Part shown: positions 1 to 64,000 of the stretch, one piece after another
How positions within the stretch are numbered: position 1 is the stretch's first letter
Layout: each line of letters opens with the position of its first letter
NCBI GenBank assembly: GCA_965140585.1
Contig: OZ223270.1
Coordinates: 96,001-160,000 of the forward strand
Reading direction: 5' to 3'
Source: Spirochaetia bacterium
GTDB taxonomy: Bacteria; Spirochaetota; Spirochaetia; UBA9216
DNA length: 64,000 nucleotides
Notes under the pieces: generated by a model
Database searches by the model: none
What the model was told of the DNA's origin: nothing
Seen by the model: the letters and a program-made list of their open reading frames with translations, nothing else
Program-made: the position numbers and the translations under genes

Positions 1-476
1 ACGGTATATGAAGCATTCTGGTTATCAGTTTCATACAGGGAGCTCATGATATTGCCGCTTCTTGTCTCACCATTTGACTGAACGGTTGAATCACAAAACC
101 AGGTAAGCCAGTCGTCAGTATCAGTGGAACTTCCAATATCTGTATTCAATACAGCATCCCATCCGTAGTATGTGTCTCTGACATAATAGTTATTTGCAGC
201 AAGTGAATCACCCAGATTACCGTTACCTGTACCAAGCCAGTTATTACCGCAGGAGTGGTGAACAAATATCAGTTGTTCGATTGAATCCGGAGCGGTGATG
301 TTGATTACAGCTTCAGAATCAGGATTATCATTTGCCGGTTCAGAGTTATCATCGGGACTGTCTGAAATATCTTCTTCCCCGTCTGCTGAACCGGGTAATT
401 GAAAATTATCACAGGAATGGATAGCCATCCCAAAAACCAGAATAATAAAAATTGAAACCGATAATATTTTTTTCAT
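1..476 (-). CDS. Lipoprotein of unknown function, 3' end runs off the window
   Basis: Manual translation MKKILSVSIFIILVFGMAIHSC-DNFQLPG; acidic linker, then LIFVHHSCGNNWL; open to position 1 (not in the ORF track). Confidence 0.7.
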   Translation of the reverse strand, partial: MKKILSVSIFIILVFGMAIHSCDNFQLPGSADGEEDISDSPDDNSEPANDNPDSEAVINITAPDSIEQLIFVHHSCGNNWLGTGNGNLGDSLAANNYYVRDTYYGWDAVLNTDIGSSTDTDDWLTWFCDSTVQSNGETRSGNIMSSLYETDNQNASYT

Positions 477-516
477 ATCATGTAGAAGATACATCATCTA
501 CAGGTTTTTTCAGTTT

Positions 517-1173
517 TCAGAGCTTTATCTGTCCAATCACCCCGGCCAGGGCGGCCCCCAAAGCGGCATGACTCCCCTCAGTAAGATGAACCCCATCCAG
601 CCCGCTGACCTCCGCACAGACTGATGCGTCAAAAAAGCCGCATGATAAATCATCGGCTATCATCCGGTATTCCACAGACAGGCCTTTCGAAACCTCAGTC
701 GGATTATGTCCTAATATAGAAGCGAAACTCCTTATATCAAAGGGAGGATTGTCCGATTCCACCTCTTTTACAGGGGCAGGACTGACAATTAGCACAGCGG
801 GGGCTTCATCGTTTCTTCCGCAGCCTGAAGATTGTATGGTTTCTACAAGAAACCTTAAGCCCCAGCCGATTGCCATAGGAGTGTTTCCAAGGAAGTTTTT
901 TGAATCATTGGTTCCCAGCATCAGAACAAGCAGATCAATCGGCTTATGCGTAAGCAGTACCGGTATCAGATGCTCTATCCCTTTTCTATACGCGCTGAAC
1001 GGATCTTCCCAGACGGTTGTTCTGCCGTTTAAGCCCTCAGGTATTACAATGTACCCGGAACCAAGCTCCTTCTGTAGTACAGAAGTCCATCTTATTTCAT
1101 GGGGGTATCTTTCCCCGCTTTCGGGGTTATAACCCCAGGTATTTGAATCACCGAAACAAACAATATTCTTCAT
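517..1173 (-). CDS. SGNH/GDSL hydrolase (arylesterase-like)
   Basis: FGDSNTWG, EGLNGRTT, MLGTND, DGVH blocks. Confidence 0.92.
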   Translation of the reverse strand: MKNIVCFGDSNTWGYNPESGERYPHEIRWTSVLQKELGSGYIVIPEGLNGRTTVWEDPFSAYRKGIEHLIPVLLTHKPIDLLVLMLGTNDSKNFLGNTPMAIGWGLRFLVETIQSSGCGRNDEAPAVLIVSPAPVKEVESDNPPFDIRSFASILGHNPTEVSKGLSVEYRMIADDLSCGFFDASVCAEVSGLDGVHLTEGSHAALGAALAGVIGQIKL

Positions 1174-1246
1174 AGTTATATTCTAATACAATTTTTTCAG
1201 TCTATTGATAAATATAAATGTTTTTATTATAGTATTTTAGTAAACG

Positions 1247-1312
1247 ATGGACGATGACCCTTTACCGAGTAAAAACATTATAAAATCCAAACCGCAGCGG
1301 AGCGCCGGCTGA
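1247..1312 (+). CDS. Putative 21-aa leader peptide MDDDPLPSKNIIKSKPQRSAG
   Basis: Manual translation; stop is 1 nt before the CNNM start (TGA-G-ATG); acidic/Pro N-terminus. Confidence 0.4.
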   Translation: MDDDPLPSKNIIKSKPQRSAG

Positions 1313-1313
1313 G

Positions 1314-2546
1314 ATGACAGCTGATATTATATATCTGGTTCTCCTGCTCATGCTTTCAGGATGTTTTTCAGCAACAGAAACAGCCTTCACATCCTTGTCT
1401 CCGATACAGCTTCGTGTAATCAGCAAAACAAAGGGGCACAGGGGCAAACTGGTCCGGAAACTCGGAGAAAACCCCGATAAACTGCTTACAACAATACTTC
1501 TTGGAAACAACCTTGTAAATATTGCAGCTTCTGCCATAGCTACCCAGCTGACCATTGATCTATTCGGAAGCAAAATGGTGGGTATAATGACCGGAGTTCT
1601 AACCCTCGTTATCCTCATTTTTGCCGAGCTCACTCCGAAGCGGATAGCAATTGCCCTGAATGATAAAATCAGCCTCATCTCTGCCTGGCCGGTATATCTG
1701 CTTGCACAGGTCCTGACTCCGGTTATTTTTCTTATATCAGCCGCAAGTTCGCTCATCACAAGATTCTTCATCCATAAGCAGACACGAAGAATCTCCTTCG
1801 ATGCACTGCTCCACATGGTCCGCGCTGCCGAGGAAGAAGGCGTGGTTGAAAACTATGAGTCAGAGATGGTTAAAAGCGTTTTCAGACTGAATGATGTGAC
1901 AGTACAGGCCATCATGACCCATAGAACCAATGTTTTCAGTCTCGACTGCAGCAGAACAATTGAAGAGTCAATTGAAGAAATCAGCAGCCGGGGATTCTCA
2001 AGAATTCCTGTTTATGAAAAAGAACCTGAGAATGTAATCGGAATTGTGCTTTCAAATGATGTAAACGCTATGATGATCAAGGGAAACGGAAACCAGCGTT
2101 TGAAAGACATAATGCGTGAGCCTATTTTTATCCCTTCAAACCGAAGGCTTCATGAGCTTTTCAGGCTGTTTAAAAAAGAGACTCTCAATATATCCGTAGT
2201 TCTTGATGAATACGGCGGACTGGCCGGAATAGTAACACGAGAGGATATCATCGAGGAAATTCTCGGTGAGCTTTACGATGAAAACGAGGAACAGGGAATC
2301 GAAAAGATTGTAAAACTCGATGAGCATTCATGGCGGATTATGGGAGATACCTCCCTGCACCAGTTCAGCGATTCATTCGATGTCGATATCCCTGAAACCG
2401 ACTACGCGGAAACCGTAGCCGGCTATATCATTGAAAGGCTTGACCGCATCCCCGATATCGGGGACGAAATCAGCATAGGCGGTTACTCATTCACTATTGA
2501 AACAGTCGACAAGAACCGCATTTTAACTATCCTGCTTAAGAAATAA
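1314..2546 (+). CDS. CNNM/CorB (hemolysin-family) Mg2+/Co2+ transporter: DUF21 + CBS pair + CorC domain
   Basis: FSATETA, TILLGNNLVN, FAELTPK, FSRIPVY, VLDEYGGLAGIVTREDIIEEILGE. Confidence 0.92.
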   Translation: MTADIIYLVLLLMLSGCFSATETAFTSLSPIQLRVISKTKGHRGKLVRKLGENPDKLLTTILLGNNLVNIAASAIATQLTIDLFGSKMVGIMTGVLTLVILIFAELTPKRIAIALNDKISLISAWPVYLLAQVLTPVIFLISAASSLITRFFIHKQTRRISFDALLHMVRAAEEEGVVENYESEMVKSVFRLNDVTVQAIMTHRTNVFSLDCSRTIEESIEEISSRGFSRIPVYEKEPENVIGIVLSNDVNAMMIKGNGNQRLKDIMREPIFIPSNRRLHELFRLFKKETLNISVVLDEYGGLAGIVTREDIIEEILGELYDENEEQGIEKIVKLDEHSWRIMGDTSLHQFSDSFDVDIPETDYAETVAGYIIERLDRIPDIGDEISIGGYSFTIETVDKNRILTILLKK

Positions 2547-2559
2547 ACATACCGTCAGT

Positions 2560-3693
2560 TTAAACAGCAAGTTCTCCGTCTTTCAGTATCACTTCCTCAG
2601 TTCCATCGGGCATATAAGCGGTTACGGTGGGATCCTTAACAAGACAGTCACAGTGAATCAGAGCGTTGGCATCCTCGTCATAGTTTGAACCGATTGCTAT
2701 GTGGATTGTCCGGTAGGCCTTCTCATCACCCAGCATATTTCCGTCAATTCCGGCAGCAGGGTTCAGCCCGATTCCAAGCTCACCGAGGTTTCTGGCATTC
2801 TTTTTATAGCTTTCACCGGAACCCTTGGGCAGCTTGCCCGCTGCCTCAAACTCGAGGGCGTTATTCTCACCCAGAGTAATGGTTTCAAGAAGTGCCTCAG
2901 CCTCTTTGCCTCCGGTAACTGAGGCCACAAAGCCGTCGGCTATTTCAAGATAAACGGGATCAACAACAATCATATCTCCGTTGTAGACCGAGATACTGCC
3001 GTCAAAAACAAGCTTTCCGCTTGCCGTATTAAGTTCAGGTGAGATAAATGTTTCTCCTGCCGGAAGATTTCCACCTTCGCCTGGGATTGAAAAATCACCG
3101 TTATCAAGCTTTGCTTCCCGGCCCTTAAGCCCAAGCCATAAGTCAGTTCCGCCGGGGCTTTTAATGTGAACCTTATCAGCCTTATCAAGGACAGTCTTCA
3201 CTGCATCGCATTCACGCCTCATCCTCTCATAATCAACAGGAACAGTCTTTACAAAAAGCTCCCTGCTGACACCCGGCGACCAGAAAGCCCTGCACTTGCC
3301 GATTCCCATAATATAGTGAAAAGTGCTGTTGTACGAAGTTCCGTCGGCAGCAACCAGCGGATTGGCTGAAGCTTTGTAGTCTTTACCGATTTTATCGGCA
3401 CTCATCGAGATAACAACATCAGGTTCCGACTCAAGAGCTCCGATTACAGCTTTTTCTGCAAAGGAAAGCTGATTCTTAACTTCCTGAAACATCAGCACAG
3501 GCTTTCCATCAACAGCCAGAGCGGCATCGTACAAGGCATATGAGATTTCAGCTACATCAGCAACAGGATTGGTAACAATCAGAACTGTTTCATCAGCCTT
3601 TACCTTCAAAACATCCCTGATTGCAATCTCTGCGGCTTTATAAAGTTCGGGATCCTTATCCCTCATATCGTAAAAAAATTGTGTGTCTTTCAT
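2560..3693 (-). CDS. Peptidase M29-family aminopeptidase
   Basis: GNLPAGETFISP, GELGIGLN, DEK..TIHIAIG, HCD motifs. Confidence 0.85.
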   Translation of the reverse strand: MKDTQFFYDMRDKDPELYKAAEIAIRDVLKVKADETVLIVTNPVADVAEISYALYDAALAVDGKPVLMFQEVKNQLSFAEKAVIGALESEPDVVISMSADKIGKDYKASANPLVAADGTSYNSTFHYIMGIGKCRAFWSPGVSRELFVKTVPVDYERMRRECDAVKTVLDKADKVHIKSPGGTDLWLGLKGREAKLDNGDFSIPGEGGNLPAGETFISPELNTASGKLVFDGSISVYNGDMIVVDPVYLEIADGFVASVTGGKEAEALLETITLGENNALEFEAAGKLPKGSGESYKKNARNLGELGIGLNPAAGIDGNMLGDEKAYRTIHIAIGSNYDEDANALIHCDCLVKDPTVTAYMPDGTEEVILKDGELAV

Positions 3694-3732
3694 GGCATAA
3701 GTATATTATCATATCGAACGAAATCCTATAGG

Positions 3733-3862
3733 GACAAAAGTAATAACCCTAAATTAGGGCTATCACTTTTGTCTTAGAGTTACTATATTTCCAATATTTG
3801 GAAATATAGTAACATCCTTAAATCTAAGGTAAACAACTAAAAACTGCAGTTTTTAGTTGTTT
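3733..3862. repeat. Array of four adjacent unrelated palindromes in a divergent intergenic region
   Basis: IRs at 3733-3773 (imperfect), 3779-3813 (perfect 16-bp arms), 3816-3829, 3831-3862 (perfect 32-bp palindrome). Confidence 0.85.
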
Positions 3863-3895
3863 GTAATAGCAAAAACGGGGCTAATACGCTAATAT

Positions 3896-4636
3896 TTGCG
3901 CATGAGAGACTTAATTCATACCATTCTGTTCGGGATAGCATTTCTCATTTTCATGATATTCTCGCTTATCCTGTTCATCCCTTTTCTCATTCTCAAAATA
4001 CTGAGACTGGAAAAAGCGATAAACGCCTATGCGCTGTTTGCTACGACAAGCTGGGGAAGGTATTCTTTTTTTATGGCCGGCTGCAAAGTGCATGTCAGCG
4101 GACTTGAAAATCTGCCCGATCACAGGAAGCTGATTTTTATCGGCAACCACCAGGGATTTGCAGACATCCCCTTCCTGATGTCCACCCTGCCCGTTCCTAT
4201 CGGATTTATTGCAAAAAAGCAGATTGGAAGATGGCCTGTTATCGGTCCATGGGCAAAGGCACTGCACTGCATCTTTATCGATCGGCACAACTTCAGAGCC
4301 GCAATGCGTGATATTGAAAAGGGTATCCAGGAAGCCGAACACGGCTACCCCAAGGTAATTTTCCCCGAAGGAACCCGGAGCCGCAGCAGCAAAATGGCAT
4401 CATTCAAACCCGGAAGCATACTGATGGCAGCAAAGGCCGGATTGACCATAGTGCCGGTGACCATTAACGGAACCTACAAAGCATTTGAACAGAAAGGAAG
4501 AGTTGTCCCGAGCGATCTCTACCTCACAATACACAAACCCGTCGAGACAGCATCGATGTCAGAAGACGAAAAAAAAGAACTCAGCACAAGCCTCTGGAAC
4601 ACGATAGCCGGGGCACTGCCTGAAAAAGGAGCTTAA
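3896..4636 (+). CDS. plsC: 1-acyl-sn-glycerol-3-phosphate acyltransferase (ATG at 3902 may be the true start)
   Basis: NHQGFAD, FIAKK, FIDR, FPEGTRS. Confidence 0.9.
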   Translation: MRMRDLIHTILFGIAFLIFMIFSLILFIPFLILKILRLEKAINAYALFATTSWGRYSFFMAGCKVHVSGLENLPDHRKLIFIGNHQGFADIPFLMSTLPVPIGFIAKKQIGRWPVIGPWAKALHCIFIDRHNFRAAMRDIEKGIQEAEHGYPKVIFPEGTRSRSSKMASFKPGSILMAAKAGLTIVPVTINGTYKAFEQKGRVVPSDLYLTIHKPVETASMSEDEKKELSTSLWNTIAGALPEKGA

Positions 4637-4637
4637 C

Positions 4638-5249
4638 TTGAATCTTGTATGCCTAGACCTTGAAGGTGTCCTCGTACCTGAAATCTGGATAAATTTTGCG
4701 ATAGATACCGGAATTGACGAACTGAAAATGACAACCAGGGATGAACCTGACTATGATGTTCTGATGAAAAAAAGACTGAACATCCTTGATGAACACAAAC
4801 TGAAACTGACTGACATCCAGAGAGTTATAGGAGGGATGGATCCCCTTCCCGGCGCAAAGGACTTTCTTGATGAACTTAGAGCCAAGACTCAGGTTGTAAT
4901 TCTATCTGATACCTTTGAACAGTTTGCTCAGCCGCTCATGAAAAAGCTCGGATGGCCGACAATTTTCTGTAATTCACTCATTGTTGATGCTGATGGAAGG
5001 ATTTCAGACTATACACTCAGGCAGAAAGACGGAAAGCGAAAAGCTGTTGAAGGATTTCATTCAATGGGAATGAAAGTTATTGCATCAGGCGATTCATACA
5101 ACGATCTTTCAATGATAAAAAAAGCGGACGCAGGTGTGCTTTTCTGTCCGCCCGAGAGCATAATCAAGGAAAATCCTGAAGTCCCTGTCGCAACAGACTA
5201 CAAACATCTGATGACTGAAATTGATAAAGCCCTGGCGGAAATTAAATGA
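4638..5249 (+). CDS. thrH: Phosphoserine phosphatase/homoserine phosphotransferase
   Basis: [28 protein letters not shown]. Confidence 0.95.
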
Positions 5250-5809
5250 ATAAAGAAAGAGTAGAACAGCTTATACGTGAGCTGATCATTGAAATAGGAG
5301 AGGATCCGGAACGCGAGGGACTGATAAAAACTCCCGAACGTGCCGCCCGCTCCTGGGAATTCCTGACAAAGGGATACCGCGACGACCTGAACAAGGTTAT
5401 CAACAACGCAATCTTTGAATCAACATCAAACAATATGGTAATTGTGCGCGATATAGAGGTCTACAGTCTCTGTGAACACCATATGCTGCCCTTCTTCGGC
5501 AAGTGTCACATCGGCTACGTAGCAGACAGCGTTGTAATCGGTGTAAGCAAGCTGGCAAGGATAGTAGATCATTTTGCCCGAAGACTGCAGATTCAGGAAA
5601 ACCTGACCGAACAGATTGCGGAAGCCGTTATGGAGGCTGTATCACCCGAGGGCGTCGGCGTCGTTATGGAATGCCAGCACATGTGTATGATGATGCGCGG
5701 AGTCGAAAAACAGAACTCGGTTATGACCACATCATCAGTACTCGGCTCATTCCGCAAGAGTGAGGCTACAAGGGCGGAGTTTCTTAACCTGATACCTGTA
5801 AGAAAATGA
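5246..5809 (+). CDS. folE: GTP cyclohydrolase I
   Basis: [32 protein letters not shown]. Confidence 0.97.
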
Positions 5810-5812
5810 AAT

Positions 5813-5847
5813 AACATGTAAAAGCCGGTTTGCAGCTTTTACATGTT
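5813..5847 (+). terminator. Hairpin after folE, probable terminator
   Basis: AACATGTAAAAGC-N9-GCTTTTACATGTT right after the stop. Confidence 0.55.
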
Positions 5848-5972
5848 GATTTTTAAGTGATTTTTATTATCAAAATCTGATTCTCTTTGGACTCCATCCA
5901 TAAAATTACTTCACCACACACAATACAAATAAAAAGCTACTGAGCTTTTTATTTTATCCGAAATTAATATAG

Positions 5973-6614
5973 ATGAATCTTTTTAAATCTATAGTAAAAA
6001 CCGAGTATCTGATAATCATCGTCCTCCCGTTTTTATTTCTAGCATGCATGACAACAAAATCACCTGTGCTGGAAGGAAGCTCTGCCCCCTATTATGATGA
6101 TCTTTTTGAGGCGATCAGGCCGGTATTCAGCATTCCAGAGGAAGATATAGCTGCCGGTAACGGAATTGAGGCTGTCTGGGTCAATAAAACAAGAGAAGAC
6201 GAATTCTTTGTTTTCGAGGTAACGGTAGTCTTCAGCGATGAAGATCATCCTTCCAGCCTGACCGACGAGTTTTATGATTTTTACCGAAGCATCAAATATC
6301 ACAGGATTCATGACGTTGAAACATTCAGGATGTATTTTGATATCAACAACATCGTACTGTCTGAAATTGATTTTACAGATGTTTACAGCGGCGGACAGAC
6401 ATTTAAACAGAAAAAGGTGCAGCACTTCTCAGAGACAGTGCCGGCAGCAGCTTTTGAATATACAAACACAGGGGCGCACCCGGTAATATACATCAACACA
6501 TGGAACCACATGTTTGGTGAAAAGCGGAACAACCCGGAACTCAAAGAAAGGCTCATTGCTGATTACCTGCTGCTGTCCGGAACACGTGCTGAAGTCGAAC
6601 AGCTTTTCAGGTAA
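5973..6614 (+). CDS. Hypothetical lipoprotein
   Basis: Hydrophobic N-terminus with LFLA-C lipobox; 213-aa ORF. Confidence 0.65.
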   Translation: MNLFKSIVKTEYLIIIVLPFLFLACMTTKSPVLEGSSAPYYDDLFEAIRPVFSIPEEDIAAGNGIEAVWVNKTREDEFFVFEVTVVFSDEDHPSSLTDEFYDFYRSIKYHRIHDVETFRMYFDINNIVLSEIDFTDVYSGGQTFKQKKVQHFSETVPAAAFEYTNTGAHPVIYINTWNHMFGEKRNNPELKERLIADYLLLSGTRAEVEQLFR

Positions 6615-6619
6615 AGCTC

Positions 6620-7261
6620 TTGGCTAAGATTTACGTCCTGCACCAGACTAACCCCATCCCAGATGACGAATATAACAGGCTCTTAAAGCTTCTTCCGAAA
6701 GAGAAACAGAAGGATATAGGCAAAAAAATCTTCCGCAAGGACCGGGAAATAATCCTTTTAGCGCACTCGCTATTAAGAAAAGTACTTTTTGAAGAATACA
6801 ATCTAAAAGAGTCTGAATACCGCTTTGATACCGGGAAATATGGGAAGCCCTATCTTACTAAAAGGCCTGACATTCATTTCAACATCTCACATACCCACAA
6901 ATGGGCTGCTGTAGCGCTTTCCGATCATGAAATAGGCGTAGATATTGAAAATCACAGGGAAATCGATCCTGAAAGCCTGTCATCGTATTTTCATCCTGAT
7001 GAGAACGCATATATCAGAAGCTTTTCGAAAGACATGCGGATTGATGCATTTTTTAGAATATGGACAATGAAGGAGAGCTATATTAAGGCAATTGGGCTGG
7101 GTCTGCAGCAGCCTCTGGCAGAGTTCAGTACCATTCCAATTGACAGCATTAATGGGTGGAAGTTCAGTCTGTATTCGGTGAACGGTGGGACCAAGCTGGC
7201 GGTGTGCCAGGATGCGAAGGAAGATTCCGGGCTATCTATAGAATTTATTCCACAATATTAA
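6620..7261 (+). CDS. Sfp-type 4'-phosphopantetheinyl transferase
   Basis: YGKP, FNISH, IGVDIE, WTMKESYIKAIG. Confidence 0.93.
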   Translation: MAKIYVLHQTNPIPDDEYNRLLKLLPKEKQKDIGKKIFRKDREIILLAHSLLRKVLFEEYNLKESEYRFDTGKYGKPYLTKRPDIHFNISHTHKWAAVALSDHEIGVDIENHREIDPESLSSYFHPDENAYIRSFSKDMRIDAFFRIWTMKESYIKAIGLGLQQPLAEFSTIPIDSINGWKFSLYSVNGGTKLAVCQDAKEDSGLSIEFIPQY

Positions 7262-8568
7262 CTGAATTTTTCAACATCGTAGCGACCGACAAAGATAGGA
7301 ATCTGCCCATCGCCTTTTCCAGCTCTTTCAATTAGATCACCTTTGTAAGTTTTATCGTTAAATCCCATCTTATGACAAAGACCGAGTATACCCATATTTT
7401 CACGGCTGCCTACCTGAGCCCTGAGCTTAACCTTGGGAATAAAACTCAGAATTGTCTCATCAACAAGAAATGAGTTAAGCAGCTTCTTGGGATCTTCTGT
7501 TGTAAGTATATCCTCAGGGACAGAATTATACAGATCATAAACCGCAGCATAAGGCTGAATGCATTTCAGGCCATAATAACGAAAAGGAGAAAGCTCCCTG
7601 TCAGATGTATCAAGGCCTCCAATAAGGTAGCTCTGGAGCTCTTTCTTGCCTATTCTAGGGAGTTTATAGTATTCAACGCCATCAATCACTTCTCCGGCAT
7701 AATCACAGGTGAACTCATTCATTAAATCACCTGTCAGGATAATCATTTTATTCTTATCTATCTCAGCAACACCATCAACATATTCTCTAATGTTTTTTGC
7801 AAGCAGAATATTTAAGGCTGCACAATGAACATTAAAATCCCTAAAATCCTGACACATCCATGGAGCATCTTTCAAAGATTCAAGTATCTGAGCCTCGCTT
7901 GTTTTGAAAGTCATATGCTTTATTCCAATATGCGATGCAATCTTAATAGATTTTTCCGAATCTTCGGATTTTCCCAGATCCAGAGTACATGCTATTGGAT
8001 TTGAAAGGTATTTTGATGCACTGGATGCAATAATGGTACTGTCCAAACCTCCGGAGAGAGCAACAAAGACAGTCCACCCTGTATCTTCAAGAGATTTAAT
8101 AGTCGTAAAAACAGATTCCAGTCTTTTAGTAAAAACAGTTTTAAAAGCATCAATGTTAAAATCAGAGTAATCCGCTTCAGGAATGTTAAGTGAATGAACT
8201 GTTTCCCGCAGACCGCCCTTTCCTATTCTGACAAGTTTACCAGCCGGAACCGAAAAGATTGGCGTTTTATGAATAAATAAATCTGTAAATTCTGAAGCAA
8301 AAATAATTTCACCTGATTCTGTCTCGGTATAAAACAGCTTGTTTATTCCAAGCGGATCACGCACAGCTTCAAAGATATTGCCGACAGTTTTAGAATATGC
8401 AGAAAACTGCCCAAGATGATTACCTGATTTATAGAAATCAATATTATCGAAATTGATCTGATCAAAAATAAGCGAATACTGCGAATTATCATCAATCCGA
8501 TTTTTTAAGTCAGGGGCGGATACTGTTTTATTCATAACAGAACTATAACATAACATTATTGATTTCAA
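7258..8568 (-). CDS. Asparagine synthase-related ATP-dependent ligase lacking the N-terminal Cys glutaminase nucleophile
   Basis: RDPLGINKLFY, ALSGGLDST PP-loop, LTGDLMNE; no N-terminal CG motif. Confidence 0.75.
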   Translation of the reverse strand: MKSIMLCYSSVMNKTVSAPDLKNRIDDNSQYSLIFDQINFDNIDFYKSGNHLGQFSAYSKTVGNIFEAVRDPLGINKLFYTETESGEIIFASEFTDLFIHKTPIFSVPAGKLVRIGKGGLRETVHSLNIPEADYSDFNIDAFKTVFTKRLESVFTTIKSLEDTGWTVFVALSGGLDSTIIASSASKYLSNPIACTLDLGKSEDSEKSIKIASHIGIKHMTFKTSEAQILESLKDAPWMCQDFRDFNVHCAALNILLAKNIREYVDGVAEIDKNKMIILTGDLMNEFTCDYAGEVIDGVEYYKLPRIGKKELQSYLIGGLDTSDRELSPFRYYGLKCIQPYAAVYDLYNSVPEDILTTEDPKKLLNSFLVDETILSFIPKVKLRAQVGSRENMGILGLCHKMGFNDKTYKGDLIERAGKGDGQIPIFVGRYDVEKFS

Positions 8569-8581
8569 CTACTGTCAGCAG

Positions 8582-8611
8582 AAAAAAAAGCCCGCTCGAC
8601 TGAGCAGGCCT
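8582..8611 (-). terminator. Rho-independent terminator of pstS
   Basis: Minus strand AGGCCTGCTC-AGTC-GAGCGGGC followed by a T-run. Confidence 0.75.
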
Positions 8612-8636
8612 ATATCGATTCGAATTATCTTCAAAA

Positions 8637-9488
8637 TTATGGAAGGGCGATGAATCCCTCATCTTCAACGATAGTCTGACCTTCGTCACCAAGAAGGAAG
8701 GCTATAAAATCTTTTGCAAAACCTTCTGCTGCACCCATCGTCACAACATTGAGCTTTCTAGAAACTGGATAAGAACCGTCAAGTACGTTGTCTACAGAAG
8801 CTTCAACACCGTCTACGAGGATTGTTTTTGCGCCTGAACTGATTGCTTTATCAACATAACCGAATCCGCAGAAACCGATTGAGTCGGGAGTTGAGCCAAC
8901 CTTGGTTACCATATCGCCGTTTGACTCAACTGTGATAGCATCCTTGAGAAATTCTGCTTCCTTTCCAATTTCTTTTTCGATAGTAAGCTCGAAGAAAGCA
9001 ACTCTGGTTCCTGAAGCTTCGTCTCTGTTTATTACAACGATTGGTTTATCTGCTCCGCCAACCTCTTTCCAGTTTGTTATAGCTCCGGTGTAGATACCTG
9101 CGATGTCAGCTCTCGAAAGGCTGTCGATAATTACATTGTTGTTAGCCACAACTGCAATACCGTCGAGTGCGATTGGTGTTGCAACTGCACCTGCATCTGA
9201 TTCTTTTGATTTAAGCTCCCTGGACGCACCGCCAAGAACGTATACACCGTCAAGAACGCCCTGAACACCAACCGATGAACCCTGTGCTTCGTATGAAAGT
9301 CTTACATCGCTGTGGATAGCCTCATAAGCCTCTATTGCGCTTCTTACGATGGGTTCAACAGTTGTAGAACCACCCATTGAATAACTTACGGGATCTGAGC
9401 TTTCCTGTGCTCCGCCTGCGAACGCTAAACCTGCAGCTAAAAAAGAGGCTGCGAGTAAAAGAAGTACTAATCTATTTATCTTCTTCAT
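8637..9488 (-). CDS. pstS: Phosphate ABC transporter substrate-binding protein
   Basis: GSTTVEP, QGSSVG, GGASRELK, IALDGIAVV, RDEASGTR; start moved to MKKINRL after the AGGAG RBS (ORF track starts at 9530). Confidence 0.9.
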   Translation of the reverse strand: MKKINRLVLLLLAASFLAAGLAFAGGAQESSDPVSYSMGGSTTVEPIVRSAIEAYEAIHSDVRLSYEAQGSSVGVQGVLDGVYVLGGASRELKSKESDAGAVATPIALDGIAVVANNNVIIDSLSRADIAGIYTGAITNWKEVGGADKPIVVINRDEASGTRVAFFELTIEKEIGKEAEFLKDAITVESNGDMVTKVGSTPDSIGFCGFGYVDKAISSGAKTILVDGVEASVDNVLDGSYPVSRKLNVVTMGAAEGFAKDFIAFLLGDEGQTIVEDEGFIALP

Positions 9489-9537
9489 TTTTCTCTCCTT
9501 TTGGATTATTATTACTGAGTGTATATTCATATCTAAC

Positions 9538-9576
9538 TGTGACCCGTTTGTTAAAATAAAGTTAGAATAGTGTTAA
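9538..9576 (-). promoter_or_regulatory. Pho-box-like array upstream of pstS
   Basis: Minus-strand hexamers TTAACA, CTAACT, TTAACA, GTCACA at exact 11-bp spacing (9571, 9560, 9549, 9538). Confidence 0.65.
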
Positions 9577-9588
9577 AAACAGAGGTAT

Positions 9589-10404
9589 ATGACTATGAAT
9601 TGGTTTTTGAATCAGAATTATGTTGTTCAGGCCCTGCTTGCGACCCTTTTCACCTATGCTGTCACGGCTGCAGGTTCAGCCCTGGTATTCTTTTTTAAAG
9701 AAATTAAGAAAAATATTTTGGATGCGATGCTCGGTTTTGCAGCCGGTGTAATGATAGCTGCAAGCTACTGGTCTCTGCTTGCTCCTGCAATTGAGATGTC
9801 TGAGAGCAGCGGAGGCAATAAATGGATGCCTGCGGTGATAGGTTTTTTAGCCGGTGGCGGATTTCTCTTTCTTGTAGATAAACTGCTGCCCCATCTTCAT
9901 GCCGGATTCAAGGTTGATAAGGCGGAAGGCGTAAAAACCAGCTGGCAGAGAAGCATCCTGCTTGTGCTGGCAATTACAATCCACAACTTCCCCGAAGGAC
10001 TTGCCGTAGGTGTAGCATTCGGTGCGGTTGCAGCAGGGCTGCCTTCAGCAGCCATAGGTGGAGCAATTGCCCTTGCTATAGGTATAGGGATCCAGAATTT
10101 CCCGGAAGGTGCTGCAGTCTCGATTCCACTCAGGCGTGAAGGGATAAGCAGACAAAAAGCTTTCGTTTTCGGACAGGCTTCGGGAATAGTTGAACCGATT
10201 GCCGGTGTCCTTGGAGCATTTGCAGTAGTAAGAATGCAGCCAATCCTGCCGTATGCACTTGCATTTGCAGCGGGAGCAATGATTTATGTAGTAATTGAAG
10301 AATTAATACCGGAATCTCAGCAGGGAACCCATTCAGATGTTGCAACGATAGGAACCATGCTTGGGTTCACTGTAATGATGCTCTTAGACGTAGCGCTTGG
10401 ATAA
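9589..10404 (+). CDS. ZIP-family (GufA/ZupT-like) metal transporter
   Basis: [29 protein letters not shown]. Confidence 0.93.
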
Positions 10405-10773
10405 ATACAGGCCGATAAAGGCGGATAAAAATCCTAATCCAATATTAAGCCCGGTATTCAGTAAAGCTGTTGCCGGGCTTCCTTTTTGAAACATCTCAAC
10501 AGTTTCCACTGAGAAAGTGGAAAAAGTAGTTAATGCCCCCAAAAAGCCAGTACCTATCAAAAGACGCAACTCCAGTGAAATACCCTTGCTGCTTAACGGA
10601 ATGCCTGCAATGAACCCCAGGATAAAGCTTCCAAGTGCATTAACAACCAATGTCCCGAGTGGATAACCCCACCCGGTCAGATGTATCATAAGCCTGGATA
10701 TCCAATAGCGCGCATTACTGCCTAAAAAGCCGCCGATACCGAGGAGAAGAATTTTTTTTAGAGTTTCATGCAT
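10384..10773 (-). CDS. crcB: Fluoride efflux channel Fluc/CrcB
   Basis: [28 protein letters not shown]. Confidence 0.95.
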
Positions 10774-10853
10774 GGAGAGATGTTAACATATTCTACTAAT
10801 GAGCTCAAACGAAAAGAAAAATCTAATCACACTTTCATAGTTTTAAACAATAT

Positions 10854-11039
10854 TTAAAAGTCTTTAATAAAATCCCATAAATGTCTATCTGGAAAAATAT
10901 CAATTCCAAGAACAGATTTTAAAAAATATAAAATTAGTACAATGACTATTATTAGCATCAAAAATAAAAAAAGAACTCCGAATAACAAATATATAACATC
11001 ACCGATTATTTTAATTTTTTTTTTGTTATCTAAGTTCAT
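10854..11039 (-). CDS. Small membrane protein, hypothetical
   Basis: 61 aa with one long hydrophobic stretch; 10 bp downstream of and co-oriented with 11050..11760. Confidence 0.5.
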   Translation of the reverse strand: MNLDNKKKIKIIGDVIYLLFGVLFLFLMLIIVIVLILYFLKSVLGIDIFPDRHLWDFIKDF

Positions 11040-11049
11040 AAATATCTAA

Positions 11050-11760
11050 CTAATAAGAGGGCAGAATGTATATAAACGAAGGAACTATCTCAATTAAATC
11101 ATCATTGTAATTAAACATTGTAGAAACTTCTATAGAAAACAGAGGACCAGAATCCGGTTTAAATATTATATTTCCGAACCCTCCATAATATAAATTTTCT
11201 TCATGCTCATAACTTTCAACAACAGGAGCGATAGGATTACTACTTTCATAGGTAATATGATTGAAATTTGAGTAGCGAAATTCCCCTCCAATAATAAAAC
11301 TAATTATCATATCCTTCAGAAATTCGTGAAATATAGAAATTCCAAGATTATAGCCCTGACTTGTTTTGGTATAATCAAAATAATCCAGATAAGCAGAATT
11401 ATTATAGTTTGTATAGCCATATGCAATTTCAAGCTGTATGTTAATGGGGTTAACCTCATTCTGCTTAATAGCAATTAGATTATAAATAAGATCCAGATTC
11501 CAGTTTATGCTATTCGAATCATTAACATTCCCGTTTTCACGATTTAGAATAAATCCAATATCCATGATGCCTCCAATCGAATAAGCGATTGAAGCACCTA
11601 TTGAATCTAAAAATATACCAGAATCAGAAGAATCAAATTGTGTATTTATTTGAAAACCGGTACCAGCCACTCCCTCTTCAAGAAAACGGCTTTGCGCAAA
11701 TAAAGTGAACGGTATAAAAAATATGGCAACAAAAAAGATCAGTCGTCGATAAAAAATCAT
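11050..11760 (-). CDS. Putative outer-membrane beta-barrel protein
   Basis: Signal peptide (TLFA-Q), alternating hydrophobic strands, aromatic C-terminus. Confidence 0.55.
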   Translation of the reverse strand: MIFYRRLIFFVAIFFIPFTLFAQSRFLEEGVAGTGFQINTQFDSSDSGIFLDSIGASIAYSIGGIMDIGFILNRENGNVNDSNSINWNLDLIYNLIAIKQNEVNPINIQLEIAYGYTNYNNSAYLDYFDYTKTSQGYNLGISIFHEFLKDMIISFIIGGEFRYSNFNHITYESSNPIAPVVESYEHEENLYYGGFGNIIFKPDSGPLFSIEVSTMFNYNDDLIEIVPSFIYILPSY

Positions 11761-11823
11761 TAACCTTCCCAGATAACTTTATGAAATAGCTTACTTTTAT
11801 TTTGGATTGACGTCAATATGCTA

Positions 11824-12945
11824 TCATCGACAGTATAAAGCGTACAAAGTACCATAATCACCGATAACATCACTCAAACTTACATTAGTTTTTGCAGCGC
11901 CATCAGTATTATAAATACCTATCCAGTTTTCAGTTCCTAAAACAAAACTACCAGAGTCTGAACCAAATGCTGCATACAGGGTTTTATAAGAAGTAGAGGT
12001 GTAAACTTCTATAGGCTCCAAAGTTCCTGTTAAAATTGAATTACTAACTAGATCAATAAGGTAAACACCGTAATGCCCGTACATAAGAAGATTTTCACGA
12101 TTAGGAGAAATTACCAATTCAGTAAATAAGGCATCCATGCCATCAAGTACCAATTGAGCACTAGTTCTGTAACTGTTAGTCTCTACATTTTTTTCATATA
12201 GACGGTTGGTATCACCGGGTTTATTTTTAAAAATTACACTGTCATTATCTCGCCAACAGTAAAAGAAGGAATCATATAAATCTACAGGTGTGTCATATGT
12301 ATCACTGTAATATTCGGTAATTTCATTTACTGCGGCATTTGACTGACCAAGGGTTATGTATGTATATGCATGAAGAGCTACTTCTTCCTGTCTCCAGTCC
12401 TGTTCCTTAAAAACGATTTTATCCAACTCCGGAGACAACATGCCCCAGTGATTACATCTATAATCTTCATGGGGTACTAAAGTATAAGCGGTTTCACCAA
12501 CATTATAAACATCAATGTATCCGTCATCGGTAAAAATAACACTGTCATTATCAATAAACTCAGATTCGTTACTTGCAACTCCTGATGCAAGGATAGTCTC
12601 TACCCCTGTATTCAGATTTTTTAATACAAGATCTTTTGCAGTTCCATTATTTTTAGCAAAAAGTAAGTAATTCAAATCATCTGAAATTCTCATATTAGAG
12701 TAATAGGTATCGGTACAAGCGTCTGACGCAAGTTCTTTATAGTCTTCAGGTTTACTTGAATAGAAGCCATATATTTTACCGTCAATATTCGCAATTATAT
12801 ATAAGTCTTCATCAGGAGAATCAAGGATTTCTTCGGTTCCAGCAGGATCAGGATCATATGTGAAATTTGAATTGGAATCTGTTGGGCATGAAGCAAAAAG
12901 TAAAATAGAAATTACAAAAAGAGAAATATTAAAATATTTTTTCAT
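11824..12945 (-). CDS. Acidic lipoprotein, possible beta-propeller (TolB-like)
   Basis: LFAS-C lipobox; repeated ISDD/LSPE/ISPN blade-like motifs. Confidence 0.6.
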   Translation of the reverse strand: MKKYFNISLFVISILLFASCPTDSNSNFTYDPDPAGTEEILDSPDEDLYIIANIDGKIYGFYSSKPEDYKELASDACTDTYYSNMRISDDLNYLLFAKNNGTAKDLVLKNLNTGVETILASGVASNESEFIDNDSVIFTDDGYIDVYNVGETAYTLVPHEDYRCNHWGMLSPELDKIVFKEQDWRQEEVALHAYTYITLGQSNAAVNEITEYYSDTYDTPVDLYDSFFYCWRDNDSVIFKNKPGDTNRLYEKNVETNSYRTSAQLVLDGMDALFTELVISPNRENLLMYGHYGVYLIDLVSNSILTGTLEPIEVYTSTSYKTLYAAFGSDSGSFVLGTENWIGIYNTDGAAKTNVSLSDVIGDYGTLYALYCR

Positions 12946-13031
12946 AACACTTCCTTGTTAGTATACTGAATATAGTTTCTTTACCTAATATACCATATCC
13001 CCTCTGAATCAAGATTTAAATACAAATAAAG

Positions 13032-13066
13032 TAGTATTTTACCTATATATATTAGTACTTTTCCTA
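13032..13066. promoter_or_regulatory. Tandem 14-bp candidate LuxR/NarL-family boxes
   Basis: TAGTATTTTACCTA (13032) and TAGTACTTTTCCTA (13053), 21 bp apart; similar site at 52963. Confidence 0.4.
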
Positions 13067-13106
13067 ATAGAAATTTGTTAATTTTCTAATTATTATAAAA
13101 AAAGTA

Positions 13107-14081
13107 TCAAGATTCCTGCCAATCAACATACCATCCACTTACTGGATCAGCGTCATCATCCATTGAAGCGTGTAATCCAGATTCTCCATCTGTTACTAAT
13201 GAACTTACTGCAAATTCATAGACACCATATGTTAATTTAGAGGTCGTTATCTGAAGTTGAGGTGATGCTTCTGCTTTTATTTGTTCTAATAGTATCCAAT
13301 CCAAAGTACCTCTATTTCTATAATAGACATTATAGAATTCATTCGCGCCACCATCAGCACATTCCCATGCTATCAGAAAACTTTCAGCAGTAATTGTTAT
13401 ACATTCACCAACTTTATTTAAATTATTAAAAACAGTCTCAATTATTGATGTACATAATTTCAAAACTCTTACAGTCCAGGTTCCGCCTGAGACAGTCTCA
13501 ACAGAATCATACAACCTTAATGAAACTGTGTAATACCCCGAAGCAAGGTTATCTACTATAGCTTCTGCCACTCCACCAGAACAGTCTATACTGACATCAG
13601 TTTCATTACCATCTTTATCCTTAATAACAGCAATTACTGAAGGATCAACAGTGTACTCAGCTGCCCATTGAACACTAATTAACAGCGAACCGTCACCGCT
13701 GACTGCATTCAATGATAACTCAAGTTCATTCTCCTCATCGTTAATAACATATATACTTGTTTCCCCGAATAAAACCAGAGACTCATCGGCTGTATAACCC
13801 TCGACTTCTATAGTCCAGTCACCTGTAGCAAGATTGTCTACGGTTATACTTGTCGATTCAGACTCTTTATAGAATGTTTCATCATCAGGACCGGATCCGT
13901 AGAATTTGTAGGTTATGACATCAAGACTTCTTGAAATCGAAGATTCACTTGAATATATAGTTATATTCAGAGACCCCTTTCCCCCTAGTAAAGAGAACAA
14001 AGGATTTTGACATGACGAAACTAAAATTATAAAAACTGTTATTACCAGTAAATTTTTTATTCTTGCAGTTAAATTGTTCAT
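13107..14081 (-). CDS. Multi-domain Ig/FN3-like lipoprotein (paralog of 16967..17962 and 18160..18579)
   Basis: VSS-C lipobox; ATG 14081 follows GGAGGGG; shared domains seen by eye alignment. Confidence 0.7.
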   Translation of the reverse strand: MNNLTARIKNLLVITVFIILVSSCQNPLFSLLGGKGSLNITIYSSESSISRSLDVITYKFYGSGPDDETFYKESESTSITVDNLATGDWTIEVEGYTADESLVLFGETSIYVINDEENELELSLNAVSGDGSLLISVQWAAEYTVDPSVIAVIKDKDGNETDVSIDCSGGVAEAIVDNLASGYYTVSLRLYDSVETVSGGTWTVRVLKLCTSIIETVFNNLNKVGECITITAESFLIAWECADGGANEFYNVYYRNRGTLDWILLEQIKAEASPQLQITTSKLTYGVYEFAVSSLVTDGESGLHASMDDDADPVSGWYVDWQES

Positions 14082-14113
14082 ATTCCCCTCCAAAAAGGAT
14101 ATCGGGGTATAAA

Positions 14114-14130
14114 AGCAATAATCATGCCAA
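14114..14130 (-). promoter_or_regulatory. Sigma-54 -24/-12 promoter
   Basis: TTGGCATGATTATTGCT, GG-N10-GC, about 35 bp before the ATG. Confidence 0.85.
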
Positions 14131-14254
14131 AATCAAAGCATCTCCGCTAATGAATTAAATACTTATAAAATAACGATTTAACAGTAACTTATGAGATTCT
14201 ATGAAGATTTTACAATTTTATTAGCTACCTTCTCTGAATAAATCTGTACTCAGG

Positions 14255-14270
14255 TTTCAATCTTGTAATT
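14255..14270. promoter_or_regulatory. Candidate bEBP enhancer site
   Basis: TTTCAA-TCTT-GTAATT, ~127 bp upstream of the -24 element; conserved at the other two sigma-54 promoters. Confidence 0.6.
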
Positions 14271-15292
14271 CAACTTTTAAGGGTTTGAAGAAATGATTTT
14301 ACAATTACCGGATCAAACATTGTTCCGGCAGATTCTTTTATGAATATGGCAGCATCCTTCTCTGATATCCTACTTCTATGCGGCCTGTCACTGATAAGGG
14401 CCGAAAAAACATCAGCAACTGCAATAATTCTCGCTGAGAATGGGATGGAATCGCCTTTCAAACCTTCAGGATAGCCTGAGCCGTCATATCGTTCATGATG
14501 ATAAAGAACATGGGGAATCAAAGGCTTTAGGTATTCTATGTTTTCAATCATCTGTTTTCCATGAATAACATGATATTTTATTTTCTCGAATGCAGCAGCA
14601 TCTACAGTTTTATCGTTAAAAAGAATACTTTCACTTACACCTATCATACCAACATCATGAAGAAGGCATCCAATCTGCATCTGATAAAGTTCTTCATCAT
14701 CAAGACCAAGAGTCTTTCCGATTGCCCTGGCCAGTGCCGCAACAGACTCAGCGTGCCCTGTCATATACGGAGTTCTTTCCTCAATCACATTCATAACCGA
14801 TTTAACTGTTTTATATGAAGCTTCTGCAAGTTCCCGGTTTTTACGTTTCAGCTCCCAGACAAGCAGGGCTCCAGTCTGACGCAAACGGGTACTAAGCTCT
14901 TTCATTATTGAATAAGCTATCTGCGGAACAACCCCCAGGACTTTCTCAAAATCTTTATAAGAAACTTCCATCACGGTAGTAGAATCAACAGCTCTCGCGG
15001 TAGCTGACCGTGGCCCCTCATCAAGGATGGCCATCTCACCGAAAAATTCTCCGTCGCTGTACATCCCAAGAATAACCTCTTCACCATCCTCAAATTTCTT
15101 AAGAATTTCGATTTTACCCTTATGGATTATAAAAAAAGTTTCCGCCCTGCTGTTTTCTTCAATGATTATTTCACCGCTGTCATAGCTCTTCTCAACAGTT
15201 ATAGCTGCTATTTCTTTTAAATCCTGTTCTGCAACCTCATCAAAAAATGAGATTTCTTTTAGTTTCTGTATTCTTGAATGCTCGGACATCAC
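14270..15292 (-). CDS. cNMP-binding domain + HD-GYP cyclic-dinucleotide phosphodiesterase
   Basis: FGEMAILDEGPRSATARA cassette; LLHDVG, HHERYDGSGYP, IIAVADVF. Confidence 0.9.
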   Translation of the reverse strand: MMSEHSRIQKLKEISFFDEVAEQDLKEIAAITVEKSYDSGEIIIEENSRAETFFIIHKGKIEILKKFEDGEEVILGMYSDGEFFGEMAILDEGPRSATARAVDSTTVMEVSYKDFEKVLGVVPQIAYSIMKELSTRLRQTGALLVWELKRKNRELAEASYKTVKSVMNVIEERTPYMTGHAESVAALARAIGKTLGLDDEELYQMQIGCLLHDVGMIGVSESILFNDKTVDAAAFEKIKYHVIHGKQMIENIEYLKPLIPHVLYHHERYDGSGYPEGLKGDSIPFSARIIAVADVFSALISDRPHRSRISEKDAAIFIKESAGTMFDPVIVKSFLQTLKS

Positions 15293-15361
15293 TTTTCTCC
15301 TGAGAAACCTTTCAGTGTAAATTCATTATATGATAAAGAATTACGGACATCAATTGGCCAG

Positions 15362-15377
15362 TTACATTACTGTAATT
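15362..15377. promoter_or_regulatory. Palindromic form of the candidate enhancer, between HD-GYP and bEBP genes
   Basis: TTACA-TTAC-TGTAA-TT. Confidence 0.55.
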
Positions 15378-15425
15378 GTTAAATAGACATCTAATATAAA
15401 AAATGGTACTGTTTTATGAAAGTAT

Positions 15426-16841
15426 ATGCAAAATTTGTTATTTATTGATAAAGATGAGAATCTCTGCAACGATATATCCGGATACCTTAAAAGTGCCGGT
15501 ACACAAATAGAATATGCCCTTGATTTTGATACTGCTATAGATTTAATCAGTACAAATCATTTCGATCTGATAATATCAACCGTCAAATTCCAGAACGGTT
15601 CAGTAAAAGAAATCATTAAAGAAGCACATGACCAGGACTCCACTACAGTTGTACTTGTACATACTGATATAGACAGCGTAAATGAGGCTGTCAGAGCGGT
15701 AAAAGAGGGTGCTTACGGCATTTTAAGAAAGCCGATTAACATTCCTGAGCTTGTTTTCCAGATAAAAAAAGCGCTCGAAAAAAGAAGCCAGGAACAGACG
15801 CTTGAATCAAATCAGAGTAAATTCCAGAGTAACTATCAGCCTTCCAACTTCATCGGTCAGAGCCCTGAAATTAAAAAAATATTTCACATTGTGAACAGAG
15901 TGGCGAAAAGCAGATCAAGTGTAATCATAACAGGAGAGACAGGAACCGGAAAAGAACTGATTGCCGGGTCTATTCACTACAACAGTGACAGGTCAAAGAA
16001 ACCCTTCGTAAAGGTAAACTGCGCAGCCCTTCCTGAGACTCTACTTGAAAGTGAGCTCTTCGGATATGAAAGGGGAGCATTCACAGGTGCTGACAGGACA
16101 AGAGTCGGAAGATTTGAGCAGGCAGATGGCGGGACGATCTTTCTTGACGAAGTAGCTGATATGAGCATGTATACCCAGGCTAAAGTACTTCGTGTACTCC
16201 AGGAAAGAGAATTCGAACGTGTAGGCAGTAATAAAACAATAAAAACCGATACCCGCATAATTTCAGCAACAAACAAGGATCTTCTTCAGATGATGGAAGA
16301 TGGAGATTTGCGTGAGGATCTGTATTACCGATTAAATGTCGTAAGCATACATTTGCCGGCATTACGTGAACGGAAGGATGACATAAGACTATTAGTCCAT
16401 CACTTTGTAAGAAAATATTCACTTTCGGTAAACAGACGTATTCGGGGAGTACACAGGGAAGCCCTTAAGATGCTGATGGATTACAGCTGGCCGGGAAATA
16501 TAAGAGAGCTTGAAAATACGATTGAACGTGTGGTTCTTATGACTGAAGGAGATATCATTACACCCGAAGAACTGAAACTGCATTTCAATAAACGGCATAA
16601 AAGTATTAATAAAACTCCAGTATCACAATTAAGCAGCAGGACTTCTGATTCAGGGATTATTCTCCCCGAACAGGGCGTATGTCTTGAGGAAGTGGAGGAA
16701 AACTTAATACTACAGGCACTTGAACGTTCAGCCTGGGTCCAGAAAGATGCTGCGGAACTGCTGAATGTCTCAAGCAGAGTGCTGAATTATAAGGTCAAAC
16801 GTTTTGGAATAACTCATGACAGCTGGAGACAAAACAAATAA
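15426..16841 (+). CDS. Sigma-54-dependent activator (REC-like + AAA+ + Fis HTH) with an atypical receiver
   Basis: [33 protein letters not shown]; DLIIST where DLIISD is expected. Confidence 0.92.
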
Positions 16842-16873
16842 AAAAGCTGTTCTCCATTGAGAAAACAGCTTTT
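16842..16873. terminator. Bidirectional terminator between convergent genes
   Basis: AAAAGCTGTT...AACAGCTTTT hairpin. Confidence 0.75.
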
Positions 16874-16905
16874 ACAAACAGTAAGATATAAAACTATTCT
16901 ACTGT

Positions 16906-16978
16906 CGCTCCGCGGCGGTGTTCGTTCGCTCAGCCATGCGTCAGCGAGCCGCCGTGAGGCGCTCGCTCACTCCACCGT
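16906..16978. mobile_element. 73-bp GC-rich structured insertion (REP/MITE-like) at the 3' end of a lipoprotein gene
   Basis: 52/73 G+C in AT-rich context; internal hairpins; displaced original gene end ACA GTA GAA TAG at 16894-16905 (minus strand). Confidence 0.6.
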
Positions 16979-17962
16979 AAAAGTATGTGATACAGAGCCG
17001 GAGCAGCTTCCATCACTCGTACTGGCCACCAGATCAAGTCTGTAAGTACCCCATCTTAAATCTGAACCAAAGGTAATCAACTCACCTTCCCCCTCAAGAC
17101 TTCCGTTGACATACCATGAAAATACAATAGTATTGACGACATCATCGGTTACAGATGCTGTTACAGTCATATTTGAACCGTAAGCTATGGTTTCTTCAGC
17201 ACCAGAAATAACAGGCTCCAGAGGTTCATCCATTTCAACTATTACTGTTAACGCAATATCTCCGGTTGGGTTATTGATATCCTCAAAACTGAAATTTCCA
17301 GTTGTCATGTAATCCTGCATAATCCTTACCGCTTCAACTACACCTGAAACTACTGTTCCATTCTCTTTCATCTGGATACTTAAGGTATAATAACCTGAAT
17401 CAATCTCATCATCCCGAAAGGTCGCCGATGATGTACCGACCGAAAATGTCAAGGCCTGTTCTACACCTGCAGAATTCCTGAGAACTGCAGTAATTTCAGG
17501 GCTGCTAACATCGTCATCATCCCATAAAACAGAAAGAGCCAGAGCGCCTGTACCCTTAAAAGGCAAAACAGTCACAGAGGCATCGGACTGCTCAGAAGCC
17601 TGTACAATTACAGTTGTTTCACCGAATCCTAATTCATAGTCATCACTGCTCATAGCTGTGATGGAGACATCCCACTCGCCGACAGCAAGATCATATATAT
17701 ATATTTCAGTTCCGGTTGATGTCTGTGTGAATTCATTTTCATTGGGGCCGTTTCCGGTAATTTCATAGTAGGATATTTCAGTATCCGAGCCCGGCAGTAC
17801 GGTTCTTGAACTGTTTATTGAAATCTCAAGCCTCATCGCTCCTTCATCGTTGCTGCTTATACCAAAATATGAAAGGTTACAGCTTGTAAGAGCCAATGAT
17901 GAGAATAGTAAAACCAGAATTGATAATTTCAAACTTTTTTTATTTTTAAATAATGGTTTCAT
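16967..17962 (-). CDS. Multi-domain Ig-like lipoprotein (paralog of 13107..14081)
   Basis: LTS-C lipobox; G.GP, LA.G.W, FGET, SGYYT, VSG..VR blocks shared; C-terminal FSWYVNG PKD-like domain. Confidence 0.7.
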   Translation of the reverse strand: MKPLFKNKKSLKLSILVLLFSSLALTSCNLSYFGISSNDEGAMRLEISINSSRTVLPGSDTEISYYEITGNGPNENEFTQTSTGTEIYIYDLAVGEWDVSITAMSSDDYELGFGETTVIVQASEQSDASVTVLPFKGTGALALSVLWDDDDVSSPEITAVLRNSAGVEQALTFSVGTSSATFRDDEIDSGYYTLSIQMKENGTVVSGVVEAVRIMQDYMTTGNFSFEDINNPTGDIALTVIVEMDEPLEPVISGAEETIAYGSNMTVTASVTDDVVNTIVFSWYVNGSLEGEGELITFGSDLRWGTYRLDLVASTSDGSCSGSVSHTFTVE

Positions 17963-17994
17963 AACCTGCTCCTTAAATGGATATCATTTATATA

Positions 17995-18010
17995 AGCAGG
18001 AAGTGTGCCA
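17995..18010 (-). promoter_or_regulatory. Sigma-54 -24/-12 promoter
   Basis: TGGCACACTTCCTGCT, GG-N10-GC, about 33 bp before the ATG. Confidence 0.85.
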
Positions 18011-18105
18011 TTTTTAAAAACTTGTACTAATATAAGCTAACTTACTATCTTATAACAACTTAAACCGTAAAGATGAAATATTTAAATATTGCAGATATCT
18101 CTGTA

Positions 18106-18121
18106 TTTCAATATCGTAATT
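18106..18121. promoter_or_regulatory. Candidate bEBP enhancer site
   Basis: TTTCAA-TATC-GTAATT, ~97 bp upstream of the -24 element. Confidence 0.6.
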
Positions 18122-18159
18122 CTAATTCATGATTACTAAATTGATGTTTTACTCTCTAA

Positions 18160-18579
18160 GTGTTATGTTTATTAACAATGAAGAAAAAAGTAATTATTAT
18201 TTTTTTAATATTAACAACAACCACAGCATGTCAATTTTTTGAATACACCGATAGTGCAACAGAAATTATAATTCATTCAGAGAATTTCATATTAGCTTGG
18301 GATGGTAATGATATAACTTTAAATAGCAGCTCATCCGTGATATGCTATAAAGTTTATTTTAAAAAACATAATACACATACTTGGACTTTTTTAAAAGATA
18401 CAATAGATAGTGATATAACTGAAATTACTATTTCTGATGAAATTCTTGATTACGGTATATATGATTTAGGGGTAGCGGCTCAGGCTGATGATAATTCTAT
18501 ATCAGAAATTCATTCATCACTTGATTTAACTGCAGACCCAACAAATGGCTGGTATATAAATTGGATTGGTTCAAAATAA
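18160..18579 (+). CDS. Single-domain FN3-like lipoprotein (likely start ATG 18178)
   Basis: TTA-C lipobox; homologous to the C-terminal domain of 13107..14081 (F.[LI]AW, Y.VY, YG.Y, H.S.D..ADP..GWY..W). Confidence 0.7.
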   Translation: MLCLLTMKKKVIIIFLILTTTTACQFFEYTDSATEIIIHSENFILAWDGNDITLNSSSSVICYKVYFKKHNTHTWTFLKDTIDSDITEITISDEILDYGIYDLGVAAQADDNSISEIHSSLDLTADPTNGWYINWIGSK

Positions 18580-19211
18580 ATAAGGGGTTAATGATGTTTA
18601 GAAAGGTTACAGTAATATCTATATTTATTTTTTTATTTTTATCGAATATCTGTTTTGCTAATGATGAAAATGCAAACAGTGCTCATGGCACATTAGGTTT
18701 TATCTTTAATGCAAAGAATTTACTTCTGGATATTGAAAGTTATCAAGGTGGGATTGGATTGAAATATCGATTTGATGATGTTTCAACCCTTCGTACATTG
18801 ATCGATTTTTATTACTCAAATAGCTATGACACCTTTTCAACTATGGGGGGAATTACATATGAAAATCATTTTCTAAATATTGACCGTTTTTCTCCATATT
18901 GGGGACTCTCTGCTAATTGTGGCTATATCAGCCAAAGCGATTTTATTGATGAAACTTATTACGAGATAATTTCAGAGGTCCCATTTGGCGCAGAGGCCTT
19001 ATTTGGAATAGAATTTTTTTTTAATTCTTTTATAACAATTTTTGCTGAATATAGCTTAAGTGCTAATTTTATTTATTCCAGAACGGAAACTGTAGCCGAT
19101 GGCTACTCAACAATTTCAGATCCGGAATATCAAACAATAATTGATACAGGAATCGGTAACAATGCCAGTATTGGAATTACTATTTATATAAATGATGTTA
19201 CTCAAAAATAG
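18561..19211 (+). CDS. Putative small outer-membrane beta-barrel protein
   Basis: Signal peptide (CFA-N); GGIGLKYRF, SPYWG, FGIEFFF...IFAEY strand pattern. Confidence 0.65.
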   Translation: MDWFKINKGLMMFRKVTVISIFIFLFLSNICFANDENANSAHGTLGFIFNAKNLLLDIESYQGGIGLKYRFDDVSTLRTLIDFYYSNSYDTFSTMGGITYENHFLNIDRFSPYWGLSANCGYISQSDFIDETYYEIISEVPFGAEALFGIEFFFNSFITIFAEYSLSANFIYSRTETVADGYSTISDPEYQTIIDTGIGNNASIGITIYINDVTQK

Positions 19212-19236
19212 TAGAAATATTATCTGAACAGACTTC

Positions 19237-20142
19237 TCATTTTACAGCCTCAACATATAATGCAACGTCATTCCATAACCTATCAAAAAAAGGATTTCTT
19301 CTAATGACAGGAGAAAGGCTTTGTCTTGGATTTACAAATAAAACTTTAGAAAATCCTACCTCAAGTAGAAATCTTCTAACTTTTTCATAGGTCCACCAAT
19401 TGATATGATTTTTTCTAAACTTACGGTGCTTTTCAATAGAACACCTTGAAGTACAAATATTCATTGCATTTTCAAACTCATTTCTTGCAAATATTTCATC
19501 AAATTCTGAATCAGATATCCTATTCTCAGATCCATCTAAATGTATTATTGAAGCATTTGCAGCAAAATGAGTAAGAAATAACTGTTGCAACGATACTTCT
19601 TTTAATGAAACTGAATATCCTAAAGTATTCCGGATCCAATCTCCTTCAAAAGCTTTTTCCCACCAAAAAAAATCTCGATCATTTCTTAAATAAGCTTCAT
19701 AATCTAATTGAGAATTAGGTGCTATAATTCGGAACAGGCCGTCCTTTTTAAGAATTCTTCTAACCTCTTTAAAAAGATTTAAAGCAGCTGGGTCAGGAAT
19801 GTGCTCTATTGCAAATCTACTATGCACAATCTCTGCAGTAGCTTTTTCCAAAGGCAACTCGTTTAAATCGAGAGGATCGTATGCAATATCCTTTGACGGA
19901 TCGAAATGTGGAAATATCTCATCTCCTAAATCGACATCTATATTAGTCCAACACGGATGGAAAAAATCACCTCCGAACCCAAAATGCCCTCCTGCCGAAA
20001 TATTATAAAAAGTTCTATTTTGAACACTTTCTTTTCCATAATGTTCAATATATTTATTAGTATCTTTAACATTTCTACCGCTTTTCACGATATCAAAACC
20101 TAATTCATTAATATATTTTTTAATAATTTTTCTCATTCTCAA
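19237..20142 (-). CDS. SAM-dependent methyltransferase-domain protein
   Basis: WTNIDV, LPL..AEIVHSRFAIEHI, EVRRILKKDG. Confidence 0.75.
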   Translation of the reverse strand: MRMRKIIKKYINELGFDIVKSGRNVKDTNKYIEHYGKESVQNRTFYNISAGGHFGFGGDFFHPCWTNIDVDLGDEIFPHFDPSKDIAYDPLDLNELPLEKATAEIVHSRFAIEHIPDPAALNLFKEVRRILKKDGLFRIIAPNSQLDYEAYLRNDRDFFWWEKAFEGDWIRNTLGYSVSLKEVSLQQLFLTHFAANASIIHLDGSENRISDSEFDEIFARNEFENAMNICTSRCSIEKHRKFRKNHINWWTYEKVRRFLLEVGFSKVLFVNPRQSLSPVIRRNPFFDRLWNDVALYVEAVK

Positions 20143-20186
20143 CCTTTTATTAAAAAGTACACATTTATTCTATACTGCTGAAAAAA

Positions 20187-23100
20187 TTAATAATATTTTC
20201 TAATTAAATCTGAAGTAAGATCAATAACATCAGATTTCAACATATCAAGATGACCCCCTGGAGAAATTTCAGTATTTAAAAATTTAGTATCTATATAATC
20301 TCCCCAGCCATAATATTTATCAAAATAATATCCTTTTGCAGAAATTGTATCATTTGCTTTAATAAGTAAACTTTTTCTATTGTAGATATCATGTCGTGTT
20401 TTAACATACATACTCACAGCTTTTGAATATACAATTAAACGTTTATCTAAAGCTAAGTTAATATTTTCTTCACTGCTTCTATCTTTGATTCTTTTAGAAA
20501 TAATTTTAGATATCGGCGAAAAGCCATTCTTCAAAATATCTATAAAATGAAACCATGTCCACTTTAATAGTTTTCTTTTCCTTGCATTTGGTAGTAATGA
20601 ATCTAACATAACCACTAAATTTATATCTACGCCATCTTTTGATAATAGTTTTGCAACCTCATAGGCTATTACCCCCCCAAAAGACACTCCTACTATTGAA
20701 ATTTTCTTTTGCTCACAATGTGACTTTATAATTTTTTTATAATTGTTTGCTAATCTTTCAACAGTCCATTTTTCATCATCAACAACACCATCTAACAAGA
20801 GCTCTTCTTCTTGAAGATATACGCCATAACATTTACCTAAATCTGTCAAGCGCTCCGCTAAATGTTTATAAATTTGAATACCAACGACAAAATAAATATA
20901 TTCATCAGAATTCGAGTTATTTAATTGGATTATTCCATTCTCATTCTTTGCTACATTTTTATTTTGATTAATTAGATTTATTTGATTGTCGAAAACTGGA
21001 GATATTAAAATATTCTTCAACTCCAAAGTAACAGCAAATTCCTTATTGATTTTTTTTAATAAACTACTAGAAGATAATGAATCTCCTCCTAATTCATAGA
21101 AATTCGAAGTATCGTTTATATCTGTGCATCCTAAGATATCAGTCCAAATTTGCTTTAACCTTGAAGTAATATCATTTGTATTATTTAACTCCGGCTCTGA
21201 ACTTGTAAGTATTTCATTAGTGCTTATTTCTGTCTGTATTTGATCTAATTTTTTATCTGAGTATATCCATAATTCCTTTTTTAGAAATGGGTATGTAGGG
21301 AGGTTAATTCGATTTGCGCATTTAATTGAATTCACAATATTTAGATCTATCGAACAACCTGATTTCCAAATATTACCAATAGATTTTATAAAAAATAATA
21401 AATCATCGTTACCCTCCATTTGTGAAGGTAGAGTTTGAATTATGTTTTTTGTTGAATCTTTCATTATAGTTCTTACAAAACGACTCAAAACCGAACCAGG
21501 ACCAACTTCAACAAAAACCAATTCCGCCAACCCGCTAAGTGAACTAATGCCTTTTTCAAATAGAATTGTACCTCGTAAGTGCTCCACCCAATACTCCGGA
21601 GTGTAAATATAGCCAGGAGTTAATTGTTCACCAGTAAGATTTGAAATAACTGTTTTCTGCAACTTATTGTAAGTTATTTTTGATGCTACAGTTTTAAATT
21701 CATCAAGTACCGTATCCATCATCACACTGTGAAAAGCTGAAGAAGTTCCCAGCAATTTCGAAGTTATTCCACTATGGTCTAGTAATTCCTGAATTTCTTC
21801 AATTGCCTGATGTGGACCAGATAAAACGACCTGCGTTGAAGAATTAATACCCGCTACATCTACTTTGCCAATCACTAAGTCTTTTATAGACTCATAATCG
21901 CTAAAAACAGCAAGCATTAGACCTTCGCCTGCACCTGCCATTATCCGTCCTCTTTCAATTACTAATTGAAGCCCTTCTTCAAGAGAAAATGCACCTGCGA
22001 TACAAGCTGCAGAGTATTCCCCCAAGCTATGCCCAATTAAATAATCAGGTATTAGACCATAGTCTATCAGAGTTTTCCCGATAGCCCATTCAACAGAAAA
22101 CAAAAGAGGCTGAGTGTATTCAGTATGATTTATTTCCAAACGATTGTTTAATATCATGTCTAAAGAGTGCCAGCCTGTAATCTTATTGATAATATTAATG
22201 CATCTTTCTAAATAATTTTTAAATATAACATTCTTTTGGTATAGGCCAGATGCCATACCAGAATACTGAGCCCCCTGTCCGGGAAACAGCATTACAATTT
22301 TTGGACTATCAAATGCCTTTATGCTTGAATAGATTTTACAAGAAGAAAAATCATCAGAAGTCATAATATTATTCTGAGGTAGTACAAAAAAACCTCTTAA
22401 AGGATATATGGGTCTATAATTAATAAGTGTATTTGCAGCTTTAACTCTATCAAAAACGTCTAAGCCCTCTATCGTGGAATACAAAACATCTAGATATTCT
22501 TTTTGTACATCACTATTTTTTGCTGAAACAGGAAAAATCAAATGTTCAGAACCATAGGATGGTGATTCAACAGTTTCAGAGTTATATGATTCCAAAATTA
22601 GATGTGCGTTTGTACCACCAATTCCAAAAGAACTTACTCCGGCTATCATTCTACCCTCAACAGGTTCCCATTCACGAAGTTCTGAATTAACTATAAAATG
22701 ACTTTCTTCAATCTTCATAGCTGGATTTGGTCTTATAAAATTAAGAGATGGAGGAATCTTTTTATTCAAAAGAGATAAAGCTGTTTTAATCACCCCGACA
22801 ACTCCGGAGGCTGCATCCAAATGCCCAATATTTGTTTTTACCGAGCCAAGATAACATTTAGACCCACTATCCTTTAGATCTCCGTATGCTTTTTTTAAAC
22901 CAGAAATTTCAATGGGATCTCCAAGAAGAGTCCCTGTGCCATGAGCTTCTACATAACTAATCTGCTCAGGTTTTACATCTGCAAGATTTAAAGCTTCCGT
23001 TATAACTTCTGATTGACCTTTAACACTTGGTGCAGTAAAACCTATTTTATCTGCTCCATCATTGTTTATAGCAACACCTCTAATAATAGCAATAACTGGG

Positions 23101-25721
23101 TCTTTGTCACGAACAGCGTCAGTTAGTCGTTTTAAAAGCACAACACCTACCCCGGAACCAAAAACTGTACCGCTCGCATCTGCATCAAAAGCACGACATT
23201 CACCTACAGGGCTTAATATCGAACCCTCATCATAAAGATATCCTTCCCTTACTGGTACATTAAGACTAACACCACCACACAGAGCCATATCACTTTGGTA
23301 ATTAAGAAGACTTTGATATCCCATCTGGATTGCAACCAGTGAAGTTGAACATGCTGTCTGAATAGTTACAGATGGACCTTTTAGATTTAATTTATATGAA
23401 ACACGTGAAGCAAGAAAATCGTTCTCATTACCAATCATAGTTTGAAAATCTGACCAGTCATCCTTTTCATTACTGCAAAGAATATTCTTTATTAAATATT
23501 TATTCTGGCCAGCTCCCGCAAAAACAGCAATTTTATTCTGATTTTCCATAAAATTAATCCCTGCCGATTCTATAGCCTTATAGCAGTGCTGAAGAAATAA
23601 CCGATGTTGAGGATCCATAAACTTAGCTTCATTCGGAGAATAACCAAAAAAATCATTATCAAAATATTTGGTTGAAGGTAGAATTCCAGATTTGTTAATA
23701 TAATTAGGTTTATCTATTATATTTGGAGACAATCCCTCAGAGAGTAGTTCATCCCTTGAATGCTCGGATATCCCACACTGACCCTCAGCAAGAAGGTTCC
23801 AAAATTCATTAACGTTTTCAGCACCAGGAACTGCACAAGACATGCCGATAATTGCAAGTGAAAAATCATCAGAATCTGATGTTAAAGGTTCTTCTAAATC
23901 AACAATCTTTTGCTCATTTGTAATCATACTTTCATTTTTTGTTAAAAAAAAGTATAATGAGTCTACGGTTGGATGCTCAAAAAAATCCAGAGCACTAATA
24001 TCTCTCCCTGTTCTGGATTTTAATTTTTGGAGCATATCAATAACAAGCATTGAATATCCACCCACATCAAAGAAATTATTTGTATCCGTAAAATCTGAAT
24101 GACCAAGAGCTTGCATCCATAGATTTCGTATATATGAGTAAAGTTCAGTTAAATCCAGTTTATCTTCAGATAATTCGGATTCATTTATCAAAAAACTTGG
24201 AAAGGAAGATCTGTCTATCTTATTATTAAGAGTCATCGGAAATTCTTTCATTTGTTTAAAAACTGAAGGAATCATATAATCAGGAAGGATCCTAGACAGT
24301 TTGCCCCTTAAATCGATAGCGTTTAGAGCTCCTATATTATCTTTTGCCAAGATAAAAGCTGCTAAAACAGTGTTACCATGACTGTCTTCTCGGGGAAGAA
24401 CTACAGCATCTCTTATTTCTTCAAGATTGTTTAAAGCCTGTTCTATTTCACCCGCTTCAATTCTGAAACCCCTGATTTTTATCTGATTATCTTTTCTTCC
24501 TGAAAAAGAAATATTGCCATCTTCCGTCTCAAAAACCCAGTCACCTGTATTATATAAACGTAAACCTGGAAAAGCTTCACAGAATCTGAACACAGAATCT
24601 GTAAGCTCTTTTTTGTTCCAGTAACCATCAGCAAGTCCATCGCCACTTATCCAAAGCACCCCAGGATCTCCAGGTTTGACAGGTATCATATTTTCATCAA
24701 GGATATGAAATCCAGTATTTGCTATTGGTAATCCGATGTATGGAGCTTTTTCAGGCTTCTTTGTTAATTTAAATACTGAGGACCAGATAGTAGTTTCAGT
24801 TGGTCCATACATGTTCCAAACAGCACAACCAGTTTCAAATAAACGTACAGATAGATCTAAAGGAAAAATATCCCCCCCACAAAGAATTTTGAATCTAGGT
24901 TTTCCACTAAAACCATAATCGCAAAGAATTTTCCAAAGCACAGGAGTGGCTTGCATCATAGTTATATCTGCTTCTTCGATAATTTGTATTAATTTTATCG
25001 GATTAAGAACTGTATCTCTAGTAACTATATGTACAGAGCCGCCACTAATTAGAGGTAAAAACAGTTCAAGCCCAGAAATATCAAATGAAATAGTAGTAAT
25101 TGCTAATAATGTATCGGATGATTCAAACCCAGGTTCTTTCTTCATCGAAAGCAAAAAATTTAGAAATGCTTTGTGCCTGACAACAACACCCTTAGGCTTC
25201 CCTGTCGAACCTGAAGTATATAGTATATAAGCAGGCTGCTCATCTGTCTGAATACAACTATGTTCAAAACAACATAAAGGTCTTGAGTCTGATGTAGATA
25301 TTTTATGAATTTTTTTATCTACATTGATTAATAGACCATCTTCTCTAAAATCATCAGTTATTAAAACACTAGCCCCTGAATCTTCAAGCATATATAAAAG
25401 TCTATCATCTGGAAAATAAGGATCAAGAGGGAGGTACGCCTTCCCCGCTTTTGCAGTACCAATCATTGCAGCAAGCATTAAATGTGATCGTTTAGTACAT
25501 ATTCCAACAAATGGATTAGCAGCATCACTGGATGAATATATCTGCTCGGCAAACCAATTTGATAATTCATCAAGCTCTTTATATGAATAATGTTTAGTTT
25601 GGAAAATTACAGCTGTTTTTTCGGGCTCAGATTTAAGATTTTTATAAAAAAGTTCAAGCCAACTAAAAGCCTGAGTTTCAAAATGTTCTTTATTTATCCA
25701 AGAAGATGATAATTTGCTCAT
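20187..25721 (-). CDS. Hybrid NRPS-PKS: A(Gly)-T-KS-AT-ACP-TE
   Basis: YTSGSTGKPKG; by-eye code DILQLGMIWK; T GGYS; KS TACSTS/HGTGT/NIGH; AT GHSLG and AFHS; ACP GGDS; TE GVSFG. Confidence 0.93.
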   Translation of the reverse strand: MSKLSSSWINKEHFETQAFSWLELFYKNLKSEPEKTAVIFQTKHYSYKELDELSNWFAEQIYSSSDAANPFVGICTKRSHLMLAAMIGTAKAGKAYLPLDPYFPDDRLLYMLEDSGASVLITDDFREDGLLINVDKKIHKISTSDSRPLCCFEHSCIQTDEQPAYILYTSGSTGKPKGVVVRHKAFLNFLLSMKKEPGFESSDTLLAITTISFDISGLELFLPLISGGSVHIVTRDTVLNPIKLIQIIEEADITMMQATPVLWKILCDYGFSGKPRFKILCGGDIFPLDLSVRLFETGCAVWNMYGPTETTIWSSVFKLTKKPEKAPYIGLPIANTGFHILDENMIPVKPGDPGVLWISGDGLADGYWNKKELTDSVFRFCEAFPGLRLYNTGDWVFETEDGNISFSGRKDNQIKIRGFRIEAGEIEQALNNLEEIRDAVVLPREDSHGNTVLAAFILAKDNIGALNAIDLRGKLSRILPDYMIPSVFKQMKEFPMTLNNKIDRSSFPSFLINESELSEDKLDLTELYSYIRNLWMQALGHSDFTDTNNFFDVGGYSMLVIDMLQKLKSRTGRDISALDFFEHPTVDSLYFFLTKNESMITNEQKIVDLEEPLTSDSDDFSLAIIGMSCAVPGAENVNEFWNLLAEGQCGISEHSRDELLSEGLSPNIIDKPNYINKSGILPSTKYFDNDFFGYSPNEAKFMDPQHRLFLQHCYKAIESAGINFMENQNKIAVFAGAGQNKYLIKNILCSNEKDDWSDFQTMIGNENDFLASRVSYKLNLKGPSVTIQTACSTSLVAIQMGYQSLLNYQSDMALCGGVSLNVPVREGYLYDEGSILSPVGECRAFDADASGTVFGSGVGVVLLKRLTDAVRDKDPVIAIIRGVAINNDGADKIGFTAPSVKGQSEVITEALNLADVKPEQISYVEAHGTGTLLGDPIEISGLKKAYGDLKDSGSKCYLGSVKTNIGHLDAASGVVGVIKTALSLLNKKIPPSLNFIRPNPAMKIEESHFIVNSELREWEPVEGRMIAGVSSFGIGGTNAHLILESYNSETVESPSYGSEHLIFPVSAKNSDVQKEYLDVLYSTIEGLDVFDRVKAANTLINYRPIYPLRGFFVLPQNNIMTSDDFSSCKIYSSIKAFDSPKIVMLFPGQGAQYSGMASGLYQKNVIFKNYLERCINIINKITGWHSLDMILNNRLEINHTEYTQPLLFSVEWAIGKTLIDYGLIPDYLIGHSLGEYSAACIAGAFSLEEGLQLVIERGRIMAGAGEGLMLAVFSDYESIKDLVIGKVDVAGINSSTQVVLSGPHQAIEEIQELLDHSGITSKLLGTSSAFHSVMMDTVLDEFKTVASKITYNKLQKTVISNLTGEQLTPGYIYTPEYWVEHLRGTILFEKGISSLSGLAELVFVEVGPGSVLSRFVRTIMKDSTKNIIQTLPSQMEGNDDLLFFIKSIGNIWKSGCSIDLNIVNSIKCANRINLPTYPFLKKELWIYSDKKLDQIQTEISTNEILTSSEPELNNTNDITSRLKQIWTDILGCTDINDTSNFYELGGDSLSSSSLLKKINKEFAVTLELKNILISPVFDNQINLINQNKNVAKNENGIIQLNNSNSDEYIYFVVGIQIYKHLAERLTDLGKCYGVYLQEEELLLDGVVDDEKWTVERLANNYKKIIKSHCEQKKISIVGVSFGGVIAYEVAKLLSKDGVDINLVVMLDSLLPNARKRKLLKWTWFHFIDILKNGFSPISKIISKRIKDRSSEENINLALDKRLIVYSKAVSMYVKTRHDIYNRKSLLIKANDTISAKGYYFDKYYGWGDYIDTKFLNTEISPGGHLDMLKSDVIDLTSDLIRKYY

Positions 25722-25745
25722 TTGATTCTATAAATATTATCCTTT

Positions 25746-25988
25746 TTACATTTGTTTTGAATTTACGTAGATCACAATTTTCTCTACAGATCCAAAGTTA
25801 TTTCTATTCATATCAGCCGGCTCTGTCTCTATACCGAATTTCCTCTTTAAAAAACCAGAGATCTCTACAAGACCGAATGAATCAATTATCCCCTGATCAA
25901 CAAGAGACTCGTTCATATCTATTTCATGTTCTTCAACCATAAAATTCTGACATATAAATTCAATCAAACTTTGTTTTATAGACATCAC
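25746..25988 (-). CDS. Stand-alone acyl/aminoacyl carrier protein
   Basis: GIIDSFGLVE Ppant motif, FGIE, NFGSV; 80 aa. Confidence 0.9.
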   Translation of the reverse strand: MMSIKQSLIEFICQNFMVEEHEIDMNESLVDQGIIDSFGLVEISGFLKRKFGIETEPADMNRNNFGSVEKIVIYVNSKQM

Positions 25989-27964
25989 TTCTCCTCGAGT
26001 ATATTAACTGTCTGATTTGAGTAATCAACAGCTTTATATTCAGGGTTTCTAATCTGACTCTCAATTATTTGTGAGGAAAGAAGAAAGGTAGCAAGCATGT
26101 TATCACGATAGCCTGAAGATTCAACACCTCGTCTTTCAACTTTAAAAATCAGTCTTTCCACCATCTTGGGATCAAAAATACCGTACTGTTTAACTATATC
26201 ATCATTCAAAAATTTTTGCACCATCTCCCCCCTTTTCCCGTCTTGAAAAAATGAAGATAAATCAGGAGCCATGTATGGACGCTTTGGCCTATTGATTATC
26301 GGATCAGGAATTACATCTTTAAAAGCTTCTTTTAAAAGATGCTTTGCCGAAAAATCGTTTAATTTTGATTCAGTAGGCACTGTCAAAAGCCAATCTACCA
26401 GATTATGATCTAAAAATGGAAAGCGACCTTCAATCCCATGCGACATTGCCATTCTATCACCCTGGGCTGATAGTAAATATCCAGAAAGAAGTGTTTTCAT
26501 TTCCCAATATTGATTTCTTCGATAAATATCCCATTTTTTTACATGTTTTGGAGTAAAAGCGTCAATTTCATCAGCAAATTTATCAAAATCAAAACTTATC
26601 CCCCAGTCTTTATTTAACATTTTCGACATGACCTGGTTATTGCTTATTCGCATAACAAGTCCACCCAACGGACTCTGAAAGCGTCCTAAAAAACCCTCAT
26701 AATACATTTTAAGAAAACCAACCTGCTCTTTATCTTTATAGTACTCCAGATGAGGGTTAAGCTGAAAAAGTATTTTAGTTATCTCATTATCACTGAGACC
26801 ATTTTTCCATAAAGATAATAATTTCAGTTCTTTATTAGTATCATAACCAAAAAGAATCTCATCTGCAGCCTCGCCAGTAAGTACAACTCTAACATCAGTT
26901 TCTCTAACTTTTTGAGATAATAAATACAACGGGACAGGCGCAGTTCTGAATACCGGACGTTCAAAATGCTTAGCGGCATCATAAAAATTACTTTCAAGTG
27001 CTTTCCCATCAATATTAACTGTATAGTGTTCAAATTCCAACGCATCAACCATGATTTTTTGATATTCTGATTCATCAAAGGAATGATCACTAAAAGTAAC
27101 AGAGAAACTCTTAAATGATTGTTTATTTATTTTTTTTGCAAGAAAGGAAGTGACTGAAGAATCTAATCCTCCGCTAAGATAGCATCCTACGGGGACATCA
27201 CTTCTTAGCCGCAACTTAACGGAATCCTCTAGTTTATCTCTAAGCATATCAGCCTGAGTTCTGAAATCAACACATTCCTCGTTGACTATATTTTCACCTA
27301 GTACATAATATCGTTGAGGATCGGAAGTCGTACCATCAACTTTAAATTGCTGATAACAACCTCCTTCTAGTGAGAAAATATTTCTAAAAACAGTAGTATC
27401 ACCAAGAGTATTCCAAATTAGACTATGTTCAAGTAGTTTTTCCGGATCCCAGAATCGCTGACGAGAGCCTATATGATCAAAAACCTTAAGCTCTGAAGAA
27501 AAATACCACCCACCGTCAGCTTTCATAAAATAAAGAGGCCGAATCCCATAACGATCCCTTACTGCAGTCAGAATTTTTTTTCTTTTATCATAATGAAGAA
27601 TACTAAATTGCCCATTCAATTTTTCGTACGCTTTATAATTCCAAAAATCTATAGCTTTTTGCAAAACTTCAGTATCACTTTTTGTTTCAAAAATAATACC
27701 TTCACCCTCAAGCTCCTTTCTTATTTCTATATAGTTGTATATTTCCCCGTTAAATACAATTGATGAGATTTCACTCATCATAGGCTGAGCTCCCATATTC
27801 AAATCAATAATTGAGAGACGCCTATGTCCTAATGCAACACCGGGAGCAGCATAACTACCCCAACTATCCGGACCACGATGCTCAAGGTATGTCGTTAAAC
27901 TTTCTATTTCTGACTTTAATTCTATAGCCGGCTTTGGCTTAAGTATTCCTGTAATCCCACACAA
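25985..27964 (-). CDS. asnB: Asparagine synthase (glutamine-hydrolysing)-family amidotransferase
   Basis: MCGI, HRGPD, RRLSIID, FNGEIYN, LSGGLDSS, GEAADE, GDRMAM, RFPFLD. Confidence 0.92.
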   Translation of the reverse strand: MCGITGILKPKPAIELKSEIESLTTYLEHRGPDSWGSYAAPGVALGHRRLSIIDLNMGAQPMMSEISSIVFNGEIYNYIEIRKELEGEGIIFETKSDTEVLQKAIDFWNYKAYEKLNGQFSILHYDKRKKILTAVRDRYGIRPLYFMKADGGWYFSSELKVFDHIGSRQRFWDPEKLLEHSLIWNTLGDTTVFRNIFSLEGGCYQQFKVDGTTSDPQRYYVLGENIVNEECVDFRTQADMLRDKLEDSVKLRLRSDVPVGCYLSGGLDSSVTSFLAKKINKQSFKSFSVTFSDHSFDESEYQKIMVDALEFEHYTVNIDGKALESNFYDAAKHFERPVFRTAPVPLYLLSQKVRETDVRVVLTGEAADEILFGYDTNKELKLLSLWKNGLSDNEITKILFQLNPHLEYYKDKEQVGFLKMYYEGFLGRFQSPLGGLVMRISNNQVMSKMLNKDWGISFDFDKFADEIDAFTPKHVKKWDIYRRNQYWEMKTLLSGYLLSAQGDRMAMSHGIEGRFPFLDHNLVDWLLTVPTESKLNDFSAKHLLKEAFKDVIPDPIINRPKRPYMAPDLSSFFQDGKRGEMVQKFLNDDIVKQYGIFDPKMVERLIFKVERRGVESSGYRDNMLATFLLSSQIIESQIRNPEYKAVDYSNQTVNILEEK

Positions 27965-27975
27965 AAGACTACTCC

Positions 27976-30489
27976 TTAATTTCTTCTTCGCTGACGATTT
28001 CTTTCAGCTGCACGCTTAATCAACTTTCGCTTATCATTTTCATTATTAATGGTTATAGTTTGCCCCTTAACTCCATCACCTAAAAGAAGTTCTTCTTGCA
28101 ATTGTACTGTAGGATAATTCAACAGATCAATAAGAGCAATTTCATGACTTGAGAGTTTATCAAGCTGTTTTTTCAAATCCGGAAGAAGCTGAGAATGGCC
28201 ACCTAAATCAAAAAAGCTAACATCAAATGGAATCTCATTAGTTTTTAACAACGAGGCCCAAATTAACTGAATTTCACCTATCATTCCCTCCGAAAAATTA
28301 CTATTTTTTGATTTCTTTAAGTCTATCTGTGGTTTAATTAACGATAAAGCTTTCCTGTCAATCTTACCACTAGCAAGCAGAGGAAACTCATTGATAATAA
28401 TCATGTTGCTTGGAATCATATAACCCGGCAATGTTTTTGAGAGTTCTTTCTTTATTTTTGTCACATCACTAACATTTTCAGTTTTTAGATATGCATTAAT
28501 AGTCAAATCACCCGAAGATTTGCCAGGAATCATCACTACTGCGGTTCTTACAGATTCGAGAGCTTCTAGTTGACGCTCTATTTCAGCTAATTCAATCCTA
28601 ATACCATTTATTTTCACCTGTGTATCCTTTCTACCATCATAGAAGATAACTCCCTCTGCTGAGTAAAATCCAAGATCTCCAGTTAGATAGATTCTCTCAA
28701 AACCAAATCCCCAATCTCCTTCGATGAAAACCCTTGAAGTAAGCTCAGAATCATTTAAATAACCTGAAGACACATTTATACCAGAAATAGCTATCTCGCC
28801 TTTCACATAAGGAAGACAAAGTTTTCTGTATTTATCCAGAATATATATTCTAGTGTTGGCAATCGGATAACCTATCGGAATTCTGTTTGCTTCAATATCT
28901 TTTTCATTACATGTCCAAGCAGTAACATCAATAGAAGCTTCAGTCGGTCCATATAGGTTATGGAGTTGTTTATTCCCTACTTTCTCAAAAAACTGCTTTA
29001 GAAGAGGAACTTCTAAAGCTTCTCCAGAACAAATGACAGCAGAAAGATCAGGAAATAATGTATTTGACACATTATTCAGAAACTTCTTTAGTAGCGAAGG
29101 TACAAAGTGTACATATTTTATTTTCCTGTGCCTTATTATTTCTGCCAAATATTCATCATCAAGATACTTAGCCGGTTCAGGAATAAATAAAGAAGCTCCA
29201 GTTAGAAATGGCCAGAATATTTCCCACATTGAAACATCAAATGTAAATGGAACTTTATGTAAAATAGTATCACCAGGTATAAGAGGATAAACTTCTTGCA
29301 TCCAGAAAATTCTATTTACAAGACCATTTCCGTTTATCTCAACCCCTTTTGGATTACCGGTTGATCCACTAGTATATAAAACCGCAAAGGGATCATGTGG
29401 TTGTTTTATTATGTCTACAAGATTTTCATTATCTTCGGTATTAAAGTAATCGATGAAAACTGTATCAAAAGCTTCAAACTCCACACCGCTATTGCGTTTC
29501 TCTATTACAGCCAGACTTGCTCCAGCATTTTTCAGGATAAAACATACCCTAGCAACCGGCCAGTTCGGATCAATAGGAATATAAATATTTCCAGTATTTA
29601 CTATAGAATGGATAAGGATAATACGCTCTATCGAATTATCAATACTTACTGCAATAAATTTACTTGTACCAACTCTGGATATTATAGCGGTAGAATATTT
29701 TTTAACAAGGTGATCAAACTGTTTATAAGAATAACTTCTAGTATTATCACTAATTGCAATGAGATCTGCATAATCAATTCTGGATTGCTCAAGAAGTCTC
29801 CGTAAAGCTATTTTTACAGGATAGTCTCTGATTTTATCGGAATAAAATCGCTTTATGTATTCATCAGACAGTAAGGTAATATTAGAAATATTCTCATCTG
29901 GGTTTTCAAGAATTTTTCCAAGAATTAATTCATAAGAGTCTTTCCATTGCGTTACCTGACTTTGACTGAAAGCATTACTATTAAATTCCCATCGATACCG
30001 ATACTTTCCCTTTTCTATCCAATATGTAAAAAAAAGGTCCATTTGTGCACCGTCTGGCCTGATATCTACCGATATACATTCCACATCTTTAAGATTAAGA
30101 TTGAAAGGATCTTCTTTAGTAAAACCTACCTGAATAAAAAACGGGATTCGAATATCTCTTTGCCCCTTATAGAGCTTTAAAATCTCTAGAAAGGGAGCAT
30201 CTTGATTACGATTAAGAAGAAGCATTTGTTTCCGAATTTTTATATAAAGAGATGCAAAAGTATCTGCATTTTCTATTTGAACTCGAAGAGGCAGAATATT
30301 AACAAAAGGACCATACATATATTCCCGTTCCGGGTCTTTACGGTTGGGAAACGGTATACCGATAAAAAAATCCTCTTGACCACATAACTTGGAAAGTAAT
30401 ACAGCATAACTCGTTAATAGAACAATAAATTCTTGAAACTGGAATTCATCCTCAACCAGCTTTAACTTAGATGCCACCCAATCAGGCAT
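27976..30489 (-). CDS. NRPS, C-terminal part: half C domain-A(Ser)-T
   Basis: GPFVNILPLR; YTSGSTGNPKG; by-eye code DVWHISLIDK; GGHS. Confidence 0.9.
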   Translation of the reverse strand: MPDWVASKLKLVEDEFQFQEFIVLLTSYAVLLSKLCGQEDFFIGIPFPNRKDPEREYMYGPFVNILPLRVQIENADTFASLYIKIRKQMLLLNRNQDAPFLEILKLYKGQRDIRIPFFIQVGFTKEDPFNLNLKDVECISVDIRPDGAQMDLFFTYWIEKGKYRYRWEFNSNAFSQSQVTQWKDSYELILGKILENPDENISNITLLSDEYIKRFYSDKIRDYPVKIALRRLLEQSRIDYADLIAISDNTRSYSYKQFDHLVKKYSTAIISRVGTSKFIAVSIDNSIERIILIHSIVNTGNIYIPIDPNWPVARVCFILKNAGASLAVIEKRNSGVEFEAFDTVFIDYFNTEDNENLVDIIKQPHDPFAVLYTSGSTGNPKGVEINGNGLVNRIFWMQEVYPLIPGDTILHKVPFTFDVSMWEIFWPFLTGASLFIPEPAKYLDDEYLAEIIRHRKIKYVHFVPSLLKKFLNNVSNTLFPDLSAVICSGEALEVPLLKQFFEKVGNKQLHNLYGPTEASIDVTAWTCNEKDIEANRIPIGYPIANTRIYILDKYRKLCLPYVKGEIAISGINVSSGYLNDSELTSRVFIEGDWGFGFERIYLTGDLGFYSAEGVIFYDGRKDTQVKINGIRIELAEIERQLEALESVRTAVVMIPGKSSGDLTINAYLKTENVSDVTKIKKELSKTLPGYMIPSNMIIINEFPLLASGKIDRKALSLIKPQIDLKKSKNSNFSEGMIGEIQLIWASLLKTNEIPFDVSFFDLGGHSQLLPDLKKQLDKLSSHEIALIDLLNYPTVQLQEELLLGDGVKGQTITINNENDKRKLIKRAAERNRQRRRN

Positions 30490-31118
30490 ATCTGCAAATA
30501 GAGTTTCTCCATCACCAGTAAATACACCTCTTTCAGATTTTCAGAAGGCAGAAGCAGAGGGGAGGGTTCATTTTTTATTTGGTTTTTCCAAAAATCAATA
30601 TTAAAAATACATAAGGAATTCGCTTTATAATCTGTTAATTCAAATGAAAGTTTGTTAGTATTATACAACTCAGAAATGGCTCTGGATAATAAATGTTTAG
30701 AGTGAAGATCTATTAAAATATGATGTTGAATAATGCAAAAATAGTTTAAATTATCATCAAGATTAATTAATCTTGCTTCCAAAGGGAGTTCAGTATTTTC
30801 TAAAAAAAATTTCTGGTTAGATAATTTCTGAATATATTCTTTAGCCTCTGAATCTGAGCTCATTGAAACTACTTTAAGTTCATTATCTGGTAAGGCTCCA
30901 AAAACAGCTTGGAATACAGTATTCCAAGACTTAAATAGCCTATCCTGATCCAATTTATTAGATATTCTACAACATAGCACAATATTATACGCAATATCTG
31001 TTTTATACAGCGCGTTGATAGTTTTAAAATGCATTTGATTAATGGTAATATTATTATTCATTTTACTTTTAACCCTTATTATAAATTGTGAAATAACATA
31101 ACTCGGGGAACATATCAA
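30462..31118 (-). pseudogene. N-terminal half of the same NRPS condensation domain, split by a 1-nt frameshift (real or sequencing error)
   Basis: QHHILID (HHxxxD), FWKNQI, LLLPS; the other frame continues RGVFTGDGETLFADMPDW from about 30530. Confidence 0.75.
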
Positions 31119-31188
31119 AATTCTTAACCTTATATACTGAGAAAACTCCAGAAAACTTAATTTTCAAGGTTAATTAGATATATAACCT

Positions 31189-31692
31189 TTATATAGGCTG
31201 TATTCTTGCTGGAACTCCAATAGCAATAGAATTATCAGGAACATCAATCAGAACAACAGCATTAGCTCCAATTTTAACATTGTTACCAACTTTTATACCA
31301 CCTAATATTTTTGCTCCGGTCCCAACATCAACATTATTTCCAAAAATCGGTGCTTTTTTCTCTTCAATATTTTTTAATCCTATAGTTACCCCGTTTCTAA
31401 TTATACAATTATCACCAAATTGTGCATATCCACTTATGACTATCCCTCCCTGATGATCTATTCTAAATTTTTCTCCTATTTCAACTGTACAAGGAAGCTC
31501 AATACCTTTCCCTTTAATGTAAAAGAATAGAATTTTATAGATCAGCGAAAAAGGTTTTCTGAAAAATCTTATTTTTATTTTATATCGCCATCTACCAAAA
31601 CGATAGATGACCATTGCAATAAATCCCCATTCAATTTTATTAGAATATATGTGAAAATCTTTTTTTATATTCTCAAACATACTAATTCTCAT
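31189..31692 (-). CDS. Serine O-acetyltransferase-like LbH acetyltransferase (EPS O-acetylase type)
   Basis: IDHQGGIVI, GVTIG, GTGAKILG, IGANAVV, GVPAR hexapeptide repeats. Confidence 0.88.
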   Translation of the reverse strand: MRISMFENIKKDFHIYSNKIEWGFIAMVIYRFGRWRYKIKIRFFRKPFSLIYKILFFYIKGKGIELPCTVEIGEKFRIDHQGGIVISGYAQFGDNCIIRNGVTIGLKNIEEKKAPIFGNNVDVGTGAKILGGIKVGNNVKIGANAVVLIDVPDNSIAIGVPARIQPI

Positions 31693-32676
31693 TTAGCTAC
31701 TCCAGGGCCTTTCTGGCGATACCAGCCCACCCTTTGTATTACCCCATGCTTTTTTAATAAGCTCTATAATTATACGTGAATCCTCGGCTTTTTGGCTATT
31801 TCTATTTTTCAATATCCGCAGTAGATTCCATGATGATTCAAGGAGCTTAATACTCAATGTAACAAAAAAACCATAATTTTTTCGAAAATACAAAAATTGG
31901 CTCTGGAGTTGCCATAATATCATTTGTTTTCCAGTTTTAGATACTTTTTCAGCCGAAAATATTGTAGTAGAGGCTCCCCCCAAGTGAATTACCTCCACTT
32001 TTGGAAAATATAAAATTTTCCAATCATTTCTCTTTAAGCGAAGACACATATCAACTTCTTCAGAATACAGGAAGAATCTTTCGTCAAAAATTTCACATCC
32101 TATGGCCTCTCGACGAATTAAAGAAAAAGCACCTGGCACCCAGTCGCACTCAAATTCAACATTCTGGTCCATATATGTCATATCTGGTCTACCAAATATT
32201 AAAGATTCTGGGTATTTAGATGACAGCCCACTTAATATAAAAAAATTATTGAAAACATTAGGAAAACTACGCGCAGAGGGTTGCCATTCATTTTTCGGTC
32301 CGACCAATTTAGCACCTATCAAACCAATATCATCATTTTCTTTTATTTTTCTAAGAGAATTTTTAAGACCGTCACCTTTAATAAAAGCATCTGAATTTAA
32401 AAGAAGGATATAATCACCTTGAGCCTCTTTATAGGCTAGGTTATTTGCGCCTGCAAATCCAATATTTTTACTGCTCTGTATGAGTTTTACATTTGGGAAT
32501 TCAGCCTTAACCATCTCACTTGAATTATCACTTGAAAAATTATCAACAACTATAATTTCACATTTTAGTCCAAGTGAAACGCGTTGACAGTCTTTAATAC
32601 ATCTCCTAAGCAATTCTTTAGTATTAAATGAAACAATAATAATTGATAATTCTAAATTCATACTACCTCTCAACAC
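31693..32676 (-). CDS. GT2 glycosyltransferase
   Basis: IIIVSFN, VVDNFSSD, NIGFAGANN, LLNSDA, FFLYSEEVD. Confidence 0.92.
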   Translation of the reverse strand: MLRGSMNLELSIIIVSFNTKELLRRCIKDCQRVSLGLKCEIIVVDNFSSDNSSEMVKAEFPNVKLIQSSKNIGFAGANNLAYKEAQGDYILLLNSDAFIKGDGLKNSLRKIKENDDIGLIGAKLVGPKNEWQPSARSFPNVFNNFFILSGLSSKYPESLIFGRPDMTYMDQNVEFECDWVPGAFSLIRREAIGCEIFDERFFLYSEEVDMCLRLKRNDWKILYFPKVEVIHLGGASTTIFSAEKVSKTGKQMILWQLQSQFLYFRKNYGFFVTLSIKLLESSWNLLRILKNRNSQKAEDSRIIIELIKKAWGNTKGGLVSPERPWSS

Positions 32677-32767
32677 AAATAAAACAGAAAAAATATAAGA
32701 ATAAAAAGAGTTAAATCATTCTTACTCTTTATATATCCATGAATTAAACTTTAAAACCCTCTCACTT

Positions 32768-34858
32768 TTATTTAATTACATTTAACCACGATATATGTGG
32801 TAATGTTTCACCATGTCTATAATGCCATACACCGTCTGAATAAATAAACCCATTATCTCGAAAAACATTTCTACAAGGCATGTTACGCTCTAACTCTATA
32901 ATCTCACCTTTGATAGGTATAGAATCGCAAGCCATTTTTAGTTCAGTAAGCATAGCAGTTTCAATTTTGTATCCAAAAACACGACATGATAATACAAAAT
33001 AATCAATTGAATAAAATTCTTTATATTTAGTTGCTATAATACAACTTATTATACCAGCATAACCAAATTTATCATCATACTCACCTATAAGCATTATTGC
33101 TTCTTTTGAATTATACATTTCTCGTATTTCACTTTGTGATATCTTAACTCCGCGTGTATTAAATTGATTAGTCTTACTAATCAACTCTTCAACTCTTTTT
33201 AATTCTTTTAATTCAGGTCTTCGTATCTTTAGATTAATTTCCAATTTTTTAAATCTTTCTTCCATAGAAAAATCATCTTGACTAGAGGATTTGGATAAAA
33301 AATGTTCCCTTTTTGTCCGTTCCTGATACTGCCGTGTTTTATCAACTGAATTATTCGCATCCAGCATCTCATACCAGAGATTAAAACGCTCCCAAGTAAC
33401 CTCATCGTTTGGGTCAAGACAAAGCATTTCTGGATATATTTCATTAGCCATAGCTCTTTCATCACTTCTGTCATCAATAAAAACATAATCTTTTGTAGTA
33501 ATATTTAAATCTTCAACCATATTTTTAAAACCTTCTACTTTTGGCTGCCAACTAATCTGTTGATAAACAAAATCAGATTCTGATAAGCATCCGCCATTCC
33601 ATTTAACATTTTCGGGATCATTTTTTGAATTCACCGATAGAATAATCCCTCTACTTTTCAATTTAAGGAGTATATTTTGTCTCTCTGTATAATGCACCAC
33701 ATCACCCTCACCAATAACACCAGCCCAAAGAGTCTCATCTAAATCACATACCACCATTTTTTTGCCTTTTAAATAGATTGCTACAAAAATAATATCAATA
33801 TAATGATATGCAATAATTCTAGAAAAATATGCTGGGTGACTAAGTTTAGAGTAGTGTAGATAACGTCCAAGCTTAAACGAGGAGTATCCAGAAGACAACC
33901 TTAGTTCATCAACGATATATATATGTTTGAACGATTGCTCATTAAAATGTTTAATAGAATCTGATATCCAGGTATTTATTTTTACTTTTAAGTACTTGCT
34001 TACTTTTCCTAATAAGGTATTGTTTATGAATCTCTTTAAAGGGTTGTCGCCTCTAATTATATTAGCAGTATTATGAACAAAAATAGCACAATCAAATGTA
34101 TCGGCTAATAAACCAATAATCTTCTTGATATCAATCAAAGTAGTCGCTAGAATTGATTCTATTTCTTTTTTCTTAAATCTTAAAGAGCTAAGTTTTAAAA
34201 ATTGATAATAGTTAGGATCAAAAGAGTATGTTAATGGACTATAAAATACAAAATCAAATTTTTTATTTGATAATTCACTTAAAGAATTAAGTAATTCAAA
34301 ATGATTCTTTGATGTAGCATATGTGGGCCTTATAGTAACCCCTAGATCTTTTAGCTCAGGAACAGCGAAGGACACTATATCCATAAAAACACAGTCACCA
34401 ATAAATAAAACATCAATAACTTTTTCTGTCTTAGACATTATAACTGAATAAATTTCTTCGATAATTTCAAAAAATTTTTCATATTCTTTTTCATTAAGTT
34501 GATTTTTAGCTAATTTTTTAAAAATTAAAATGTCTTTTTCTAAATTATTTTTTTTATTAATTTCATAAATACTTTCATCTACAGATTTGTCATAAATAAG
34601 TTTGAGTTTTTCACCCACATACAGTGATATGTATACAGGATCCAAACTTTCAAAGTATTTTTTTAGATATATAGGGAATATCATATATTCGCGTTCGACA
34701 TACTCTTCAATCACATCATTACTAACCGCCTTTGCATGCTGCTCATTCCAGCGTGGTAGAACATTGGCATTTTGCGCGAGAAGATTTGCAATTTCTGTTT
34801 TATTATGTTGAACAAATCGTTTTATGCGAGTTGAATGTTTCATTTTTATTTTTTCCAT
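32768..34858 (-). CDS. FkbH-like HAD-IIIC protein (glyceryl-ACP forming)
   Basis: DLDETLWAG, SKND, VFIDD, KTNQFN, DKFG, LSCRVFG. Confidence 0.9.
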   Translation of the reverse strand: MEKIKMKHSTRIKRFVQHNKTEIANLLAQNANVLPRWNEQHAKAVSNDVIEEYVEREYMIFPIYLKKYFESLDPVYISLYVGEKLKLIYDKSVDESIYEINKKNNLEKDILIFKKLAKNQLNEKEYEKFFEIIEEIYSVIMSKTEKVIDVLFIGDCVFMDIVSFAVPELKDLGVTIRPTYATSKNHFELLNSLSELSNKKFDFVFYSPLTYSFDPNYYQFLKLSSLRFKKKEIESILATTLIDIKKIIGLLADTFDCAIFVHNTANIIRGDNPLKRFINNTLLGKVSKYLKVKINTWISDSIKHFNEQSFKHIYIVDELRLSSGYSSFKLGRYLHYSKLSHPAYFSRIIAYHYIDIIFVAIYLKGKKMVVCDLDETLWAGVIGEGDVVHYTERQNILLKLKSRGIILSVNSKNDPENVKWNGGCLSESDFVYQQISWQPKVEGFKNMVEDLNITTKDYVFIDDRSDERAMANEIYPEMLCLDPNDEVTWERFNLWYEMLDANNSVDKTRQYQERTKREHFLSKSSSQDDFSMEERFKKLEINLKIRRPELKELKRVEELISKTNQFNTRGVKISQSEIREMYNSKEAIMLIGEYDDKFGYAGIISCIIATKYKEFYSIDYFVLSCRVFGYKIETAMLTELKMACDSIPIKGEIIELERNMPCRNVFRDNGFIYSDGVWHYRHGETLPHISWLNVIK

Positions 34859-35026
34859 GTATATGATATTTCATAAGTGATTCTCGCTTATCATATTCTA
34901 TTCAATTTTCAAACATGACAAGACAATGTAAACTTAGAATAATTTTCTCCAAGAAAATATACTAAGAACTCAATTTGAACAATCTCAATCGACTTTACTC
35001 TCTTATTTTGGCAGATTCAATTGCCT

Positions 35027-36154
35027 TTAAAATCTGAGAACTTCTTCTTTTTCAACTTTTTCCCATGTGTAATTTTGCGCTTGTTCCTTTGCATTTTTTG
35101 AAAAAAGATTACGCAATTCTATATTATCTACCATTTCCTTTAACGCAGAAATCCAATCATTTTTATTTAAAGGATCTAATATATATCCATCAACTCTATC
35201 TCGAACAATCCCCGCTGATCCCATCGATGTAGCTAAAACAGCTAACCCTCGAGACATAGCTTCATAGGTCACAAGAGGACTGCCTTCTTCAAGAGAGGGC
35301 ATCAAAAAGACGTCACATTCTGAATAAATTTTTCCAATATCATTTACAAAATCCAGGTATTCAACATCTTCTCTTTTAAAAAAGTGTTCACATAGTTCCT
35401 TTACATAACCATCTTCAATATCTCCGGCTATTACCAAGCTAGCATCCACACCAGATTCATTCCATGCATCAAAAAGCAAAGGAATTCCTTTTCGCAAGCA
35501 TACAAAACCGACAAATAAGAATTTTATCTTTTTTTTTCTCTTAATGAAATTCTCATTTTTTAATCGAGCACTTGACCAACCATAACTTGAATCTAATATT
35601 TTACATTCAGGTACTCCAGATTCTATTAATGATTTCCTAACATCTGGAGAAGGTGAAAATATAAAATCAGCTAATTCTTTTTCACTTCTTTCTTGCTTGA
35701 TACATTCTTCTGATATCCCATGAGTTACTGGAAGATTTAGTCGCTTGTATTCTTTCGCAAGTAATTTAGAGGCATATGCTGTATGTGTATTAATATTTTC
35801 AGATACTATAATGCATCCAATATCTTTTATTTTCCTAATAGTCTTTGTGCTTACTCCAGGCCATAAGTATACAATATCATCCTTATCCAACTTCTTCAGA
35901 AAAATATGCTCTGTAATCTTATTAAGTGTTTCAGTTTTGAAAAACTTATAGGCAATTCTTTTCAAAATTCCATTTAAAGCACTGTGATAAAATTCATGAT
36001 TTACTGAATCATCTGAAGCAGTCCCCAAAACGCTTACATTAAAAACATCGTTATTTATTCCTTCAGCGATCGATAAACACGTATACCCTGGTCCTCTTTC
36101 ACGAAAATAAAGCGGGAAGATTATCTTCAAATTCATTAAATGAGCTCCTTTCAC
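35027..36154 (-). CDS. GT4 glycosyltransferase
   Basis: FVG..RKG, PSLEEGSPLVTYEAM. Confidence 0.9.
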   Translation of the reverse strand: MKGAHLMNLKIIFPLYFRERGPGYTCLSIAEGINNDVFNVSVLGTASDDSVNHEFYHSALNGILKRIAYKFFKTETLNKITEHIFLKKLDKDDIVYLWPGVSTKTIRKIKDIGCIIVSENINTHTAYASKLLAKEYKRLNLPVTHGISEECIKQERSEKELADFIFSPSPDVRKSLIESGVPECKILDSSYGWSSARLKNENFIKRKKKIKFLFVGFVCLRKGIPLLFDAWNESGVDASLVIAGDIEDGYVKELCEHFFKREDVEYLDFVNDIGKIYSECDVFLMPSLEEGSPLVTYEAMSRGLAVLATSMGSAGIVRDRVDGYILDPLNKNDWISALKEMVDNIELRNLFSKNAKEQAQNYTWEKVEKEEVLRF

Positions 36155-36171
36155 ATTACAATTTTAATTGA

Positions 36172-37092
36172 TTAAAAAATTCTATCTTCTTTAATCTTCC
36201 AAGGTTTTTGAAAGAATAAAAAGTAAAAAAAACCAAAATCAACCTTAACAACTTTTAATATATTATAAATCAATTTCATGATCGAGAGAGGTTTGAGTGA
36301 TAAATGATAACTACAATTATAATACCAGTATCGAAATCGATGCCTAATGAGTCTTTCCTTTATTAAATTTTTAACCTCTATCTGCTTACTGAAATCTTCT
36401 TTTAATAACTTATGTATCAATATAACTCCAAATTTATAAACCTTTAATCCGCTTTTTGTAATCGAATTTTCTACAGGTCTGTAAATCGCATGACCACCTT
36501 CAGTTCTAACAACTTTTCCACCATTTAAAACTATACTTATCCGGAGACTGGAATCAGCAAAGGCTTTCATCGTTTCATCAAATCCACCATATTTTTTAAC
36601 AGTTGTAGCTCTGTACATTTCACAAGCAGGAAAAGGTGGGGCTTTCAGAAGGAATAGTTCTATGGGAGTTGACGGCGTATCTGGCCAGTTAGATTTAGAA
36701 AGGTCAGATAGTGAGCCATTTTCCTTCACATAAAGATTATCCGAACAGCAAATATCTATTACTGGCCACTTTTTAAAAGTATCTATCTGCTTTTCTATAA
36801 GATCATTTGAAATCCAATCATCAGAGTCAAGAAAAATTAGAAATTCACCTGAGGCATGGTTAATTCCATTATTTCGAGCAGAACTCACTCCAGAATTATC
36901 TTGATAAATATACTTGACATCTTCTCCATAACTTTTAACAACTTCTGCAGAACGATCTTGAGAACCATCATCAATTACGATTATTTCAATATTGTCATAA
37001 GTTTGTGTTAACACACTGTCAATGGCATCTTTTATATAACGCTCCCTATTATAACAAGGGATTATGACGCTTACTAAAACACTTTCTTCCAT
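36172..37092 (-). CDS. GT2 glycosyltransferase
   Basis: VIIPCYN, IDDGSQD, ARNNG, FLDSDD. Confidence 0.92.
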   Translation of the reverse strand: MEESVLVSVIIPCYNRERYIKDAIDSVLTQTYDNIEIIVIDDGSQDRSAEVVKSYGEDVKYIYQDNSGVSSARNNGINHASGEFLIFLDSDDWISNDLIEKQIDTFKKWPVIDICCSDNLYVKENGSLSDLSKSNWPDTPSTPIELFLLKAPPFPACEMYRATTVKKYGGFDETMKAFADSSLRISIVLNGGKVVRTEGGHAIYRPVENSITKSGLKVYKFGVILIHKLLKEDFSKQIEVKNLIKERLIRHRFRYWYYNCSYHLSLKPLSIMKLIYNILKVVKVDFGFFYFLFFQKPWKIKEDRIF

Positions 37093-37312
37093 AAATAAAT
37101 CATCTCCATTTTTTTGCTTAGGCAGCCTTCAACTCTTATCTTACAATATTTTCCAAAGAATTTAATTCCTGTTTAAAAAGATTTCAACAAATTAATCCTT
37201 TTTATCGATACTTCTATTGAGGTTTATTCTATTTTTTAGGATTGTATAACTTAAAATTAGTTTTAATTGAAAAAACTTTTTATAATATCATTTTAATTAA
37301 ATTTTCAAACTT

Positions 37313-39088
37313 TTAGTATATTACCTTTATCCCACTAGGCTTTACACTCTGTCGACCACTCCAAAAATTATATTCTATAGCCCCAATATCCGGTAGACTA
37401 TCTCGTAATTTTCCTAAAGCGTCTACAGGAAAATAATTAAGAGGCAAACGATCTACTAAAGGAGAAGTATCACTTTTAGGCATTCCAATATATTTTATAT
37501 CATCAGTAGAAGTGATAATTTCAGGATCCCCTATAGATTGAGAAACATCAGGATCAGAGTCTGGCGATTTAGCTCTATAGTGAGGGCGTTTATCACTACC
37601 AATCCCCTCTCCAGTAACTGCGGAATACTGAAAATGATTATTAAGAAATACATTCCCTTCACTATTTCCAGGCAGAGTCCAATCAGGATCTACATAATCA
37701 GATTCACTAAAATCAAGCCACTCATCAAACAAACAACCAATCATAGAGGAATTAGTCCATCCGCTACCCATATAATAAAACCAACCACCAAGGAAAGTAC
37801 AGTTCCACAAAAGAACATGATCCCAGTTCCCTACCATCCCTCCAGCATCAAGAATTATCTTTTGAGTCGAATTGTCAAAGTCATAACGTCCAGGACCGCG
37901 CATCTCAATCAGAACATTTACAAATGCAATATTAGTATTACTAGTATGGTCAATATTATTATCTATATAAAAGCCTTGATAATGGCAATTTGTCGCATGA
38001 AGTCCATAGATGATAAAGTTATCTTTATCATATCTCCACATTTGGTATACATCAGCATGGTTGTATGTGTCTTCTGGATCAATGTCATCAACTGTGCAGT
38101 TGATAACACACTCAACATTCTGAAAAGCATCATTTGCTATGTGCTCAATATCACATCCACGGCAAAAATATGCTTCACGAAAAGCCATATCGACATTATA
38201 GACATAGCAGTCTGTGAACCAGCAAGGGTAATCACTTCTAGAAACACCGTCACGTCTTATTGGGCTACTATCTGTAACTGTCCGATTAAAACCGATTATA
38301 TCTACATTATCACACCATAGGTTTGAAGGACTATGCCATGTAATTCTATTTTTTGTTACTTTGTTTGAAATAGTCAAATCCTTAAAACACCCCCAAGTGG
38401 TACCATGGGCAGTACCACCAGTATCAATTATAACATTCTCTTTAGACGCTCCAGGTGCTTTTGTAAAATAAATCCACTCATCAACAGTTAATGTCGAATA
38501 AGTATAGGAAGTACCTAAAGTCCACGCCCCCTCTTCAAGATATATTTTAGCTCCATCACATTTTGATTCATTTGACAATGCCTGAACAGCATTTATTGCT
38601 GCTAAAATTGTTTCAAACGGACGCTCGGGGTTCCCAACTAACCCGGTAGAATCATTACCATTATGATTATCACACCAGACTTCATATGCCTCTAATGTCC
38701 CAGCACCATCTACTATCAATATTAAGGGGTCTAATTCTTTTACACCACCATCCTTTCCTGTAACAGTAGCGACAATCGAAATTTTCCCACTACCAGTAAA
38801 ATCTGACGGATCTAAAGTAATAAAATATTCCCAAACATCTGTTCTTGTATTCAATTCCATTGAAAATACTTTTTGTGTTGATGGACCCGCATATCCTTGC
38901 CCACTCACATCGAAGGAAACATCTAAAACTCCAGCTTTGGAAAAGGCAACAACTCCAGCGTCAAAGTTTTTTTCGATACGTTGATGCGGAACAACATCCC
39001 ATCGCGCTATTGGAATTACTGCAAAAATAAACATCGGTAAGATGAATAGATTCAAAAATATAAAAATTGATTTCCTTGATATAGCCAT
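37313..39088 (-). CDS. Secreted parallel beta-helix (pectin lyase-like) protein
   Basis: Signal peptide; GND..G...PFETI; NDAF, HADVYQ; C-terminal D..G..R...PDIGAIEY. Confidence 0.65.
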   Translation of the reverse strand: MAISRKSIFIFLNLFILPMFIFAVIPIARWDVVPHQRIEKNFDAGVVAFSKAGVLDVSFDVSGQGYAGPSTQKVFSMELNTRTDVWEYFITLDPSDFTGSGKISIVATVTGKDGGVKELDPLILIVDGAGTLEAYEVWCDNHNGNDSTGLVGNPERPFETILAAINAVQALSNESKCDGAKIYLEEGAWTLGTSYTYSTLTVDEWIYFTKAPGASKENVIIDTGGTAHGTTWGCFKDLTISNKVTKNRITWHSPSNLWCDNVDIIGFNRTVTDSSPIRRDGVSRSDYPCWFTDCYVYNVDMAFREAYFCRGCDIEHIANDAFQNVECVINCTVDDIDPEDTYNHADVYQMWRYDKDNFIIYGLHATNCHYQGFYIDNNIDHTSNTNIAFVNVLIEMRGPGRYDFDNSTQKIILDAGGMVGNWDHVLLWNCTFLGGWFYYMGSGWTNSSMIGCLFDEWLDFSESDYVDPDWTLPGNSEGNVFLNNHFQYSAVTGEGIGSDKRPHYRAKSPDSDPDVSQSIGDPEIITSTDDIKYIGMPKSDTSPLVDRLPLNYFPVDALGKLRDSLPDIGAIEYNFWSGRQSVKPSGIKVIY

Positions 39089-39138
39089 GTCTCTCCCTCC
39101 GAATAGTATTATTTAATATCGATGACCTTGTCAAAGGA

Positions 39139-39155
39139 AGCAAAATATATGCCAA
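39139..39155 (-). promoter_or_regulatory. Sigma-54 -24/-12 promoter
   Basis: TTGGCATATATTTTGCT, GG-N10-GC, about 50 bp before the ATG. Confidence 0.85.
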
Positions 39156-39250
39156 CACTACACAAAACATCAACACTTATAACTACTTATAATTTAACAA
39201 GATACATTTTTTTCATTTTATTAATAGTTATTAAAATGGTACTCTTTTCA

Positions 39251-39285
39251 TTTCAAAACGGTAAATAAGTTTCAAATTTGTAATT
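39251..39285. promoter_or_regulatory. Tandem candidate bEBP enhancer sites
   Basis: TTTCAA-AACG-GTAAAT (39251) and TTTCAA-ATTT-GTAATT (39270). Confidence 0.6.
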
Positions 39286-39339
39286 AAGGAAAATTTAACT
39301 AAATACTAAGTCTATATAATTAGAATATGATTTTAAAGT

Positions 39340-39948
39340 CTATTTATCTTTAAAAAAGTAACGAACTCGCTGCTTTACCAACTCATCTTCTAAGGAGTAG
39401 TAATCTTCCTCATCATTCCGTTTAGAAATAAGATCGTACCAAGGATATTGAAGAGTTTGATTTTCTATTTTTGAAATATAATCATTAGTTTTACCAATGA
39501 ATTTCGCAGGTACTCCGCCAACGATAGTACCACTTTCTACATTTTCATTTACGACGGCCCCTGCGGCAACAATACAGTTGTCCCCAATTGTTACATCCGG
39601 TAGAATAATCGCTCCTTGTCCAATAAAACAATTATTACCGATAATTATCGGACCAACCTTATCAAGAATCTTTCCTGTCGACACTGCAAAAACAGCAACA
39701 GAAGCATCATGTCCTATCAGACTGCAATTGGATAAACAGCAATTATTCCCAATTGAAAAATATTTTGGATCTGTAAAGATCGCACCTCTATTAATTACAG
39801 TTCCCTCACCTAAATGATACAAAAATCCTCTAGCCCTGATGTAATCTGCATATTCAGCATTGCCCGGATTATTAATCTTTAGATATAACCTAGTTAATTT
39901 GCCCTTTTTAAAAGCAAAATATTTTAATAAACTCTTAATCAAACCCAT
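39340..39948 (-). CDS. LbH (hexapeptide) acyltransferase
   Basis: IGHD, IIIGNNCFIG, VTIGDNCIVAAGAVV, GGVPAK. Confidence 0.9.
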   Translation of the reverse strand: MGLIKSLLKYFAFKKGKLTRLYLKINNPGNAEYADYIRARGFLYHLGEGTVINRGAIFTDPKYFSIGNNCCLSNCSLIGHDASVAVFAVSTGKILDKVGPIIIGNNCFIGQGAIILPDVTIGDNCIVAAGAVVNENVESGTIVGGVPAKFIGKTNDYISKIENQTLQYPWYDLISKRNDEEDYYSLEDELVKQRVRYFFKDK

Positions 39949-39989
39949 TAAAATTCTCCAATTTACAAGTATACACGCCTATACTTCAA

Positions 39990-41129
39990 CTATATAGTAA
40001 AGGTACAAATAACTTTATCTATTTTACATTTAGAATAAATCAACAACCTATCTTCAAGATATTTAATTCTTAGTAATTCAATAACTGAACAAACTGTAAA
40101 AACTATTACGATACTAAATACCGCCAACAAAGGGTAGAAATGGGAATTATACTGACTTATTACAGATAAAATTTTATTCCAAATTAATGCTCGTAATATT
40201 TCTGAATCATGTATTAAATATACGCCAAACGTAGTGGCTGAGAACAAATTTATTACTCTATTATTTTCAATCTGAATGCTTTTAAAAATTAAAAATATAG
40301 AAACAGCTATAATTGGCTTAAACACACTCTCAGCTACTAAATTTGTCAGCTCATGAATCACACTCCATGTTGCATTAAACTCTGTAAATCTTACATTAAA
40401 AAATAACTGTAAACCTAAACAAATCCAGAGAATAAGACTTACAACAAATGGTACCATTGTTGACTTTAGGTCACGTCCATAATAACGTAAATACCCCCCT
40501 AAAGAGTAGTAAAAAACTGCTTTTTGTAAAATAAAAAATGAAGTATTAAGCTTAGCCGCAAAAGTATACCAAAAAACCCAAAGAACTAAAATTATAAAAA
40601 TAAATCCTTTCCTATTCAGTCTACATAATAATGTGTTTAATAAAGGTGTTATTAAATACAATGTAAAATAAGCAGTAACAAACCACCAGGAACCGCCTAA
40701 TACAGGCATTGTACTACGAAGAATATATCGGGCGGTAAATCCTGAAACCAGCCCATTATCACCTAAATATTCAGGATAATTATATATTTTTAAAATATAT
40801 GTAAGAAAGAATATTACTAAGGAAAACACTGAGTAATATAAAACCTGTAACAGCATTCTTAATATTTTGATTGATTTTACATTACTTTTTATTTGGAAGT
40901 ACCCAGTAAGAATAAAAAAGATTGCTACACCGATCTCACCTCCTGGAATCAGAAATGATGTGAATAACACTTTAAAATCAGAACCTTCAAGCCATAATCC
41001 ACAAGTGGGCATCCCACCCCAATGAGATTGTTTAATCCCATGAACAGCATAATGACAAGCTACTATACACAACATTGAAAAGATTCTTAACAATTCAAGA
41101 TTTGAGTTACGTTTAAAACTGTTACTCAT
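39990..41129 (-). CDS. Acyltransferase-3 family membrane O-acyltransferase
   Basis: RNSNLELLRI..M..IV..H, V.IFFILTGYF, WWFVTAY, FGVYLIH. Confidence 0.88.
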   Translation of the reverse strand: MSNSFKRNSNLELLRIFSMLCIVACHYAVHGIKQSHWGGMPTCGLWLEGSDFKVLFTSFLIPGGEIGVAIFFILTGYFQIKSNVKSIKILRMLLQVLYYSVFSLVIFFLTYILKIYNYPEYLGDNGLVSGFTARYILRSTMPVLGGSWWFVTAYFTLYLITPLLNTLLCRLNRKGFIFIILVLWVFWYTFAAKLNTSFFILQKAVFYYSLGGYLRYYGRDLKSTMVPFVVSLILWICLGLQLFFNVRFTEFNATWSVIHELTNLVAESVFKPIIAVSIFLIFKSIQIENNRVINLFSATTFGVYLIHDSEILRALIWNKILSVISQYNSHFYPLLAVFSIVIVFTVCSVIELLRIKYLEDRLLIYSKCKIDKVICTFTI

Positions 41130-41151
41130 ACAGATTACCTACTTGTTTATT

Positions 41152-43956
41152 CTATTTAACTAATACTTTCTTTTTTCGGTTTTTATATTTATAAACAAAA
41201 CGTCCAGAAACTTCCATAAAAACGGTCCATAATCGATAAGAAACCACCCCACTAATCAACCCAATCAATACCTGAACGGGCCAAATTGACGGCATTCCTA
41301 AATTTGATAATTCTGAGAGTACAAAAGAATGAACGATGTAAATAAACAATGAAGCAGAAGCTATCTCGAGGATGATTGTTTTTAGATTCTTAGGAAACCG
41401 GATTCTGTCTATCCATATAATCAATAACATGACAAGATAAAACGATATAGGCAAGTAACGATATGTCACCAATCCGGGAATATCCAATCTTGTTAATACA
41501 AACGGAATAAATAGACTAACTGTTAGAAAAATCCGCTCCTTCGTACATGTGGTGCTAGAGATCGCTACACCAAATGCAATTGGCCAAAGCCAGGGAAATG
41601 GTCCGATACTTTCACTTCCAAGACTGCCATTCCAAAATCCAGTTAAGCTCTGTAATACTCCAAGGACAATAGCCCCTAGAGATACTGTCATATCTAGCTT
41701 GAATTGACTATCTTGGTTAGGAACTCTCTGTGTTTTACCTTTTTTCCAGGAATATAGTACAATCAAAGTAACGACGGAAAGGATTAATATATTCGCTGTC
41801 AAAATATCAAGAAACCAATACCCCCAACGGCCATTTCCTGGTTTTTGAAACATTGTGTTAAGAAGAAAAAAGTCAGGTAGCCAAAAACGATGATTTTGAA
41901 TAGAGCATAATGCATTCCATAAAAATACAGGAAATCCATAGCTAAAAATAAATCTAAAAATTCCGTTAAGATTTCCTTTCTGGTAAATTGTAGGACGTAA
42001 AAACTTCCCAAAACTGAGCCCTGATAATACAAATAGAACCGAGGCATCTGGCAGATGATTAAAACCTAAATGACCCATTATAACAAATGTGATAGCAATA
42101 GCACGAAACAAGCTTGTCATATCAATATAAGTCCAGACTTTTGATTTTTGTTTAGTCTTTTTTTTACCGAGCAACACATTAAGGGGCATTATTTCCCACC
42201 TATCCGGCAAATAGCCTATATGTTTTTCAATGAATAATGAAACCCTAATGTACGATAATGAATCACCTCCTAAAGCAACAAACGATGACTCTATAGTATC
42301 TATATGCCTGCCTAATACTGATTCTATCTTTTTTATAATGACTATATCTGATGGATCAATATCCTCAAGGCGATATAAATCTTCAGAAGGCTTACTACAA
42401 CTTGAATCAATATCCATTAAGGCTAGAGCCTTACGATCCGTTTTGCCATTTAATGTAAGAGGATATTCATCCACCTGCATAAAGAGATTTGGAATCATAT
42501 AAGTAGGCAAGATATTAGATAAGTCTTTCTTTATCGCTTCAACATTTATATCTCTACCATCTTTAGCAATAATATATGCAGCAAGCTGCTTGTTACATTT
42601 GGAGAGCTCCTTAGCCACAACCACAGCGTTATGAATTGAAGGATTATTCATTAATGCATATTCAATATCTCCTAGCTCAATCCTATAGCCCCTTATCTTG
42701 ACTTGAAAATCAGATCTTCCAATATACTCAATATTTCCATCTTCATGATAACGGCAAACATCTCCGGTTTTATACAACCGGTCGGTATCAAGCCCCCATT
42801 CAGAAGGACATGTTAGAAACCTTTCAGAGGTTAACTCATCCCTGTTTAAGTATCCTAAAGACAGCCCGATACCGCCGATATATAATTCACCTGTCTCGCC
42901 AATAGTTACCGGATTAAGCTGATCATCAAGTATTATCATTACTGTATTATCTATTGGCTTCCCAATAAGAGGTTGCTGGTTACACCCTCTCAACCTGAAA
43001 GCTGAAGACCATACTGTTGTTTCTGTAGGACCATAAAAGTTCCAGACTTCATCACAATTTTCAGTAAGTTTATTAGCAATATCAGCTGACACGGCTTCTC
43101 CACCGCATACAATTTTTTTCAAAGAAGAATTTTTCCAACCATAGTCAAAAAACATTTGGAAAGATGTAGAGGTAGCCTGCATCATAGTAACCGAATTCTT
43201 ATCAATATATTCGATAAGCCGCCCGATATCTCTGGCCATTTTGGTAGTCGCCAATACTATTGTGGCTCCAACGATAAAAGATAGATAAAGTTCAGGAACA
43301 GACATATCAAATGAGATAGTTGCAAGAGCAAGGAATTTATCGTCTTCAGTAATTCCAGGCTTCTTCTTCATTGATAATAAAAGGTTTAGAAGAGCTCTGT
43401 GTTGAATCTGAACGCCTTTTGGGGTCCCGGTTGATCCTGAAGTGTATATTATATAAGCTAAAAAATCACCCTCGATCTTTATTGCAGGCGGTAAAGCCTC
43501 TTCTTTATCTATTTGCGCCTTCTCATCTTCGATAACCATAACATCTACATCAGCATTATCGAAAAGTTTTTCAACTAATGCTTTTTGAGATATTATAGAA
43601 GCAAGTCCAGAGTCATCAACCATATAAGAAAGTCTGGATTTTGGAAAATGAGGATCCATAGGAATATAACACGCACCTGTTTTTAAAATACCTAGCAGAA
43701 CAGGTAACAGATCAATATTTCTTTCCAAGCATACACCAACAATAGTTCCATTTTTAATATCTTTTTTAATAAAGTAGTTTGCATATTTGTTGGAAAGAAT
43801 ATCAAGTTCTCTATATGAAATTTTATGGTCTTCAAAGATTACTGCAGTATTATTATTTTCTTTACTTACATCTTTAAAAATTTCAAGGAAATTTGAGTGC
43901 TTCCCTAAATCCACAGTAGTATTATTTATTTCTTTTATTATGCTCTCCAGCATCAC
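41152..43956 (-). CDS. Adenylation domain + carrier domain + acyltransferase-3-like membrane domain fusion
   Basis: YTSGSTGTPKG, YGPTE, NGKTDR; LGGDSLSY; FRAIAI.FVIMGH, LFVLSG, YWFL, SLFIYIVH with many TM segments. Confidence 0.85.
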   Translation of the reverse strand: MMLESIIKEINNTTVDLGKHSNFLEIFKDVSKENNNTAVIFEDHKISYRELDILSNKYANYFIKKDIKNGTIVGVCLERNIDLLPVLLGILKTGACYIPMDPHFPKSRLSYMVDDSGLASIISQKALVEKLFDNADVDVMVIEDEKAQIDKEEALPPAIKIEGDFLAYIIYTSGSTGTPKGVQIQHRALLNLLLSMKKKPGITEDDKFLALATISFDMSVPELYLSFIVGATIVLATTKMARDIGRLIEYIDKNSVTMMQATSTSFQMFFDYGWKNSSLKKIVCGGEAVSADIANKLTENCDEVWNFYGPTETTVWSSAFRLRGCNQQPLIGKPIDNTVMIILDDQLNPVTIGETGELYIGGIGLSLGYLNRDELTSERFLTCPSEWGLDTDRLYKTGDVCRYHEDGNIEYIGRSDFQVKIRGYRIELGDIEYALMNNPSIHNAVVVAKELSKCNKQLAAYIIAKDGRDINVEAIKKDLSNILPTYMIPNLFMQVDEYPLTLNGKTDRKALALMDIDSSCSKPSEDLYRLEDIDPSDIVIIKKIESVLGRHIDTIESSFVALGGDSLSYIRVSLFIEKHIGYLPDRWEIMPLNVLLGKKKTKQKSKVWTYIDMTSLFRAIAITFVIMGHLGFNHLPDASVLFVLSGLSFGKFLRPTIYQKGNLNGIFRFIFSYGFPVFLWNALCSIQNHRFWLPDFFLLNTMFQKPGNGRWGYWFLDILTANILILSVVTLIVLYSWKKGKTQRVPNQDSQFKLDMTVSLGAIVLGVLQSLTGFWNGSLGSESIGPFPWLWPIAFGVAISSTTCTKERIFLTVSLFIPFVLTRLDIPGLVTYRYLPISFYLVMLLIIWIDRIRFPKNLKTIILEIASASLFIYIVHSFVLSELSNLGMPSIWPVQVLIGLISGVVSYRLWTVFMEVSGRFVYKYKNRKKKVLVK

Positions 43957-44012
43957 ACCTTCTTCATTTGTTAACTAAATTCATTACGATTAATGAAAAT
44001 AGTATTAAAATT

Positions 44013-45221
44013 TTACTCGTTAAAAAGCATTTCTAGAACAGCTCCTTCCTTAACTGTATCATGCTTCAACATTGTCAATTCTCTACCTTTATTTGCCATA
44101 GTCTCCAGCTCATCCAAAGGGGCTTCGAGGGCTTCAAGCATAGCATCTACAAGCTTCTCACTGTTTCCGGAAGGAACTAACCATCCATTTTCTTTGTGCA
44201 CAACCAGCTCGGGAATGCCAGCTATGTATGTTGAAATTACTGGTCGTCCGACAGCAAAAGACTCCATGATAACCATTGGAAGCCCTTCTGCAAAACTAGG
44301 CAAGACCATTGCCCTGCTTTCTATAAGAAATTCTTTTACTTTATCTTCAGATACATACCCTGAGATCTCTACATTATCTGCTATATTAAAAGCCTTTATC
44401 TTTCTCTCAATAGTCGATCGTAATTCTCCATCTCCAACAAAAATCAACTTTGCATCAGGAGCTTTAGCTAACAGTTCATGAAAAGCATCTAACAACACCA
44501 ACTGCCCCTTCTGCGGAGCTAAACGACCAATACAGACAAATGTCTTGCTGTCTACCATAGGTTCTTTCCTTGAAAAAAAGTCTTCGCCTACAGTACACCC
44601 CACAGTATGAATCTTATGCCAGTCTTCCAGCCTGCACCACCTTTTTAGTTGAGCTGAACAAAAATCTGTTATTGCAACAGTAAATTTAGAATCCTCAATC
44701 TTACCAGACAAGTCATATCCTAAAGGAGAATCAAACTCATCAGGCCCATGAACTGTAAAACTATAGCTGGGCCCGCCAAGATGCCTTATAATTCTGGTAA
44801 TAGCAGCAGTGTTTCTTCCAAAGTGCGAATGAATATGTTTAACCTGTTTTTGTTCAGCATGGTTAAGAAAAGCTACAGCTTCTAACAAGTAAACAAAATG
44901 CCTCAGTAAAGACTTCTCACTGTATTTATGCATCGACAGAATAAGTCGTATTGATTTAGAGAATTTGGATGGCCTTACCAATAACCAGATAATTGAAGAA
45001 AAAATCTTTCTAAAGATTGAATCTTTGAAGAAATAGAACGTTTTTTCTTCTTCTTTAAAGTCAATATCATTTACCAATGGCGCATCAGATCTCCTCAATG
45101 CCATTCGTACAACTTCATGTCCTCGTCTTTCTATTTCCAATAACTCTCTTCGTATAAAAGTATGACTGACGGATGGATATTTAGTTGTTAAATATGCAAT
45201 CTTTACACGTTCCCCTAACAT
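44013..45221 (-). CDS. GT4 glycosyltransferase
   Basis: YPSVSHTFIRRE, FTVHGPDEFD, GRL..KG, PSFAEGLPMVIME. Confidence 0.93.
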   Translation of the reverse strand: MLGERVKIAYLTTKYPSVSHTFIRRELLEIERRGHEVVRMALRRSDAPLVNDIDFKEEEKTFYFFKDSIFRKIFSSIIWLLVRPSKFSKSIRLILSMHKYSEKSLLRHFVYLLEAVAFLNHAEQKQVKHIHSHFGRNTAAITRIIRHLGGPSYSFTVHGPDEFDSPLGYDLSGKIEDSKFTVAITDFCSAQLKRWCRLEDWHKIHTVGCTVGEDFFSRKEPMVDSKTFVCIGRLAPQKGQLVLLDAFHELLAKAPDAKLIFVGDGELRSTIERKIKAFNIADNVEISGYVSEDKVKEFLIESRAMVLPSFAEGLPMVIMESFAVGRPVISTYIAGIPELVVHKENGWLVPSGNSEKLVDAMLEALEAPLDELETMANKGRELTMLKHDTVKEGAVLEMLFNE

Positions 45222-45282
45222 TTCTACTCCTCATTAAAACAACTAAGATTTTTATACTGACGGGTTTAATAATTTCAGTGAA

Positions 45283-46269
45283 CTATTTATGCTCTATGAT
45301 TTTATATTTTTTACCTAAAACTCGTCTCCATAATAGCAAAACGATACCAAAGGTTTGAGGTACTGGTGTTAGAATACTAAATGATGAATAAATAAGAGAC
45401 GAGCGTATATTTTTTATTTCTTTCTTTTTTCTTAAGAATATTCTGATGAATCTATAAATATAAATCAGATATAAGGTGAAAAACCATAATGATCCCAAAA
45501 GACCTAAGATAAAAACTGAAATTGGAAAAAAGACTCCCCAGACAAGAGCCCGAACGACCTGCGGAAAATAATAACCTTTACCGTCTTTATAATGCGTAAG
45601 AAAACCCTGGGCATAAGCGTGACCTGCCCTAATGCTTCTTCTCCACCACTGACTGAATTTTTTCATGGCTGCATCATGGTATGTCATATCATGATCATAC
45701 CTATAAATTTTCCAATCTAACTTCCTTAATCTGTAACATAAATCAGGCTCTTCACCAGCAATAATAAACGGATTAAACCCATCTACCTCTTTAAAACTCT
45801 TTACCTTGACAAGAAAATCTCCACCACATGCTTCTGTTTCACCGATTGGAGTATTCCATTCAATATCACAAAGAAGATTATATACCGAGGCCATTGGAAA
45901 TTGCTCTTTTCTCTGTCCGGCAACAATAGCATATTCTGTGTTATCATCTAAGAACTTCATAGCAATATTTAGCCATTCGGGATTCAGGAGACAATCCCCG
46001 TCTATAAATTGTACATATTCCAGATTTTCATTTTTCTCAATGAGAGAAAAGAAGCCCGCATTCCTGGCTCGCGCAGCGCTAAAAGGGATACTCATATCAA
46101 GTTCTATATAATCAATATCTTTACTCTTACAAAAGCCTAAGCTATCATCTGTAGATCCAGAATCAACATATACAATTTTATTTGAATGATCTAAAATACT
46201 GATAATACAACTCTTTAATCTTTCACCTTCATTTCTTCCAATTACAACTATTCCTAAATTATTAAGCAT
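45283..46269 (-). CDS. GT2 glycosyltransferase
   Basis: IGRNEG, VDSGSTD, AARARNAG, FIDGDC, AGEEPDLC, QWWRR. Confidence 0.93.
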   Translation of the reverse strand: MLNNLGIVVIGRNEGERLKSCIISILDHSNKIVYVDSGSTDDSLGFCKSKDIDYIELDMSIPFSAARARNAGFFSLIEKNENLEYVQFIDGDCLLNPEWLNIAMKFLDDNTEYAIVAGQRKEQFPMASVYNLLCDIEWNTPIGETEACGGDFLVKVKSFKEVDGFNPFIIAGEEPDLCYRLRKLDWKIYRYDHDMTYHDAAMKKFSQWWRRSIRAGHAYAQGFLTHYKDGKGYYFPQVVRALVWGVFFPISVFILGLLGSLWFFTLYLIYIYRFIRIFLRKKKEIKNIRSSLIYSSFSILTPVPQTFGIVLLLWRRVLGKKYKIIEHK

Positions 46270-46294
46270 GCTTGTTCTTCGTCAGCTCCTTTTT

Positions 46295-47641
46295 TCAGGG
46301 ATTCCGGGATACGTTGACATAATATTGCGAGACTAAAGCCCCAGCACAAAAAACATAGACTGGATTAAACATTGAATTCATTAGTGAATCTATCATAAAA
46401 AAAGTAACTAATATGCATAGTAAAAAAAGATAAAGTCTTCGTTTTTCGGAATTAATATCTAAAGGGACTTCTTTATTTTTATAGTACTTCAGAATAAAAT
46501 ATGCACCGCTCCCGAGAGTAAAAAAAACGCTAAACAACCCCGCAATGCCATAGGTGCTGAATATTCCAAGCCAAAGGGAGTCTAAAATAGAGAAAAGCTC
46601 TTTACCAGTAACCGGATCAACAGGATATGCCCGCCGATAGCCAGCCCATCCGAACCAAAATCGTTGAAGAGTTTTTTCAGCAAATAAATCCTCCTGCCAC
46701 ATCCTAAAGAGTAATGAGGCAACTCTATTAGAGTCAAATATAATGCTAAAAAGCTGTCCAAACCTTCTGACAGGTATAATATTAAATATTCTAGTAATAA
46801 AATAAATAGGGATACCGCTCATTATTACACGAAGCCATTTAATAGCATTGTGACTATTTCGTTTGTATATATAAATTAAGAATAAACCTAAAGTCAAGAA
46901 AATCCAACCATTGGCTGATTTACATAAAATTGTTAGTACAATAAAGAGTACAGATAGAAATGACAACTTTAGCTTACCTAACTTTTGAATATACCCCATT
47001 TTCCAGTTACTGTATGAAAAGATAGTTACCATAGTCATCCAAAATGAAACCATTAACCCATGCTGCATAAAAACTATAGGTCTCCATCCTCCATAGCGCA
47101 TATGCTGAATCAATTTATGCTGAAGCCAGCCATATAATAACTCATGAAAAAAAGGCCCCTTTGATAATTCAACAATAATAAAAGGAATATATATCACTCC
47201 TCCTATAATAACACCTCGTACAAGTCTGAACAGGGATTCATCATCATTAATAAACTTACGGCCTGCCCAATATAGAGCTCCCCATGTAAGCAGATTACTC
47301 AAACTTTCTGAGACACCGCCATATAAACTCAAGCCATTTGAAAGTGCGGTTATAACAGGAAGGAGTGAGCACCATAGCAACATCGGGATGTCTACCGGTC
47401 TAAACTTATCAATAATTTTGGTATTTGGACTAATCTTTACACTTCCAATAAATAAAGAAACGCCGATTGCAATATTTTTGTTATACTGAGGAAATCCAGG
47501 CAGATCCAAATAAGCCATTGGTAAAAATAAAACACCGCCGATCAGTACAATCAATACAGCCTTTGTAGCATCAACGACTCTAAAAAGAATTACAGAGAAT
47601 AGTATCCACCCATATATCATTACAGTTGCCAAGACTGTCAT
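46295..47641 (-). CDS. wzy: Wzy polymerase / O-antigen ligase-family membrane protein
   Basis: Multi-TM; RYGGWRPIVFMQH, CKS.NG, FGW.G..R, DSLW; adjacent to the flippase. Confidence 0.75.
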   Translation of the reverse strand: MTVLATVMIYGWILFSVILFRVVDATKAVLIVLIGGVLFLPMAYLDLPGFPQYNKNIAIGVSLFIGSVKISPNTKIIDKFRPVDIPMLLWCSLLPVITALSNGLSLYGGVSESLSNLLTWGALYWAGRKFINDDESLFRLVRGVIIGGVIYIPFIIVELSKGPFFHELLYGWLQHKLIQHMRYGGWRPIVFMQHGLMVSFWMTMVTIFSYSNWKMGYIQKLGKLKLSFLSVLFIVLTILCKSANGWIFLTLGLFLIYIYKRNSHNAIKWLRVIMSGIPIYFITRIFNIIPVRRFGQLFSIIFDSNRVASLLFRMWQEDLFAEKTLQRFWFGWAGYRRAYPVDPVTGKELFSILDSLWLGIFSTYGIAGLFSVFFTLGSGAYFILKYYKNKEVPLDINSEKRRLYLFLLCILVTFFMIDSLMNSMFNPVYVFCAGALVSQYYVNVSRNP

Positions 47642-47675
47642 ATATTTTAATTTCCCCGCCTTAAGATTGCTAAGT

Positions 47676-49031
47676 TCAGATCAACCCTCCTGGGAAACCT
47701 AAATTAAAAACCATTCTTAGAGACAAAAATATCGCAATCAAAAGAAATAGAAAAAGTGTCGCGACCAAGTCCTGTTTAATTAAAGAAAATTTCTCCCGAA
47801 CTAAAGCAATGTTAATAACTATATAAACAGCAATATCATTAAAAACTATACCCAGTATAGTTCCAATATCGCCAAATAAATGAAACAATAATGGTACAAT
47901 TGAAATCATATATAAAAATTTTAGCAAATTTCCCAATGTCAAATATTGTGGTTTTCCAATCGACATTAGAACACGGTCTATAGTAACAATCAAAATTAAT
48001 GGCCACATTCCTACAGCAAGAAGTGGCAAAATCCATGCCGCTGCTGCATACCTGTCGTCATAAAGAAATAAAATTATGAAATCACCAAAACAGCTGAAGA
48101 TTGATACAAAAACAGCCATAGCAAGTAAAATTAGTCTTCTTGGTTTTGCAATTTTTGCTCTTAAATCATCTGCAGGCAGATGATTAAACTTGGAAATAAG
48201 TGGGTAGATGACCGTATTGCTCAATTTTTCCAATACCTTTTTTGGCAATTCGGAAAAGTTTAATGCAATATTATAGACCCCAAACATGGTAATAGAGAAA
48301 AGTTTACCTAGTAATAATCTGTCAGACTGTGCTGCTAAAAACATAACAGCTGTAGACATCCAAATCCACATCCCAAAATGAAGCAGTTCGGAAAGGGAGG
48401 TTTTTTCCAGCCTGAATCTATTCTTTATTCCCTCGTTTATCTTATGACTCCATAAAGTTTTTACTATTTCAGAAACCAATCCACGAATTATCAGAGACCA
48501 AACACTCCCGGTAAGATACGCAACTATTACCATTATTATCAAACTAACTAATTGAACACCTAATTCCAGTATTACGAGTTTTTTTTGATTTAACTCTTTA
48601 TTCAATAAAAACAATGATGTGGAAGAAAACCCACTAACCAAAGAGTTAATTGCAATAACGGGTAACAATTGCAGTAAAATGGGCTGTTCATAAACTCTGG
48701 AAACAGGATATGCACAAATCACCAATGCAATAGCAAGGATAACACCTCTCAAAACTTGCAAAGTCCAGGCAGTATTTATAAAATCTTCTTCATGTACTCT
48801 ATCACTTCGAATAACACAAGGGCCAAGCCCTATATCTGAAAACAAGGCGAGTCCAAGCTGAAAAACTGTACCAATGGCTACAATACCGAATAATTCCGGT
48901 GCCAGCAACCTTGTTAATACGACATTTCCAAGAAGACGTAGAAATTGAGAAGACCCGAACCCAAAAACTATAAAAAGTGAAGATTCTATCGCTTTTTTCT
49001 TTAATATTTTATCAGATTCATCATTAACCAA
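47676..49031 (-). CDS. wzx: Oligosaccharide flippase
   Basis: LTRLLAPELFG, SDIGL, NTAWT, DRLLLGK, GVYNIA. Confidence 0.9.
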   Translation of the reverse strand: MVNDESDKILKKKAIESSLFIVFGFGSSQFLRLLGNVVLTRLLAPELFGIVAIGTVFQLGLALFSDIGLGPCVIRSDRVHEEDFINTAWTLQVLRGVILAIALVICAYPVSRVYEQPILLQLLPVIAINSLVSGFSSTSLFLLNKELNQKKLVILELGVQLVSLIIMVIVAYLTGSVWSLIIRGLVSEIVKTLWSHKINEGIKNRFRLEKTSLSELLHFGMWIWMSTAVMFLAAQSDRLLLGKLFSITMFGVYNIALNFSELPKKVLEKLSNTVIYPLISKFNHLPADDLRAKIAKPRRLILLAMAVFVSIFSCFGDFIILFLYDDRYAAAAWILPLLAVGMWPLILIVTIDRVLMSIGKPQYLTLGNLLKFLYMISIVPLLFHLFGDIGTILGIVFNDIAVYIVINIALVREKFSLIKQDLVATLFLFLLIAIFLSLRMVFNLGFPGGLI

Positions 49032-49386
49032 AAATTTTTTCCTTTGCTAATATCAGTCATTGAGTATCAGGCTGAAATATTATTCACAAATAAACTACAT
49101 CAATTATAAAATTAAGAGGAATCACTCCTATGCCCTCCTTTAAAGGTAAACAGATAGACCATTTTAATTTTTGATAAGTTAACCCGATATTATAATACAT
49201 TCAAGAACGTATCATAGCCTTCTTACATCTATCAAAAATAAATAATTATACACTGTTCAAAAAACGTTGGCTCAGTGTTTGATTCACTTAAACTATATTA
49301 TCATTTTTATTGTGGTATTTATAAAAAAAGGTAATTCTTATTTTTATCCACTTGCGCTTCTATTGACTATTTATATTTAAATACTT

Positions 49387-49857
49387 TTAGTTCCTAATAA
49401 ATTCACTGATATAACTAAGAAGACTTTCAGACGCAAAATCGCCTATATATCCTGGATATGCTATAATATTATCATCAAGCTGACTTTTAAGCTCATCCGA
49501 GGAAAAGGCAACTTTAATATAACCCTTTAAAAAAAAACTTTTTGCTGTTGCCAATTGATGATCATTCCTGTGCTCATCATATGCAACCTCTCTGGGCATA
49601 ACTAAAATTGGTTTTTTCTTCTGCAAAGCAGAAATTATAGTACCCATTCCTGCATGCGACACAATTAAATCAGTCCTATTAAACAACTCTCGCATTTCTT
49701 GAGGATCAAAAAAAGATTTATATTTCATATTCATTGGCTTGTATTTGGAATTTCCAATCTGTGCGATGATTTCAAGCTCCTGACTTTCTCCCCATTCATC
49801 TACAGCTTTAACTAATCGATCAAAAGGAAGCTGAGTCCCTACCGTTAAAAATATCAT
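49387..49857 (-). CDS. PssE/Cps14G-like GT (GT28 C-terminal/Alg13-like subunit)
   Basis: IFLTVGTQLPFDRL, SHAGMGT, EHRNDHQ. Confidence 0.9.
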   Translation of the reverse strand: MIFLTVGTQLPFDRLVKAVDEWGESQELEIIAQIGNSKYKPMNMKYKSFFDPQEMRELFNRTDLIVSHAGMGTIISALQKKKPILVMPREVAYDEHRNDHQLATAKSFFLKGYIKVAFSSDELKSQLDDNIIAYPGYIGDFASESLLSYISEFIRN

Positions 49858-50300
49858 ATGACAGCCCCATAATATAATACCTTTTCACCATCTGATAGAA
49901 TTTCCCATTGAGTTAGAACCTTATCAGCTAAATGTACCGCTATTTTACCAGAGATCGATAAGGTTTCTGCATTTGCGATACTGTCAACCCACAACGTCTT
50001 TGCTCCAAAAATCTTTCCCCATAAGATACAAATAATACCTGGTGCAGCACCTGTTGAAACAACTATATCCGGCCTAACTTTTTTTACAATCTTAAAAGCA
50101 TCTATAAATGTTTTTACTAACTTTAGTTTAGTATTAAAATTCGAATCCGTTATCAAGAAAAATGGCCCACTAATTTCATCAGCCATTTTTAAACTTGTTG
50201 AGCACCAACTAACCTTTGTGTCCTCAAAAGACGGGAGAAGGCGCAATAACTGAATCCAGTGCCCACCACCAGAACTAATTGCTAAAAGTTTCTTTTTCAA
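49854..50300 (-). CDS. PssD/Cps14F-like (Alg14-like) GT subunit
   Basis: SSGGGHW, STGAAPG, WVDSIAN, TQW. Confidence 0.9.
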   Translation of the reverse strand: MKKKLLAISSGGGHWIQLLRLLPSFEDTKVSWCSTSLKMADEISGPFFLITDSNFNTKLKLVKTFIDAFKIVKKVRPDIVVSTGAAPGIICILWGKIFGAKTLWVDSIANAETLSISGKIAVHLADKVLTQWEILSDGEKVLYYGAVI

Positions 50301-51151
50301 AGATCTTTTTCCTTATTATGTCGTACAGACTCATCACGTGCCCAACCAGAAAAATCTTGCTTTTTATATTTTTTAGCTGCCACTGTCTTCATTATAATTT
50401 TTAAAACAAAATACATAAAAACTGAAATAGTTTTGGTCGGCACAAAAAGTATTTTTAAAAAATATCTAGAATTATTGATATTTTCATTTTCCAGCAACTC
50501 TGGATATTTCTGAGATAATTCCATATTCCCCAGATGGGATCTTACTTTAATTTTTATTAATCCTTTTAGGTCATATGGTGCAGTAACAAGAAAAGTTTTT
50601 TCGGTATTTATATATTTCTCACAACTCTTAAAAAGCAGCCTAATGTAACCATCATCCGATATTACATTAGGAAATTCAGAAAAAACCGCTCGCCCCTCCT
50701 CTGTCAAACCATATAACCCTGATCCAATCATAGAATCACGACAATATGGAGTTGATAGCCATATTTTGTAGTAATTTTTGATTAGATATTTGCGACTCTC
50801 ATAATCGATCTGGAGTTTAGGAGCACCCGCTTTAAATCCATACCTCACCATCTTTTCAGCAGTATCCGCCAAAGCAGAACCATCAACTATAATGTCAGCA
50901 TCTAAATAAAATCTAGGAAAATATTTGGCTTCTCGATCTCCTATATTGAGTGCATTTATTTTCGAGGGAATATTTGTTTCAATAACTGTAACCTCAGAAT
51001 AAGCTCTACACACTTCAGCAGTTGCATCCTTACAGCCATTACAAACCACAATAACCTGAATGCCTTCCAAAGTCCCGTTTATATGCAGTCTATCGATACA
51101 ATTTCCTATTAAGGCTTCTTCATTATGTGCTGGAATAATTATAGAAATCAT
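50297..51151 (-). CDS. GT2 glycosyltransferase
   Basis: IIPAHNEE, NGCKDAT, YLDADI, DDGY. Confidence 0.92.
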   Translation of the reverse strand: MISIIIPAHNEEALIGNCIDRLHINGTLEGIQVIVVCNGCKDATAEVCRAYSEVTVIETNIPSKINALNIGDREAKYFPRFYLDADIIVDGSALADTAEKMVRYGFKAGAPKLQIDYESRKYLIKNYYKIWLSTPYCRDSMIGSGLYGLTEEGRAVFSEFPNVISDDGYIRLLFKSCEKYINTEKTFLVTAPYDLKGLIKIKVRSHLGNMELSQKYPELLENENINNSRYFLKILFVPTKTISVFMYFVLKIIMKTVAAKKYKKQDFSGWARDESVRHNKEKDL

Positions 51152-51310
51152 AGGTTGATTACACCCTAAACCTTTAACTTTTTCTGTATTATACGAAGAG
51201 TCGCTTAAACATACAATAGCGAGTATATAATTAAGATTTAACTACCGCTGCCGAAACAAGCTGGTTGACCTTTGTTCTAATATTTTATTTTAACATTAAT
51301 TTCAATTAAA

Positions 51311-52492
51311 TTATTGAACTTTCCTGTGTTGCAAACTGTAGTTAATACCTTCGGGAATTTTATTTGAACCAAACTTAGATGCGACGGACTCAAACATCAT
51401 ACCTAAAATGACAACAGGCGTTCTAATAATAATCCTAAGGTCGTTTAACAGACTCATATTTTTGGCATAACTTATATCAAGCCTAATCATCTCTTTAAAT
51501 GTAAGCTTATTCTTTCCACTAACCTGCCAAAGGCCCGTCATACCAGGAACTGTATCAAACCTATGCGTATGCCACCGCAGGTACTCATCAGCTTCATAGG
51601 GGATACATGGTCTGGGCCCAACAAGACTCATATCACCAAAAAGCACATTTAATAGCTGAGGAAGTTCATCGATACATGATTTTCTAAAAAACTGACCACC
51701 CGGAATAATTCGAGGGTCTTTATCATCAAGCTTCTCCATAGGAACATCACCATTCTTAATAAAGGTCTGGGCATGTTTCCCATGGAAACTCTGGTTATTA
51801 TCATGTTTCATTGAGCGAAATTTATAGAATTTAAAAGGTCTACCTTTATAACCAATCCTTGTCTGTGTAAAAAAAACAGGTCCTGGAGAAACAATCTTAA
51901 TATACAGACTGACAGCTGCAAATAGTGGTGATAAAACAAGAAGCATTATGAATGTTACAGAAACATCCATGGCTTTTTTCCACACAGGGATCTTCATAGT
52001 GAACATATCTTCAGTACAAGCACTTACATCAATTTTTTTATCAGAACAGCCTTCATTTTTATATCCAGATGAAGCATCCTTATTTTTTAACCACTTATCA
52101 GGATAGGTATATATGTCAAAACTGTTATGGTCTTGTTTAATAATAGGAATCTGCTCTAAAATTTTTTTACCAAGAATCAACGCGCCTTTTTCTGCTGTAT
52201 CGGGAAGAAGAATTGCTACATGCTTTTTATCATACCAGCCGATATGATCAATTACCCGAACTAACGTTTTAACTTCTTCAACAAAGATGTTAACCTTCTT
52301 TTTGCTTGAATAAAGAAGGTCCGAAGTAAATAAAATAATAGAAAAAACGGAACCATTACGATCCGCTCTGACTCTTTCATAATTTATTAACTCTTTGAAT
52401 TCTTTTGAAGAATAAATATCATTACTCTTCCATGTCTCTTCAGAAAAAGACTGAAGCTTATTCCATTTTTGTCTTTTTTTTAAAGACTGCAT
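51311..52492 (-). CDS. Priming phosphoglycosyl (sugar) transferase with an N-terminal degenerate GGDEF-like domain
   Basis: C-term SPGPVFF, KFRSM, DELPQL, MSLVGPRP, PGMTGLWQV; N-term ERVRADR..FSII, RVIDHIGWYDKKHVAILLPDT. Confidence 0.88.
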   Translation of the reverse strand: MQSLKKRQKWNKLQSFSEETWKSNDIYSSKEFKELINYERVRADRNGSVFSIILFTSDLLYSSKKKVNIFVEEVKTLVRVIDHIGWYDKKHVAILLPDTAEKGALILGKKILEQIPIIKQDHNSFDIYTYPDKWLKNKDASSGYKNEGCSDKKIDVSACTEDMFTMKIPVWKKAMDVSVTFIMLLVLSPLFAAVSLYIKIVSPGPVFFTQTRIGYKGRPFKFYKFRSMKHDNNQSFHGKHAQTFIKNGDVPMEKLDDKDPRIIPGGQFFRKSCIDELPQLLNVLFGDMSLVGPRPCIPYEADEYLRWHTHRFDTVPGMTGLWQVSGKNKLTFKEMIRLDISYAKNMSLLNDLRIIIRTPVVILGMMFESVASKFGSNKIPEGINYSLQHRKVQ

Positions 52493-52507
52493 TTATTCCA
52501 CCTTCAT

Positions 52508-52882
52508 TTATAAGGACAATTGCTCATTTAACAATTCAACAGGGGTTATCTTGTAATTACTGGAGAATTTCACGGCAAGCCCCTGAGCTGTAGCACGTGT
52601 AACCATTCCCTCAACTGTGAGCTTAACCTTGTTTGATACTTCAAAAAGCTCTTTCAGCTTATCTACCGTAAGAATCAGTTCAACATTAACCTTACTGCCC
52701 GGACCCATTGCTTGCTCTGAGGTCTCAATAAACACACCACCAGAGGAAACATCTCTTGTTTCTGCTGCTTCCAGGCTGGAGCCTGATTCATCTTCTGTTA
52801 ACTTTACCGGGACTCGCAACGAATATCGTTCTACCCGTCTGTTTTCTCTATTATTCATATCGCAATTGTAATTATATCCCAA
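52508..52882 (-). CDS. Stand-alone PilZ domain protein
   Basis: RRVER (RxxxR) and DVSSGG (DxSxxG); C-terminal GLAVKF. Confidence 0.9.
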   Translation of the reverse strand: MGYNYNCDMNNRENRRVERYSLRVPVKLTEDESGSSLEAAETRDVSSGGVFIETSEQAMGPGSKVNVELILTVDKLKELFEVSNKVKLTVEGMVTRATAQGLAVKFSSNYKITPVELLNEQLSL

Positions 52883-52951
52883 TATGATTTTTACAAAATA
52901 CGCTAAGAGTATGATATTTGAATGGATTGAAACTGGTCTATTTACAATTTG

Positions 52952-52983
52952 TAGTAATAACCTAGTACTATACCTAGTACTAT
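52952..52983. promoter_or_regulatory. Direct-repeat candidate regulator site upstream of the PilZ-priming GT run
   Basis: ACCTAGTACTAT x2, containing TAGTACTATACCTA (52963-52976). Confidence 0.45.
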
Positions 52984-52991
52984 TTTATGAA

Positions 52992-53663
52992 CTACAAATT
53001 CTGGGCTGCCCAGAGTGCTGCTTGAAGACGGTTAGGAACATTTATTTTTTTAAATATATTATATAAATGAGTTTTAACGGTATTCGGACTTATAAACATT
53101 TTTTCTGCGATTTCATCATTTGTTGATCCCATGCTTATTAAAGATAGTATCTCAATCTCTCTGGGAGTCAGTGAAGTTTTCTCTTCAATGATGGCCTTCT
53201 TTTCATCAAAACTCTCAAAAACATACTCTAATAAAATCTTTCTGGATATCCATATTTCTCCATCTATTATCGCCTTGATTCCCTTTAGAAAAATCTCAAA
53301 CTGGTCATCTTTATAAAAGAAACCTCTTATTTGCCTAGACAGAGCCTTTTTCTCAACCTTTGCATTCTCATGAAGATTAAAAAGCGCTATAAGTGATTTT
53401 GAAAGATTATTATTGGTAGCTATATTTTTTAATATTTCCTCGAAACTCTGCTCTTCACTATCTATAAGGATAAGAGTCTTCGAATCGTTATGAAATTCTT
53501 CTTTTTTTATACTCTCCGAGAAAGCGTTTAGATCCCTATCATATATAGTGCATTTTGCACCAATTTCTTTTTGAATAACATATAAAAAGAATTCACTCTG
53601 AAGAGTAAGGGAGCTTATTATAAAAATATTTACTTTGCTATAATCTGTTATCTGTTCTTCCAT
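52992..53663 (-). CDS. LuxR-family regulator, CsgD/VpsT-like
   Basis: Atypical receiver, GEIWISRK, LTPREIEIL, TVKTHLYNIFKKINVPNRLQAALWA. Confidence 0.88.
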   Translation of the reverse strand: MEEQITDYSKVNIFIISSLTLQSEFFLYVIQKEIGAKCTIYDRDLNAFSESIKKEEFHNDSKTLILIDSEEQSFEEILKNIATNNNLSKSLIALFNLHENAKVEKKALSRQIRGFFYKDDQFEIFLKGIKAIIDGEIWISRKILLEYVFESFDEKKAIIEEKTSLTPREIEILSLISMGSTNDEIAEKMFISPNTVKTHLYNIFKKINVPNRLQAALWAAQNL

Positions 53664-53714
53664 ACTGAATGCACAAGTCTTTACAATAAAAAATATAAAC
53701 TATATTATCATTTC

Positions 53715-54929
53715 ATGGAAAAAAATCAAAGTACATTAACTGAAGAAAGAAGTTTAGTTGAAATATTTCTGCAATATTTGTCCATTATTTTACGATATAA
53801 AGTTTTTGTTGTAGTCATCACTGCTACTGCAGCAATCTCTATAGTAACATTCTCAATAGTTTCACTGAAATTGCCCCCAGAGCGTAGCCCTCTACCTAAT
53901 AATTACAAATCTGATGCAAAATTAATTTTTCAGTCAAGTAGCGATGCAGGAGGAATGTCCTCAATGATGGCTATGTTTGGTGTAGATACATCAACCAGCA
54001 GCATTAATGATCCTTCTCAAATGGCTTTACAAGTCCTACAAAGCAGACCATTCCTAGATAGCATTTCAGAAAGCCTAAATCTAGCAGAAAAGTTCGATCT
54101 CAACGATAAAGATGATAAATCTACTATACGGCGTATAATTTTTCTTGGCTCAACATATTATTATAATAAAACAACAGGAACGCTCTCAATCTCATTCATC
54201 AGCACCGAACCTGAATTCGCTAAACAGGTTGTTGACACAGAGGTTGCACTATTGAGTGAATGGTTTCAAAAAGAAGGGGTTTCAATGCGCTCGAGCCAAC
54301 TCCAAATGCTTGAAGACAAACTTAGCGAATTATCAATAGAAATAACAAAAATCGAGAATGAAATAGAAGCTTTTCAAAAGGAGCTTGGCGTTCTTGATAT
54401 TGAACAACTTGCTCAAACACAAGCAGCACTACTACTAGACCTTAGAACTAGATTGAATCAGATTGAACTCGAAATAGGGGAGTATTCTGAATACTCCACT
54501 ATTGAAGATCCTGCACTTGTTAGACTAAATGCGCAAAAATCGAATATCATTAGCCAGATACGGAGGGTTGAAAGAGGATATATAAGTAGTGATGGAAGAA
54601 AAATGCCCTCAACCGAAGAACTTCCCCAGTTATCGCTTAAATTTTCTCACCTTAAAACCGACTTAGAACTTCAAATGCAGCTCTACCAGACCCTATCCGA
54701 ACGATACGAAGTAACTAAACTTGCCGCCGCAGAGGAAGGCGTTTTTAGCATCCTTGAACCTGCAGAAGTTCCAACTGAAAAAGAAGGTCCTTCAAGAGGA
54801 AAACTCTGTATGATAGTAACAGCGGGAGCTTTTTTCGGTAGTATAGTTATAGCTTTACTGATAAATCTGCTGTTAAGTGTTATAAAGGATCCTGACAAGA
54901 TTAAAAAAGTAAACAGGGTAACTTTCTAA
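53715..54929 (+). CDS. Polysaccharide co-polymerase (Wzz/GumC-like, no kinase domain)
   Basis: Two TMs flanking a coiled coil; ILEPAEVP..K.GPSR. Confidence 0.85.
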   Translation: MEKNQSTLTEERSLVEIFLQYLSIILRYKVFVVVITATAAISIVTFSIVSLKLPPERSPLPNNYKSDAKLIFQSSSDAGGMSSMMAMFGVDTSTSSINDPSQMALQVLQSRPFLDSISESLNLAEKFDLNDKDDKSTIRRIIFLGSTYYYNKTTGTLSISFISTEPEFAKQVVDTEVALLSEWFQKEGVSMRSSQLQMLEDKLSELSIEITKIENEIEAFQKELGVLDIEQLAQTQAALLLDLRTRLNQIELEIGEYSEYSTIEDPALVRLNAQKSNIISQIRRVERGYISSDGRKMPSTEELPQLSLKFSHLKTDLELQMQLYQTLSERYEVTKLAAAEEGVFSILEPAEVPTEKEGPSRGKLCMIVTAGAFFGSIVIALLINLLLSVIKDPDKIKKVNRVTF

Positions 54930-56476
54930 TGAAAAAAAACTTTTTAGTTTTATTATTTCTATCCCATGCCGTTTTATTCGCACAGGATTTCAGACTTTCC
55001 AGTCAAAACCAACAAGAAAGTTCTGCCATCCAATATCTTCCTCAGGCAGTCATACCGTTACAGGCAGTAACTGAAGAAGCAAGCAATCTGCAAATTGCCA
55101 TTTCAAGTCGTAATTATCCGGTCACTCCGGGTGATGTTTATACTCTTACCTTTCTTCTTGCAGGAGAAACAGTGTCAAACACGTTACTAGTTGAAAGTGA
55201 TTACACGATAAACATGACAATATTCGGAAAGATAAATGCTGAAGGAATGACATTTGCGCAGCTAAAACCAATAATTGAACAGAAAATTGCCGATGCATAC
55301 CCGAGAAGTCTTCCTTCAGTTACAATAACTTCAGTCGGCGTTTTTCAGGTACCGGTACTTGGCGAAGTCCCGGAATCCCGCTTTGTTACGGCATGGGGGC
55401 TTTCCAGACTTAGTGAAATAATCGAAGGTAATTTGACTGATTATTCCTCAATAAGAGATATAAAAATAATTCATGGAGACGGAAAAACAGAGAGCTTTGA
55501 CATTCTCAGAGCCCTGAATCATGGCGAACTGGAAGAAAACCCTAATGTAAAACCAAGCGATAAAATCATTATTTCAAGGCTTCATAGAGAAATTGCAATA
55601 TCCGGCGAAGTCTATCGTCCAGGGGATTTTCAACTGCTTGATAGTGATAGCGTCGAACAGGTCACATATTACACAGGCGGATTTACACCGCGTGCTGACA
55701 TGTCCCGCATTAAAATAGACCGCTATTCCTCAGGACAGCCCGAATCATTTACACTAGATTTTAATAACCTGCCAGCTGATTTTAGATTTGAAAACGGGGA
55801 TGTAATCATTGTCCCTACAGTCATAAATAGGCAGCCTGTTGTATACATTGATGGCGGCGTTAGCGGTGAGCGGACTACTATTGGTTCACAGACATCAATA
55901 CAAGATCTAAATTCACAAGCACAAAACTATAACAGGCTCGTCTCCCCACTAAAAAGCGGCGAAACCTTATATGACATACTCAACAATGTACGCAAAAGTC
56001 TACTGCCCTTTGCTGATCTTGAACATGGATTTGTAATCCGAGGCGAAGAGATAATTGCAATCGATATGCAGGATCTCATTTATGACTTCAATATGGCAAG
56101 AGACCTTACCCTAGAACCTTTTGATAGGATCATAATTCCAGTAAATAGACCTGAAGTCTATGTAACAGGAGCTGCAAACATACCAGGCGTTTACCCGTAC
56201 AACCCTGAAGAGGATTATACCTATTATGTAAACCTTGCCGGAGGATTCGATCCAATTCGAAACAAAAACAGAGTTGCAGTGCTGATGGACCGGGATGGAA
56301 ACAGAAAAAATATAAAGGATCCAATCTTACCAGGAGATACTGTAAATGTTCTATCGAATGATTTTCTTTATAATTTTAATCAATACTTCCCGGCTATAAC
56401 TACAGGTTTAACTTTTATTATCACATTAATTACATTATCACAGTACCTAAACCAGACTTATGATACATCACAGTAA
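54929..56476 (+). CDS. Polysaccharide export protein (Wza/SLBB repeats)
   Basis: YPVTPGD, VLGEV, SGEVYRPG, GGFT..AD, VTGA...PG, LAGG repeats. Confidence 0.85.
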   Translation: MKKNFLVLLFLSHAVLFAQDFRLSSQNQQESSAIQYLPQAVIPLQAVTEEASNLQIAISSRNYPVTPGDVYTLTFLLAGETVSNTLLVESDYTINMTIFGKINAEGMTFAQLKPIIEQKIADAYPRSLPSVTITSVGVFQVPVLGEVPESRFVTAWGLSRLSEIIEGNLTDYSSIRDIKIIHGDGKTESFDILRALNHGELEENPNVKPSDKIIISRLHREIAISGEVYRPGDFQLLDSDSVEQVTYYTGGFTPRADMSRIKIDRYSSGQPESFTLDFNNLPADFRFENGDVIIVPTVINRQPVVYIDGGVSGERTTIGSQTSIQDLNSQAQNYNRLVSPLKSGETLYDILNNVRKSLLPFADLEHGFVIRGEEIIAIDMQDLIYDFNMARDLTLEPFDRIIIPVNRPEVYVTGAANIPGVYPYNPEEDYTYYVNLAGGFDPIRNKNRVAVLMDRDGNRKNIKDPILPGDTVNVLSNDFLYNFNQYFPAITTGLTFIITLITLSQYLNQTYDTSQ

Positions 56477-56511
56477 TTAACTTTAAAATATTTTATTTTA
56501 ATTTATATAAA

Positions 56512-57724
56512 GGGGCTGACTCATAAGAAGTCAGCCCCTTTTAAAATTTACATCAGATCTTAATCATGCTAGAATTCCTTACGCCAAAGGGAGTAAGTGA
56601 TAAATTAACTCTCAAGCCGTATGATGTCGGTCAGGGTGAATTGATTCTGCCTACGGCCGACGAGCTAATACCAGCCAACCATTTAGTGAGGATAGTTAAT
56701 TCAACCCTAGAACAACTTGATCTCTCACAGCTTCTAAAACAGTACAAAGGCGGTGGAGCCAGCCGATATAATCCTTTGATGCTCTTGAAGGTTCTTGTGT
56801 ATGGTTACCTGAATAATGTATACAGCGGTCGGATGTTGGCAAAAGCAGTTAAAGAGAACATATATTTTCGCTGGATAACCGGATGTCAGATGTCCGATTT
56901 CCGAACAATCAACTTATTTCGTAAAGATAAACTTGCCCCGGTAGTAAATGAGGTATTTGTGGAAGTAGTAAAGCTTCTGCACAAACAGGGATACGTACAG
57001 CTATATACAGTTTACGTTGATGGGACAAAGATAGAATCAAGAGCAAATAGATATACCCTTGTCTGGAGGAAAGCAGTGGATACATTCTACAGTCGTCTTG
57101 AATCCAAGGTGAGAAGCTGTCTTGAAGATGCAAAACGGATAGCAGATGAAGAAGATGGGAAAGAAGTAAAAAAAAACTAACAAAGATTTATAAAAGTCTA
57201 ACCCGGGATTTCTTACCCCGCAAAAAGAAGTATGAATATCACAGAGAACAATTTAACGGCCGGAACAGTTATTCAAAGACTGATAAAGATGCCACGTTCA
57301 TGCGGATGAAAGAAGAGCATATGAGAAACGGCCAGCTGAAACCAGGATACAATATTCAGGTTGGAACCGAGTCCGGTTTTGTAACTACGTATGGGATCTA
57401 CCCAAATCCAACTGACGCTAGAACGCTGCCGTTGGTGTTGGAACAATTTTAAAACGATTACTCTCATTATCCAAAGAACCTCATTGCAGACAAAGGCTGG
57501 AGATTGTACCGGAAACGAGCGGCAGAGGTTGAAACGGTATTTGGTCAGATTAAAGGGAATCAGAGGTTCCGAAGATTCAATGGATGGGGGAAATTGAATG
57601 CCTCCTGCGAGTGGGACCTTCTGATGATGGCTTATAATATGAAGAATCTGACAATTACCTCATCGAGTTAGGTGGTGAGGTATAAAAAAGGGGGCTGGCT
57701 AAGATTAGTTCTTAGTCAGCCCCC
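56512..57724 (+). mobile_element. IS1182-family element, internally deleted
   Basis: Terminal IR GGGGCTGACT(C/A)A(T/G)AA (13/15 match); transposase fragments inside. Confidence 0.85.
56566..57671 (+). pseudogene. IS1182 transposase pseudogene
   Basis: YNPLMLLKVLVYGY, DFRTINLFR, DGTKIESRANRY; after a frameshift [31 protein letters not shown]; ADKG joined directly to RLYRKR..VETVFGQIK. Confidence 0.9.
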
Positions 57725-57904
57725 TTTTTTATTGCCAGTCTTCTTTGAAATCAATACAATCTTCATTATATATTTTTTTACTTATACATAAAGAATTAAA
57801 TGATTACCATAATGTATTTTATTTATTTTGAAGTTTTAATAAGAATAATTTAAATTTGATTATTATAGTCTTTCATATAGAAAGACAAAAGGAGAACTCT
57901 TACC

Positions 57905-58216
57905 ATGATACAAGCAAATGTAAACCCAGGAGCATGTGGATTAAAAACAGTAATCATAGCCGAATCTTTAGACATGATAACCGCAACTGTGACAATATCA
58001 TCAGATTGCCCGGCAGTTATTAAATACGCAAAGCAGTTAAATACTATTGAGGCAATAAAAGAAGTCTTTGCTCCTTTCGGCACCTCAATTGTGTTCAAAG
58101 CCGCAGAAACCACCATCTCACACCCGGCATGCCCTGTTCCTACAGCAGTTCTAAAAGCAGTTGAAGCGGCATGTTCTCTGGCGCTACCTATCGATGTGGA
58201 GATAAAATTTTCTTAA
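57905..58216 (+). CDS. Small Cys-containing protein (DUF6951-like)
   Basis: PGACG, SDCP, HPACPVP.AVLKAVE...LALP pattern. Confidence 0.65.
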   Translation: MIQANVNPGACGLKTVIIAESLDMITATVTISSDCPAVIKYAKQLNTIEAIKEVFAPFGTSIVFKAAETTISHPACPVPTAVLKAVEAACSLALPIDVEIKFS

Positions 58217-58260
58217 ATATTAAAGTAATACGAATACAAATAAAATTGTTATATAGTACT

Positions 58261-58291
58261 AAATCGAAATTTTTGTTTTAAATTTCGATTT
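58261..58291. repeat. Inverted repeat upstream of the MBOAT gene
   Basis: AAATCGAAATTT-N7-AAATTTCGATTT. Confidence 0.6.
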
Positions 58292-58363
58292 TATCGTTAT
58301 ATAATTACCAAGAATAATTATAGCTTATAAAATTCTTTATTAAAAATACAAGGATTATCAAAA

Positions 58364-59782
58364 GTGGTCTTCTCGTCATTAAAATTCATTTTTTTTCTAC
58401 TTATTGTTCTTATTTCATTCTTCATTCTTGGAAAGTTCAAGAAATACATTTTAGCAAAGCTATTATTAGTTATTTCGTCGCTTTTCTTCTATGCTCAAGG
58501 TAGTTATTCATTCTTTCCTTTCTTCCTGGCGTCAATTTTTGGAAATTACTTCATAGGAACAGCGCTTATCCGTATAAAACAAAATTATCTTCTACGAAAA
58601 GTTGTTATTATATTAGGAATTCTTGCGAACTGTGCATTACTTGGATATTATAAATATGTTGATTTTTTCATTGAAAATATTAACTTTCTCTTTACCTGCG
58701 GAATTCCTTATAGAAACATAATATTACCGATTGGAATTTCATTCTTTACTTTTCAACTGATCGCTTATTTAGTTGATTCATATCGTGGTTTTACAAATGA
58801 TTATAATATTTTAGATTATTTACTTTTTATAACATTTTTTCCTCAGTTGATTGTAGGCCCTATAGTACATCACTCCGAAATGGTTCCACAGTTTGAAACA
58901 ATAAATACTCATCAATTAGACAAATTCAATCTATCAAAAGGGTTATTTCTATTTTCAATAGGTTTAGCAAAGAAAGTTCTAATAGCAGATAATCTAACAA
59001 ATGATGCACAGACGTTCTTTATTAATTATTTTAATCCTACTATATATGAGGCATGGTATCATTCAATACAGTATACTATCTCATACTATTTTGATTTATC
59101 CGGTTATGCAGATATGGCAATAGGTATTGGCTGGATGTTCAATATTAAAATACCCACAAATTTTAACTCTCCTTACAAAGCAAGAGATTTTCAGGAATAC
59201 TGGCGAAGATGGCACATAACTCTCTCTAGATTTTTGGGAGATTACATCTTTAAATCTTATTATAAGAAAGGAAATAGAATTAGGAATTATTATTGGGCCA
59301 CCATGCTAACTTTTTTTGTATCGGGTTTTTGGCATGGTTCCGGCTGGACTTTTGTTATATGGGGACTCATAAATGGACTTCTGGTTTGTCTTGCAGCTTA
59401 TACCAACAGAAAGAATATGAAAGTTCCTATTATCCCTGCATTTATTCTGACGCAGATTGCTGTTGTCCTATTGAGAACTTTATTTGTAGCCAATGACTTT
59501 ACAACAGCAATAGATATATATACGGCTATGTTTAATTTCCATTCTCTTGGAAGCAATTTTATGGAATTTAAATCTAATCTACTATTATTTTTAATCAAAA
59601 ATAGAAGGGTGGGTTATTACCTTTTTATAGGAGTTATTATTGCCTGGTTTTTACCTAATTCAAATAGATTAACCGAACGTTTCGATGGTTCGTTTAAGTA
59701 TGCCATCTTTTCAGGAAGTCTGCTTGCCATCTCCTTTACACAAATTAGCAAAGTGGCTGATTTCTTATATTTCCAGTTTTAG
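58364..59782 (+). CDS. MBOAT O-acyltransferase (AlgI/DltB-like)
   Basis: LPIGISFFTFQ, FFPQLIVGPI, DLSGYADMA, WRRWHITLS, GFWHG, FLYFQF. Confidence 0.93.
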   Translation: MVFSSLKFIFFLLIVLISFFILGKFKKYILAKLLLVISSLFFYAQGSYSFFPFFLASIFGNYFIGTALIRIKQNYLLRKVVIILGILANCALLGYYKYVDFFIENINFLFTCGIPYRNIILPIGISFFTFQLIAYLVDSYRGFTNDYNILDYLLFITFFPQLIVGPIVHHSEMVPQFETINTHQLDKFNLSKGLFLFSIGLAKKVLIADNLTNDAQTFFINYFNPTIYEAWYHSIQYTISYYFDLSGYADMAIGIGWMFNIKIPTNFNSPYKARDFQEYWRRWHITLSRFLGDYIFKSYYKKGNRIRNYYWATMLTFFVSGFWHGSGWTFVIWGLINGLLVCLAAYTNRKNMKVPIIPAFILTQIAVVLLRTLFVANDFTTAIDIYTAMFNFHSLGSNFMEFKSNLLLFLIKNRRVGYYLFIGVIIAWFLPNSNRLTERFDGSFKYAIFSGSLLAISFTQISKVADFLYFQF

Positions 59783-59791
59783 AGGCCAAAA

Positions 59792-60733
59792 GTGAAAAAT
59801 AGAAAATTTTTTATTAGTTTAATTGCCACTTTTACTAGTCTCTTTATTTTAGTCAATTTCATGGTAGCACTACGTTTACCGATTTACAAAATAAAAGATG
59901 AGGGCAAATTTATCAATATACCTAATAATATCCTAATTTCTAATGTAGGAGGCAGCCATGGATTAAGAGGAATTGATTGGTCTGTAATTGATGATGATAG
60001 ATGTTTTAACTTTACACTATCAGCCCAAACTCTTTCTTACAGTCTTCGTGTAGTGGAATGTTTTAAAGAAAACTTTTCCTCTGGAGGGGTTCTTGTTATT
60101 AATGTTGGATTTGGATATCTAAGCTATGATGAAAAACCACAAATAAATTTCCCTTCTAAAAATAAGCGTTACTATTCATTTCTTGCTCCAGAATACATCA
60201 AAGATTATAAATTACTTGATGCTATAAAATATAAATTTCCAGTTTTTTATTACAGTTATGACATAATCAATCTCATTAGACAACTCATCTTTACCGAACC
60301 AGAATTAGCGTCTGAGGTTGGTAAACGCAAAATCGATCTAAGCAAAGTTGATTTGCAGGCTAAAATGGCGATAGAGGAACACATAATCCAATATAATAAA
60401 CAGTTTAACCAGAGGGAAATTGAGGCTCTTTATGGTATTATTAATTTTTGTAAAGAGAATAACATTACACCAGTAATAATCACCTTCCCGCATTTAGATG
60501 AATATCTTGAACTGATTCCAATAGATTTTAAAAAGGAATTCTATAAAAAGATTGAGTATATTTCCAATGAAATTAGTGTGAATTACTATGACTATTCTAA
60601 CGATCAACGATTTAGAAGATATGATTTATATTTAAATTCCGATCATCTAAATAATTATGGTGCTGAAGTTTTCACAAAAATCATTATTGAGGAAATTCCT
60701 GAAATAAAGAAAACCTTAGACGTCTTAGATTGA
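59792..60733 (+). CDS. SGNH-like partner of the MBOAT (AlgJ/DltD-like)
   Basis: N-terminal TM, GGSH, NSDHLN..GA; directly follows the MBOAT gene. Confidence 0.75.
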   Translation: MKNRKFFISLIATFTSLFILVNFMVALRLPIYKIKDEGKFINIPNNILISNVGGSHGLRGIDWSVIDDDRCFNFTLSAQTLSYSLRVVECFKENFSSGGVLVINVGFGYLSYDEKPQINFPSKNKRYYSFLAPEYIKDYKLLDAIKYKFPVFYYSYDIINLIRQLIFTEPELASEVGKRKIDLSKVDLQAKMAIEEHIIQYNKQFNQREIEALYGIINFCKENNITPVIITFPHLDEYLELIPIDFKKEFYKKIEYISNEISVNYYDYSNDQRFRRYDLYLNSDHLNNYGAEVFTKIIIEEIPEIKKTLDVLD

Positions 60734-60842
60734 GAGCCTATTAATTTTAAAGCGCATAGAATTATCCTCTTAGAGACAAAAATAGAAAGTCATGTTCTAG
60801 GTATTGATTCAAAAAGTAATTTTTTTCTAAAATCTTTATAGA

Positions 60843-61892
60843 TTATAACCATTTCTTATAAAATAAATTAATCTTATTTAAAGCAATAGCAGACAGGATT
60901 GAAAAAAATAATACGGAAATATAATAAGTCATACTATTTATATCAAAAAAGGACTTTCGAAGTAATATCAAAAACAAATTATGTATCAAATAAAGCTCTA
61001 AACTAATTTGCCCTAAAAAAACACTTATCTTATTTGAAAATCTTAACTTTAGAAAAATTAATACACAAGTAAATATAAAAAATATTGACGTTAGTAATTC
61101 TAAAAAGAATTTTATCAATTCATTGCATGATAAAAACTTTATAGCCAAATTCTTTGCTAAAAACAATGAAATAAGTAAAGAAAATGAAATCAGTAACTTA
61201 ATAAAATAAAATTTCTTCAAAGATTCTGATATTTCTTTTTTATAAGCAAAAAGCACACCAAGATTAAATGTTATACAGGAATTATACCAAAATCTCCCTT
61301 TATCAAACAAAATACAAACTATTATATATATAAATGTCGTTAAACAAGATAATAAAAATATCAGTTTCTCTTTGTTAGTAATTTTTACGGTTATAAAGAA
61401 TAGTACATAAAAATATATGACTGCATGAATATACCAAGCCTGTATGTTTACTAGAATAATTCCAGAAATCTTTTCAATTGCCCCAAAAACACTGAAATTT
61501 CCTTTTTCGAGAATTAGAAAGTATAACAAATTTATTATAAAAAACGGTATTATTAATCCAAATATTCTTTTTCTAAAAAAGTTTTTTAAATAATCTTTTT
61601 TGTATTTATAGCTGTACATAACTCCGTATCCAGAGAAAAAAAAGAAAACACTTACACATAAATAGCCAGTTATCAAAAAAGGATATAATAAAATTTCATT
61701 TTGAAGGACTTGGCTCAAATGATGATAAATTACAACTAAAACGCAAATACCTCTTATTGAAACTGTAGAGTCAAACGACAGATAGTCCTCGTAAAAAGAG
61801 TTTCCTTTTATTACCTTGCAATTCCAAAAGACTACTACTAATAGTAGTAAAACTGTAATAAACATTATTAACAACCTCACAAGAAAAAGCAA
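60843..61892 (-). CDS. Acyltransferase-3 family protein
   Basis: IRGICVLVVIYHH, VSVFFFFSGYG, AWYI, ISLELYLIH. Confidence 0.85.
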   Translation of the reverse strand: MLFLVRLLIMFITVLLLLVVVFWNCKVIKGNSFYEDYLSFDSTVSIRGICVLVVIYHHLSQVLQNEILLYPFLITGYLCVSVFFFFSGYGVMYSYKYKKDYLKNFFRKRIFGLIIPFFIINLLYFLILEKGNFSVFGAIEKISGIILVNIQAWYIHAVIYFYVLFFITVKITNKEKLIFLLSCLTTFIYIIVCILFDKGRFWYNSCITFNLGVLFAYKKEISESLKKFYFIKLLISFSLLISLFLAKNLAIKFLSCNELIKFFLELLTSIFFIFTCVLIFLKLRFSNKISVFLGQISLELYLIHNLFLILLRKSFFDINSMTYYISVLFFSILSAIALNKINLFYKKWL

Positions 61893-62055
61893 ACGATTGT
61901 TTATTTTTAAATATATTCAGCCTCTTTCTTGCATCCACAGAAAATTATACCAAAGATTTACAAGAGAACAAGTTATTTTATACAAACACTGTATTTACAT
62001 ATTCTGTAACCAATTAAAATCTAAAGCTTTTAATTGCCCTTCTTTTCGTTTAATC

Positions 62056-62607
62056 TATGAAAAATTACAACCTCGGTTGACAGATCCATTAAACTTTTTT
62101 ACTGAGATGAAAGATGGATATTTATCAACAGAAAATTGTTAAAAAGATGAAAAAGTCTTCGCTCATGCAAATGAATCTTAGAATATGTCAAAGACTTGCC
62201 GATATTTCGCTATCCCCCGGAAAACTATTTATGCATGAAAGAGAGCCCACTTAGAATTATGAGATGATGGCCTGGTTAACACGAAGCCAGGTTTTGCTGT
62301 TGGGTACAGCCCCAAGCAATATTACACTGGCATCTTAAGGACCTTGGAATCAATCATGTTTATATAAAACCGGGAACTCTACTACCTAACGGCAAAGTTA
62401 AACGCTCTCATAGAACTGACAAGGAATAGTTCTATCAACTTTTCGACTATATTGGTGCTAGGAATTTAAAGAAGTAACTGAAAAACTGGGAAAACTTTTA
62501 TAATTTCCATCGTCCGCATTATTCATTATCAGAAAAACACCTATTGAAGTTTTTAAGGGATTATTAAAAAAAAGAAATGTCTGTCAGGCTTGGTTGTGAT
62601 TCACACA
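62056..62607 (+). mobile_element. Highly degraded IS481-family remnant
   Basis: Fragments AHANES*NMSKTCRYF and NGKVKRSHRTDKE*FYQL; imperfect IR (ACAACC-N5-TGACAGA) at both ends; right end ...CACACA. Confidence 0.7.
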
Positions 62608-62794
62608 TTTAGTCTAACAAATACTTCACCACCCCGCAATTCACCCCTCTTATTGACAAAGCCTAAAAACCTCCATATATTTTAATAAACTTATCGGCGC
62701 ATCATTTTTATATTTATGTGAACGTTGGCGCATATAAAAACTGGAGGTAAAAATAAAGATTTCCTCTTGAGGTTATTTTTACTATAATTAAATC

Positions 62795-64000
62795 ATGAAA
62801 AACGCAGATATCGGATTAATAGGCCTTGCCGTAATGGGCCAGAACCTTGTACTTAACCTGGCCGACCATGGCTACAGTATTGCCGTTTACAACCGCTCAT
62901 CGGAAAAAACCGATGAGTTTGTTAAAAACGGGCTTGGAACAAGCAAATCACCTGAAAATATAATCCCCTTTCATGAACTAAAAGACTTTGTCGCATCAAT
63001 CAGCCGCCCCAGACGAATACTCCTTATGGTGAAAGCCGGAGCAAGCGTAGATGCTGTAATTAAATCAATTCTACCATACCTTGAGAAAGGCGACCTTGTT
63101 GCGGATCTGGGAAATTCCTACTTCAAAGATAGCGAACGCCGTATCGCAGAAATGGCCGACAGGGGCATTCTGTATGCCGGCGTCGGTGTTTCAGGCGGAG
63201 AGGAAGGCGCAAGAAGAGGGCCATCCATAATGCCCGGAGGCGGAGCTGAGGCAAAGGAACTGCTTGAGAAGGTTCTTGTTTCAATCAGCGCAGAAGCCTC
63301 TGATGACAGCGGAAAAGACTTCCGGTGCTGCAGATGGACAGGCAGCGGTGGATCGGGCCATTTCGTAAAGATGGTTCACAACGGAATTGAATACGGCGAT
63401 ATGCAGATCATCTCTGAAGCCTTCCACCTGATGTGCCCAGGGGAAGATGTCGGCTTAAGCCGTGATGAAGCTGCCGAAGTCTTTAAGGGATGGAATGATA
63501 CCGAACTCTCAGGCTTCCTCAATGAAATAACTGTCAACATCCTCGCATATAAAGATACAGACGGAAAACCGCTTGTCGATAAAATAGTCGATTCAGCAGG
63601 CCAGAAGGGTACGGGCAAATGGACAGTTGAGGAAAGCTTCAACCTGGGACAGCCTGTCACTGTTATAAGCGAGGCAGTCTTTGCCAGAGCTCTATCCTCT
63701 GTGAAGGATATGCGAGTTGAAGCTGCCGGAATAGTCGAAGGAGCCTCACTTGATGCAGGAGCTTTAATTCCAGGCGGTGAAACTCAGCAGCAGATGCTAG
63801 ACGACATAAAGGATGCGATGCTCGCTTCACGGATTATCTCATATGCCCAGGGTTTTGCAATGCTCAGGGCAGCATCAGCCGAATACAAATGGAATCTTGA
63901 CATGGCAGGAATTGCTGAGATCTGGCAGGGCGGCTGCATCATCCGAAGCTATCTTCTCAATCCTATTAAAAAAGCCTTCGAAAAGAATACTAATCTTAAG
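62795..64000 (+). CDS. gnd: NADP-dependent 6-phosphogluconate dehydrogenase, runs off the window
   Basis: Manual translation MKNADIGLIGLAVMGQNL, VYNRS, VSGGEEGA, GHFVKMVHNGIEYGDMQ, QKGTGKW. Confidence 0.96.
   Translation, partial: MKNADIGLIGLAVMGQNLVLNLADHGYSIAVYNRSSEKTDEFVKNGLGTSKSPENIIPFHELKDFVASISRPRRILLMVKAGASVDAVIKSILPYLEKGDLVADLGNSYFKDSERRIAEMADRGILYAGVGVSGGEEGARRGPSIMPGGGAEAKELLEKVLVSISAEASDDSGKDFRCCRWTGSGGSGHFVKMVHNGIEYGDMQIISEAFHLMCPGEDVGLSRDEAAEVFKGWNDTELSGFLNEITVNILAYKDTDGKPLVDKIVDSAGQKGTGKWTVEESFNLGQPVTVISEAVFARALSSVKDMRVEAAGIVEGASLDAGALIPGGETQQQMLDDIKDAMLASRIISYAQGFAMLRAASAEYKWNLDMAGIAEIWQGGCIIRSYLLNPIKKAFEKNTNLK

Follow-up and report, generated by a model that had tools for sequence, protein, structure and literature searches.

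The window, a stretch of 64,000 nucleotides from a Spirochaetia bacterium (contig OZ223270.1), contains at 19237-52492 a run of 22 genes (23 ORFs), all on the minus strand. Pfam and NCBIfam scans confirmed every gene named in it, as well as the single-strand run described in the initial annotation. The run comprises 24 genes when the upstream PilZ and LuxR-type regulator genes are counted, and the largest intergenic gap between these co-directional genes is 355 nt. In the order of transcription, it begins with PGT, GT2, PssD/Alg14-like, PssE/GT28C-like, Wzx and Wzy-candidate genes, followed by GT2/GT4 genes, and its 3' end reads C-A-T, AsnB, ACP, A-T-KS-AT-ACP-TE and methyltransferase. The locus is a Wzx/Wzy exopolysaccharide (EPS) locus inside a low-GC, polymorphic segment. 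Its features and those of its surroundings are given below; genes without further evidence in brackets were assigned by the Pfam/NCBIfam scans.

5973-6614: Lsa23-like adhesin match (159.9 bits, below the cut-off of 270); Lsa23 is a Leptospira protein
6620-7261, plus: Sfp-type phosphopantetheinyl transferase (ACPS, AASDHPPT_N; AusB/HetI-like)
60843-61892, minus: third AT3 acyltransferase (Acyl_transf_3 5.1e-26)
58364-60733, plus: MBOAT (DltB/AlgI-like; MBOAT 1.2e-27) and weak DltD-like protein
54929-56476, plus: Wza/OPX-like exporter (Poly_export, SLBB; TIGR03027 5.2e-19, below cut-off)
53715-54929, plus: PCP/Wzz-like protein (GNVR 0.0018; TIGR03007 9e-15, below cut-off)
52992-53663, minus: LuxR-family regulator with VpsT-like receiver domain, CsgD-like (Pfam GerE 9.2e-22, VpsT-like_REC 1.6e-6)
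52508-52882, minus: PilZ-domain protein, c-di-GMP receptor (Pfam PilZ 2.8e-8)
51311-52492, minus: PGT, priming polyprenyl-phosphate glycosyl-phosphotransferase (Pfam Bac_transf 1e-58; TIGR03025 243.6 bits, below cut-off)
50297-51151, minus: GT2
49854-50300, minus: PssD/Alg14-like
49387-49857, minus: PssE/GT28C-like
47676-49031, minus: Wzx flippase, MOP family (Polysacc_synt_3 4.9e-51)
46295-47641, minus: Wzy polymerase candidate (eight hydrophobic segments; likeness to an ORF of locus L014)
45283-46269, minus: GT2, cassette member
44013-45221, minus: GT4, cassette member
41152-43956, minus: A-T-AT3 fusion (Pfam/NCBIfam scans, family search and alignment)
39990-41129, minus: stand-alone AT3 acyltransferase (Acyl_transf_3 4.8e-20; R/K-X10-H motif near the N-terminus)
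39340-39948, minus: hexapeptide-repeat acyltransferase, NeuD/PglB/VioB-like
37313-39088, minus: 591-aa protein with one N-terminal hydrophobic segment (hydropathy; Atlas look-alikes)
36172-37092, minus: GT2, non-cassette
35027-36154, minus: GT4, cassette member (scans and locus comparison)
32768-34858, minus: long FkbH-like protein (TIGR01686 187 bits, above the cut-off of 146.65)
31693-32676, minus: GT2, cassette member (scans and locus comparison)
31189-31692, minus: hexapeptide acetyltransferase, EpsC/WcaB-like, cassette member (59-61% identical to L019, L026 and L028)
27976-31118, minus: C-A-T NRPS module in two frames (scans and translation)
25985-27964, minus: AsnB, glutamine-dependent asparagine-synthase-family amidotransferase (TIGR01536 434 bits, above cut-off)
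25746-25988, minus: free 80-aa carrier protein, ACP (PP-binding 1.4e-6)
20187-25721, minus: hybrid NRPS-PKS, A(Gly-like)-T-KS-AT-ACP-TE (scans and translation)
19237-20142, minus: SAM-dependent methyltransferase, last gene of the run (Methyltransf_11/25/23, weak)

The glycan machinery is complete. Besides the PGT there are eight more glycosyltransferase genes (the run has four named GT2 and two named GT4), together with Wzx, the candidate Wzy and a pair of PCP- and Wza-like genes divergent from the operon. The reading frames of the first GT2, the PssD-like and the PssE-like genes (49387-51151) share 4-nt overlaps. The Wzy candidate gave no match in the Pfam scans; aligned from end to end, it is 25% identical to an ORF of L014 (17202-18632) that carries Wzy_C. 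As stated in the initial annotation, no drug exporter was observed, the scans of 19237-53663 revealing no ABC, MFS, MATE or RND transporter. A secreted, beta-helix-like protein of 591 aa is also encoded within the run. It remained without a match in Pfam scans and is probably a right-handed beta-helix of the glycanase or lyase type, its Atlas look-alikes being Beta_helix/Pel9A-like at 0.90-0.92 (a lead only).

In the translation of the LuxR-family regulator (122 bits against NCBIfam CsgD, below cut-off) a WISR motif can be read that is similar to the c-di-GMP-binding motif of VpsT, and the PilZ protein has the motifs RxxxR and DxSxxG. With both genes at its head, the operon would be under c-di-GMP control. 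The regulator is 98.2% identical to a protein of a 2,620,487-bp sister contig, and the flanking proteins and the regulator together show 93.7-99.8% identity to proteins of that contig. By contrast, the best relative of the hybrid NRPS-PKS, placed to contig level on the same sister contig, is only 57.5% identical, and homologue searches found no relative at 90% identity or more for PGT, Wzx, PCP, Wza, MBOAT, AsnB and the beta-helix protein. By analogy, this divergence of the hybrid from its flanks appears to be like the behaviour of swapped, polymorphic surface-antigen loci. The gene of the Sfp-type phosphopantetheinyl transferase lies 12 kb outside the locus, and its product is 87% identical to its counterpart in the sister genome.

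The third AT3 gene lies at the far edge of the low-GC segment. The segment also carries the MBOAT protein (3.2e-43 and 148 bits against TIGR04091 DltB, cut-off 375), the weak DltD-like protein (5.6e-5 against TIGR04092 DltD, below cut-off) and the free ACP, whose best family is DltC (NF003464, 3.2e-10, 39.9 bits against a cut-off of 68). These were counted as support for decoration of the polymer, although all the Dlt-family matches score under the NCBIfam cut-offs, which counts against the explanation preferred below. MBOAT/DltD-like pairs are equally possible as AlgI/AlgJ-type O-acetylases.

The interleaving of thiotemplate and polysaccharide genes described initially holds only for the A-T-AT3 and FkbH-like genes, which sit among the glycosyltransferase genes; the other five thiotemplate genes (C-A-T, AsnB, ACP, hybrid and methyltransferase) stand together as an unbroken block at 19237-31118. 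The strongest of these elements is A-T-AT3, a genuine fusion with the separate AT3 gene 22 nt downstream of it. The protein consists of an adenylation domain (~aa 1-510), a carrier with GGDSL and Ser565, and an AT3 domain (~aa 600-934) with R617-X10-H628; its matches to Acyl_transf_3 (0.0085, profile positions 6-319 of 326) and to PP-binding (0.0098) are weak, which counts against the explanation preferred below. With the 335-aa membrane domain as sole query, 294 representative proteins (clusters) were found at E<=1e-3. Among the 150 listed of these, home-made profiles for A, T, C and KS domains identified the architectures A-T-X (92), C-A-T-X (12), A-A-T-X (4) and T-X (17), one protein with KS, one with an A domain only, and 23, mostly short, with none of these domains. 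Pfam analysis of the 49 longest members detected AMP-binding in 48, PP-binding in 38 and Acyl_transf_3 in 34 (best E-value 2.7e-13), and in their alignment D564, S565 and L566 of the phosphopantetheine site are invariant, as is R617, while H628 is at least 90% conserved. Going by these architectures, members of this membrane-domain family nearly always follow a carrier domain in the same protein. This fusion, together with the invariant phosphopantetheine Ser and AT3 Arg, suggests that a single protein transfers a small amino acid to the polymer in a Dlt-like manner.

The A-domain code of the fusion, DMPQICFVWK, whose positions were located manually with the aid of anchor motifs, fits no known code well and is glycine-like; it differs from the family-majority code DPRHxxFQAK, found in 29 of the 49 proteins. 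Over 521 aa, the A domain of A-T-AT3 shares 42% identity with that of the hybrid. It is probable that A-T-AT3 (module 1) charges a small alpha-amino acid that its AT3 domain passes to the polymer. The protein would adenylate the amino acid and load it, in the cytoplasm, onto its own phosphopantetheine arm; the thioester would then be offered to the Arg/His site in transmembrane helix 1 of the fused AT3, which would hand the aminoacyl group to a lipid-linked repeat unit or to the nascent polymer. The carrier-dependent decoration proposed initially is the natural reading of this gene, embedded between glycosyltransferases, but not in the form of a single amino acid/glycerate/ketide line.

The FkbH-like protein, a part of that line in the initial proposal, belongs to a family of proteins of ~700 aa. 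It combines a HAD-IIIC phosphatase domain (DxDxT) with a C-terminal region in which the Cys of SCRVFG is invariant; the likeness of its N-terminal domain to FkbH_N/BF1531 comes from look-alikes only (an Atlas search with homologue P0019; PDB 3slr, 'uncharacterized protein BF1531'). Together with two GT2 genes, two GT4 genes and an acetyltransferase gene, its gene forms a cassette, the core of the glycan machinery here, that is common to the Methylophilaceae EPS loci L019, L026 and L028, to which the GT2 at 45283-46269 and the GT4 at 44013-45221 are 42% and 39-44% identical, respectively, over the full length. In these three loci no PP-binding match was found, either in 14 small ORFs (E<=0.01) or in larger ones. 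To judge from this comparison, the FkbH-like gene is part of a carbohydrate cassette that also occurs in Methylophilaceae-type EPS loci with neither a thiotemplate gene nor a carrier protein. An A-domain or PKS match lies within 10 kb in only 4 of 80 loci with an FkbH-like gene, so the sugar cassette is not normally linked to thiotemplate genes.

The C-A-T gene of the block is present but split by a frameshift. The N-terminal half of its C domain (with HHILID) is at 30462-31118 and the remaining C, A and T at 27976-30489; the frames switch at ~30531-30534, beside a short A run, and both C halves abut at residue 212 of homologue P0421. Its code DVWHVCLIDK is serine-like (7 of 10 positions of DVWHLSLVDK) and that of the hybrid, DILQICMIWK, has 8 of 10 positions of the glycine signature DILQLGMIWK, with signatures as printed in PMC12283262 and code positions set by hand. 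Depending on the motif, the hybrid code motifs are also present in 10 or 11 of the 11 homologues examined. In the hybrid translation the KS Cys/His/His, AT GHSLG, both carriers and TE GxSxG are legible, and AsnB keeps its N-terminal Cys, its gene overlapping that of the ACP by 4 nt. The block is predicted to read Gly + malonate (+ Ser). With one round of malonate extension and no KR, DH or ER domain, the hybrid cannot make a lipid anchor, a role that had also been suggested. A gap of 70 nt separates the acetyltransferase and C-A-T genes; the hairpin scan, which overall performed at chance level, detected no terminator-like site there and one past the methyltransferase gene (19106-19092). No exporter, resistance gene or separate regulator was found in the block by the Pfam and NCBIfam scans. 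The hybrid has a Spirochaetales MAG homologue, which, like the Lsa23-like match at 5973-6614, agrees with a spirochaete origin of the DNA. In three related NRPS-PKS proteins from elsewhere, precomputed Pfam shows a PilZ domain in the same chain.

The explanation that we tentatively prefer, at somewhat less than an even chance, is a c-di-GMP-controlled Wzx/Wzy EPS locus with carrier-protein-dependent acylation modules added to a sugar core, by which the initial decoration reading is partly supported. In module 2, the block would load glycine and extend it with one malonate on A-T-KS-AT-ACP-TE, C-A-T would couple the product to serine, possibly with amidation (AsnB/ACP) and methylation, and the small polar unit would be passed to the polysaccharide by the TE, the neighbouring AT3 or the MBOAT/DltD-like acyltransferases, and not exported. 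That this product is attached to the polysaccharide is nearly as likely as the contrary. The exporter-less block, the 70-nt gap, the Dlt-like genes in the segment, the PilZ-fused homologues and the divergence of the hybrid from the flanks were counted for the preferred explanation; the C-A-T frameshift, the A-T-AT3 code unlike the family majority, the rarity of the sugar cassette near thiotemplate genes and the appending of the five-gene block after a cassette that works without it elsewhere were counted against it. For such a contiguous appended block, simple adjacency would give the same picture. A TE domain is moreover the usual release device of free products, which counts against attachment.

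A less probable but substantial alternative is that two systems are neighbours, namely an EPS locus with its own acyl-decoration genes and A-T-AT3, and an unrelated NRPS-PKS cluster, the five-gene block, making a small free Gly-malonate(-Ser) metabolite, e.g. an amino-keto acid or a methoxypyrrolinone/tetramate-type product. The two would be co-transcribed or merely adjacent, with the transporter encoded elsewhere. The block has the set of functions, A-T-KS-AT-ACP-TE with a methyltransferase, that serves for the amino-acid-derived pyrrolinone ends of free natural products. The standard TE, the position of the block as the last in the run, behind a cassette complete without it in L019, L026 and L028, the fused homologue P0409 (A-T-KS-AT-ACP-C-A-T-TE, an ordinary self-contained assembly line) and a plasmid homologue of 34% identity, whose neighbours are transposases, an SDR and an MFS transporter and not sugar genes, all agree with this alternative. 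Against it stand the lack of exporter, resistance gene or regulator in the block, the short gap without a terminator-like site and the Gly-type A domain common to the hybrid and the embedded A-T-AT3, and the divergence of the hybrid would fit a swapped surface-antigen locus, not a conserved metabolite cluster.

It is unlikely that the NRPS-PKS part is a decaying remnant, in which the C-domain frameshift has knocked out the module and the block plays no part in this strain. The C-domain halves lie in different frames, and module 2 may be impaired in the strain because C-A-T is frameshifted in this assembly. Nevertheless, this is the sole break seen, an assembly error is possible beside the A run, no other catalytic motif of the five genes is damaged, and the hybrid by itself is an autonomous unit throughout its family, the same precomputed domain set being present in ten proteins of 1823-1882 aa. 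Slightly less likely still is the full initial proposal, in which FkbH and the free ACP join all the other thiotemplate genes in one line for an amino acid/glycerate/ketide substituent or anchor: the FkbH domain is above its family cut-off, an ACP is in the operon, the C domain might link serine to an acyl group carried by the ACP, and three of 18 Pfam-annotated FkbH-like loci (L007, L002 and L030) have a PPTase, AMP-ligase or PKS nearby, but the gene travels with five sugar genes in L019, L026 and L028, where no carrier match was found, the ACP gene lies at a distance of 7 kb and is coupled in translation with AsnB, not with FkbH, and the best 120 FkbH-like matches include no sister-contig relative, whereas the best relative of the hybrid is on that contig.

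In the preferred reading, that of a decorated EPS, at least one enzyme looks built to put a small amino acid on a polymer, a kind of decoration so far uncharacterised. In PMC7448272, the R/K-X10-H motif of AT3 transmembrane helix 1 is reported as essential and proposed as the acyl-donor site, and R617 and H628 of A-T-AT3 correspond to that motif. We propose A-T-AT3 as a putative one-polypeptide functional analogue of DltA-DltC-DltB.

The gene run claimed by the initial annotation was borne out by the ORF listing and by the Pfam and NCBIfam scans, with corrections to its anatomy. The run is unbroken on the minus strand from 53663 to 19237, and its widest intergenic gap is 355 nt. Its genes are listed below in the order of transcription, followed by the features that surround it. 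A-T-AT3 designates the fusion of adenylation, carrier and membrane acyltransferase domains, and the A-T-KS-AT-ACP-TE protein is called the hybrid.

Genes of the run and of its surroundings.
Run start, from 53663 (-): LuxR-type regulator with a VpsT-like receiver domain, PilZ, priming phosphoglycosyl transferase
Next in run (-): GT2, PssD/Alg14-like, PssE/GT28C-like, Wzx, polytopic 448-aa Wzy candidate
Next in run (-): GT2, GT4, 934-aa A-T-AT3 (41152-43956), stand-alone AT3, hexapeptide acyltransferase
Next in run (-): 591-aa secreted protein, GT2, GT4, 696-aa FkbH-like, GT2
Next in run (-): second hexapeptide acetyltransferase, C-A-T, AsnB-type amidotransferase, 80-aa ACP
Run end, to 19237 (-): A-T-KS-AT-ACP-TE (1844 aa; 20187-25721), methyltransferase
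Divergent strand from the run: PCP-like gene (weak matches), then Wza-like gene
Farther out past the Wza-like gene: degraded IS element, DUF6951 gene, MBOAT, weak DltD-like gene, third AT3
6620-7261, 12 kb from the locus: Sfp-type PPTase

The interleaving of thiotemplate and sugar genes that had been proposed holds for the A-T-AT3 and FkbH-like genes, which lie among the glycosyltransferases, but not for the C-A-T, AsnB, ACP, hybrid and methyltransferase genes, which form a contiguous 3' block at 19237-31118 (the NRPS-PKS block). The C-A-T gene is separated from the last sugar-type gene by 70 nt, a gap without a terminator-like site. This site-free gap is the only operon evidence added by the promoter and terminator scan of 18800-38700, which overall did not differ from chance (promoter-like sites: 86 found, 92.3 expected; terminator-like sites: 10 found, 8.6 expected). 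The reported lack of a drug exporter was confirmed, as no ABC, MFS, MATE or RND transporter was found in 19237-53663 by the Pfam and NCBIfam scans.

From approximately 18 kb to 62 kb the GC content is 0.26-0.40, against values of 0.42-0.45 at 1-6 kb, 16-18 kb and 62-64 kb, the outermost flanks; no tRNA genes were found at the edges of the low-GC segment. A degraded insertion element lies inside this segment at 56566-57671, between the Wza-like gene and the DUF6951/MBOAT genes, where IS-type transposase pieces consist of a 204-aa DUF772 ORF and then short out-of-frame ORFs. Two low-GC ORFs of 139 and 216 aa without family matches (18160-19211, plus strand) converge on the operon end, within the variable segment. 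An asparagine-synthase-like 436-aa protein without a glutaminase domain is encoded at 7258-8568, tail to tail with the Sfp-type PPTase gene. The 213-aa protein encoded at 5973-6614 matches the NCBIfam model of the surface adhesin Lsa23, which we take to be a Leptospira protein, with 159.9 bits, under the cut-off of 270. It is the window's best pointer to a leptospire-like origin, the only other hint being a homologue of the hybrid from Spirochaetales.

The polysaccharide genes include those for a priming phosphoglycosyl transferase (Bac_transf, 1e-58), a Wzx flippase (Polysacc_synt_3, 4.9e-51) and an OPX (Wza) protein with Poly_export and SLBB domains. The Wzy candidate is polytopic by hydropathy, has no Pfam match, and is 25% identical to a Wzy_C-bearing ORF of L014, one of the loci of the FkbH-like genome scan. 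The PCP-like gene has weak matches (GNVR, 0.0018; TIGR03007, 9e-15, below its cut-off), and the best NCBIfam matches of both the PCP and the Wza proteins are models of the XrtA/PEP-CTERM system.

The PilZ protein contains the motifs RENRR and DVSSGG, the defining PilZ motif presumably being RxxxR plus D/NxSxxG. The regulator contains WISR; we take the VpsT motif to be W[F/L/M][T/S]R and, owing to Ile at the second position, the regulator is only close to this pattern. Three NRPS-PKS homologues of the hybrid from other sources (P0422, P0451 and P0465) have a fused PilZ domain (PF07238) according to precomputed Pfam annotation. The fusion suggests that assembly lines of this type may be under direct c-di-GMP control, and it would echo the PilZ and VpsT-like genes that head this operon. 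No Rfam family reached its gathering score over the whole window, and thus no c-di-GMP riboswitch was found in it. Just outside the locus, 14270-16841 encodes a sigma-54 response regulator as well as a protein of HD-GYP type (HD_5) that also has a cyclic-nucleotide-binding domain, both close to the PilZ and VpsT-like effectors.

In the translated A-T-AT3 gene the core motifs of adenylation are intact; a carrier site, GGDSL, comes after them, and the C-terminal domain is polytopic. For the family search, this 335-aa membrane domain alone was compared with 1.84 billion representatives, and 294 relatives were found at E ≤ 1e-3, 78 at 1e-10 and 28 at 1e-30; each of the 294 represents a cluster at 50% identity. 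No match to the AT3 domain was found in plasmids by tblastn. The architectures were counted with home-made profiles in 150 listed of the 294 matches.

Architectures of A-T-AT3 relatives (150 listed of 294 matches, home-made profiles).
A-T-X: 92
C-A-T-X: 12
A-A-T-X: 4
T-X: 17
None of these domains, mostly short pieces: 23
KS: 1
A only: 1

Of the 49 longest members, 48 match the Pfam model AMP-binding, 38 match PP-binding and 34 match Acyl_transf_3 (best E value 2.7e-13). For the window protein itself, the PF01757 match has an E value of 0.0085 and 15.6 bits (gathering score 31) and spans positions 6-319 of the 326 in the profile. Aligned with one another, the 49 sequences show no variation at R617 or in the carrier site D564-S565-L566, whereas conservation of H628 is 90% or more. 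R617-X10-H628 constitutes an R/K-X10-H motif at position 20 of the membrane domain; each of the three AT3 domains in the window has this motif, and they are not close paralogues. According to Pearson et al. (PMC7448272), the motif is essential in OafA and is the proposed acyl-donor site, with its Arg towards the cytoplasm, the presumed donor of AT3 enzymes is acetyl-CoA, and bacterial AT3 enzymes that act on carbohydrates are known in only two architectures, AT3-only and AT3-SGNH. By its motif and the family-level Pfam evidence, the A-T-AT3 protein is a predicted member of the AT3 superfamily, with an architecture that appears to fall outside those two. Its carrier domain, directly ahead of the AT3 helix, would present acyl-S-phosphopantetheine on the same protein in place of acyl-CoA, a replacement that we infer and that would be mechanically coherent.

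The specificity codes of the A domains of the 49 members were read from positions placed by hand.

A-domain specificity codes of 49 A-T-AT3 members (hand-placed positions).
DPRHxxFQAK: 29
D[VP]RHxFLLAK: 8
No Asp235: 7
DLTKLFHVGK: 2
DILQLCMIWK: 1
GIRTVS-QAA (one gapped position): 1
DMPQICFVWK (window): 1

As judged by these codes, the family would load differing acids and be chemically diverse, and the seven members that lack Asp235 for that reason probably load non-amino acids. The A domains of the A-T-AT3 protein and of the hybrid are 42% identical over 521 aa, which is as close as the best database matches of the former (40-44%). With low confidence, the substrate of the window protein is predicted to be a small, glycine-like amino acid. 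On account of its position, the family-wide fusion logic and the conserved residues, the A-T-AT3 protein probably decorates the polysaccharide.

FkbH-like proteins of this family have approximately 700 aa and are 33-41% identical over their full length. The FkbH domain scores 187 bits with TIGR01686 (cut-off 146.65), and D372, D374 and T376 (HAD DxDxT) as well as C625 are invariant across 32 sequences. The N-terminal 365 residues are also conserved; their resemblance to FkbH_N/BF1531 was seen only in an Atlas look-alike search run on the homologue P0019, and the family profile matches PDB 3slr, an uncharacterised BF1531 protein, at 1.3e-21. The genome scan listed 80 FkbH-like loci with identities of up to 41%, none of them from spirochaetes. 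Three of these loci, L019 (Methylotenera), L026 and L028 (Methylophilaceae), combine the FkbH-like gene with homologues, all full-length, of five further genes of the window.

Identity of the cassette proteins (minus strand, with window coordinate) to those of L019, L026 and L028.
31189, acetyltransferase: 59-61%
31693, GT2: 36-37%
35027, GT4: 34-40%
44013, GT4: 39-44%
45283, GT2: 42%
FkbH-like: 36-38%

These three loci contain Wzz-like, tyrosine-kinase-like ATPase, WecG-type transferase and TPR genes, and no A, C, KS or PP-binding domain was found in their larger ORFs and 14 small ORFs (E ≤ 0.01). Eighteen FkbH loci were annotated with Pfam; they were chosen non-randomly, six for window sugar-gene matches, three for A-domain matches and the rest for taxonomic spread. 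Polysaccharide genes are nearby in 11 of them (L001, L007, L009, L014, L019, L026, L027, L028, L030, L043 and L052) and not in the other seven (L002, L003, L008, L017, L021, L022 and L054); an AMP-ligase, PPTase or PKS is present in three (L002, L007 and L030). For all 80 loci, single-sequence phmmer placed an A-domain or PKS match within 10 kb in four. Only the single-sequence A-domain matches were kept from the home-profile stage on the 80 loci; the counts from home-made iterated profiles were discarded, these profiles being insensitive and missing AT3 where Pfam finds it. In Hyphococcus luteus (L003:10001-12058), a long FkbH-like gene is embedded in the NADH dehydrogenase (nuo) operon and has neither sugar nor carrier genes near it, so that the family is not confined to polysaccharide loci. 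The sole free ACP of the window lies 7 kb from the FkbH-like gene and is coupled to AsnB. A single amino acid/glycerate/ketide assembly line, as the initial annotation had proposed, is unlikely, since the genes that accompany the FkbH-like gene are sugar genes and include no carrier.

In the NRPS-PKS block, the C-A-T protein is read in two frames: the N-terminal half of its C domain (HHILID) stops at 30462, and the remainder resumes in another frame from approximately 30540. The homologue P0421 aligns with both pieces, which meet at its residue 212; this puts the frame switch at approximately 30531-30534, beside a short stretch of A, where either the gene is truly broken or the assembly is in error. 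Barring this frame shift in the C domain, the core motifs of the A, T, C, KS, AT and TE domains are readable, and the domains score above the Pfam cut-offs. In the hybrid, the Cys/His/His of the KS are in place, the AT has GHSLG and a SAFH motif, which we take to be malonyl-type, both carriers and the TE (GVSFG) look intact, and no KR, DH or ER domain was found. A sequence search of the PDB at E ≤ 1e-3 found no relative of the TE. The A domain of the hybrid has 5u89 and 4zxh, presumably glycine-activating, as its best single-domain PDB matches; ranking by whole-chain score proved misleading, since LgrA chains sum two A domains, and single-domain scores were used instead. The codes of the hybrid and C-A-T were located by hand from anchor motifs. 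The hybrid code DILQICMIWK is identical in 8 of 10 positions to DILQLGMIWK, and the C-A-T code DVWHVCLIDK in 7 of 10 to DVWHLSLVDK; in PMC12283262 these reference codes belong to glycine- and serine-activating domains, respectively, and positions 299 and 330 vary.

The homologue P0409, with 50% identity, is a fusion in the order A-T-KS-AT-ACP-C-A-T-TE, which suggests that the C-A(Ser)-T module would act after the hybrid. Given the glycine code, the malonyl-type AT and the lack of KR, DH and ER domains, glycine and one malonate are predicted to yield a 4-amino-3-oxobutanoyl thioester. AsnB has its N-terminal Cys, and its reading frame overlaps the ACP gene by 4 nt; our guess is that it acts on a carrier-bound acid. 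The predicted product would be small, polar and amine-bearing. The anchor role considered initially was ruled out in the form of a lipid anchor, as the chain would be extended just once and reductive domains are lacking; a siderophore was ruled out by the lack of receptor or transport genes. The tblastn search of plasmids found relatives of the hybrid at no more than 40% identity; the context inspected in one of them (L081: transposases, SDR, MFS transporter) is too distant to bear on the role of the block.

The locus was also compared with the sister contig, a contig of a related genome whose flanking proteins are near-identical to those of the window.

Identity of window proteins to those of the sister contig.
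FolE: 99.5%
CNNM: 99.8%
Sigma-54 regulator: 96.4%
331-aa protein at 16967: 93.7%
VpsT-like regulator: 98.2%
PPTase: 87.3%

No relative at 90% identity or more was found for the priming phosphoglycosyl transferase, Wzx, PCP, Wza, MBOAT, AsnB, the 591-aa protein and the hybrid. Conserved flanks and regulator around strongly diverged or replaced biosynthetic genes are the pattern of serotype-type surface-polysaccharide loci. The best relative of the hybrid anywhere, P0408, is on the sister contig, with 57.5% identity over the full length and the same domain order. Ten proteins of 1823-1882 aa have the domain set of the hybrid by precomputed Pfam annotation (43-57% identity), one of them from a Spirochaetales MAG, and glycine-type code motifs recur, by motif, in 10 or 11 of 11 hybrid homologues. 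The persistence of a hybrid of the same build in both putative alleles argues that it belongs to the locus. No sister-contig protein was among the 120 best matches of the FkbH-like or A-T-AT3 searches, and among the matches listed, inspected by eye, no hybrid homologue shares a contig with an FkbH-like or A-T-AT3 match.

To the attachment of the product of the NRPS-PKS block to the polymer we give a nearly even chance. The block is tightly linked and co-directional with the EPS genes, has neither exporter nor regulator, lies near Dlt-like accessory genes and surplus membrane acyltransferases, and shares the behaviour of a polymorphic locus, all of which speak for attachment. Against it counts that the block is contiguous and terminal, has an ordinary TE, is unlinked to the sugar cassette elsewhere and has one broken gene (C-A-T). 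A free metabolite is less likely than attachment, and a block that is defective or otherwise used is the least probable of the three. With attachment of the product, AT3, and perhaps MBOAT, would draw on carrier-bound aminoacyl or peptidyl-ketide thioesters in place of acetyl-CoA; A-T-AT3 would supply glycyl esters, and the block a Gly-malonate-Ser-derived amino-keto-acyl unit, to a Gram-negative-type matrix EPS that would be c-di-GMP-controlled, charge-modified and possibly zwitterionic, with the A-T-AT3 family as a widespread unrecognised counterpart of Dlt; this complete scheme is put forward tentatively. The literature search, which covered few subscription journals, found no account of an A-T-AT3 fusion, of NRPS-PKS genes inside a wzx/wzy operon, of FkbH-like genes in polysaccharide loci, or of NRPS/PKS in Leptospira or spirochaete EPS.

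The chief interest lies in the A-T-AT3 family and in a polymorphic EPS locus that apparently keeps a place for the hybrid. The charge and physical properties of surface polysaccharides, and their recognition by phages and by the immune system, depend on non-sugar substituents and, to our knowledge, the only well-understood carrier-protein route for such substituents is that of Dlt for teichoic acids. If AT3 accepts donors from the fused carrier, this would be a third AT3 architecture beside the two described, and what the AT3 donor site binds could be tested directly, as a single protein contains both donor and transferase; a role could also be predicted for a few hundred A-T-AT3 proteins that are uncharacterised. 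Should the polymer be supplied by the block as well, the 'orphan metabolite' calls of genome-mining tools would mis-assign a class of cell-surface chemistry.

As for known systems, terminal NRPS-PKS modules that join an amino acid and malonate, followed by O-methylation, form the pyrrolinone/tetramate ends of free natural products. The window contains such a set, A(Gly)-T-KS-AT-ACP-TE and then a methyltransferase, but there is no C domain ahead of A in the hybrid protein, and the gene lies in a polysaccharide operon without an exporter. With Pks13-type synthases (ACP-KS-AT-ACP-TE), the hybrid shares the order carrier-KS-AT-ACP-TE, although it scores 581 bits with the NCBIfam Pks13 model, far under the cut-off of 2100. 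The TE of Pks13-type synthases passes its product to a sugar and is a precedent for a carbohydrate-acylating TE; unlike in Pks13, the hybrid would start from an amino acid, which its fused A domain loads, and no long acyl chains are involved.

FkbH/OzmB-type enzymes form glyceryl-ACP in polyketide pathways. The window protein resembles them in its FkbH domain over the cut-off, its DxDxT motif and the invariant Cys in its C-terminal part, but it has approximately 700 aa with a conserved N-terminal domain of approximately 365 aa, and its closest syntenic loci have no carrier protein, for which reason its acceptor may be the sugar itself. In comparison with those Methylophilaceae-type EPS loci, six co-located full-length homologues are common to both; in the window, five genes (A-T-AT3, AT3, acyltransferase, the 591-aa probable beta-helix protein and a GT2) are inserted into the cassette, and the NRPS-PKS block, absent from L019, L026 and L028, is appended 3' of it.

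With the AT3 O-acetyltransferases OafA, OafB, Oac and OatA, the A-T-AT3 protein has in common a probable PF01757 membrane domain, the R/K-X10-H motif of the first transmembrane helix and the location of its gene in a surface-polysaccharide cluster. Unlike in these enzymes, the AT3 domain is preceded by adenylation and carrier domains and has no fused SGNH, so that an aminoacyl-S-phosphopantetheine within the protein itself would serve as donor.

In the Dlt system (DltA, DltC, DltB, DltD), which D-alanylates teichoic acids, a small amino acid is loaded by an adenylation enzyme onto the phosphopantetheine of a carrier and is then transferred by a polytopic acyltransferase of the membrane to a polymer outside the cytoplasm; the same logic is proposed here. 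The three A domains of the window score 258-273 bits with DltA models (cut-off 560), the free ACP has DltC as its best match (39.9 bits, cut-off 68), the sole NCBIfam match of the MBOAT is DltB (148 bits, cut-off 375), and the DltD-like gene after it scores 22.6 bits (cut-off 150). Directly upstream of these last two genes is that of the DUF6951 protein (57905-58216, 4.4e-31), which may be a small partner of the MBOAT/DltD-like acyltransferase pair. No teichoic acid genes were seen in the window. The system thus appears to work like Dlt, yet it would not be a Dlt member, because every Dlt model is below its cut-off and the transferase is of another superfamily. Unlike in Dlt, the membrane partner of A-T is an AT3 and not an MBOAT, the A, T and transferase domains are on one polypeptide, the hand-derived code is glycine-like where Dlt uses D-Ala, and the likely acceptor is, in place of teichoic acid, a Wzx/Wzy polysaccharide that leaves through a Wza-type outer-membrane channel.

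Follow-up and report, generated by a model that had tools for sequence, protein, structure and literature searches.

We have analyzed a protein of 934 amino acids encoded in the window, that is, the whole 64,000-nucleotide stretch of spirochaete DNA under study. The protein unites an amino-acid loader, a carrier arm and a membrane acyltransferase in one polypeptide, probably for the placement of a glycine-like residue onto a cell-surface polymer. Its domains follow one another in the order NRPS adenylation (A) domain, carrier (thiolation, T) domain and ten-helix C-terminal domain of the acyltransferase-3 (AT3) type. The reading that we favor, with a probability of roughly 0.55, is that of a self-contained, carrier-dependent, Dlt-like transmembrane aminoacyl transferase that acts on a flipped polysaccharide repeat unit.

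The open reading frame and its soluble domains

A summary of the features is presented in Table 1. Translation gives a single open frame on the minus strand, starting at a GTG at position 43956. An alternative ATG start at 43953 would yield 933 amino acids, and the database copy of the protein (P0002, 933 aa) begins there. An earlier note on this DNA had located both ends of the frame exactly; its coding strand is the minus strand, and a plus-strand reading was rejected because stops occur throughout. The same note had proposed a three-part enzyme composed of adenylation, carrier and membrane AT3 domains, and this architecture is borne out by Pfam and NCBIfam matches, structure models and comparison with relatives.

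Table 1. Features of the A-T-AT3 gene and of selected genes in the window
Feature	Positions	Strand	Basis or remark
Whole ORF	41152..43956	-	stop codon 41152-41154
Adenylation domain, residues 29-512	42421..43872	-	PF00501, PF13193, TIGR01733, PDB NRPS A-domain matches
Carrier (thiolation) domain, residues 535-600	42157..42354	-	PF00550 E 0.0098, NRPS A-T alignments, model helices, relatives
Ser566 codon (GGDS), predicted phosphopantetheine attachment site	42259..42261	-	motif, helix start, conservation
AT3-type transmembrane acyltransferase domain, residues 608-934	41155..42135	-	PF01757, models, ESM Atlas, Foldseek, relatives
Arg618 codon, R of R-X10-H in TM helix 1	42103..42105	-	R in 140/140 aligned relatives
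His629 codon, H of R-X10-H, outer end of TM helix 1, presumed catalytic	42070..42072	-	H in 137/140 aligned relatives
GT4 glycosyltransferase, 56 nt upstream of the A-T-AT3 gene	44013..45221	-	PF00534 E 4.4e-39; EpsE-like (NCBIfam)
Stand-alone canonical AT3 acyltransferase, 22 nt downstream, same operon-like block	39990..41129	-	PF01757 E 4.8e-20
Sfp-type 4'-phosphopantetheinyl transferase, candidate carrier activator	6620..7261	+	PF01648 E 3.3e-19, PF22624; AusB/HetI-like (NCBIfam)
MBOAT gene, separate from the A-T-AT3 gene	58364-59782		paired with a DltD-like gene, 14 kb away

The A domain is complete, as had been supposed. In Pfam, PF00501 (AMP-binding) matches residues 29-370 with an E value of 6.7e-80 and PF13193 (AMP-binding_C) residues 431-505 with 1.3e-7; the NCBIfam model TIGR01733 scores 406.7 bits, above its curated cutoff of 317.4. 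All of the core motifs (YTSGSTGTPKG, NFYGPTE, YKTGD, GRSDFQVKIRGYRIE and NGKTDR) are present, together with the equivalents of Asp235 and Lys517, here D217 and K505. A sequence search of the PDB matched NRPS A domains, with LgrA at an E value of 1e-183. LgrA was dropped as a guide to the substrate, since both of its A domains score alike (306 vs 309 bits) and are thus uninformative on this point.

The specificity code is DMPQVGFVWK (D217, M218, P221, Q260, V283, G285, F307, V315, W316 and K505), reproducing exactly the one previously read by eye; the ten positions were picked with presumed GrsA-numbering anchors. The view that this code is glycine-like yet atypical also holds: only 5 of 10 positions equal those of DILQLGMIWK, which we take to be the canonical glycine code, and position 239 is an unusual proline. 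DILQLGMIWK is the code of another A domain in the window, 43% identical to the one described here, and of the nearest full-length relatives, P0009 and P0011; P0122 and P0123 are likewise among the closest relatives. The predicted substrate is a small alpha-amino acid, most likely glycine. Identity with DltA, the D-alanine--carrier protein ligase, was rejected because the scores for both DltA equivalog models fall below cutoff (TIGR01734, 273.3 bits vs 559.85; NF003417, 301.2 vs 476).

A short carrier domain with an LGGDS motif had also been described, and it stands despite a sub-cutoff Pfam score (PF00550, PP-binding; 16.6 bits against a gathering cutoff of 20.8). The same model matches 24 of 45 scanned relatives at E<=1e-3, and the NRPS A-T alignments from the PDB search extend to residues 572-584. 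Carrier helices in the AF2 model lie at residues 535-548, 566-580 and 592-596. Ser566, the last residue of LGGDS (562-566; GGDS is 563-566), opens the second of these helices in both models, and the D565-S566 pair is kept in all 127 of 127 aligned relatives. Ser566 is thereby predicted to be the site of phosphopantetheinylation, and the Sfp-type transferase in the window is a candidate for activating the window's carrier domains, presumably including this one. A lysine-rich linker, KKKTKQKSK (residues 598-606), follows the carrier domain and precedes TM helix 1.

The membrane domain

PF01757 (Acyl_transf_3) spans profile positions 6-319 of 326 in the C-terminal domain with 15.6 bits (E value 0.0085), under the gathering cutoff of 31. 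The assignment to AT3, also made in the earlier note, therefore rests on relatives that pass the cutoff, invariant motif residues, ESM Atlas neighbours and weak fold matches to GWT1 and HGSNAT; taken together, these indicate that the domain is AT3-like. At least 31 bits are reached by 18 of the 45 scanned relatives, and 31 of 45 match at E<=1e-3. All 30 of 30 ESM Atlas matches are PF01757 clusters, the top one scoring 0.93 with 193 of 256 features shared. In a Foldseek comparison with the PDB the top nine matches are GWT1 and HGSNAT (probability 0.91-0.98, TM-scores 0.33-0.39, identity 10-14%, best E value 9.8e-3); none has E<=1e-3, and there is no bacterial AT3 structure among the matches. 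A fold search of BFVD gave one unnamed 637-aa match (probability 1.0, TMq 0.46), the remainder being noise.

Direct profile and sequence comparisons gave less. Aligned by hhalign with the neighbouring canonical AT3, a shallow template of one sequence, the profile of the relatives reached a probability of 0.6%; with three canonical AT3 sequences, also shallow templates, a local alignment of 48 columns was obtained (probability 48%, E value 1.8e-4). A PDB sequence search with the C-terminal domain found nothing relevant (a single match, E value 1.9), and one with the profile of the relatives found only two carrier-protein matches, with E values of 1.4 and 2.2.

Structure prediction, a check that had been proposed earlier for residues ~600-934, gives ten long helices in the C-terminal domain. 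In the AF2 model (two were made, with pLDDT 93.1 and 87.1) the TM helices are residues 613-629, 638-660, 664-688, 714-739, 748-772, 787-800, 805-823, 837-848, 856-885 and 892-933. The AT3 hallmarks picked out by eye are all found: R618 and H629 in helix 1, exactly 11 residues apart and thus forming R-X10-H, FVLSG at 642-646, YWF at 713-715 and YIVH at 873-876. R-X10-H in TM helix 1 is an absolutely conserved motif of AT3 proteins (PMC9833829; this and the other two papers cited here are represented by excerpts). Among aligned relatives W714 is kept in 143/146, and position 717 is acidic in 118/146.

The sub-cutoff Pfam score and the weak fold matches could also be accommodated by a C-terminal domain that is a mere membrane anchor, with the A-T part feeding a soluble partner such as the neighbouring C domain. 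Invariant or nearly invariant residues within the membrane domain (R618 in 140/140 relatives, H629 in 137/140, G646 in 141/141, G796 in 147/147) are not expected of an anchor, and we regard this explanation as highly improbable.

As read from the sequence, lysine and arginine are abundant in the linker that leads into helix 1 and in the loops that follow helices 2 and 4; this would put the A and T domains in the cytoplasm and His629 where helix 1 ends on the outer side. Helix 4 has the conserved W714 and D717 at its outer start. In OafB, His25 and a cluster of tryptophan and acidic residues are extracytoplasmic, according to the excerpt of PMC9833829. By analogy with OafB His25, His629 is presumed to be the catalytic residue. 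Transfer might instead take place at the cytoplasmic face before flipping, the AT3 domain serving mainly to position the enzyme by the Und-PP-linked repeat unit. PglI and TmaT are AT3 systems for which current models have cytoplasmic acylation, as stated in part of a review (PMC9558356), and the protein described here has no SGNH partner, fused or adjacent. The position of His629, W714 and D717 at the outer side, as in the extracytoplasmic cluster of OafB (PMC9833829), argues against transfer on the inside, and we consider it distinctly unlikely.

Helix 3 bears on the nature of the donor. In the relatives it starts with [RK]-x3-[RK]-x3-P, with the second basic residue in 110/144 and P676 in 138/144; the present protein has R668, and Ser672 where most relatives have R or K. 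The equivalence of these residues to the RXXR motif of AT3 proteins, which lies at the cytoplasmic face of TM helix 3, is judged by position only; in OafB the second Arg of RXXR helps to bind the 3'-phosphate of CoA (both points from the excerpt of PMC9833829). The characterised AT3 enzymes use acyl-CoA, and the 2022 review prefers acyl-CoA over ACP as the AT3 donor (PMC9558356). Here, fusion to an A-T loader and the apparent loss of one Arg for binding the CoA phosphate would point to a carrier-bound donor, not acyl-CoA.

Gene neighbourhood and family

The gene is located in a Wzx-type polysaccharide cluster that contains a priming transferase, a Wzx-type flippase, several glycosyltransferases and a hexapeptide acetyltransferase. 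The same cluster holds thiotemplate genes: a C-A-T NRPS in which no release domain is built in, an NRPS-PKS hybrid with the order A-T-KS-AT-T-TE, and an FkbH-like loader protein. A scan of positions 38500-46500 was uninformative: promoter-like sites numbered 29, where shuffled sequence gave an expectation of 34.2, and the A-T-AT3 gene and its two immediate neighbours are not separated by any terminator-like site. Rfam gave no match in the whole window.

The impression that the protein is a one-off did not survive a wider search. Of 3721 candidates in a word-indexed search with residues 585-934, a single one matched, namely the query protein. When only the C-terminal domain was used in an exhaustive search, 294 clusters at 50% identity came up, most of them fusions of loader, carrier and AT3, so the lone match reflects a limit of sensitivity and not uniqueness: the protein is one member of a large uncharacterised family. 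The T region is matched in 121 of 149 relatives and a GGDS-like motif in 113; on these alignments the carrier-AT3 junction is the hallmark of the A-T-AT3 fusion family. The architectures encountered are A-T-AT3, X-A-T-AT3, C-A-T-AT3, sulfotransferase-C-A-T-AT3 and KS-AT-ACP-AT3. The fusion design is thus widespread and unstudied, no paper on a loader-carrier-AT3 architecture having been found in the literature.

The neighbouring thiotemplate genes suggest a different role, in which a longer assembly line uses the AT3 domain for release and Ser566 holds an acyl- or peptidyl-aminoacyl chain that is moved onto the glycan. The C-A-T NRPS without a release domain, the hybrid NRPS-PKS and the FkbH-like protein would suit such a line, and among relatives a C domain occurs in cis in 8 of the 45 scanned (as C-A-T-AT3 or sulfotransferase-C-A-T-AT3) and PKS modules in two, P0193 and P0231. 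However, a C domain is missing from the protein itself, that of the separate NRPS is divided between two overlapping ORFs, and the hybrid NRPS-PKS has its own thioesterase; moreover, the conserved T-AT3 junction favors delivery in cis from the protein's own A domain. We therefore think it unlikely that a longer line is served here.

A search with a 5-sequence alignment retrieved nine related loci, none of them from the same genome as the protein described here. Glycosyltransferase genes occur within 10 kb at only two of the nine (L005 and L009), which indicates, in this small sample, that a glycan acceptor is not a family-wide rule. At the other seven, of which three comprise under 11 kb of sequence, the neighbours include RND efflux genes, tRNA synthetases, luciferase-like monooxygenases, an amidase and a class IV aminotransferase. 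The seven loci lacking glycosyltransferase genes leave some room for the same chemistry with another acceptor (a membrane lipid, LPS, peptidoglycan, a periplasmic glucan or a small molecule), or for release to water, which would make the protein an exporter. In the present genome, however, the gene sits tightly inside a polysaccharide cluster, near a second AT3 gene and the hexapeptide acetyltransferase, and the characterised AT3 proteins acylate carbohydrates (PMC9558356). An acceptor other than the glycan has about as little probability, in our estimate, as the longer assembly line.

The range of family variants, from A-T-AT3 to KS-AT-ACP-AT3, points toward a more general role for the carrier-AT3 pair. 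Tentatively, it may be a "trans-membrane release module", so far unrecognised, by which any phosphopantetheine-bound chain passes through the AT3 pore to an extracytoplasmic acceptor, bypassing CoA; single amino acids, amino acids in N-acylated or peptidyl form, carboxylic acids and polyketides are all conceivable as chains. The NRPS/PKS genes embedded in the polysaccharide cluster would be connected with it through a module of this kind.

Proposed mechanism and comparison with known systems

In the transmembrane aminoacyl transferase that we favor, the cytoplasmic A domain would activate a small alpha-amino acid, most likely glycine, as aminoacyl-AMP, and the amino acid would then be transferred to Ser566, forming a thioester with the phosphopantetheine arm there. 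The carrier would dock where the fused AT3 domain with its ten helices opens toward the cytoplasm, and the carrier's arm would enter the central cavity. Since this arm is the same moiety as the pantetheine part of acyl-CoA, it is proposed to take the place of acyl-CoA there. Once the thioester had reached His629, where helix 1 ends on the outer side, the aminoacyl group would be passed to its periplasmic acceptor, a hydroxyl group either on the Und-PP-linked repeat unit or on the growing polymer made by the surrounding cluster. The three domains and their order, the conserved residues, the topology signals and the family are observed, whereas we infer the pantetheine arm as in-pore donor, which amino acid is used, the acceptor, the membrane side and a possible use of cargo from other carriers.

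The Dlt system of Gram-positives (DltA ligase, DltC carrier, DltB MBOAT, DltD and DltX) places an amino acid on a phosphopantetheinyl carrier and passes it outward to an envelope polymer. The likeness lies in the set of an adenylating enzyme (273-301 bits on DltA models for our A domain), a phosphopantetheinyl carrier and a polytopic membrane acyltransferase. Unlike Dlt, the present system is one polypeptide, its membrane part is of AT3 type and not a DltB-like MBOAT, its code is glycine-like and not that of a D-Ala ligase, and no DltD or DltX partner is adjacent. The earlier idea of a fused DltABC analogue is upheld in part: the anatomy fits (A and T domains cytoplasmic, His629 outside, an Sfp-type transferase in the window), with a Gly or Ala substrate, the cluster's repeat unit as acceptor, phosphopantetheinylated Ser566 and cargo from other carriers as predictions.

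In Vibrio cholerae, AlmE, AlmF and AlmG employ a DltA-like ligase and a carrier protein to add glycine to lipid A. The resemblance, drawn by description and not by sequence, is that a ligase and a carrier deliver an amino acid to an envelope glycolipid. Alm differs in consisting of three separate proteins, and AlmG, which works on lipid A at the cytoplasmic face, belongs to the LpxL/lysophospholipid acyltransferase type and not to AT3.

A single-module A-T NRPS with a membrane-embedded C-terminal region is also found in the Pls/PosA type, epsilon-poly-L-lysine synthetase and its relatives, where a membrane catalytic region replaces the TE. Pls polymerises its amino acid, and its six TM helices alternate with three soluble C-like domains; the ten helices modelled here are contiguous and lack soluble inserts, and a Pls-type terminal region was rejected on this topology. 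The Pls/PosA model TIGR02353 is absent among the matches listed for the protein (25 of 104 NCBIfam matches).

With OafA/OafB, Oac, WbaK, Lag-1 and OatA the protein shares ten TM helices, R-X10-H, F..SG, an extracytoplasmic cluster of tryptophan and acidic residues, and location in a surface-polysaccharide locus. Those enzymes use acetyl- or acyl-CoA donors (PMC9558356, in excerpt) and either stand alone or carry an SGNH domain fused C-terminally. The present protein departs from the OafA/OafB type by its N-terminal A-T loader, the lack of SGNH and the apparent absence of the second Arg of RXXR. The eukaryotic HGSNAT and GWT1, of the TmAT superfamily, are the best solved-structure matches of the C-terminal domain; in both, acyl-CoA is bound in a membrane pore and the acceptor is acylated on the far side, HGSNAT using a histidine (excerpt of PMC11357348). 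They belong to other subfamilies with a CoA donor and no carrier domain, and the TM-scores with them are low.

If the favored reading is true, the AT3 pore can accept a pantetheine arm that is attached to a protein. O-antigens, capsules, peptidoglycan and antibiotics are all targets of AT3 proteins, whose chemistry would then reach beyond CoA-borne acetyl, succinyl and similar groups to amino acids and other non-CoA acids. The fusion would do in one protein what takes four or five Dlt proteins in Gram-positives. Candidates for the enzymes that esterify surface glycans with amino acids could be drawn from the family as a whole, which would also provide a compact tool for polysaccharide decoration.

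Adenylation and carrier domains

The gene proposed in the earlier note exists as a single minus-strand frame (the plus strand is full of stops) and encodes 934 aa from a GTG at 43956; an ATG one codon 3' gives the 933 aa of the database copy, P0002. It is tightly packed, with a gap of 56 nt to a GT4 gene upstream and of 22 nt to the downstream gene for a stand-alone AT3 (Acyl_transf_3 membrane acyltransferase). The adenylation (A) domain scored 406.7 bits against NCBIfam TIGR01733 (cutoff 317.4). The closest solved structures are NRPS A or A-T modules (LgrA, E 1e-183), and alignments to them extend into the carrier (T), up to residues 572-584. The Pfam PP-binding match of the carrier is under cutoff (E 0.0098; 16.6 bits vs 20.8). 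The carrier was assigned from the position of Ser566, which opens a helix (566-580) of a small helical bundle in the AlphaFold2 models, from D565-S566, invariant in 127 of 127 aligned relatives, and from PF00550 matches at E<=1e-3 in 24 of the 45 relatives scanned. Both the A domain and the LGGDS carrier of the earlier note are borne out.

Specificity-code positions were picked with core motifs as anchors, in GrsA numbering. Residues D217, M218, P221, Q260, V283, G285, F307, V315, W316 and K505 return the previously reported code, DMPQVGFVWK. Among 82 A domains surveyed, three of them from the window, the commonest code was DPRHFGFQAK (38), followed by DVRHFALLAK (7), SYSATAMARK (6, with variants also occurring) and DILQLGMIWK (4). 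SYSATAMARK lacks the Asp that binds the alpha-amino group, so these domains probably serve a substrate other than an alpha-amino acid. DILQLGMIWK, the canonical Gly code, is carried by the A domain of a hybrid synthase in the window (43% identity to the target A domain) and by P0009 and P0011, the relatives nearest to the target in the A domain (49% and 39% overall identity). The T-AT3 part is nearest to P0122 and P0123 (47% and 42%), with P0009 and P0011 at just 23% and 21%; the code of P0123 differs from DILQLGMIWK. By these sequence comparisons the target looks modular in make-up.

Features in the window and domains of the target protein
Feature	Position	Strand	Remarks
Sfp-type PPTase	6620-7261
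Asparagine-synthase-like gene, 436 aa	7258-8568		truncated-looking; adjoins PPTase
A-T-KS-AT-T-TE hybrid, 1844 aa	20187-25721	-	inside polysaccharide cluster
C-A-T NRPS	27976-31118	-	C domain split: ORFs 30462-31118 and 27976-30489, 28-nt overlap
FkbH-like protein, 696 aa	32768-34858	-	TIGR01686 187 bits, residues 366-674
591-aa protein	37313-39088	-	N-terminal signal/anchor; between acetyltransferase and GT2 genes
Target (A-T-AT3)	41152-43956	-
AMP-binding	target residues 29-370		Pfam E 6.7e-80
AMP-binding_C	target residues 431-505		Pfam
LGGDS carrier motif	target residues 562-566
IS1182 transposase fragment, 204 aa	56566-57180	+	cluster edge; matches first 189 of 488 model positions
DUF6951	57905-58216
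MBOAT	58364-59782		DltB-like in NCBIfam
DltD-like membrane-anchored protein	59792-60733		PF04914 E 1.5e-4, under cutoff
Third AT3	60843-61892		strand opposite to rest of acylation set; 91.9 bits

The C-terminal domain and its topology

Because the Acyl_transf_3 (PF01757) match of the target itself is weak (E 0.0085; 15.6 bits vs a cutoff of 31), while spanning profile positions 6-319 of 326, further tests were run. A Pfam scan found PF01757 at E<=1e-3 in 31 of 45 relatives; 18 of the 45 score 31 bits or more, in nearly every case along the whole profile. AlphaFold2 modelled residues 531-934 with pLDDT 93.1 and pTM 0.91, and the full-length protein with 87.1 and 0.60, the sole poor stretch being the A-T linker (517-529); both models have ten long helices in this domain. 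Each of the 30 clusters nearest to it in the ESM Atlas bears PF01757 (top score 0.93, 193 of 256 features shared). Foldseek against the PDB gave no match at E<=1e-3; ranks 1-9 were GWT1 and HGSNAT (probability 0.91-0.98, TM 0.33-0.39, best E 9.8e-3), and a passage of the HGSNAT structure paper groups HGSNAT and AT3 in one TmAT superfamily (PMC11357348). Other results were neutral or adverse: PDB sequence searches with the domain and the family profile found no AT3 match, a BFVD fold search returned a single unnamed match, and comparison by hhalign with canonical AT3 templates, which were shallow, gave a probability of 0.6% in one case and a local match at 48% in another.

The R-X10-H of helix 1, absolutely conserved and defining for AT3 according to a section of PMC9833829, corresponds to R618 and H629, kept in 140 and 137 of 140 aligned relatives. 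The glycines of F..SG (G646, 141/141) and at 796 (147/147) are invariant, W714 (143/146) and Y873 (142/148) are nearly so, and residue 717 is acidic in 118 of 146. Against the assignment or neutral is the RXXR-like motif with which helix 3 opens: its second basic position is Ser672 in the target and R/K in 110 of 144 relatives. On balance, the domain is a divergent yet genuine AT3-type domain; the AT3-like C-terminus of the earlier note stands on the PF01757 scores of relatives, the ten helices, the ESM Atlas and the conserved R-X10-H. A rival reading, in which the domain is a mere membrane anchor, draws on the weak score of the target and is made very unlikely by this conservation.

Topology was deduced from the distribution of K/R. 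The linker ahead of helix 1 (KKKTKQKSK, 598-606) and the loops after helices 2 (K651, R654, K661) and 4 (KKGKTQR) are K/R-rich, and the loops after helices 1 (LGFNHLPD) and 5 have no K/R. This pattern would put both the A and the T domain on the cytoplasmic side, in agreement with the need for ATP, with R618 in the inner half and His629 at the outer end of helix 1. These positions agree with those in OafB, where part of the same source puts Arg14 within a basic region midway through the membrane and His25 at the periplasmic side, beside the thioester of a membrane-spanning acetyl-CoA (PMC9833829). An unlikely rival has transfer at the inner membrane face, opposite to the side predicted for His629.

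Relatives and genomic setting

The target had been treated as a one-off; residues 600-934, searched exhaustively, match 294 clusters (50% identity) at E<=1e-3, 78 at E<=1e-10 and 28 at E<=1e-30, and it belongs to a large family that is as yet uncharacterised. Among 149 relatives listed from these matches, 95 have a BLAST-detectable A domain, 121 match the carrier region and 113 show a GGDS-like motif. The 12 listed relatives of at least 520 aa without a BLAST A match, all Pfam-scanned, comprise seven with divergent AMP-binding domains, three carrier-AT3 pieces and two PKS-module proteins (P0231, AT-ACP; P0193, KS-AT). An A domain is present in 31 of the 45 relatives scanned, eight of which also have a condensation (C) domain, one of these with an added sulfotransferase; one of the 45 has a PKS architecture, and the other 13 are short, with T-AT3 or AT3 alone, and may in part be fragments. 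Many relatives of ~1110-1185 aa (e.g. P0123 and L002 7805-11212) have an A domain preceded by ~200 extra N-terminal residues, in which Pfam matched nothing at the thresholds applied.

The target lies in a minus-strand cluster running from ~52.9 kb down to 19.2 kb of the window (Pfam, NCBIfam). In order, this encodes a PilZ protein, a priming sugar transferase, GT2, Alg14-like and Alg13-like proteins, a Wzx-type flippase, an eight-helix protein without family match (possibly the polymerase), GT2 and GT4, the target, the stand-alone AT3, a hexapeptide acetyltransferase, the secreted 591-aa protein (no match in Pfam or NCBIfam), GT2 and GT4, the FkbH-like protein, GT2, a second hexapeptide transferase, the C-A-T NRPS, an AsnB-like amidotransferase, the hybrid and a methyltransferase. 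Just upstream, on the plus strand, are chain-length and export genes. GC is ~0.43 where the window begins and declines to 0.30-0.35 over the cluster. The FkbH-like protein is a glyceryl-carrier loader amid glycosyltransferase genes, its N-terminal half without assignment. The window also encodes a second envelope-acylation set (57905-61892). The source is an uncultured spirochaete: its Gnd protein has its best named matches in Spirochaeta and Spirochaetales MAGs (~62% identity), and a Leptospira Lsa23-like protein is encoded too.

Nine related loci were found in reference genomes of Proteobacteria and one Spartobacteria MAG. Glycosyltransferase genes occur within 10 kb only at L005 and L009, three loci being short; the neighbours of the remaining loci are unrelated. 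A non-glycan acceptor is a less likely rival, to be weighed between these unrelated neighbours and the glycosyltransferase-rich cluster of the target. At L005 (7808-14227), in a betaproteobacterial MAG, tandem A-T-AT3-type genes (1146 and 930 aa) adjoin Wzy_C, GT2, GT4 and hexapeptide transferase genes; the second copy has no PF01757 match at E<=1e-5. At L007 (6966-10744) the homologue has a class IV (D-amino-acid/branched-chain) aminotransferase close by on its upstream side, and luciferase-like monooxygenases lie directly downstream of the L001 homologue and ~2.5 kb upstream of that at L006.

Proposed function

The target shares with Dlt and Alm the logic of ligase, carrier and membrane transferase, but its score of 273.3 bits falls short of the DltA equivalog cutoff (559.85) and its membrane part is AT3, not MBOAT. 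To AT3 proteins it is akin by motif and probably by fold, and it would differ in their defining donor. Sections of a 2022 review describe stand-alone, AT3-SGNH and AT3-racemase forms and favour acyl-CoA rather than ACP as the likely donor; 'AMP', 'non-ribosomal' and 'aminoacyl' are absent from the review (PMC9558356). No paper describing the loader-carrier-AT3 architecture was found in full-text searches outside subscription journals and supplements. The feature is real, and its large family is so far without a characterised member.

A less likely rival has the AT3 domain releasing a longer chain made with the other NRPS/PKS genes. The C-A-T NRPS (code DVWHISLIDK, a Ser code) is without a release domain, its split C domain being a frameshift, genuine or a sequencing error; the hybrid has its own TE. 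We slightly favour (probability about 0.55) a loader-transferase, in which the A domain charges Ser566 and the AT3 domain acts as the transferase. The A domain would form an aminoacyl-AMP, most likely glycyl, and load the amino acid onto the arm of Ser566. This arm would occupy the AT3 cavity in place of the pantetheine of acyl-CoA, and we interpret the weakened RXXR as agreeing with a donor without 3'-phospho-ADP. His629 would then mediate passage of the aminoacyl group to a hydroxyl on either the flipped repeat unit or the polymer.

Follow-up and report, generated by a model that had tools for sequence, protein, structure and literature searches.

Within the 64,000-nucleotide stretch of Spirochaetia DNA that was analysed (the window), an open reading frame lies exactly at positions 51311-52492 of the minus strand. 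It begins with ATG, has the Shine-Dalgarno-like sequence AAGGTGG a short way upstream, and encodes a product of 393 amino acids. From the N to the C terminus, this protein comprises a GGDEF-like module predicted to act as a sensor, a disordered linker and a monotopic phosphoglycosyl transferase. The N-terminal 170 amino acids are soluble. The full-length AlphaFold model has a pLDDT of 82.7; within the linker, pLDDT falls below 50 at residues 135-156 of this model and at residues 140-160 of the domain model. The gene, its parts and its neighbours are these:

51311..52492, minus strand: the whole gene, from the open reading frame listing, its translation and the full-length AlphaFold model.
52088..52426, minus strand: truncated, degenerate GGDEF-homologous domain, residues 23-135, from a family profile searched against the PDB, AlphaFold and Foldseek.
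52358..52378, minus strand: E39-R-V-R42-A-D-R45 in helix 1, with R45 aligned with WspR R198 by counting back from R242.
52247..52258, minus strand: R79-V-I-D82, the RxxD primary I-site motif, aligned with RSSD of WspR and RQSD of 3ign.
52217..52231, minus strand: D88-K-K-H-V92, at the place of the lost GG[D/E]EF signature, aligned with GGEEF of WspR and 3ign.
51989..52087, minus strand: low-confidence linker, residues 136-168, from the pLDDT of the models.
51404..51979, minus strand: phosphoglycosyl transferase catalytic domain, residues 172-363, from PF02397, TIGR03025 and structures.
52508..52882, minus strand: single-domain PilZ protein (PF07238, E=2.8e-8).
52992..53663, minus strand: VpsT/CsgD-like LuxR-family regulator (GerE, E=9e-22; VpsT-like_REC, E=1.6e-6).
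47676..49031, minus strand: Wzx-type flippase (Polysacc_synt_3, E=4.9e-51).
53715-54929, plus strand: divergent PCP-like gene (GNVR, E=0.0018, under the cutoff; two terminal hydrophobic segments).
54929-56476, plus strand: Wza-type exporter gene (Poly_export, E=1.1e-9, plus SLBB).

The C-terminal half of the protein is readily classified. Residues 172-363 match PF02397 (Bac_transf) over profile positions 1-178 of 179, with E=1e-58 and a score of 198.3 bits, where the curated cutoff is 27; TIGR03025 matches over its C-terminal part at E=4.7e-72. Among known structures, this half matches WbaP (8t53, E=3.8e-35) and a PglC-type enzyme (8e37, E=1.4e-29). The description of the protein as a priming glycosyltransferase in an earlier note on this DNA therefore holds for its C-terminal half, a priming phosphoglycosyl transferase (PGT) by these families and structures. 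D275 and E276 (51665-51670) align with the D-E of WbaP; from what is known of PglC, we take them to be the catalytic Asp-Glu pair. Neither residue varies among 43 fusion proteins, nor does P189. The catalytic domain opens with a single hydrophobic helix-break-helix, predicted to be re-entrant, at residues 170-201; it is modelled as helices 170-186 and 188-201, and no hydrophobic stretch other than 173-208 precedes the catalytic core. A large monoPGT of the WbaP type was ruled out, there being no bundle of four transmembrane helices and no DUF. Matches to NCBIfam equivalogs all lie far below their cutoffs because the C-terminal domain alone aligns, and so we make no call of the sugar substrate. 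Sequence and model together predict a monotopic polyprenyl-phosphate phosphoglycosyl transferase of the small, PglC-like type.

The surroundings of the gene fit such an enzyme. The same note had placed it in a Wzy-dependent pathway. The Wzx-type flippase, the PCP-like protein and Wza in the cluster support that placement, but Wzy itself can be inferred only from a polytopic open reading frame without a family match. Upstream and on the same strand lies the PilZ gene, whose stop codon falls 15 nucleotides before the transferase start; with so short a gap, the two genes are probably co-transcribed. Both PilZ motifs are intact (RxxxR at residues 12-16, DxSxxG at 44-49). The VpsT/CsgD-like regulator scores E=2e-35 against the CsgD model NF007505, under the cutoff, and contains W138-I-S-R141. 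The PilZ and VpsT-like genes, on which the earlier note is silent, strengthen the c-di-GMP context of the locus, yet the PilZ protein is also a possible rival sensor. The window further encodes a cNMP-binding HD_5 (HD-GYP-type) protein.

What is the N-terminal domain? Residues 1-171 alone match nothing in Pfam or NCBIfam, and in Pfam nothing even at E<=10; a single-sequence search of the PDB (phmmer) gives a marginal match to 6khu at E=0.29. The homology of this domain to GGDEF is established at the level of its family, through the profile of its relatives. When 81 family members were built into a profile and compared with 177,635 PDB sequences, 3ign was matched at E=9.3e-14 and WspR at 8e-11. 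The profile reaches 25 PDB sequences at E<=1, of which 20 bear the name diguanylate cyclase, GGDEF, WspR or PleD. The same profile puts R79xxD82 on the RxxD of WspR and 3ign and positions 88-92 on their GGEEF. Thirty-three of 150 relatives match PF00990 at E<=0.01, five of the 150 exceeding the curated cutoff. A search of 5.8 billion proteins returned 34 matches: the best 25 are sugar transferases, and the remaining nine are PF00990 proteins scoring from 6e-9 to 1e-5.

The predicted structure agrees with the profile. The AlphaFold model of the domain has a pLDDT of about 88-97 over residues 25-135 and the order helix-strand-helix-strand-strand-helix-strand. Foldseek finds 67 PDB matches to it at E<=0.001, and all 33 among the matches listed are GGDEF entries. 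The top match is 6khu (E=3.5e-7, TM 0.70 by target, 115 columns). The domain covers about positions 10-125 of the 161 in the GGDEF profile, and the fold is short at its C-terminal end. The strings on which the earlier note had based its reading (E39-R-V-R-A-D-R45, F50-S-I-I, R79-V-I-D82, H-I-G-W86, D88-K-K-H-V92 and A-I-L-L-P-D-T99) are all found in the translation, and the family-profile E-values and the modelled fold put the GGDEF pattern it saw there beyond chance. Only the extent needs correction: the homologous region runs from about residue 23 to 135, some 113 amino acids, and is not a full GGDEF domain of about 160. We conclude from the alignments that the module descends from diguanylate cyclases.

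It no longer has the means to be one. Position 88 is D in 208 copies of the family and G in 18, and position 92 is I, L or V. GG[D/E]EF never occurs at positions 88-92 in the family, whereas nine of nine genuine GGDEF proteins have G-G-[E/D]-E-F there. Where cyclases have the substrate- and metal-binding loop that joins strand 1 to helix 2, the family has a gap of 9-10 residues. Since the signature has gone, along with a portion of the substrate loop and the C-terminal end of the fold, the module should be unable to make c-di-GMP. An active cyclase was thus ruled out, and the proposed loss of the active site is borne out both by D-K-K-H-V at 88-92 and by the gap in the loop. By sequence and model, the N-terminal domain is a truncated GGDEF homologue, predicted to be catalytically dead.

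The domain belongs to an unannotated family of about 690 cluster representatives in several phyla, its named sources being Spirochaetia, Desulfobulbaceae, Ca. Deferrimicrobiaceae and Tepidisphaeraceae. A word-index search with residues 1-170 found only two relatives, and the family was therefore gathered by exhaustive search. Its members either stand alone, commonly as proteins of 126-165 amino acids, or carry one copy or two to three tandem copies of the domain N-terminal to a sugar transferase. Bac_transf is present on 60 of 150 relatives and tandem copies in seven of the 150; at least 200 amino acids follow the last domain copy in 107 of 270 family proteins. Existing annotation calls these proteins 'sugar transferase' or 'hypothetical protein'. 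In a plasmid collection, the N-terminal domain was unmatched; the full-length protein was matched through its transferase half only, with no record at 80% coverage or more.

Which residues has this dead domain kept? We counted conservation over 304 domain copies in 270 proteins, taking non-gap copies as denominators. R79 is present in 285 of 290 copies and D82 in 289 of 290, in agreement with the prediction that RxxD would be conserved in homologues. Between R79xxD82 and the former GGDEF signature at 88-92, which lies downstream, there are five residues. Conservation in helix 1 is similar: E39 285/286, R42 280/286 and R45 278/286. Many active cyclases lack RxxD, and we know of no structural role for this surface motif in GGDEF folds. 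The combination of RxxD with an arginine supplied in trans is, to our knowledge, a signature specific to c-di-GMP I-sites. Such an arginine completes the I-site of both PleD and WspR. In WspR it is R198, and the R198A and R242A proteins each purify without nucleotide (PMC2270323). R79xxD82 and R45 of the present protein align with R242xxD245 and R198 of WspR. Judged from these alignments, selection has kept the allosteric product-binding site of cyclases (R79, D82 and R45) almost invariant.

A dead module that keeps its signal-binding residues suggests that c-di-GMP probably switches the first step of the pathway directly. On balance we think it probable that the mini-GGDEF retains its I-site, binds c-di-GMP and gates the transferase fused to it; direct gating of the priming step by c-di-GMP is a plausible reading of the sequence. 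The mechanism might run as follows. The transferase would initiate the lipid-linked repeat of a polysaccharide destined for export, while its cytoplasmic module of about 113 amino acids would bind c-di-GMP, probably as an intercalated dimer that spans two modules and contacts RxxD in the first and R45 in the other. This partner module could come from another subunit or, in tandem forms, from the adjoining repeat. Through the flexible linker, this coupling would alter the oligomeric state or the orientation of the transferase. High c-di-GMP would then turn priming on, the direction being our guess from the usual effect of c-di-GMP on matrix polysaccharides. If the probably co-transcribed PilZ protein and the VpsT-like regulator are counted as well, c-di-GMP may be read at several levels in this locus.

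The same scheme can be extended, tentatively and with less assurance, to the whole family. Mini-GGDEFs may be widespread, unannotated c-di-GMP receptors that, fused one at a time or in tandem to small monotopic PGTs, gate the priming step of Wzx/Wzy-type pathways by a bridged pairing of RxxD and R45 leading to dimerisation, with the stand-alone forms of 126-165 amino acids acting as diffusible adaptors for these enzymes or for others.

One set of residues counts against gating: a third I-site arginine is not conserved in the alignment. By spacing, the helix-3 position matching PleD R390 and PelD R402 is K110, which is K or R in 68 of 282 copies and D in 106; a basic residue stands at position 106 or 110 in 201 of the 282. 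In PelD, R402 is reported to be absolutely required for binding (PMC8461298). The helix-1 pattern is also ambiguous. E39, R42 and R45 are each present in nine of nine genuine GGDEF proteins as well, and may therefore be in part an inherited signature of the fold and not specific to a ligand. Both observations would suit a domain that binds no ligand and serves as a scaffold, dimerising, docking or oligomerising the transferase or recruiting other proteins of the cluster, with its charged residues making salt bridges or a protein interface. Large monoPGTs function as dimers, and EpsZ is activated by partner-induced dimerisation (PMC12802240), so that a module which did nothing but dimerise would be biologically reasonable. 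We nevertheless regard a scaffold as rather unlikely: it leaves RxxD kept in about 99% of copies although everything catalytic has been lost, and the common stand-alone forms are more in keeping with a sensor of small molecules than with a tether.

A less probable explanation, which we hold to be doubtful, assigns the sensing to the PilZ neighbour and makes the N-terminal domain its docking platform, or has both act jointly. The intact motifs of the PilZ protein and the proximity of its gene speak for it, and the activation of EpsZ by EpsW sets a precedent for a small partner that switches on a PGT (PMC12802240). Evidence on both sides comes from a scan for related loci with this one protein, which found two, L001 and L002, in one Spirochaetia MAG. 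L002 keeps the PilZ neighbour although its transferase gene lacks the catalytic part. L001 encodes a paralogue whose N-terminal domain is 83% identical, with neither a PilZ neighbour nor a surrounding polysaccharide cluster; the c-di-GMP context seen at the level of the locus is therefore not general. The pairing is seen in only two closely related genomes, and a PilZ sensor leaves the invariance of RxxD across phyla unexplained.

Least likely of all, the retained site might bind another nucleotide ((p)ppGpp, GTP, cGAMP or c-di-AMP) and tie priming to another signal: GGDEFs can bind other guanine nucleotides (PDB 9g85 and 9g86 are entered as complexes of PleD that contain ppGpp or pppGpp beside c-di-GMP) and the site is non-canonical, lacking the third arginine and having W86 in 248 of 290 copies where nine of nine genuine GGDEFs have Arg, but RxxD with a trans arginine is typical of c-di-GMP I-sites such as that of WspR (PMC2270323) and the PilZ and VpsT-like neighbours point to the same messenger.

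Direct gating by c-di-GMP, the reading we prefer, has several partial precedents. PelD of the Pseudomonas aeruginosa Pel system is the closest in idea: it too has a catalytically dead GGDEF with RxxD, binds dimeric c-di-GMP there and controls a polysaccharide post-translationally (PMC8461298). The architecture is different. PelD has four transmembrane helices, a GAF domain and a full-length degenerate GGDEF that needs R402. Within its synthase-dependent system it forms a subunit of its own, whose target is the GT4 enzyme PelF; the present protein has a truncated GGDEF of about 113 amino acids fused to the phosphoglycosyl transferase of a Wzx-type pathway. It does not match PelD_GGDEF (PF16963), which two of 150 relatives reach at 19-20.6 bits, under the cutoff of 27, and no PelD structure is among the PDB matches of the family profile at E<=1. 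With PF16963 unmatched and neither GAF nor N-terminal transmembrane helices, a PelD orthologue was ruled out. Of the label 'PelD-type' in the earlier note, then, the degenerate GGDEF with RxxD remains; the domain itself is nearer to the GGDEFs of genuine cyclases than to PelD, and the R402 position is seldom basic.

The coupling proposed here is that of WspR and PleD, where a pair of GGDEF domains is joined by intercalated c-di-GMP. There the I-site gives product feedback on a cyclase, whereas the present protein contains no cyclase, and what the site controls would be the membrane transferase fused to it. BcsE (GIL, a degenerate GGDEF) in cellulose secretion (PMC8461298) and PssE of Listeria, of the degenerate GGDEF type (PMC4125290), are likewise I-site receptors, each dedicated to one polysaccharide machine. 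Both differ in being separate proteins of synthase-type systems, neither fused to a priming phosphoglycosyl transferase nor known to act on one.

Two systems share the control point. EpsW~P-EpsZ in Myxococcus and CapB1-CapM in Staphylococcus both act on the initiating PGT of a Wzx/Wzy pathway. Activation of EpsZ consists in the promotion of its dimeric state (PMC12802240). EpsZ differs in being a large monoPGT with four transmembrane helices and a DUF, where the present protein has only the catalytic domain and the putative sensor. Among structures, 6khu, a 131-residue 'DGC protein' from Thermotoga maritima, is the nearest counterpart of the module; it is equally short, its signature is degenerate, its C-terminal strand is Y-x-Y-P-like, and the family profile matches it at E=2.9e-5. 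It differs in standing alone and, in pairwise alignment, in one extra residue in the motif (RxxxD). Our literature search found no paper mentioning 6khu. In holdfast synthesis in Caulobacter, which follows a Wzx/Wzy-type pathway, c-di-GMP acts directly on the glycosyltransferase HfsJ. This enzyme is soluble and works after the priming step, and it is not known to have a GGDEF-derived module.

Our literature search found no paper on a GGDEF-like domain attached to a phosphoglycosyl or sugar transferase, and no published description of c-di-GMP gating of the priming step. The main text of a 2024 PNAS survey of monoPGTs has no occurrence of GGDEF, c-di-GMP, diguanylate or fusion; a 2021 PNAS paper on the network of monoPGT fusions may bear on novelty. 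Post-translational control by c-di-GMP is textbook knowledge for the synthase-dependent polysaccharides cellulose, alginate, Pel and PNAG. For Wzx/Wzy pathways, a 2025 paper calls such regulation 'incompletely understood', and it lists no controls of the priming enzyme beyond phosphorylation on tyrosine and a partner protein that is a response regulator (PMC12802240).

The module is small, soluble and recurrent in several phyla, which makes the gating idea directly testable. A family model would re-annotate hundreds of clusters. If the sensor is indeed built into the enzyme, the switch sits where undecaprenyl phosphate is committed, and fast production of matrix independent of transcription would be explained. 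It would then rank as the first case of a nucleotide messenger switching a phosphoglycosyl transferase directly, and as a counterpart of control by PelD, BcsE and PilZ in synthase-dependent systems.

The ORF under study occupies exactly 51311-52492 (-), starts with an ATG preceded by a Shine-Dalgarno-like AAGGTGG, and encodes a 393-aa protein. Residues 172-363 span the full length of the bacterial sugar transferase model PF02397 (E=1e-58). TIGR03025 (exopolysaccharide polyprenyl glycosylphosphotransferase) is also matched over its C-terminal catalytic part (E=4.7e-72), with a score under the cutoff for the whole protein, since the N-terminal portion of that model has no counterpart here. The best solved structures for this half are WbaP (8t53, E=3.8e-35) and a PglC-type bacillosamine-phosphate transferase (8e37, E=1.4e-29). 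In the full-length AlphaFold model (pLDDT 82.7), the catalytic core is confident, a helix-break-helix occupies 170-186 and 188-201, and the linker at 135-156 has low confidence. A hydropathy scan detects a single hydrophobic stretch before the core (173-208), so we rejected a WbaP-like large PGT; the product is a small PglC-like monotopic PGT that belongs to the monoPGT superfamily and carries a soluble extension at its N-terminus.

What is this extension? The earlier note called it GGDEF-like, and all the sequence strings that it quoted are found in the translated domain. Alone, the N-terminal 171 aa matched no Pfam model, even at E<=10, and a single-sequence PDB search gave only a marginal match (6khu, named as a diguanylate cyclase/phosphodiesterase-domain protein, E=0.29). 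Searched exhaustively with phmmer, 1.84 billion cluster representatives yielded 690 relatives at E<=0.001, 104 of them reaching E<=1e-10. We scanned 150 relatives with Pfam (148 of the 150 listed in that search, leaving out P0153 and P0154, and two from a separate search) and counted by hand. Bac_transf is present in 60; PF00990 (GGDEF) matched at E<=0.01 in 33 and exceeded its curated cutoff in five (P0005, P0009, P0054, P0066 and P0143); PelD_GGDEF matched below cutoff in two.

A profile of A1, an alignment of the domain with 80 short relatives, retrieved 25 PDB sequences at E<=1, led by 3ign (9.3e-14) and WspR constructs (8e-11 to 1e-9). Twenty are named diguanylate cyclase, GGDEF, WspR or PleD; the other five are 3bre (named simply as a response regulator), the ammonium transporter entries 8qj3 and 8qpf, 5xgb (PA0861) and filaggrin (E=0.7). 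Against 5.8 billion proteins, the same profile gave 34 matches in the longer length class: 25 sugar transferases with PF02397 only and nine genuine PF00990 proteins (E 6e-9 to 1e-5). With A1 as the input alignment, AlphaFold predicted residues 25-135 confidently (block means 88-97), with elements in the order helix-strand-helix-strand-strand-helix-strand. Foldseek matched this model to 67 PDB entries at E<=0.001, and 33 of 33 among the matches listed are GGDEF-domain entries; 6khu from Thermotoga maritima is best (E=3.5e-7, TM 0.70 by target), followed by 3ign, GcbC, WspR, DosC and PleD. The profile and Foldseek matches therefore establish the GGDEF fold and homology of the domain, as the note had proposed.

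This mini-GGDEF module (about residues 23-135) is truncated: it stops at about position 125 of 161 in the GGDEF profile, and family members lack 9-10 residues that the cyclases have in the loop after strand 1. Profile-to-structure alignments place R79-V-I-D82 on the RxxD of WspR and 3ign, and D88-K-K-H-V92 on their GGEEF. For conservation counts, an HMM from 160 domain segments was used to align every available family protein, giving 313 domain copies; 304 come from 270 family proteins, nine PF00990-annotated proteins were set aside, and counts are over non-gap cells. In no family copy do positions 88-92 spell GG[D/E]EF: D occupies position 88 in 208 copies and G in 18, and I, L or V fills position 92. 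The claimed loss of the active site is thus confirmed, and we rejected a diguanylate cyclase identity. All nine genuine GGDEF proteins have G-G-[E/D]-E-F at 88-92 and R at position 86. The following residues are retained in the family, answering the question of RxxD conservation in homologues.

Retained residues of the module
R79, 285/290 copies
D82, 289/290 copies
G85, 290/290 copies
W86, 248/290 copies
E39, 285/286 copies
R42, 280/286 copies
R45, 278/286 copies

A more distant subset (140 copies, P0155-P0285) gives a like picture (R79 123/127, D82 126/127). In the WspR alignment, residue counting from R242 towards the N-terminus matches R45 to WspR R198 and R42 to R195. The I-site core of WspR is R242xxD245, and its R242A and R198A proteins are both reported as nucleotide-free on purification (PMC2270323). 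With GG[D/E]EF gone and R79, D82 and R45 near-invariant, the family has lost its catalytic function and appears to retain the two parts of the bipartite allosteric I-site, RxxD and a trans arginine. RxxD and the trans-arginine position are under strong purifying selection. In this protein a PGT is fused to a GGDEF-derived module that has lost catalysis.

What might the module do? We lean towards a role as a c-di-GMP receptor that would regulate the fused PGT. The module would bind c-di-GMP, and an intercalated c-di-GMP dimer would link two modules, joining the RxxD of the first to R45 of the second; such pairing would change the oligomeric state or membrane geometry of the transferase and so gate priming. 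That the effect is activation is a weaker guess, as are the details of dimerisation. Both control at the priming step and activation by dimerisation have a described precedent in EpsW~P-EpsZ (PMC12802240).

Several observations fit the receptor reading less well. By spacing, the helix-3 position matching PleD R390 and PelD R402 is K110, and in PelD, R402 is reported to be indispensable for binding (PMC8461298). Position 110 is K or R in only 68/282 family copies and D in 106; a basic residue stands at 106 or 110 in 201/282. E39, R42 and R45 also occur in 9/9 genuine GGDEFs retrieved, which were picked by similarity to the family profile, and 6khu, aligned pairwise with the N-terminus, has an additional residue inside its RxxD motif. 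The earlier interpretation is partly supported: the GGDEF-like fold, the lost catalytic signature and the kept RxxD hold. We rejected membership in the PelD family proper because the protein matches neither its model nor its architecture. A domain that had become a ligand-free scaffold could do without the helix-3 arginine, but such a scaffold sits poorly with the retention of RxxD, and we regard it as unlikely.

The surrounding genes bear on a second alternative.

Genes near the PGT gene
52508-52882 (-), single-domain PilZ protein, 124 aa (PF07238 E=2.8e-8; RxxxR 12-16 and DxSxxG 44-49, both intact)
52992-53663 (-), LuxR-type regulator, 223 aa, with a VpsT-like receiver domain and a W138-I-S-R141 tetrad
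46295-47641 (-), polytopic membrane protein, 448 aa, without a family (Pfam) match, between the GT2 and Wzx genes

The PilZ and regulator genes lie upstream of the PGT gene. The PilZ stop codon is 15 nt ahead of the PGT start on the same strand, and these two genes, PilZ and PGT, are probably co-transcribed; a promoter-like site lies at 52940-52911, also on that strand. The regulator matched the CsgD model below cutoff, and its tetrad resembles W[F/L/M][T/S]R, the c-di-GMP motif of VpsT. The locus is a c-di-GMP-rich gene context. Farther off, at 14270-15292 (-) and 15426-16841 (+), are a fusion of a cyclic-nucleotide-binding domain with HD_5 (HD-GYP-type), a candidate c-di-GMP phosphodiesterase, and an adjoining sigma-54 response-regulator activator.

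Could PilZ be the actual sensor, with the N-terminal domain as its dock? A genome scan found two related loci, both in one other Spirochaetia MAG, so the source of the window is probably a spirochaete related to it. The first, L002, keeps the Wza/PCP/VpsT-like/PilZ synteny; its gene (8001-8636, CAXXYH010000004.1) is a 211-aa remnant comprising the N-terminal domain and the start of the membrane helix, 71% identical over both, without the catalytic part. A WecG/TagA-type transferase lies downstream. The second, L001 (7977-9185), is a full-length fusion paralogue with an N-terminal domain 83% identical; its neighbours are an MCP-HAMP-hemerythrin gene and a methyltransferase gene, with neither PilZ nor a polysaccharide cluster around it. 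PilZ is not an obligatory partner of the fusion, and we consider it improbable that PilZ is the actual sensor. Least probable is that the retained site takes another nucleotide: the helix-3 difference might permit this, but R79, D82 and R45 align with the c-di-GMP site of WspR.

Downstream of the PGT gene are GT2, Alg14/Alg13-like, Wzx-type flippase, further glycosyltransferase, acyltransferase and NRPS/PKS genes; PCP-like and Wza-type genes are transcribed divergently from it. The flippase, PCP-like and Wza-type genes make the note's label of a Wzy-dependent pathway reasonable, but Wzy itself is read from the 46295-47641 ORF, the only candidate polymerase at the locus. The NRPS/PKS-type genes within the cluster (20187-30489 and 41152-43956, (-)) encode a 1844-aa AMP-binding/KS/AT/PP/TE protein, a C-A-PP protein, an asparagine synthase and a 934-aa AMP-binding protein, which suggests acyl or aminoacyl decoration of the polymer. 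In the overlapping ORFs 30462-31118 and 27976-30489 (-), a Condensation domain is apparently split (profile positions 90-162 versus 236-450), which may be a frameshift or sequencing error. A DUF772 transposase fragment directly follows the Wza gene (56566-57180, (+)), and G+C falls to 0.26 within 60001-62000, close to MBOAT/DltD-like and acyltransferase genes; an acquired region may have its edge here.

How widespread is the architecture? At least 200 aa follow the last module copy in 107 of the 270 family proteins (96 with one copy, eight with two, three with three), fewer than 60 aa in 124, and an intermediate length in 39, many of them contig-end fragments with partial Bac_transf. P0005 has three copies and then Bac_transf; it and P0007, P0008, P0009, P0010, P0049 and P0124 carry two or three tandem copies before one sugar transferase domain, with RxxD retained in each copy aligned. 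Stand-alone forms look real, because ESM Atlas clusters of 68, 79 and 115 members have representatives of 126, 140 and 163 aa (named 'hypothetical protein'; PF00990 on 11% of members in one cluster) and short family proteins occur on contigs up to 70 kb. Of 87 hits, 60 have no precomputed Pfam domain, 27 have PF02397 only and none has PF00990. JGI names three short ones among them 'PleD family two-component response regulator', the only existing annotation hint of GGDEF homology; the fusions are named 'sugar transferase', 'hypothetical protein' or 'lipopolysaccharide/colanic/teichoic acid biosynthesis glycosyltransferase'. The fusion recurs across phyla, tandem copies included, in MAGs labelled Desulfobulbaceae, Proteobacteria, Deltaproteobacteria, Ca. 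Deferrimicrobiaceae, Tepidisphaeraceae and Spirochaetales.

Control by c-di-GMP is known for synthase-dependent systems, and post-translational control of Wzx/Wzy pathways is described as poorly understood (PMC12802240). Among the papers covered by a full-text literature search, none describes a PGT that carries a GGDEF-like domain; the main text of a 2024 monoPGT survey mentions neither GGDEF, c-di-GMP nor fusions. As a receptor, the module would work like the I-site receptors PelD, BcsE, PssE and PopA, outside the PelD family proper. We therefore rate the fusion as a known sensing principle placed on a new output enzyme and a new control point, carried by a compact, previously unmodelled domain family.
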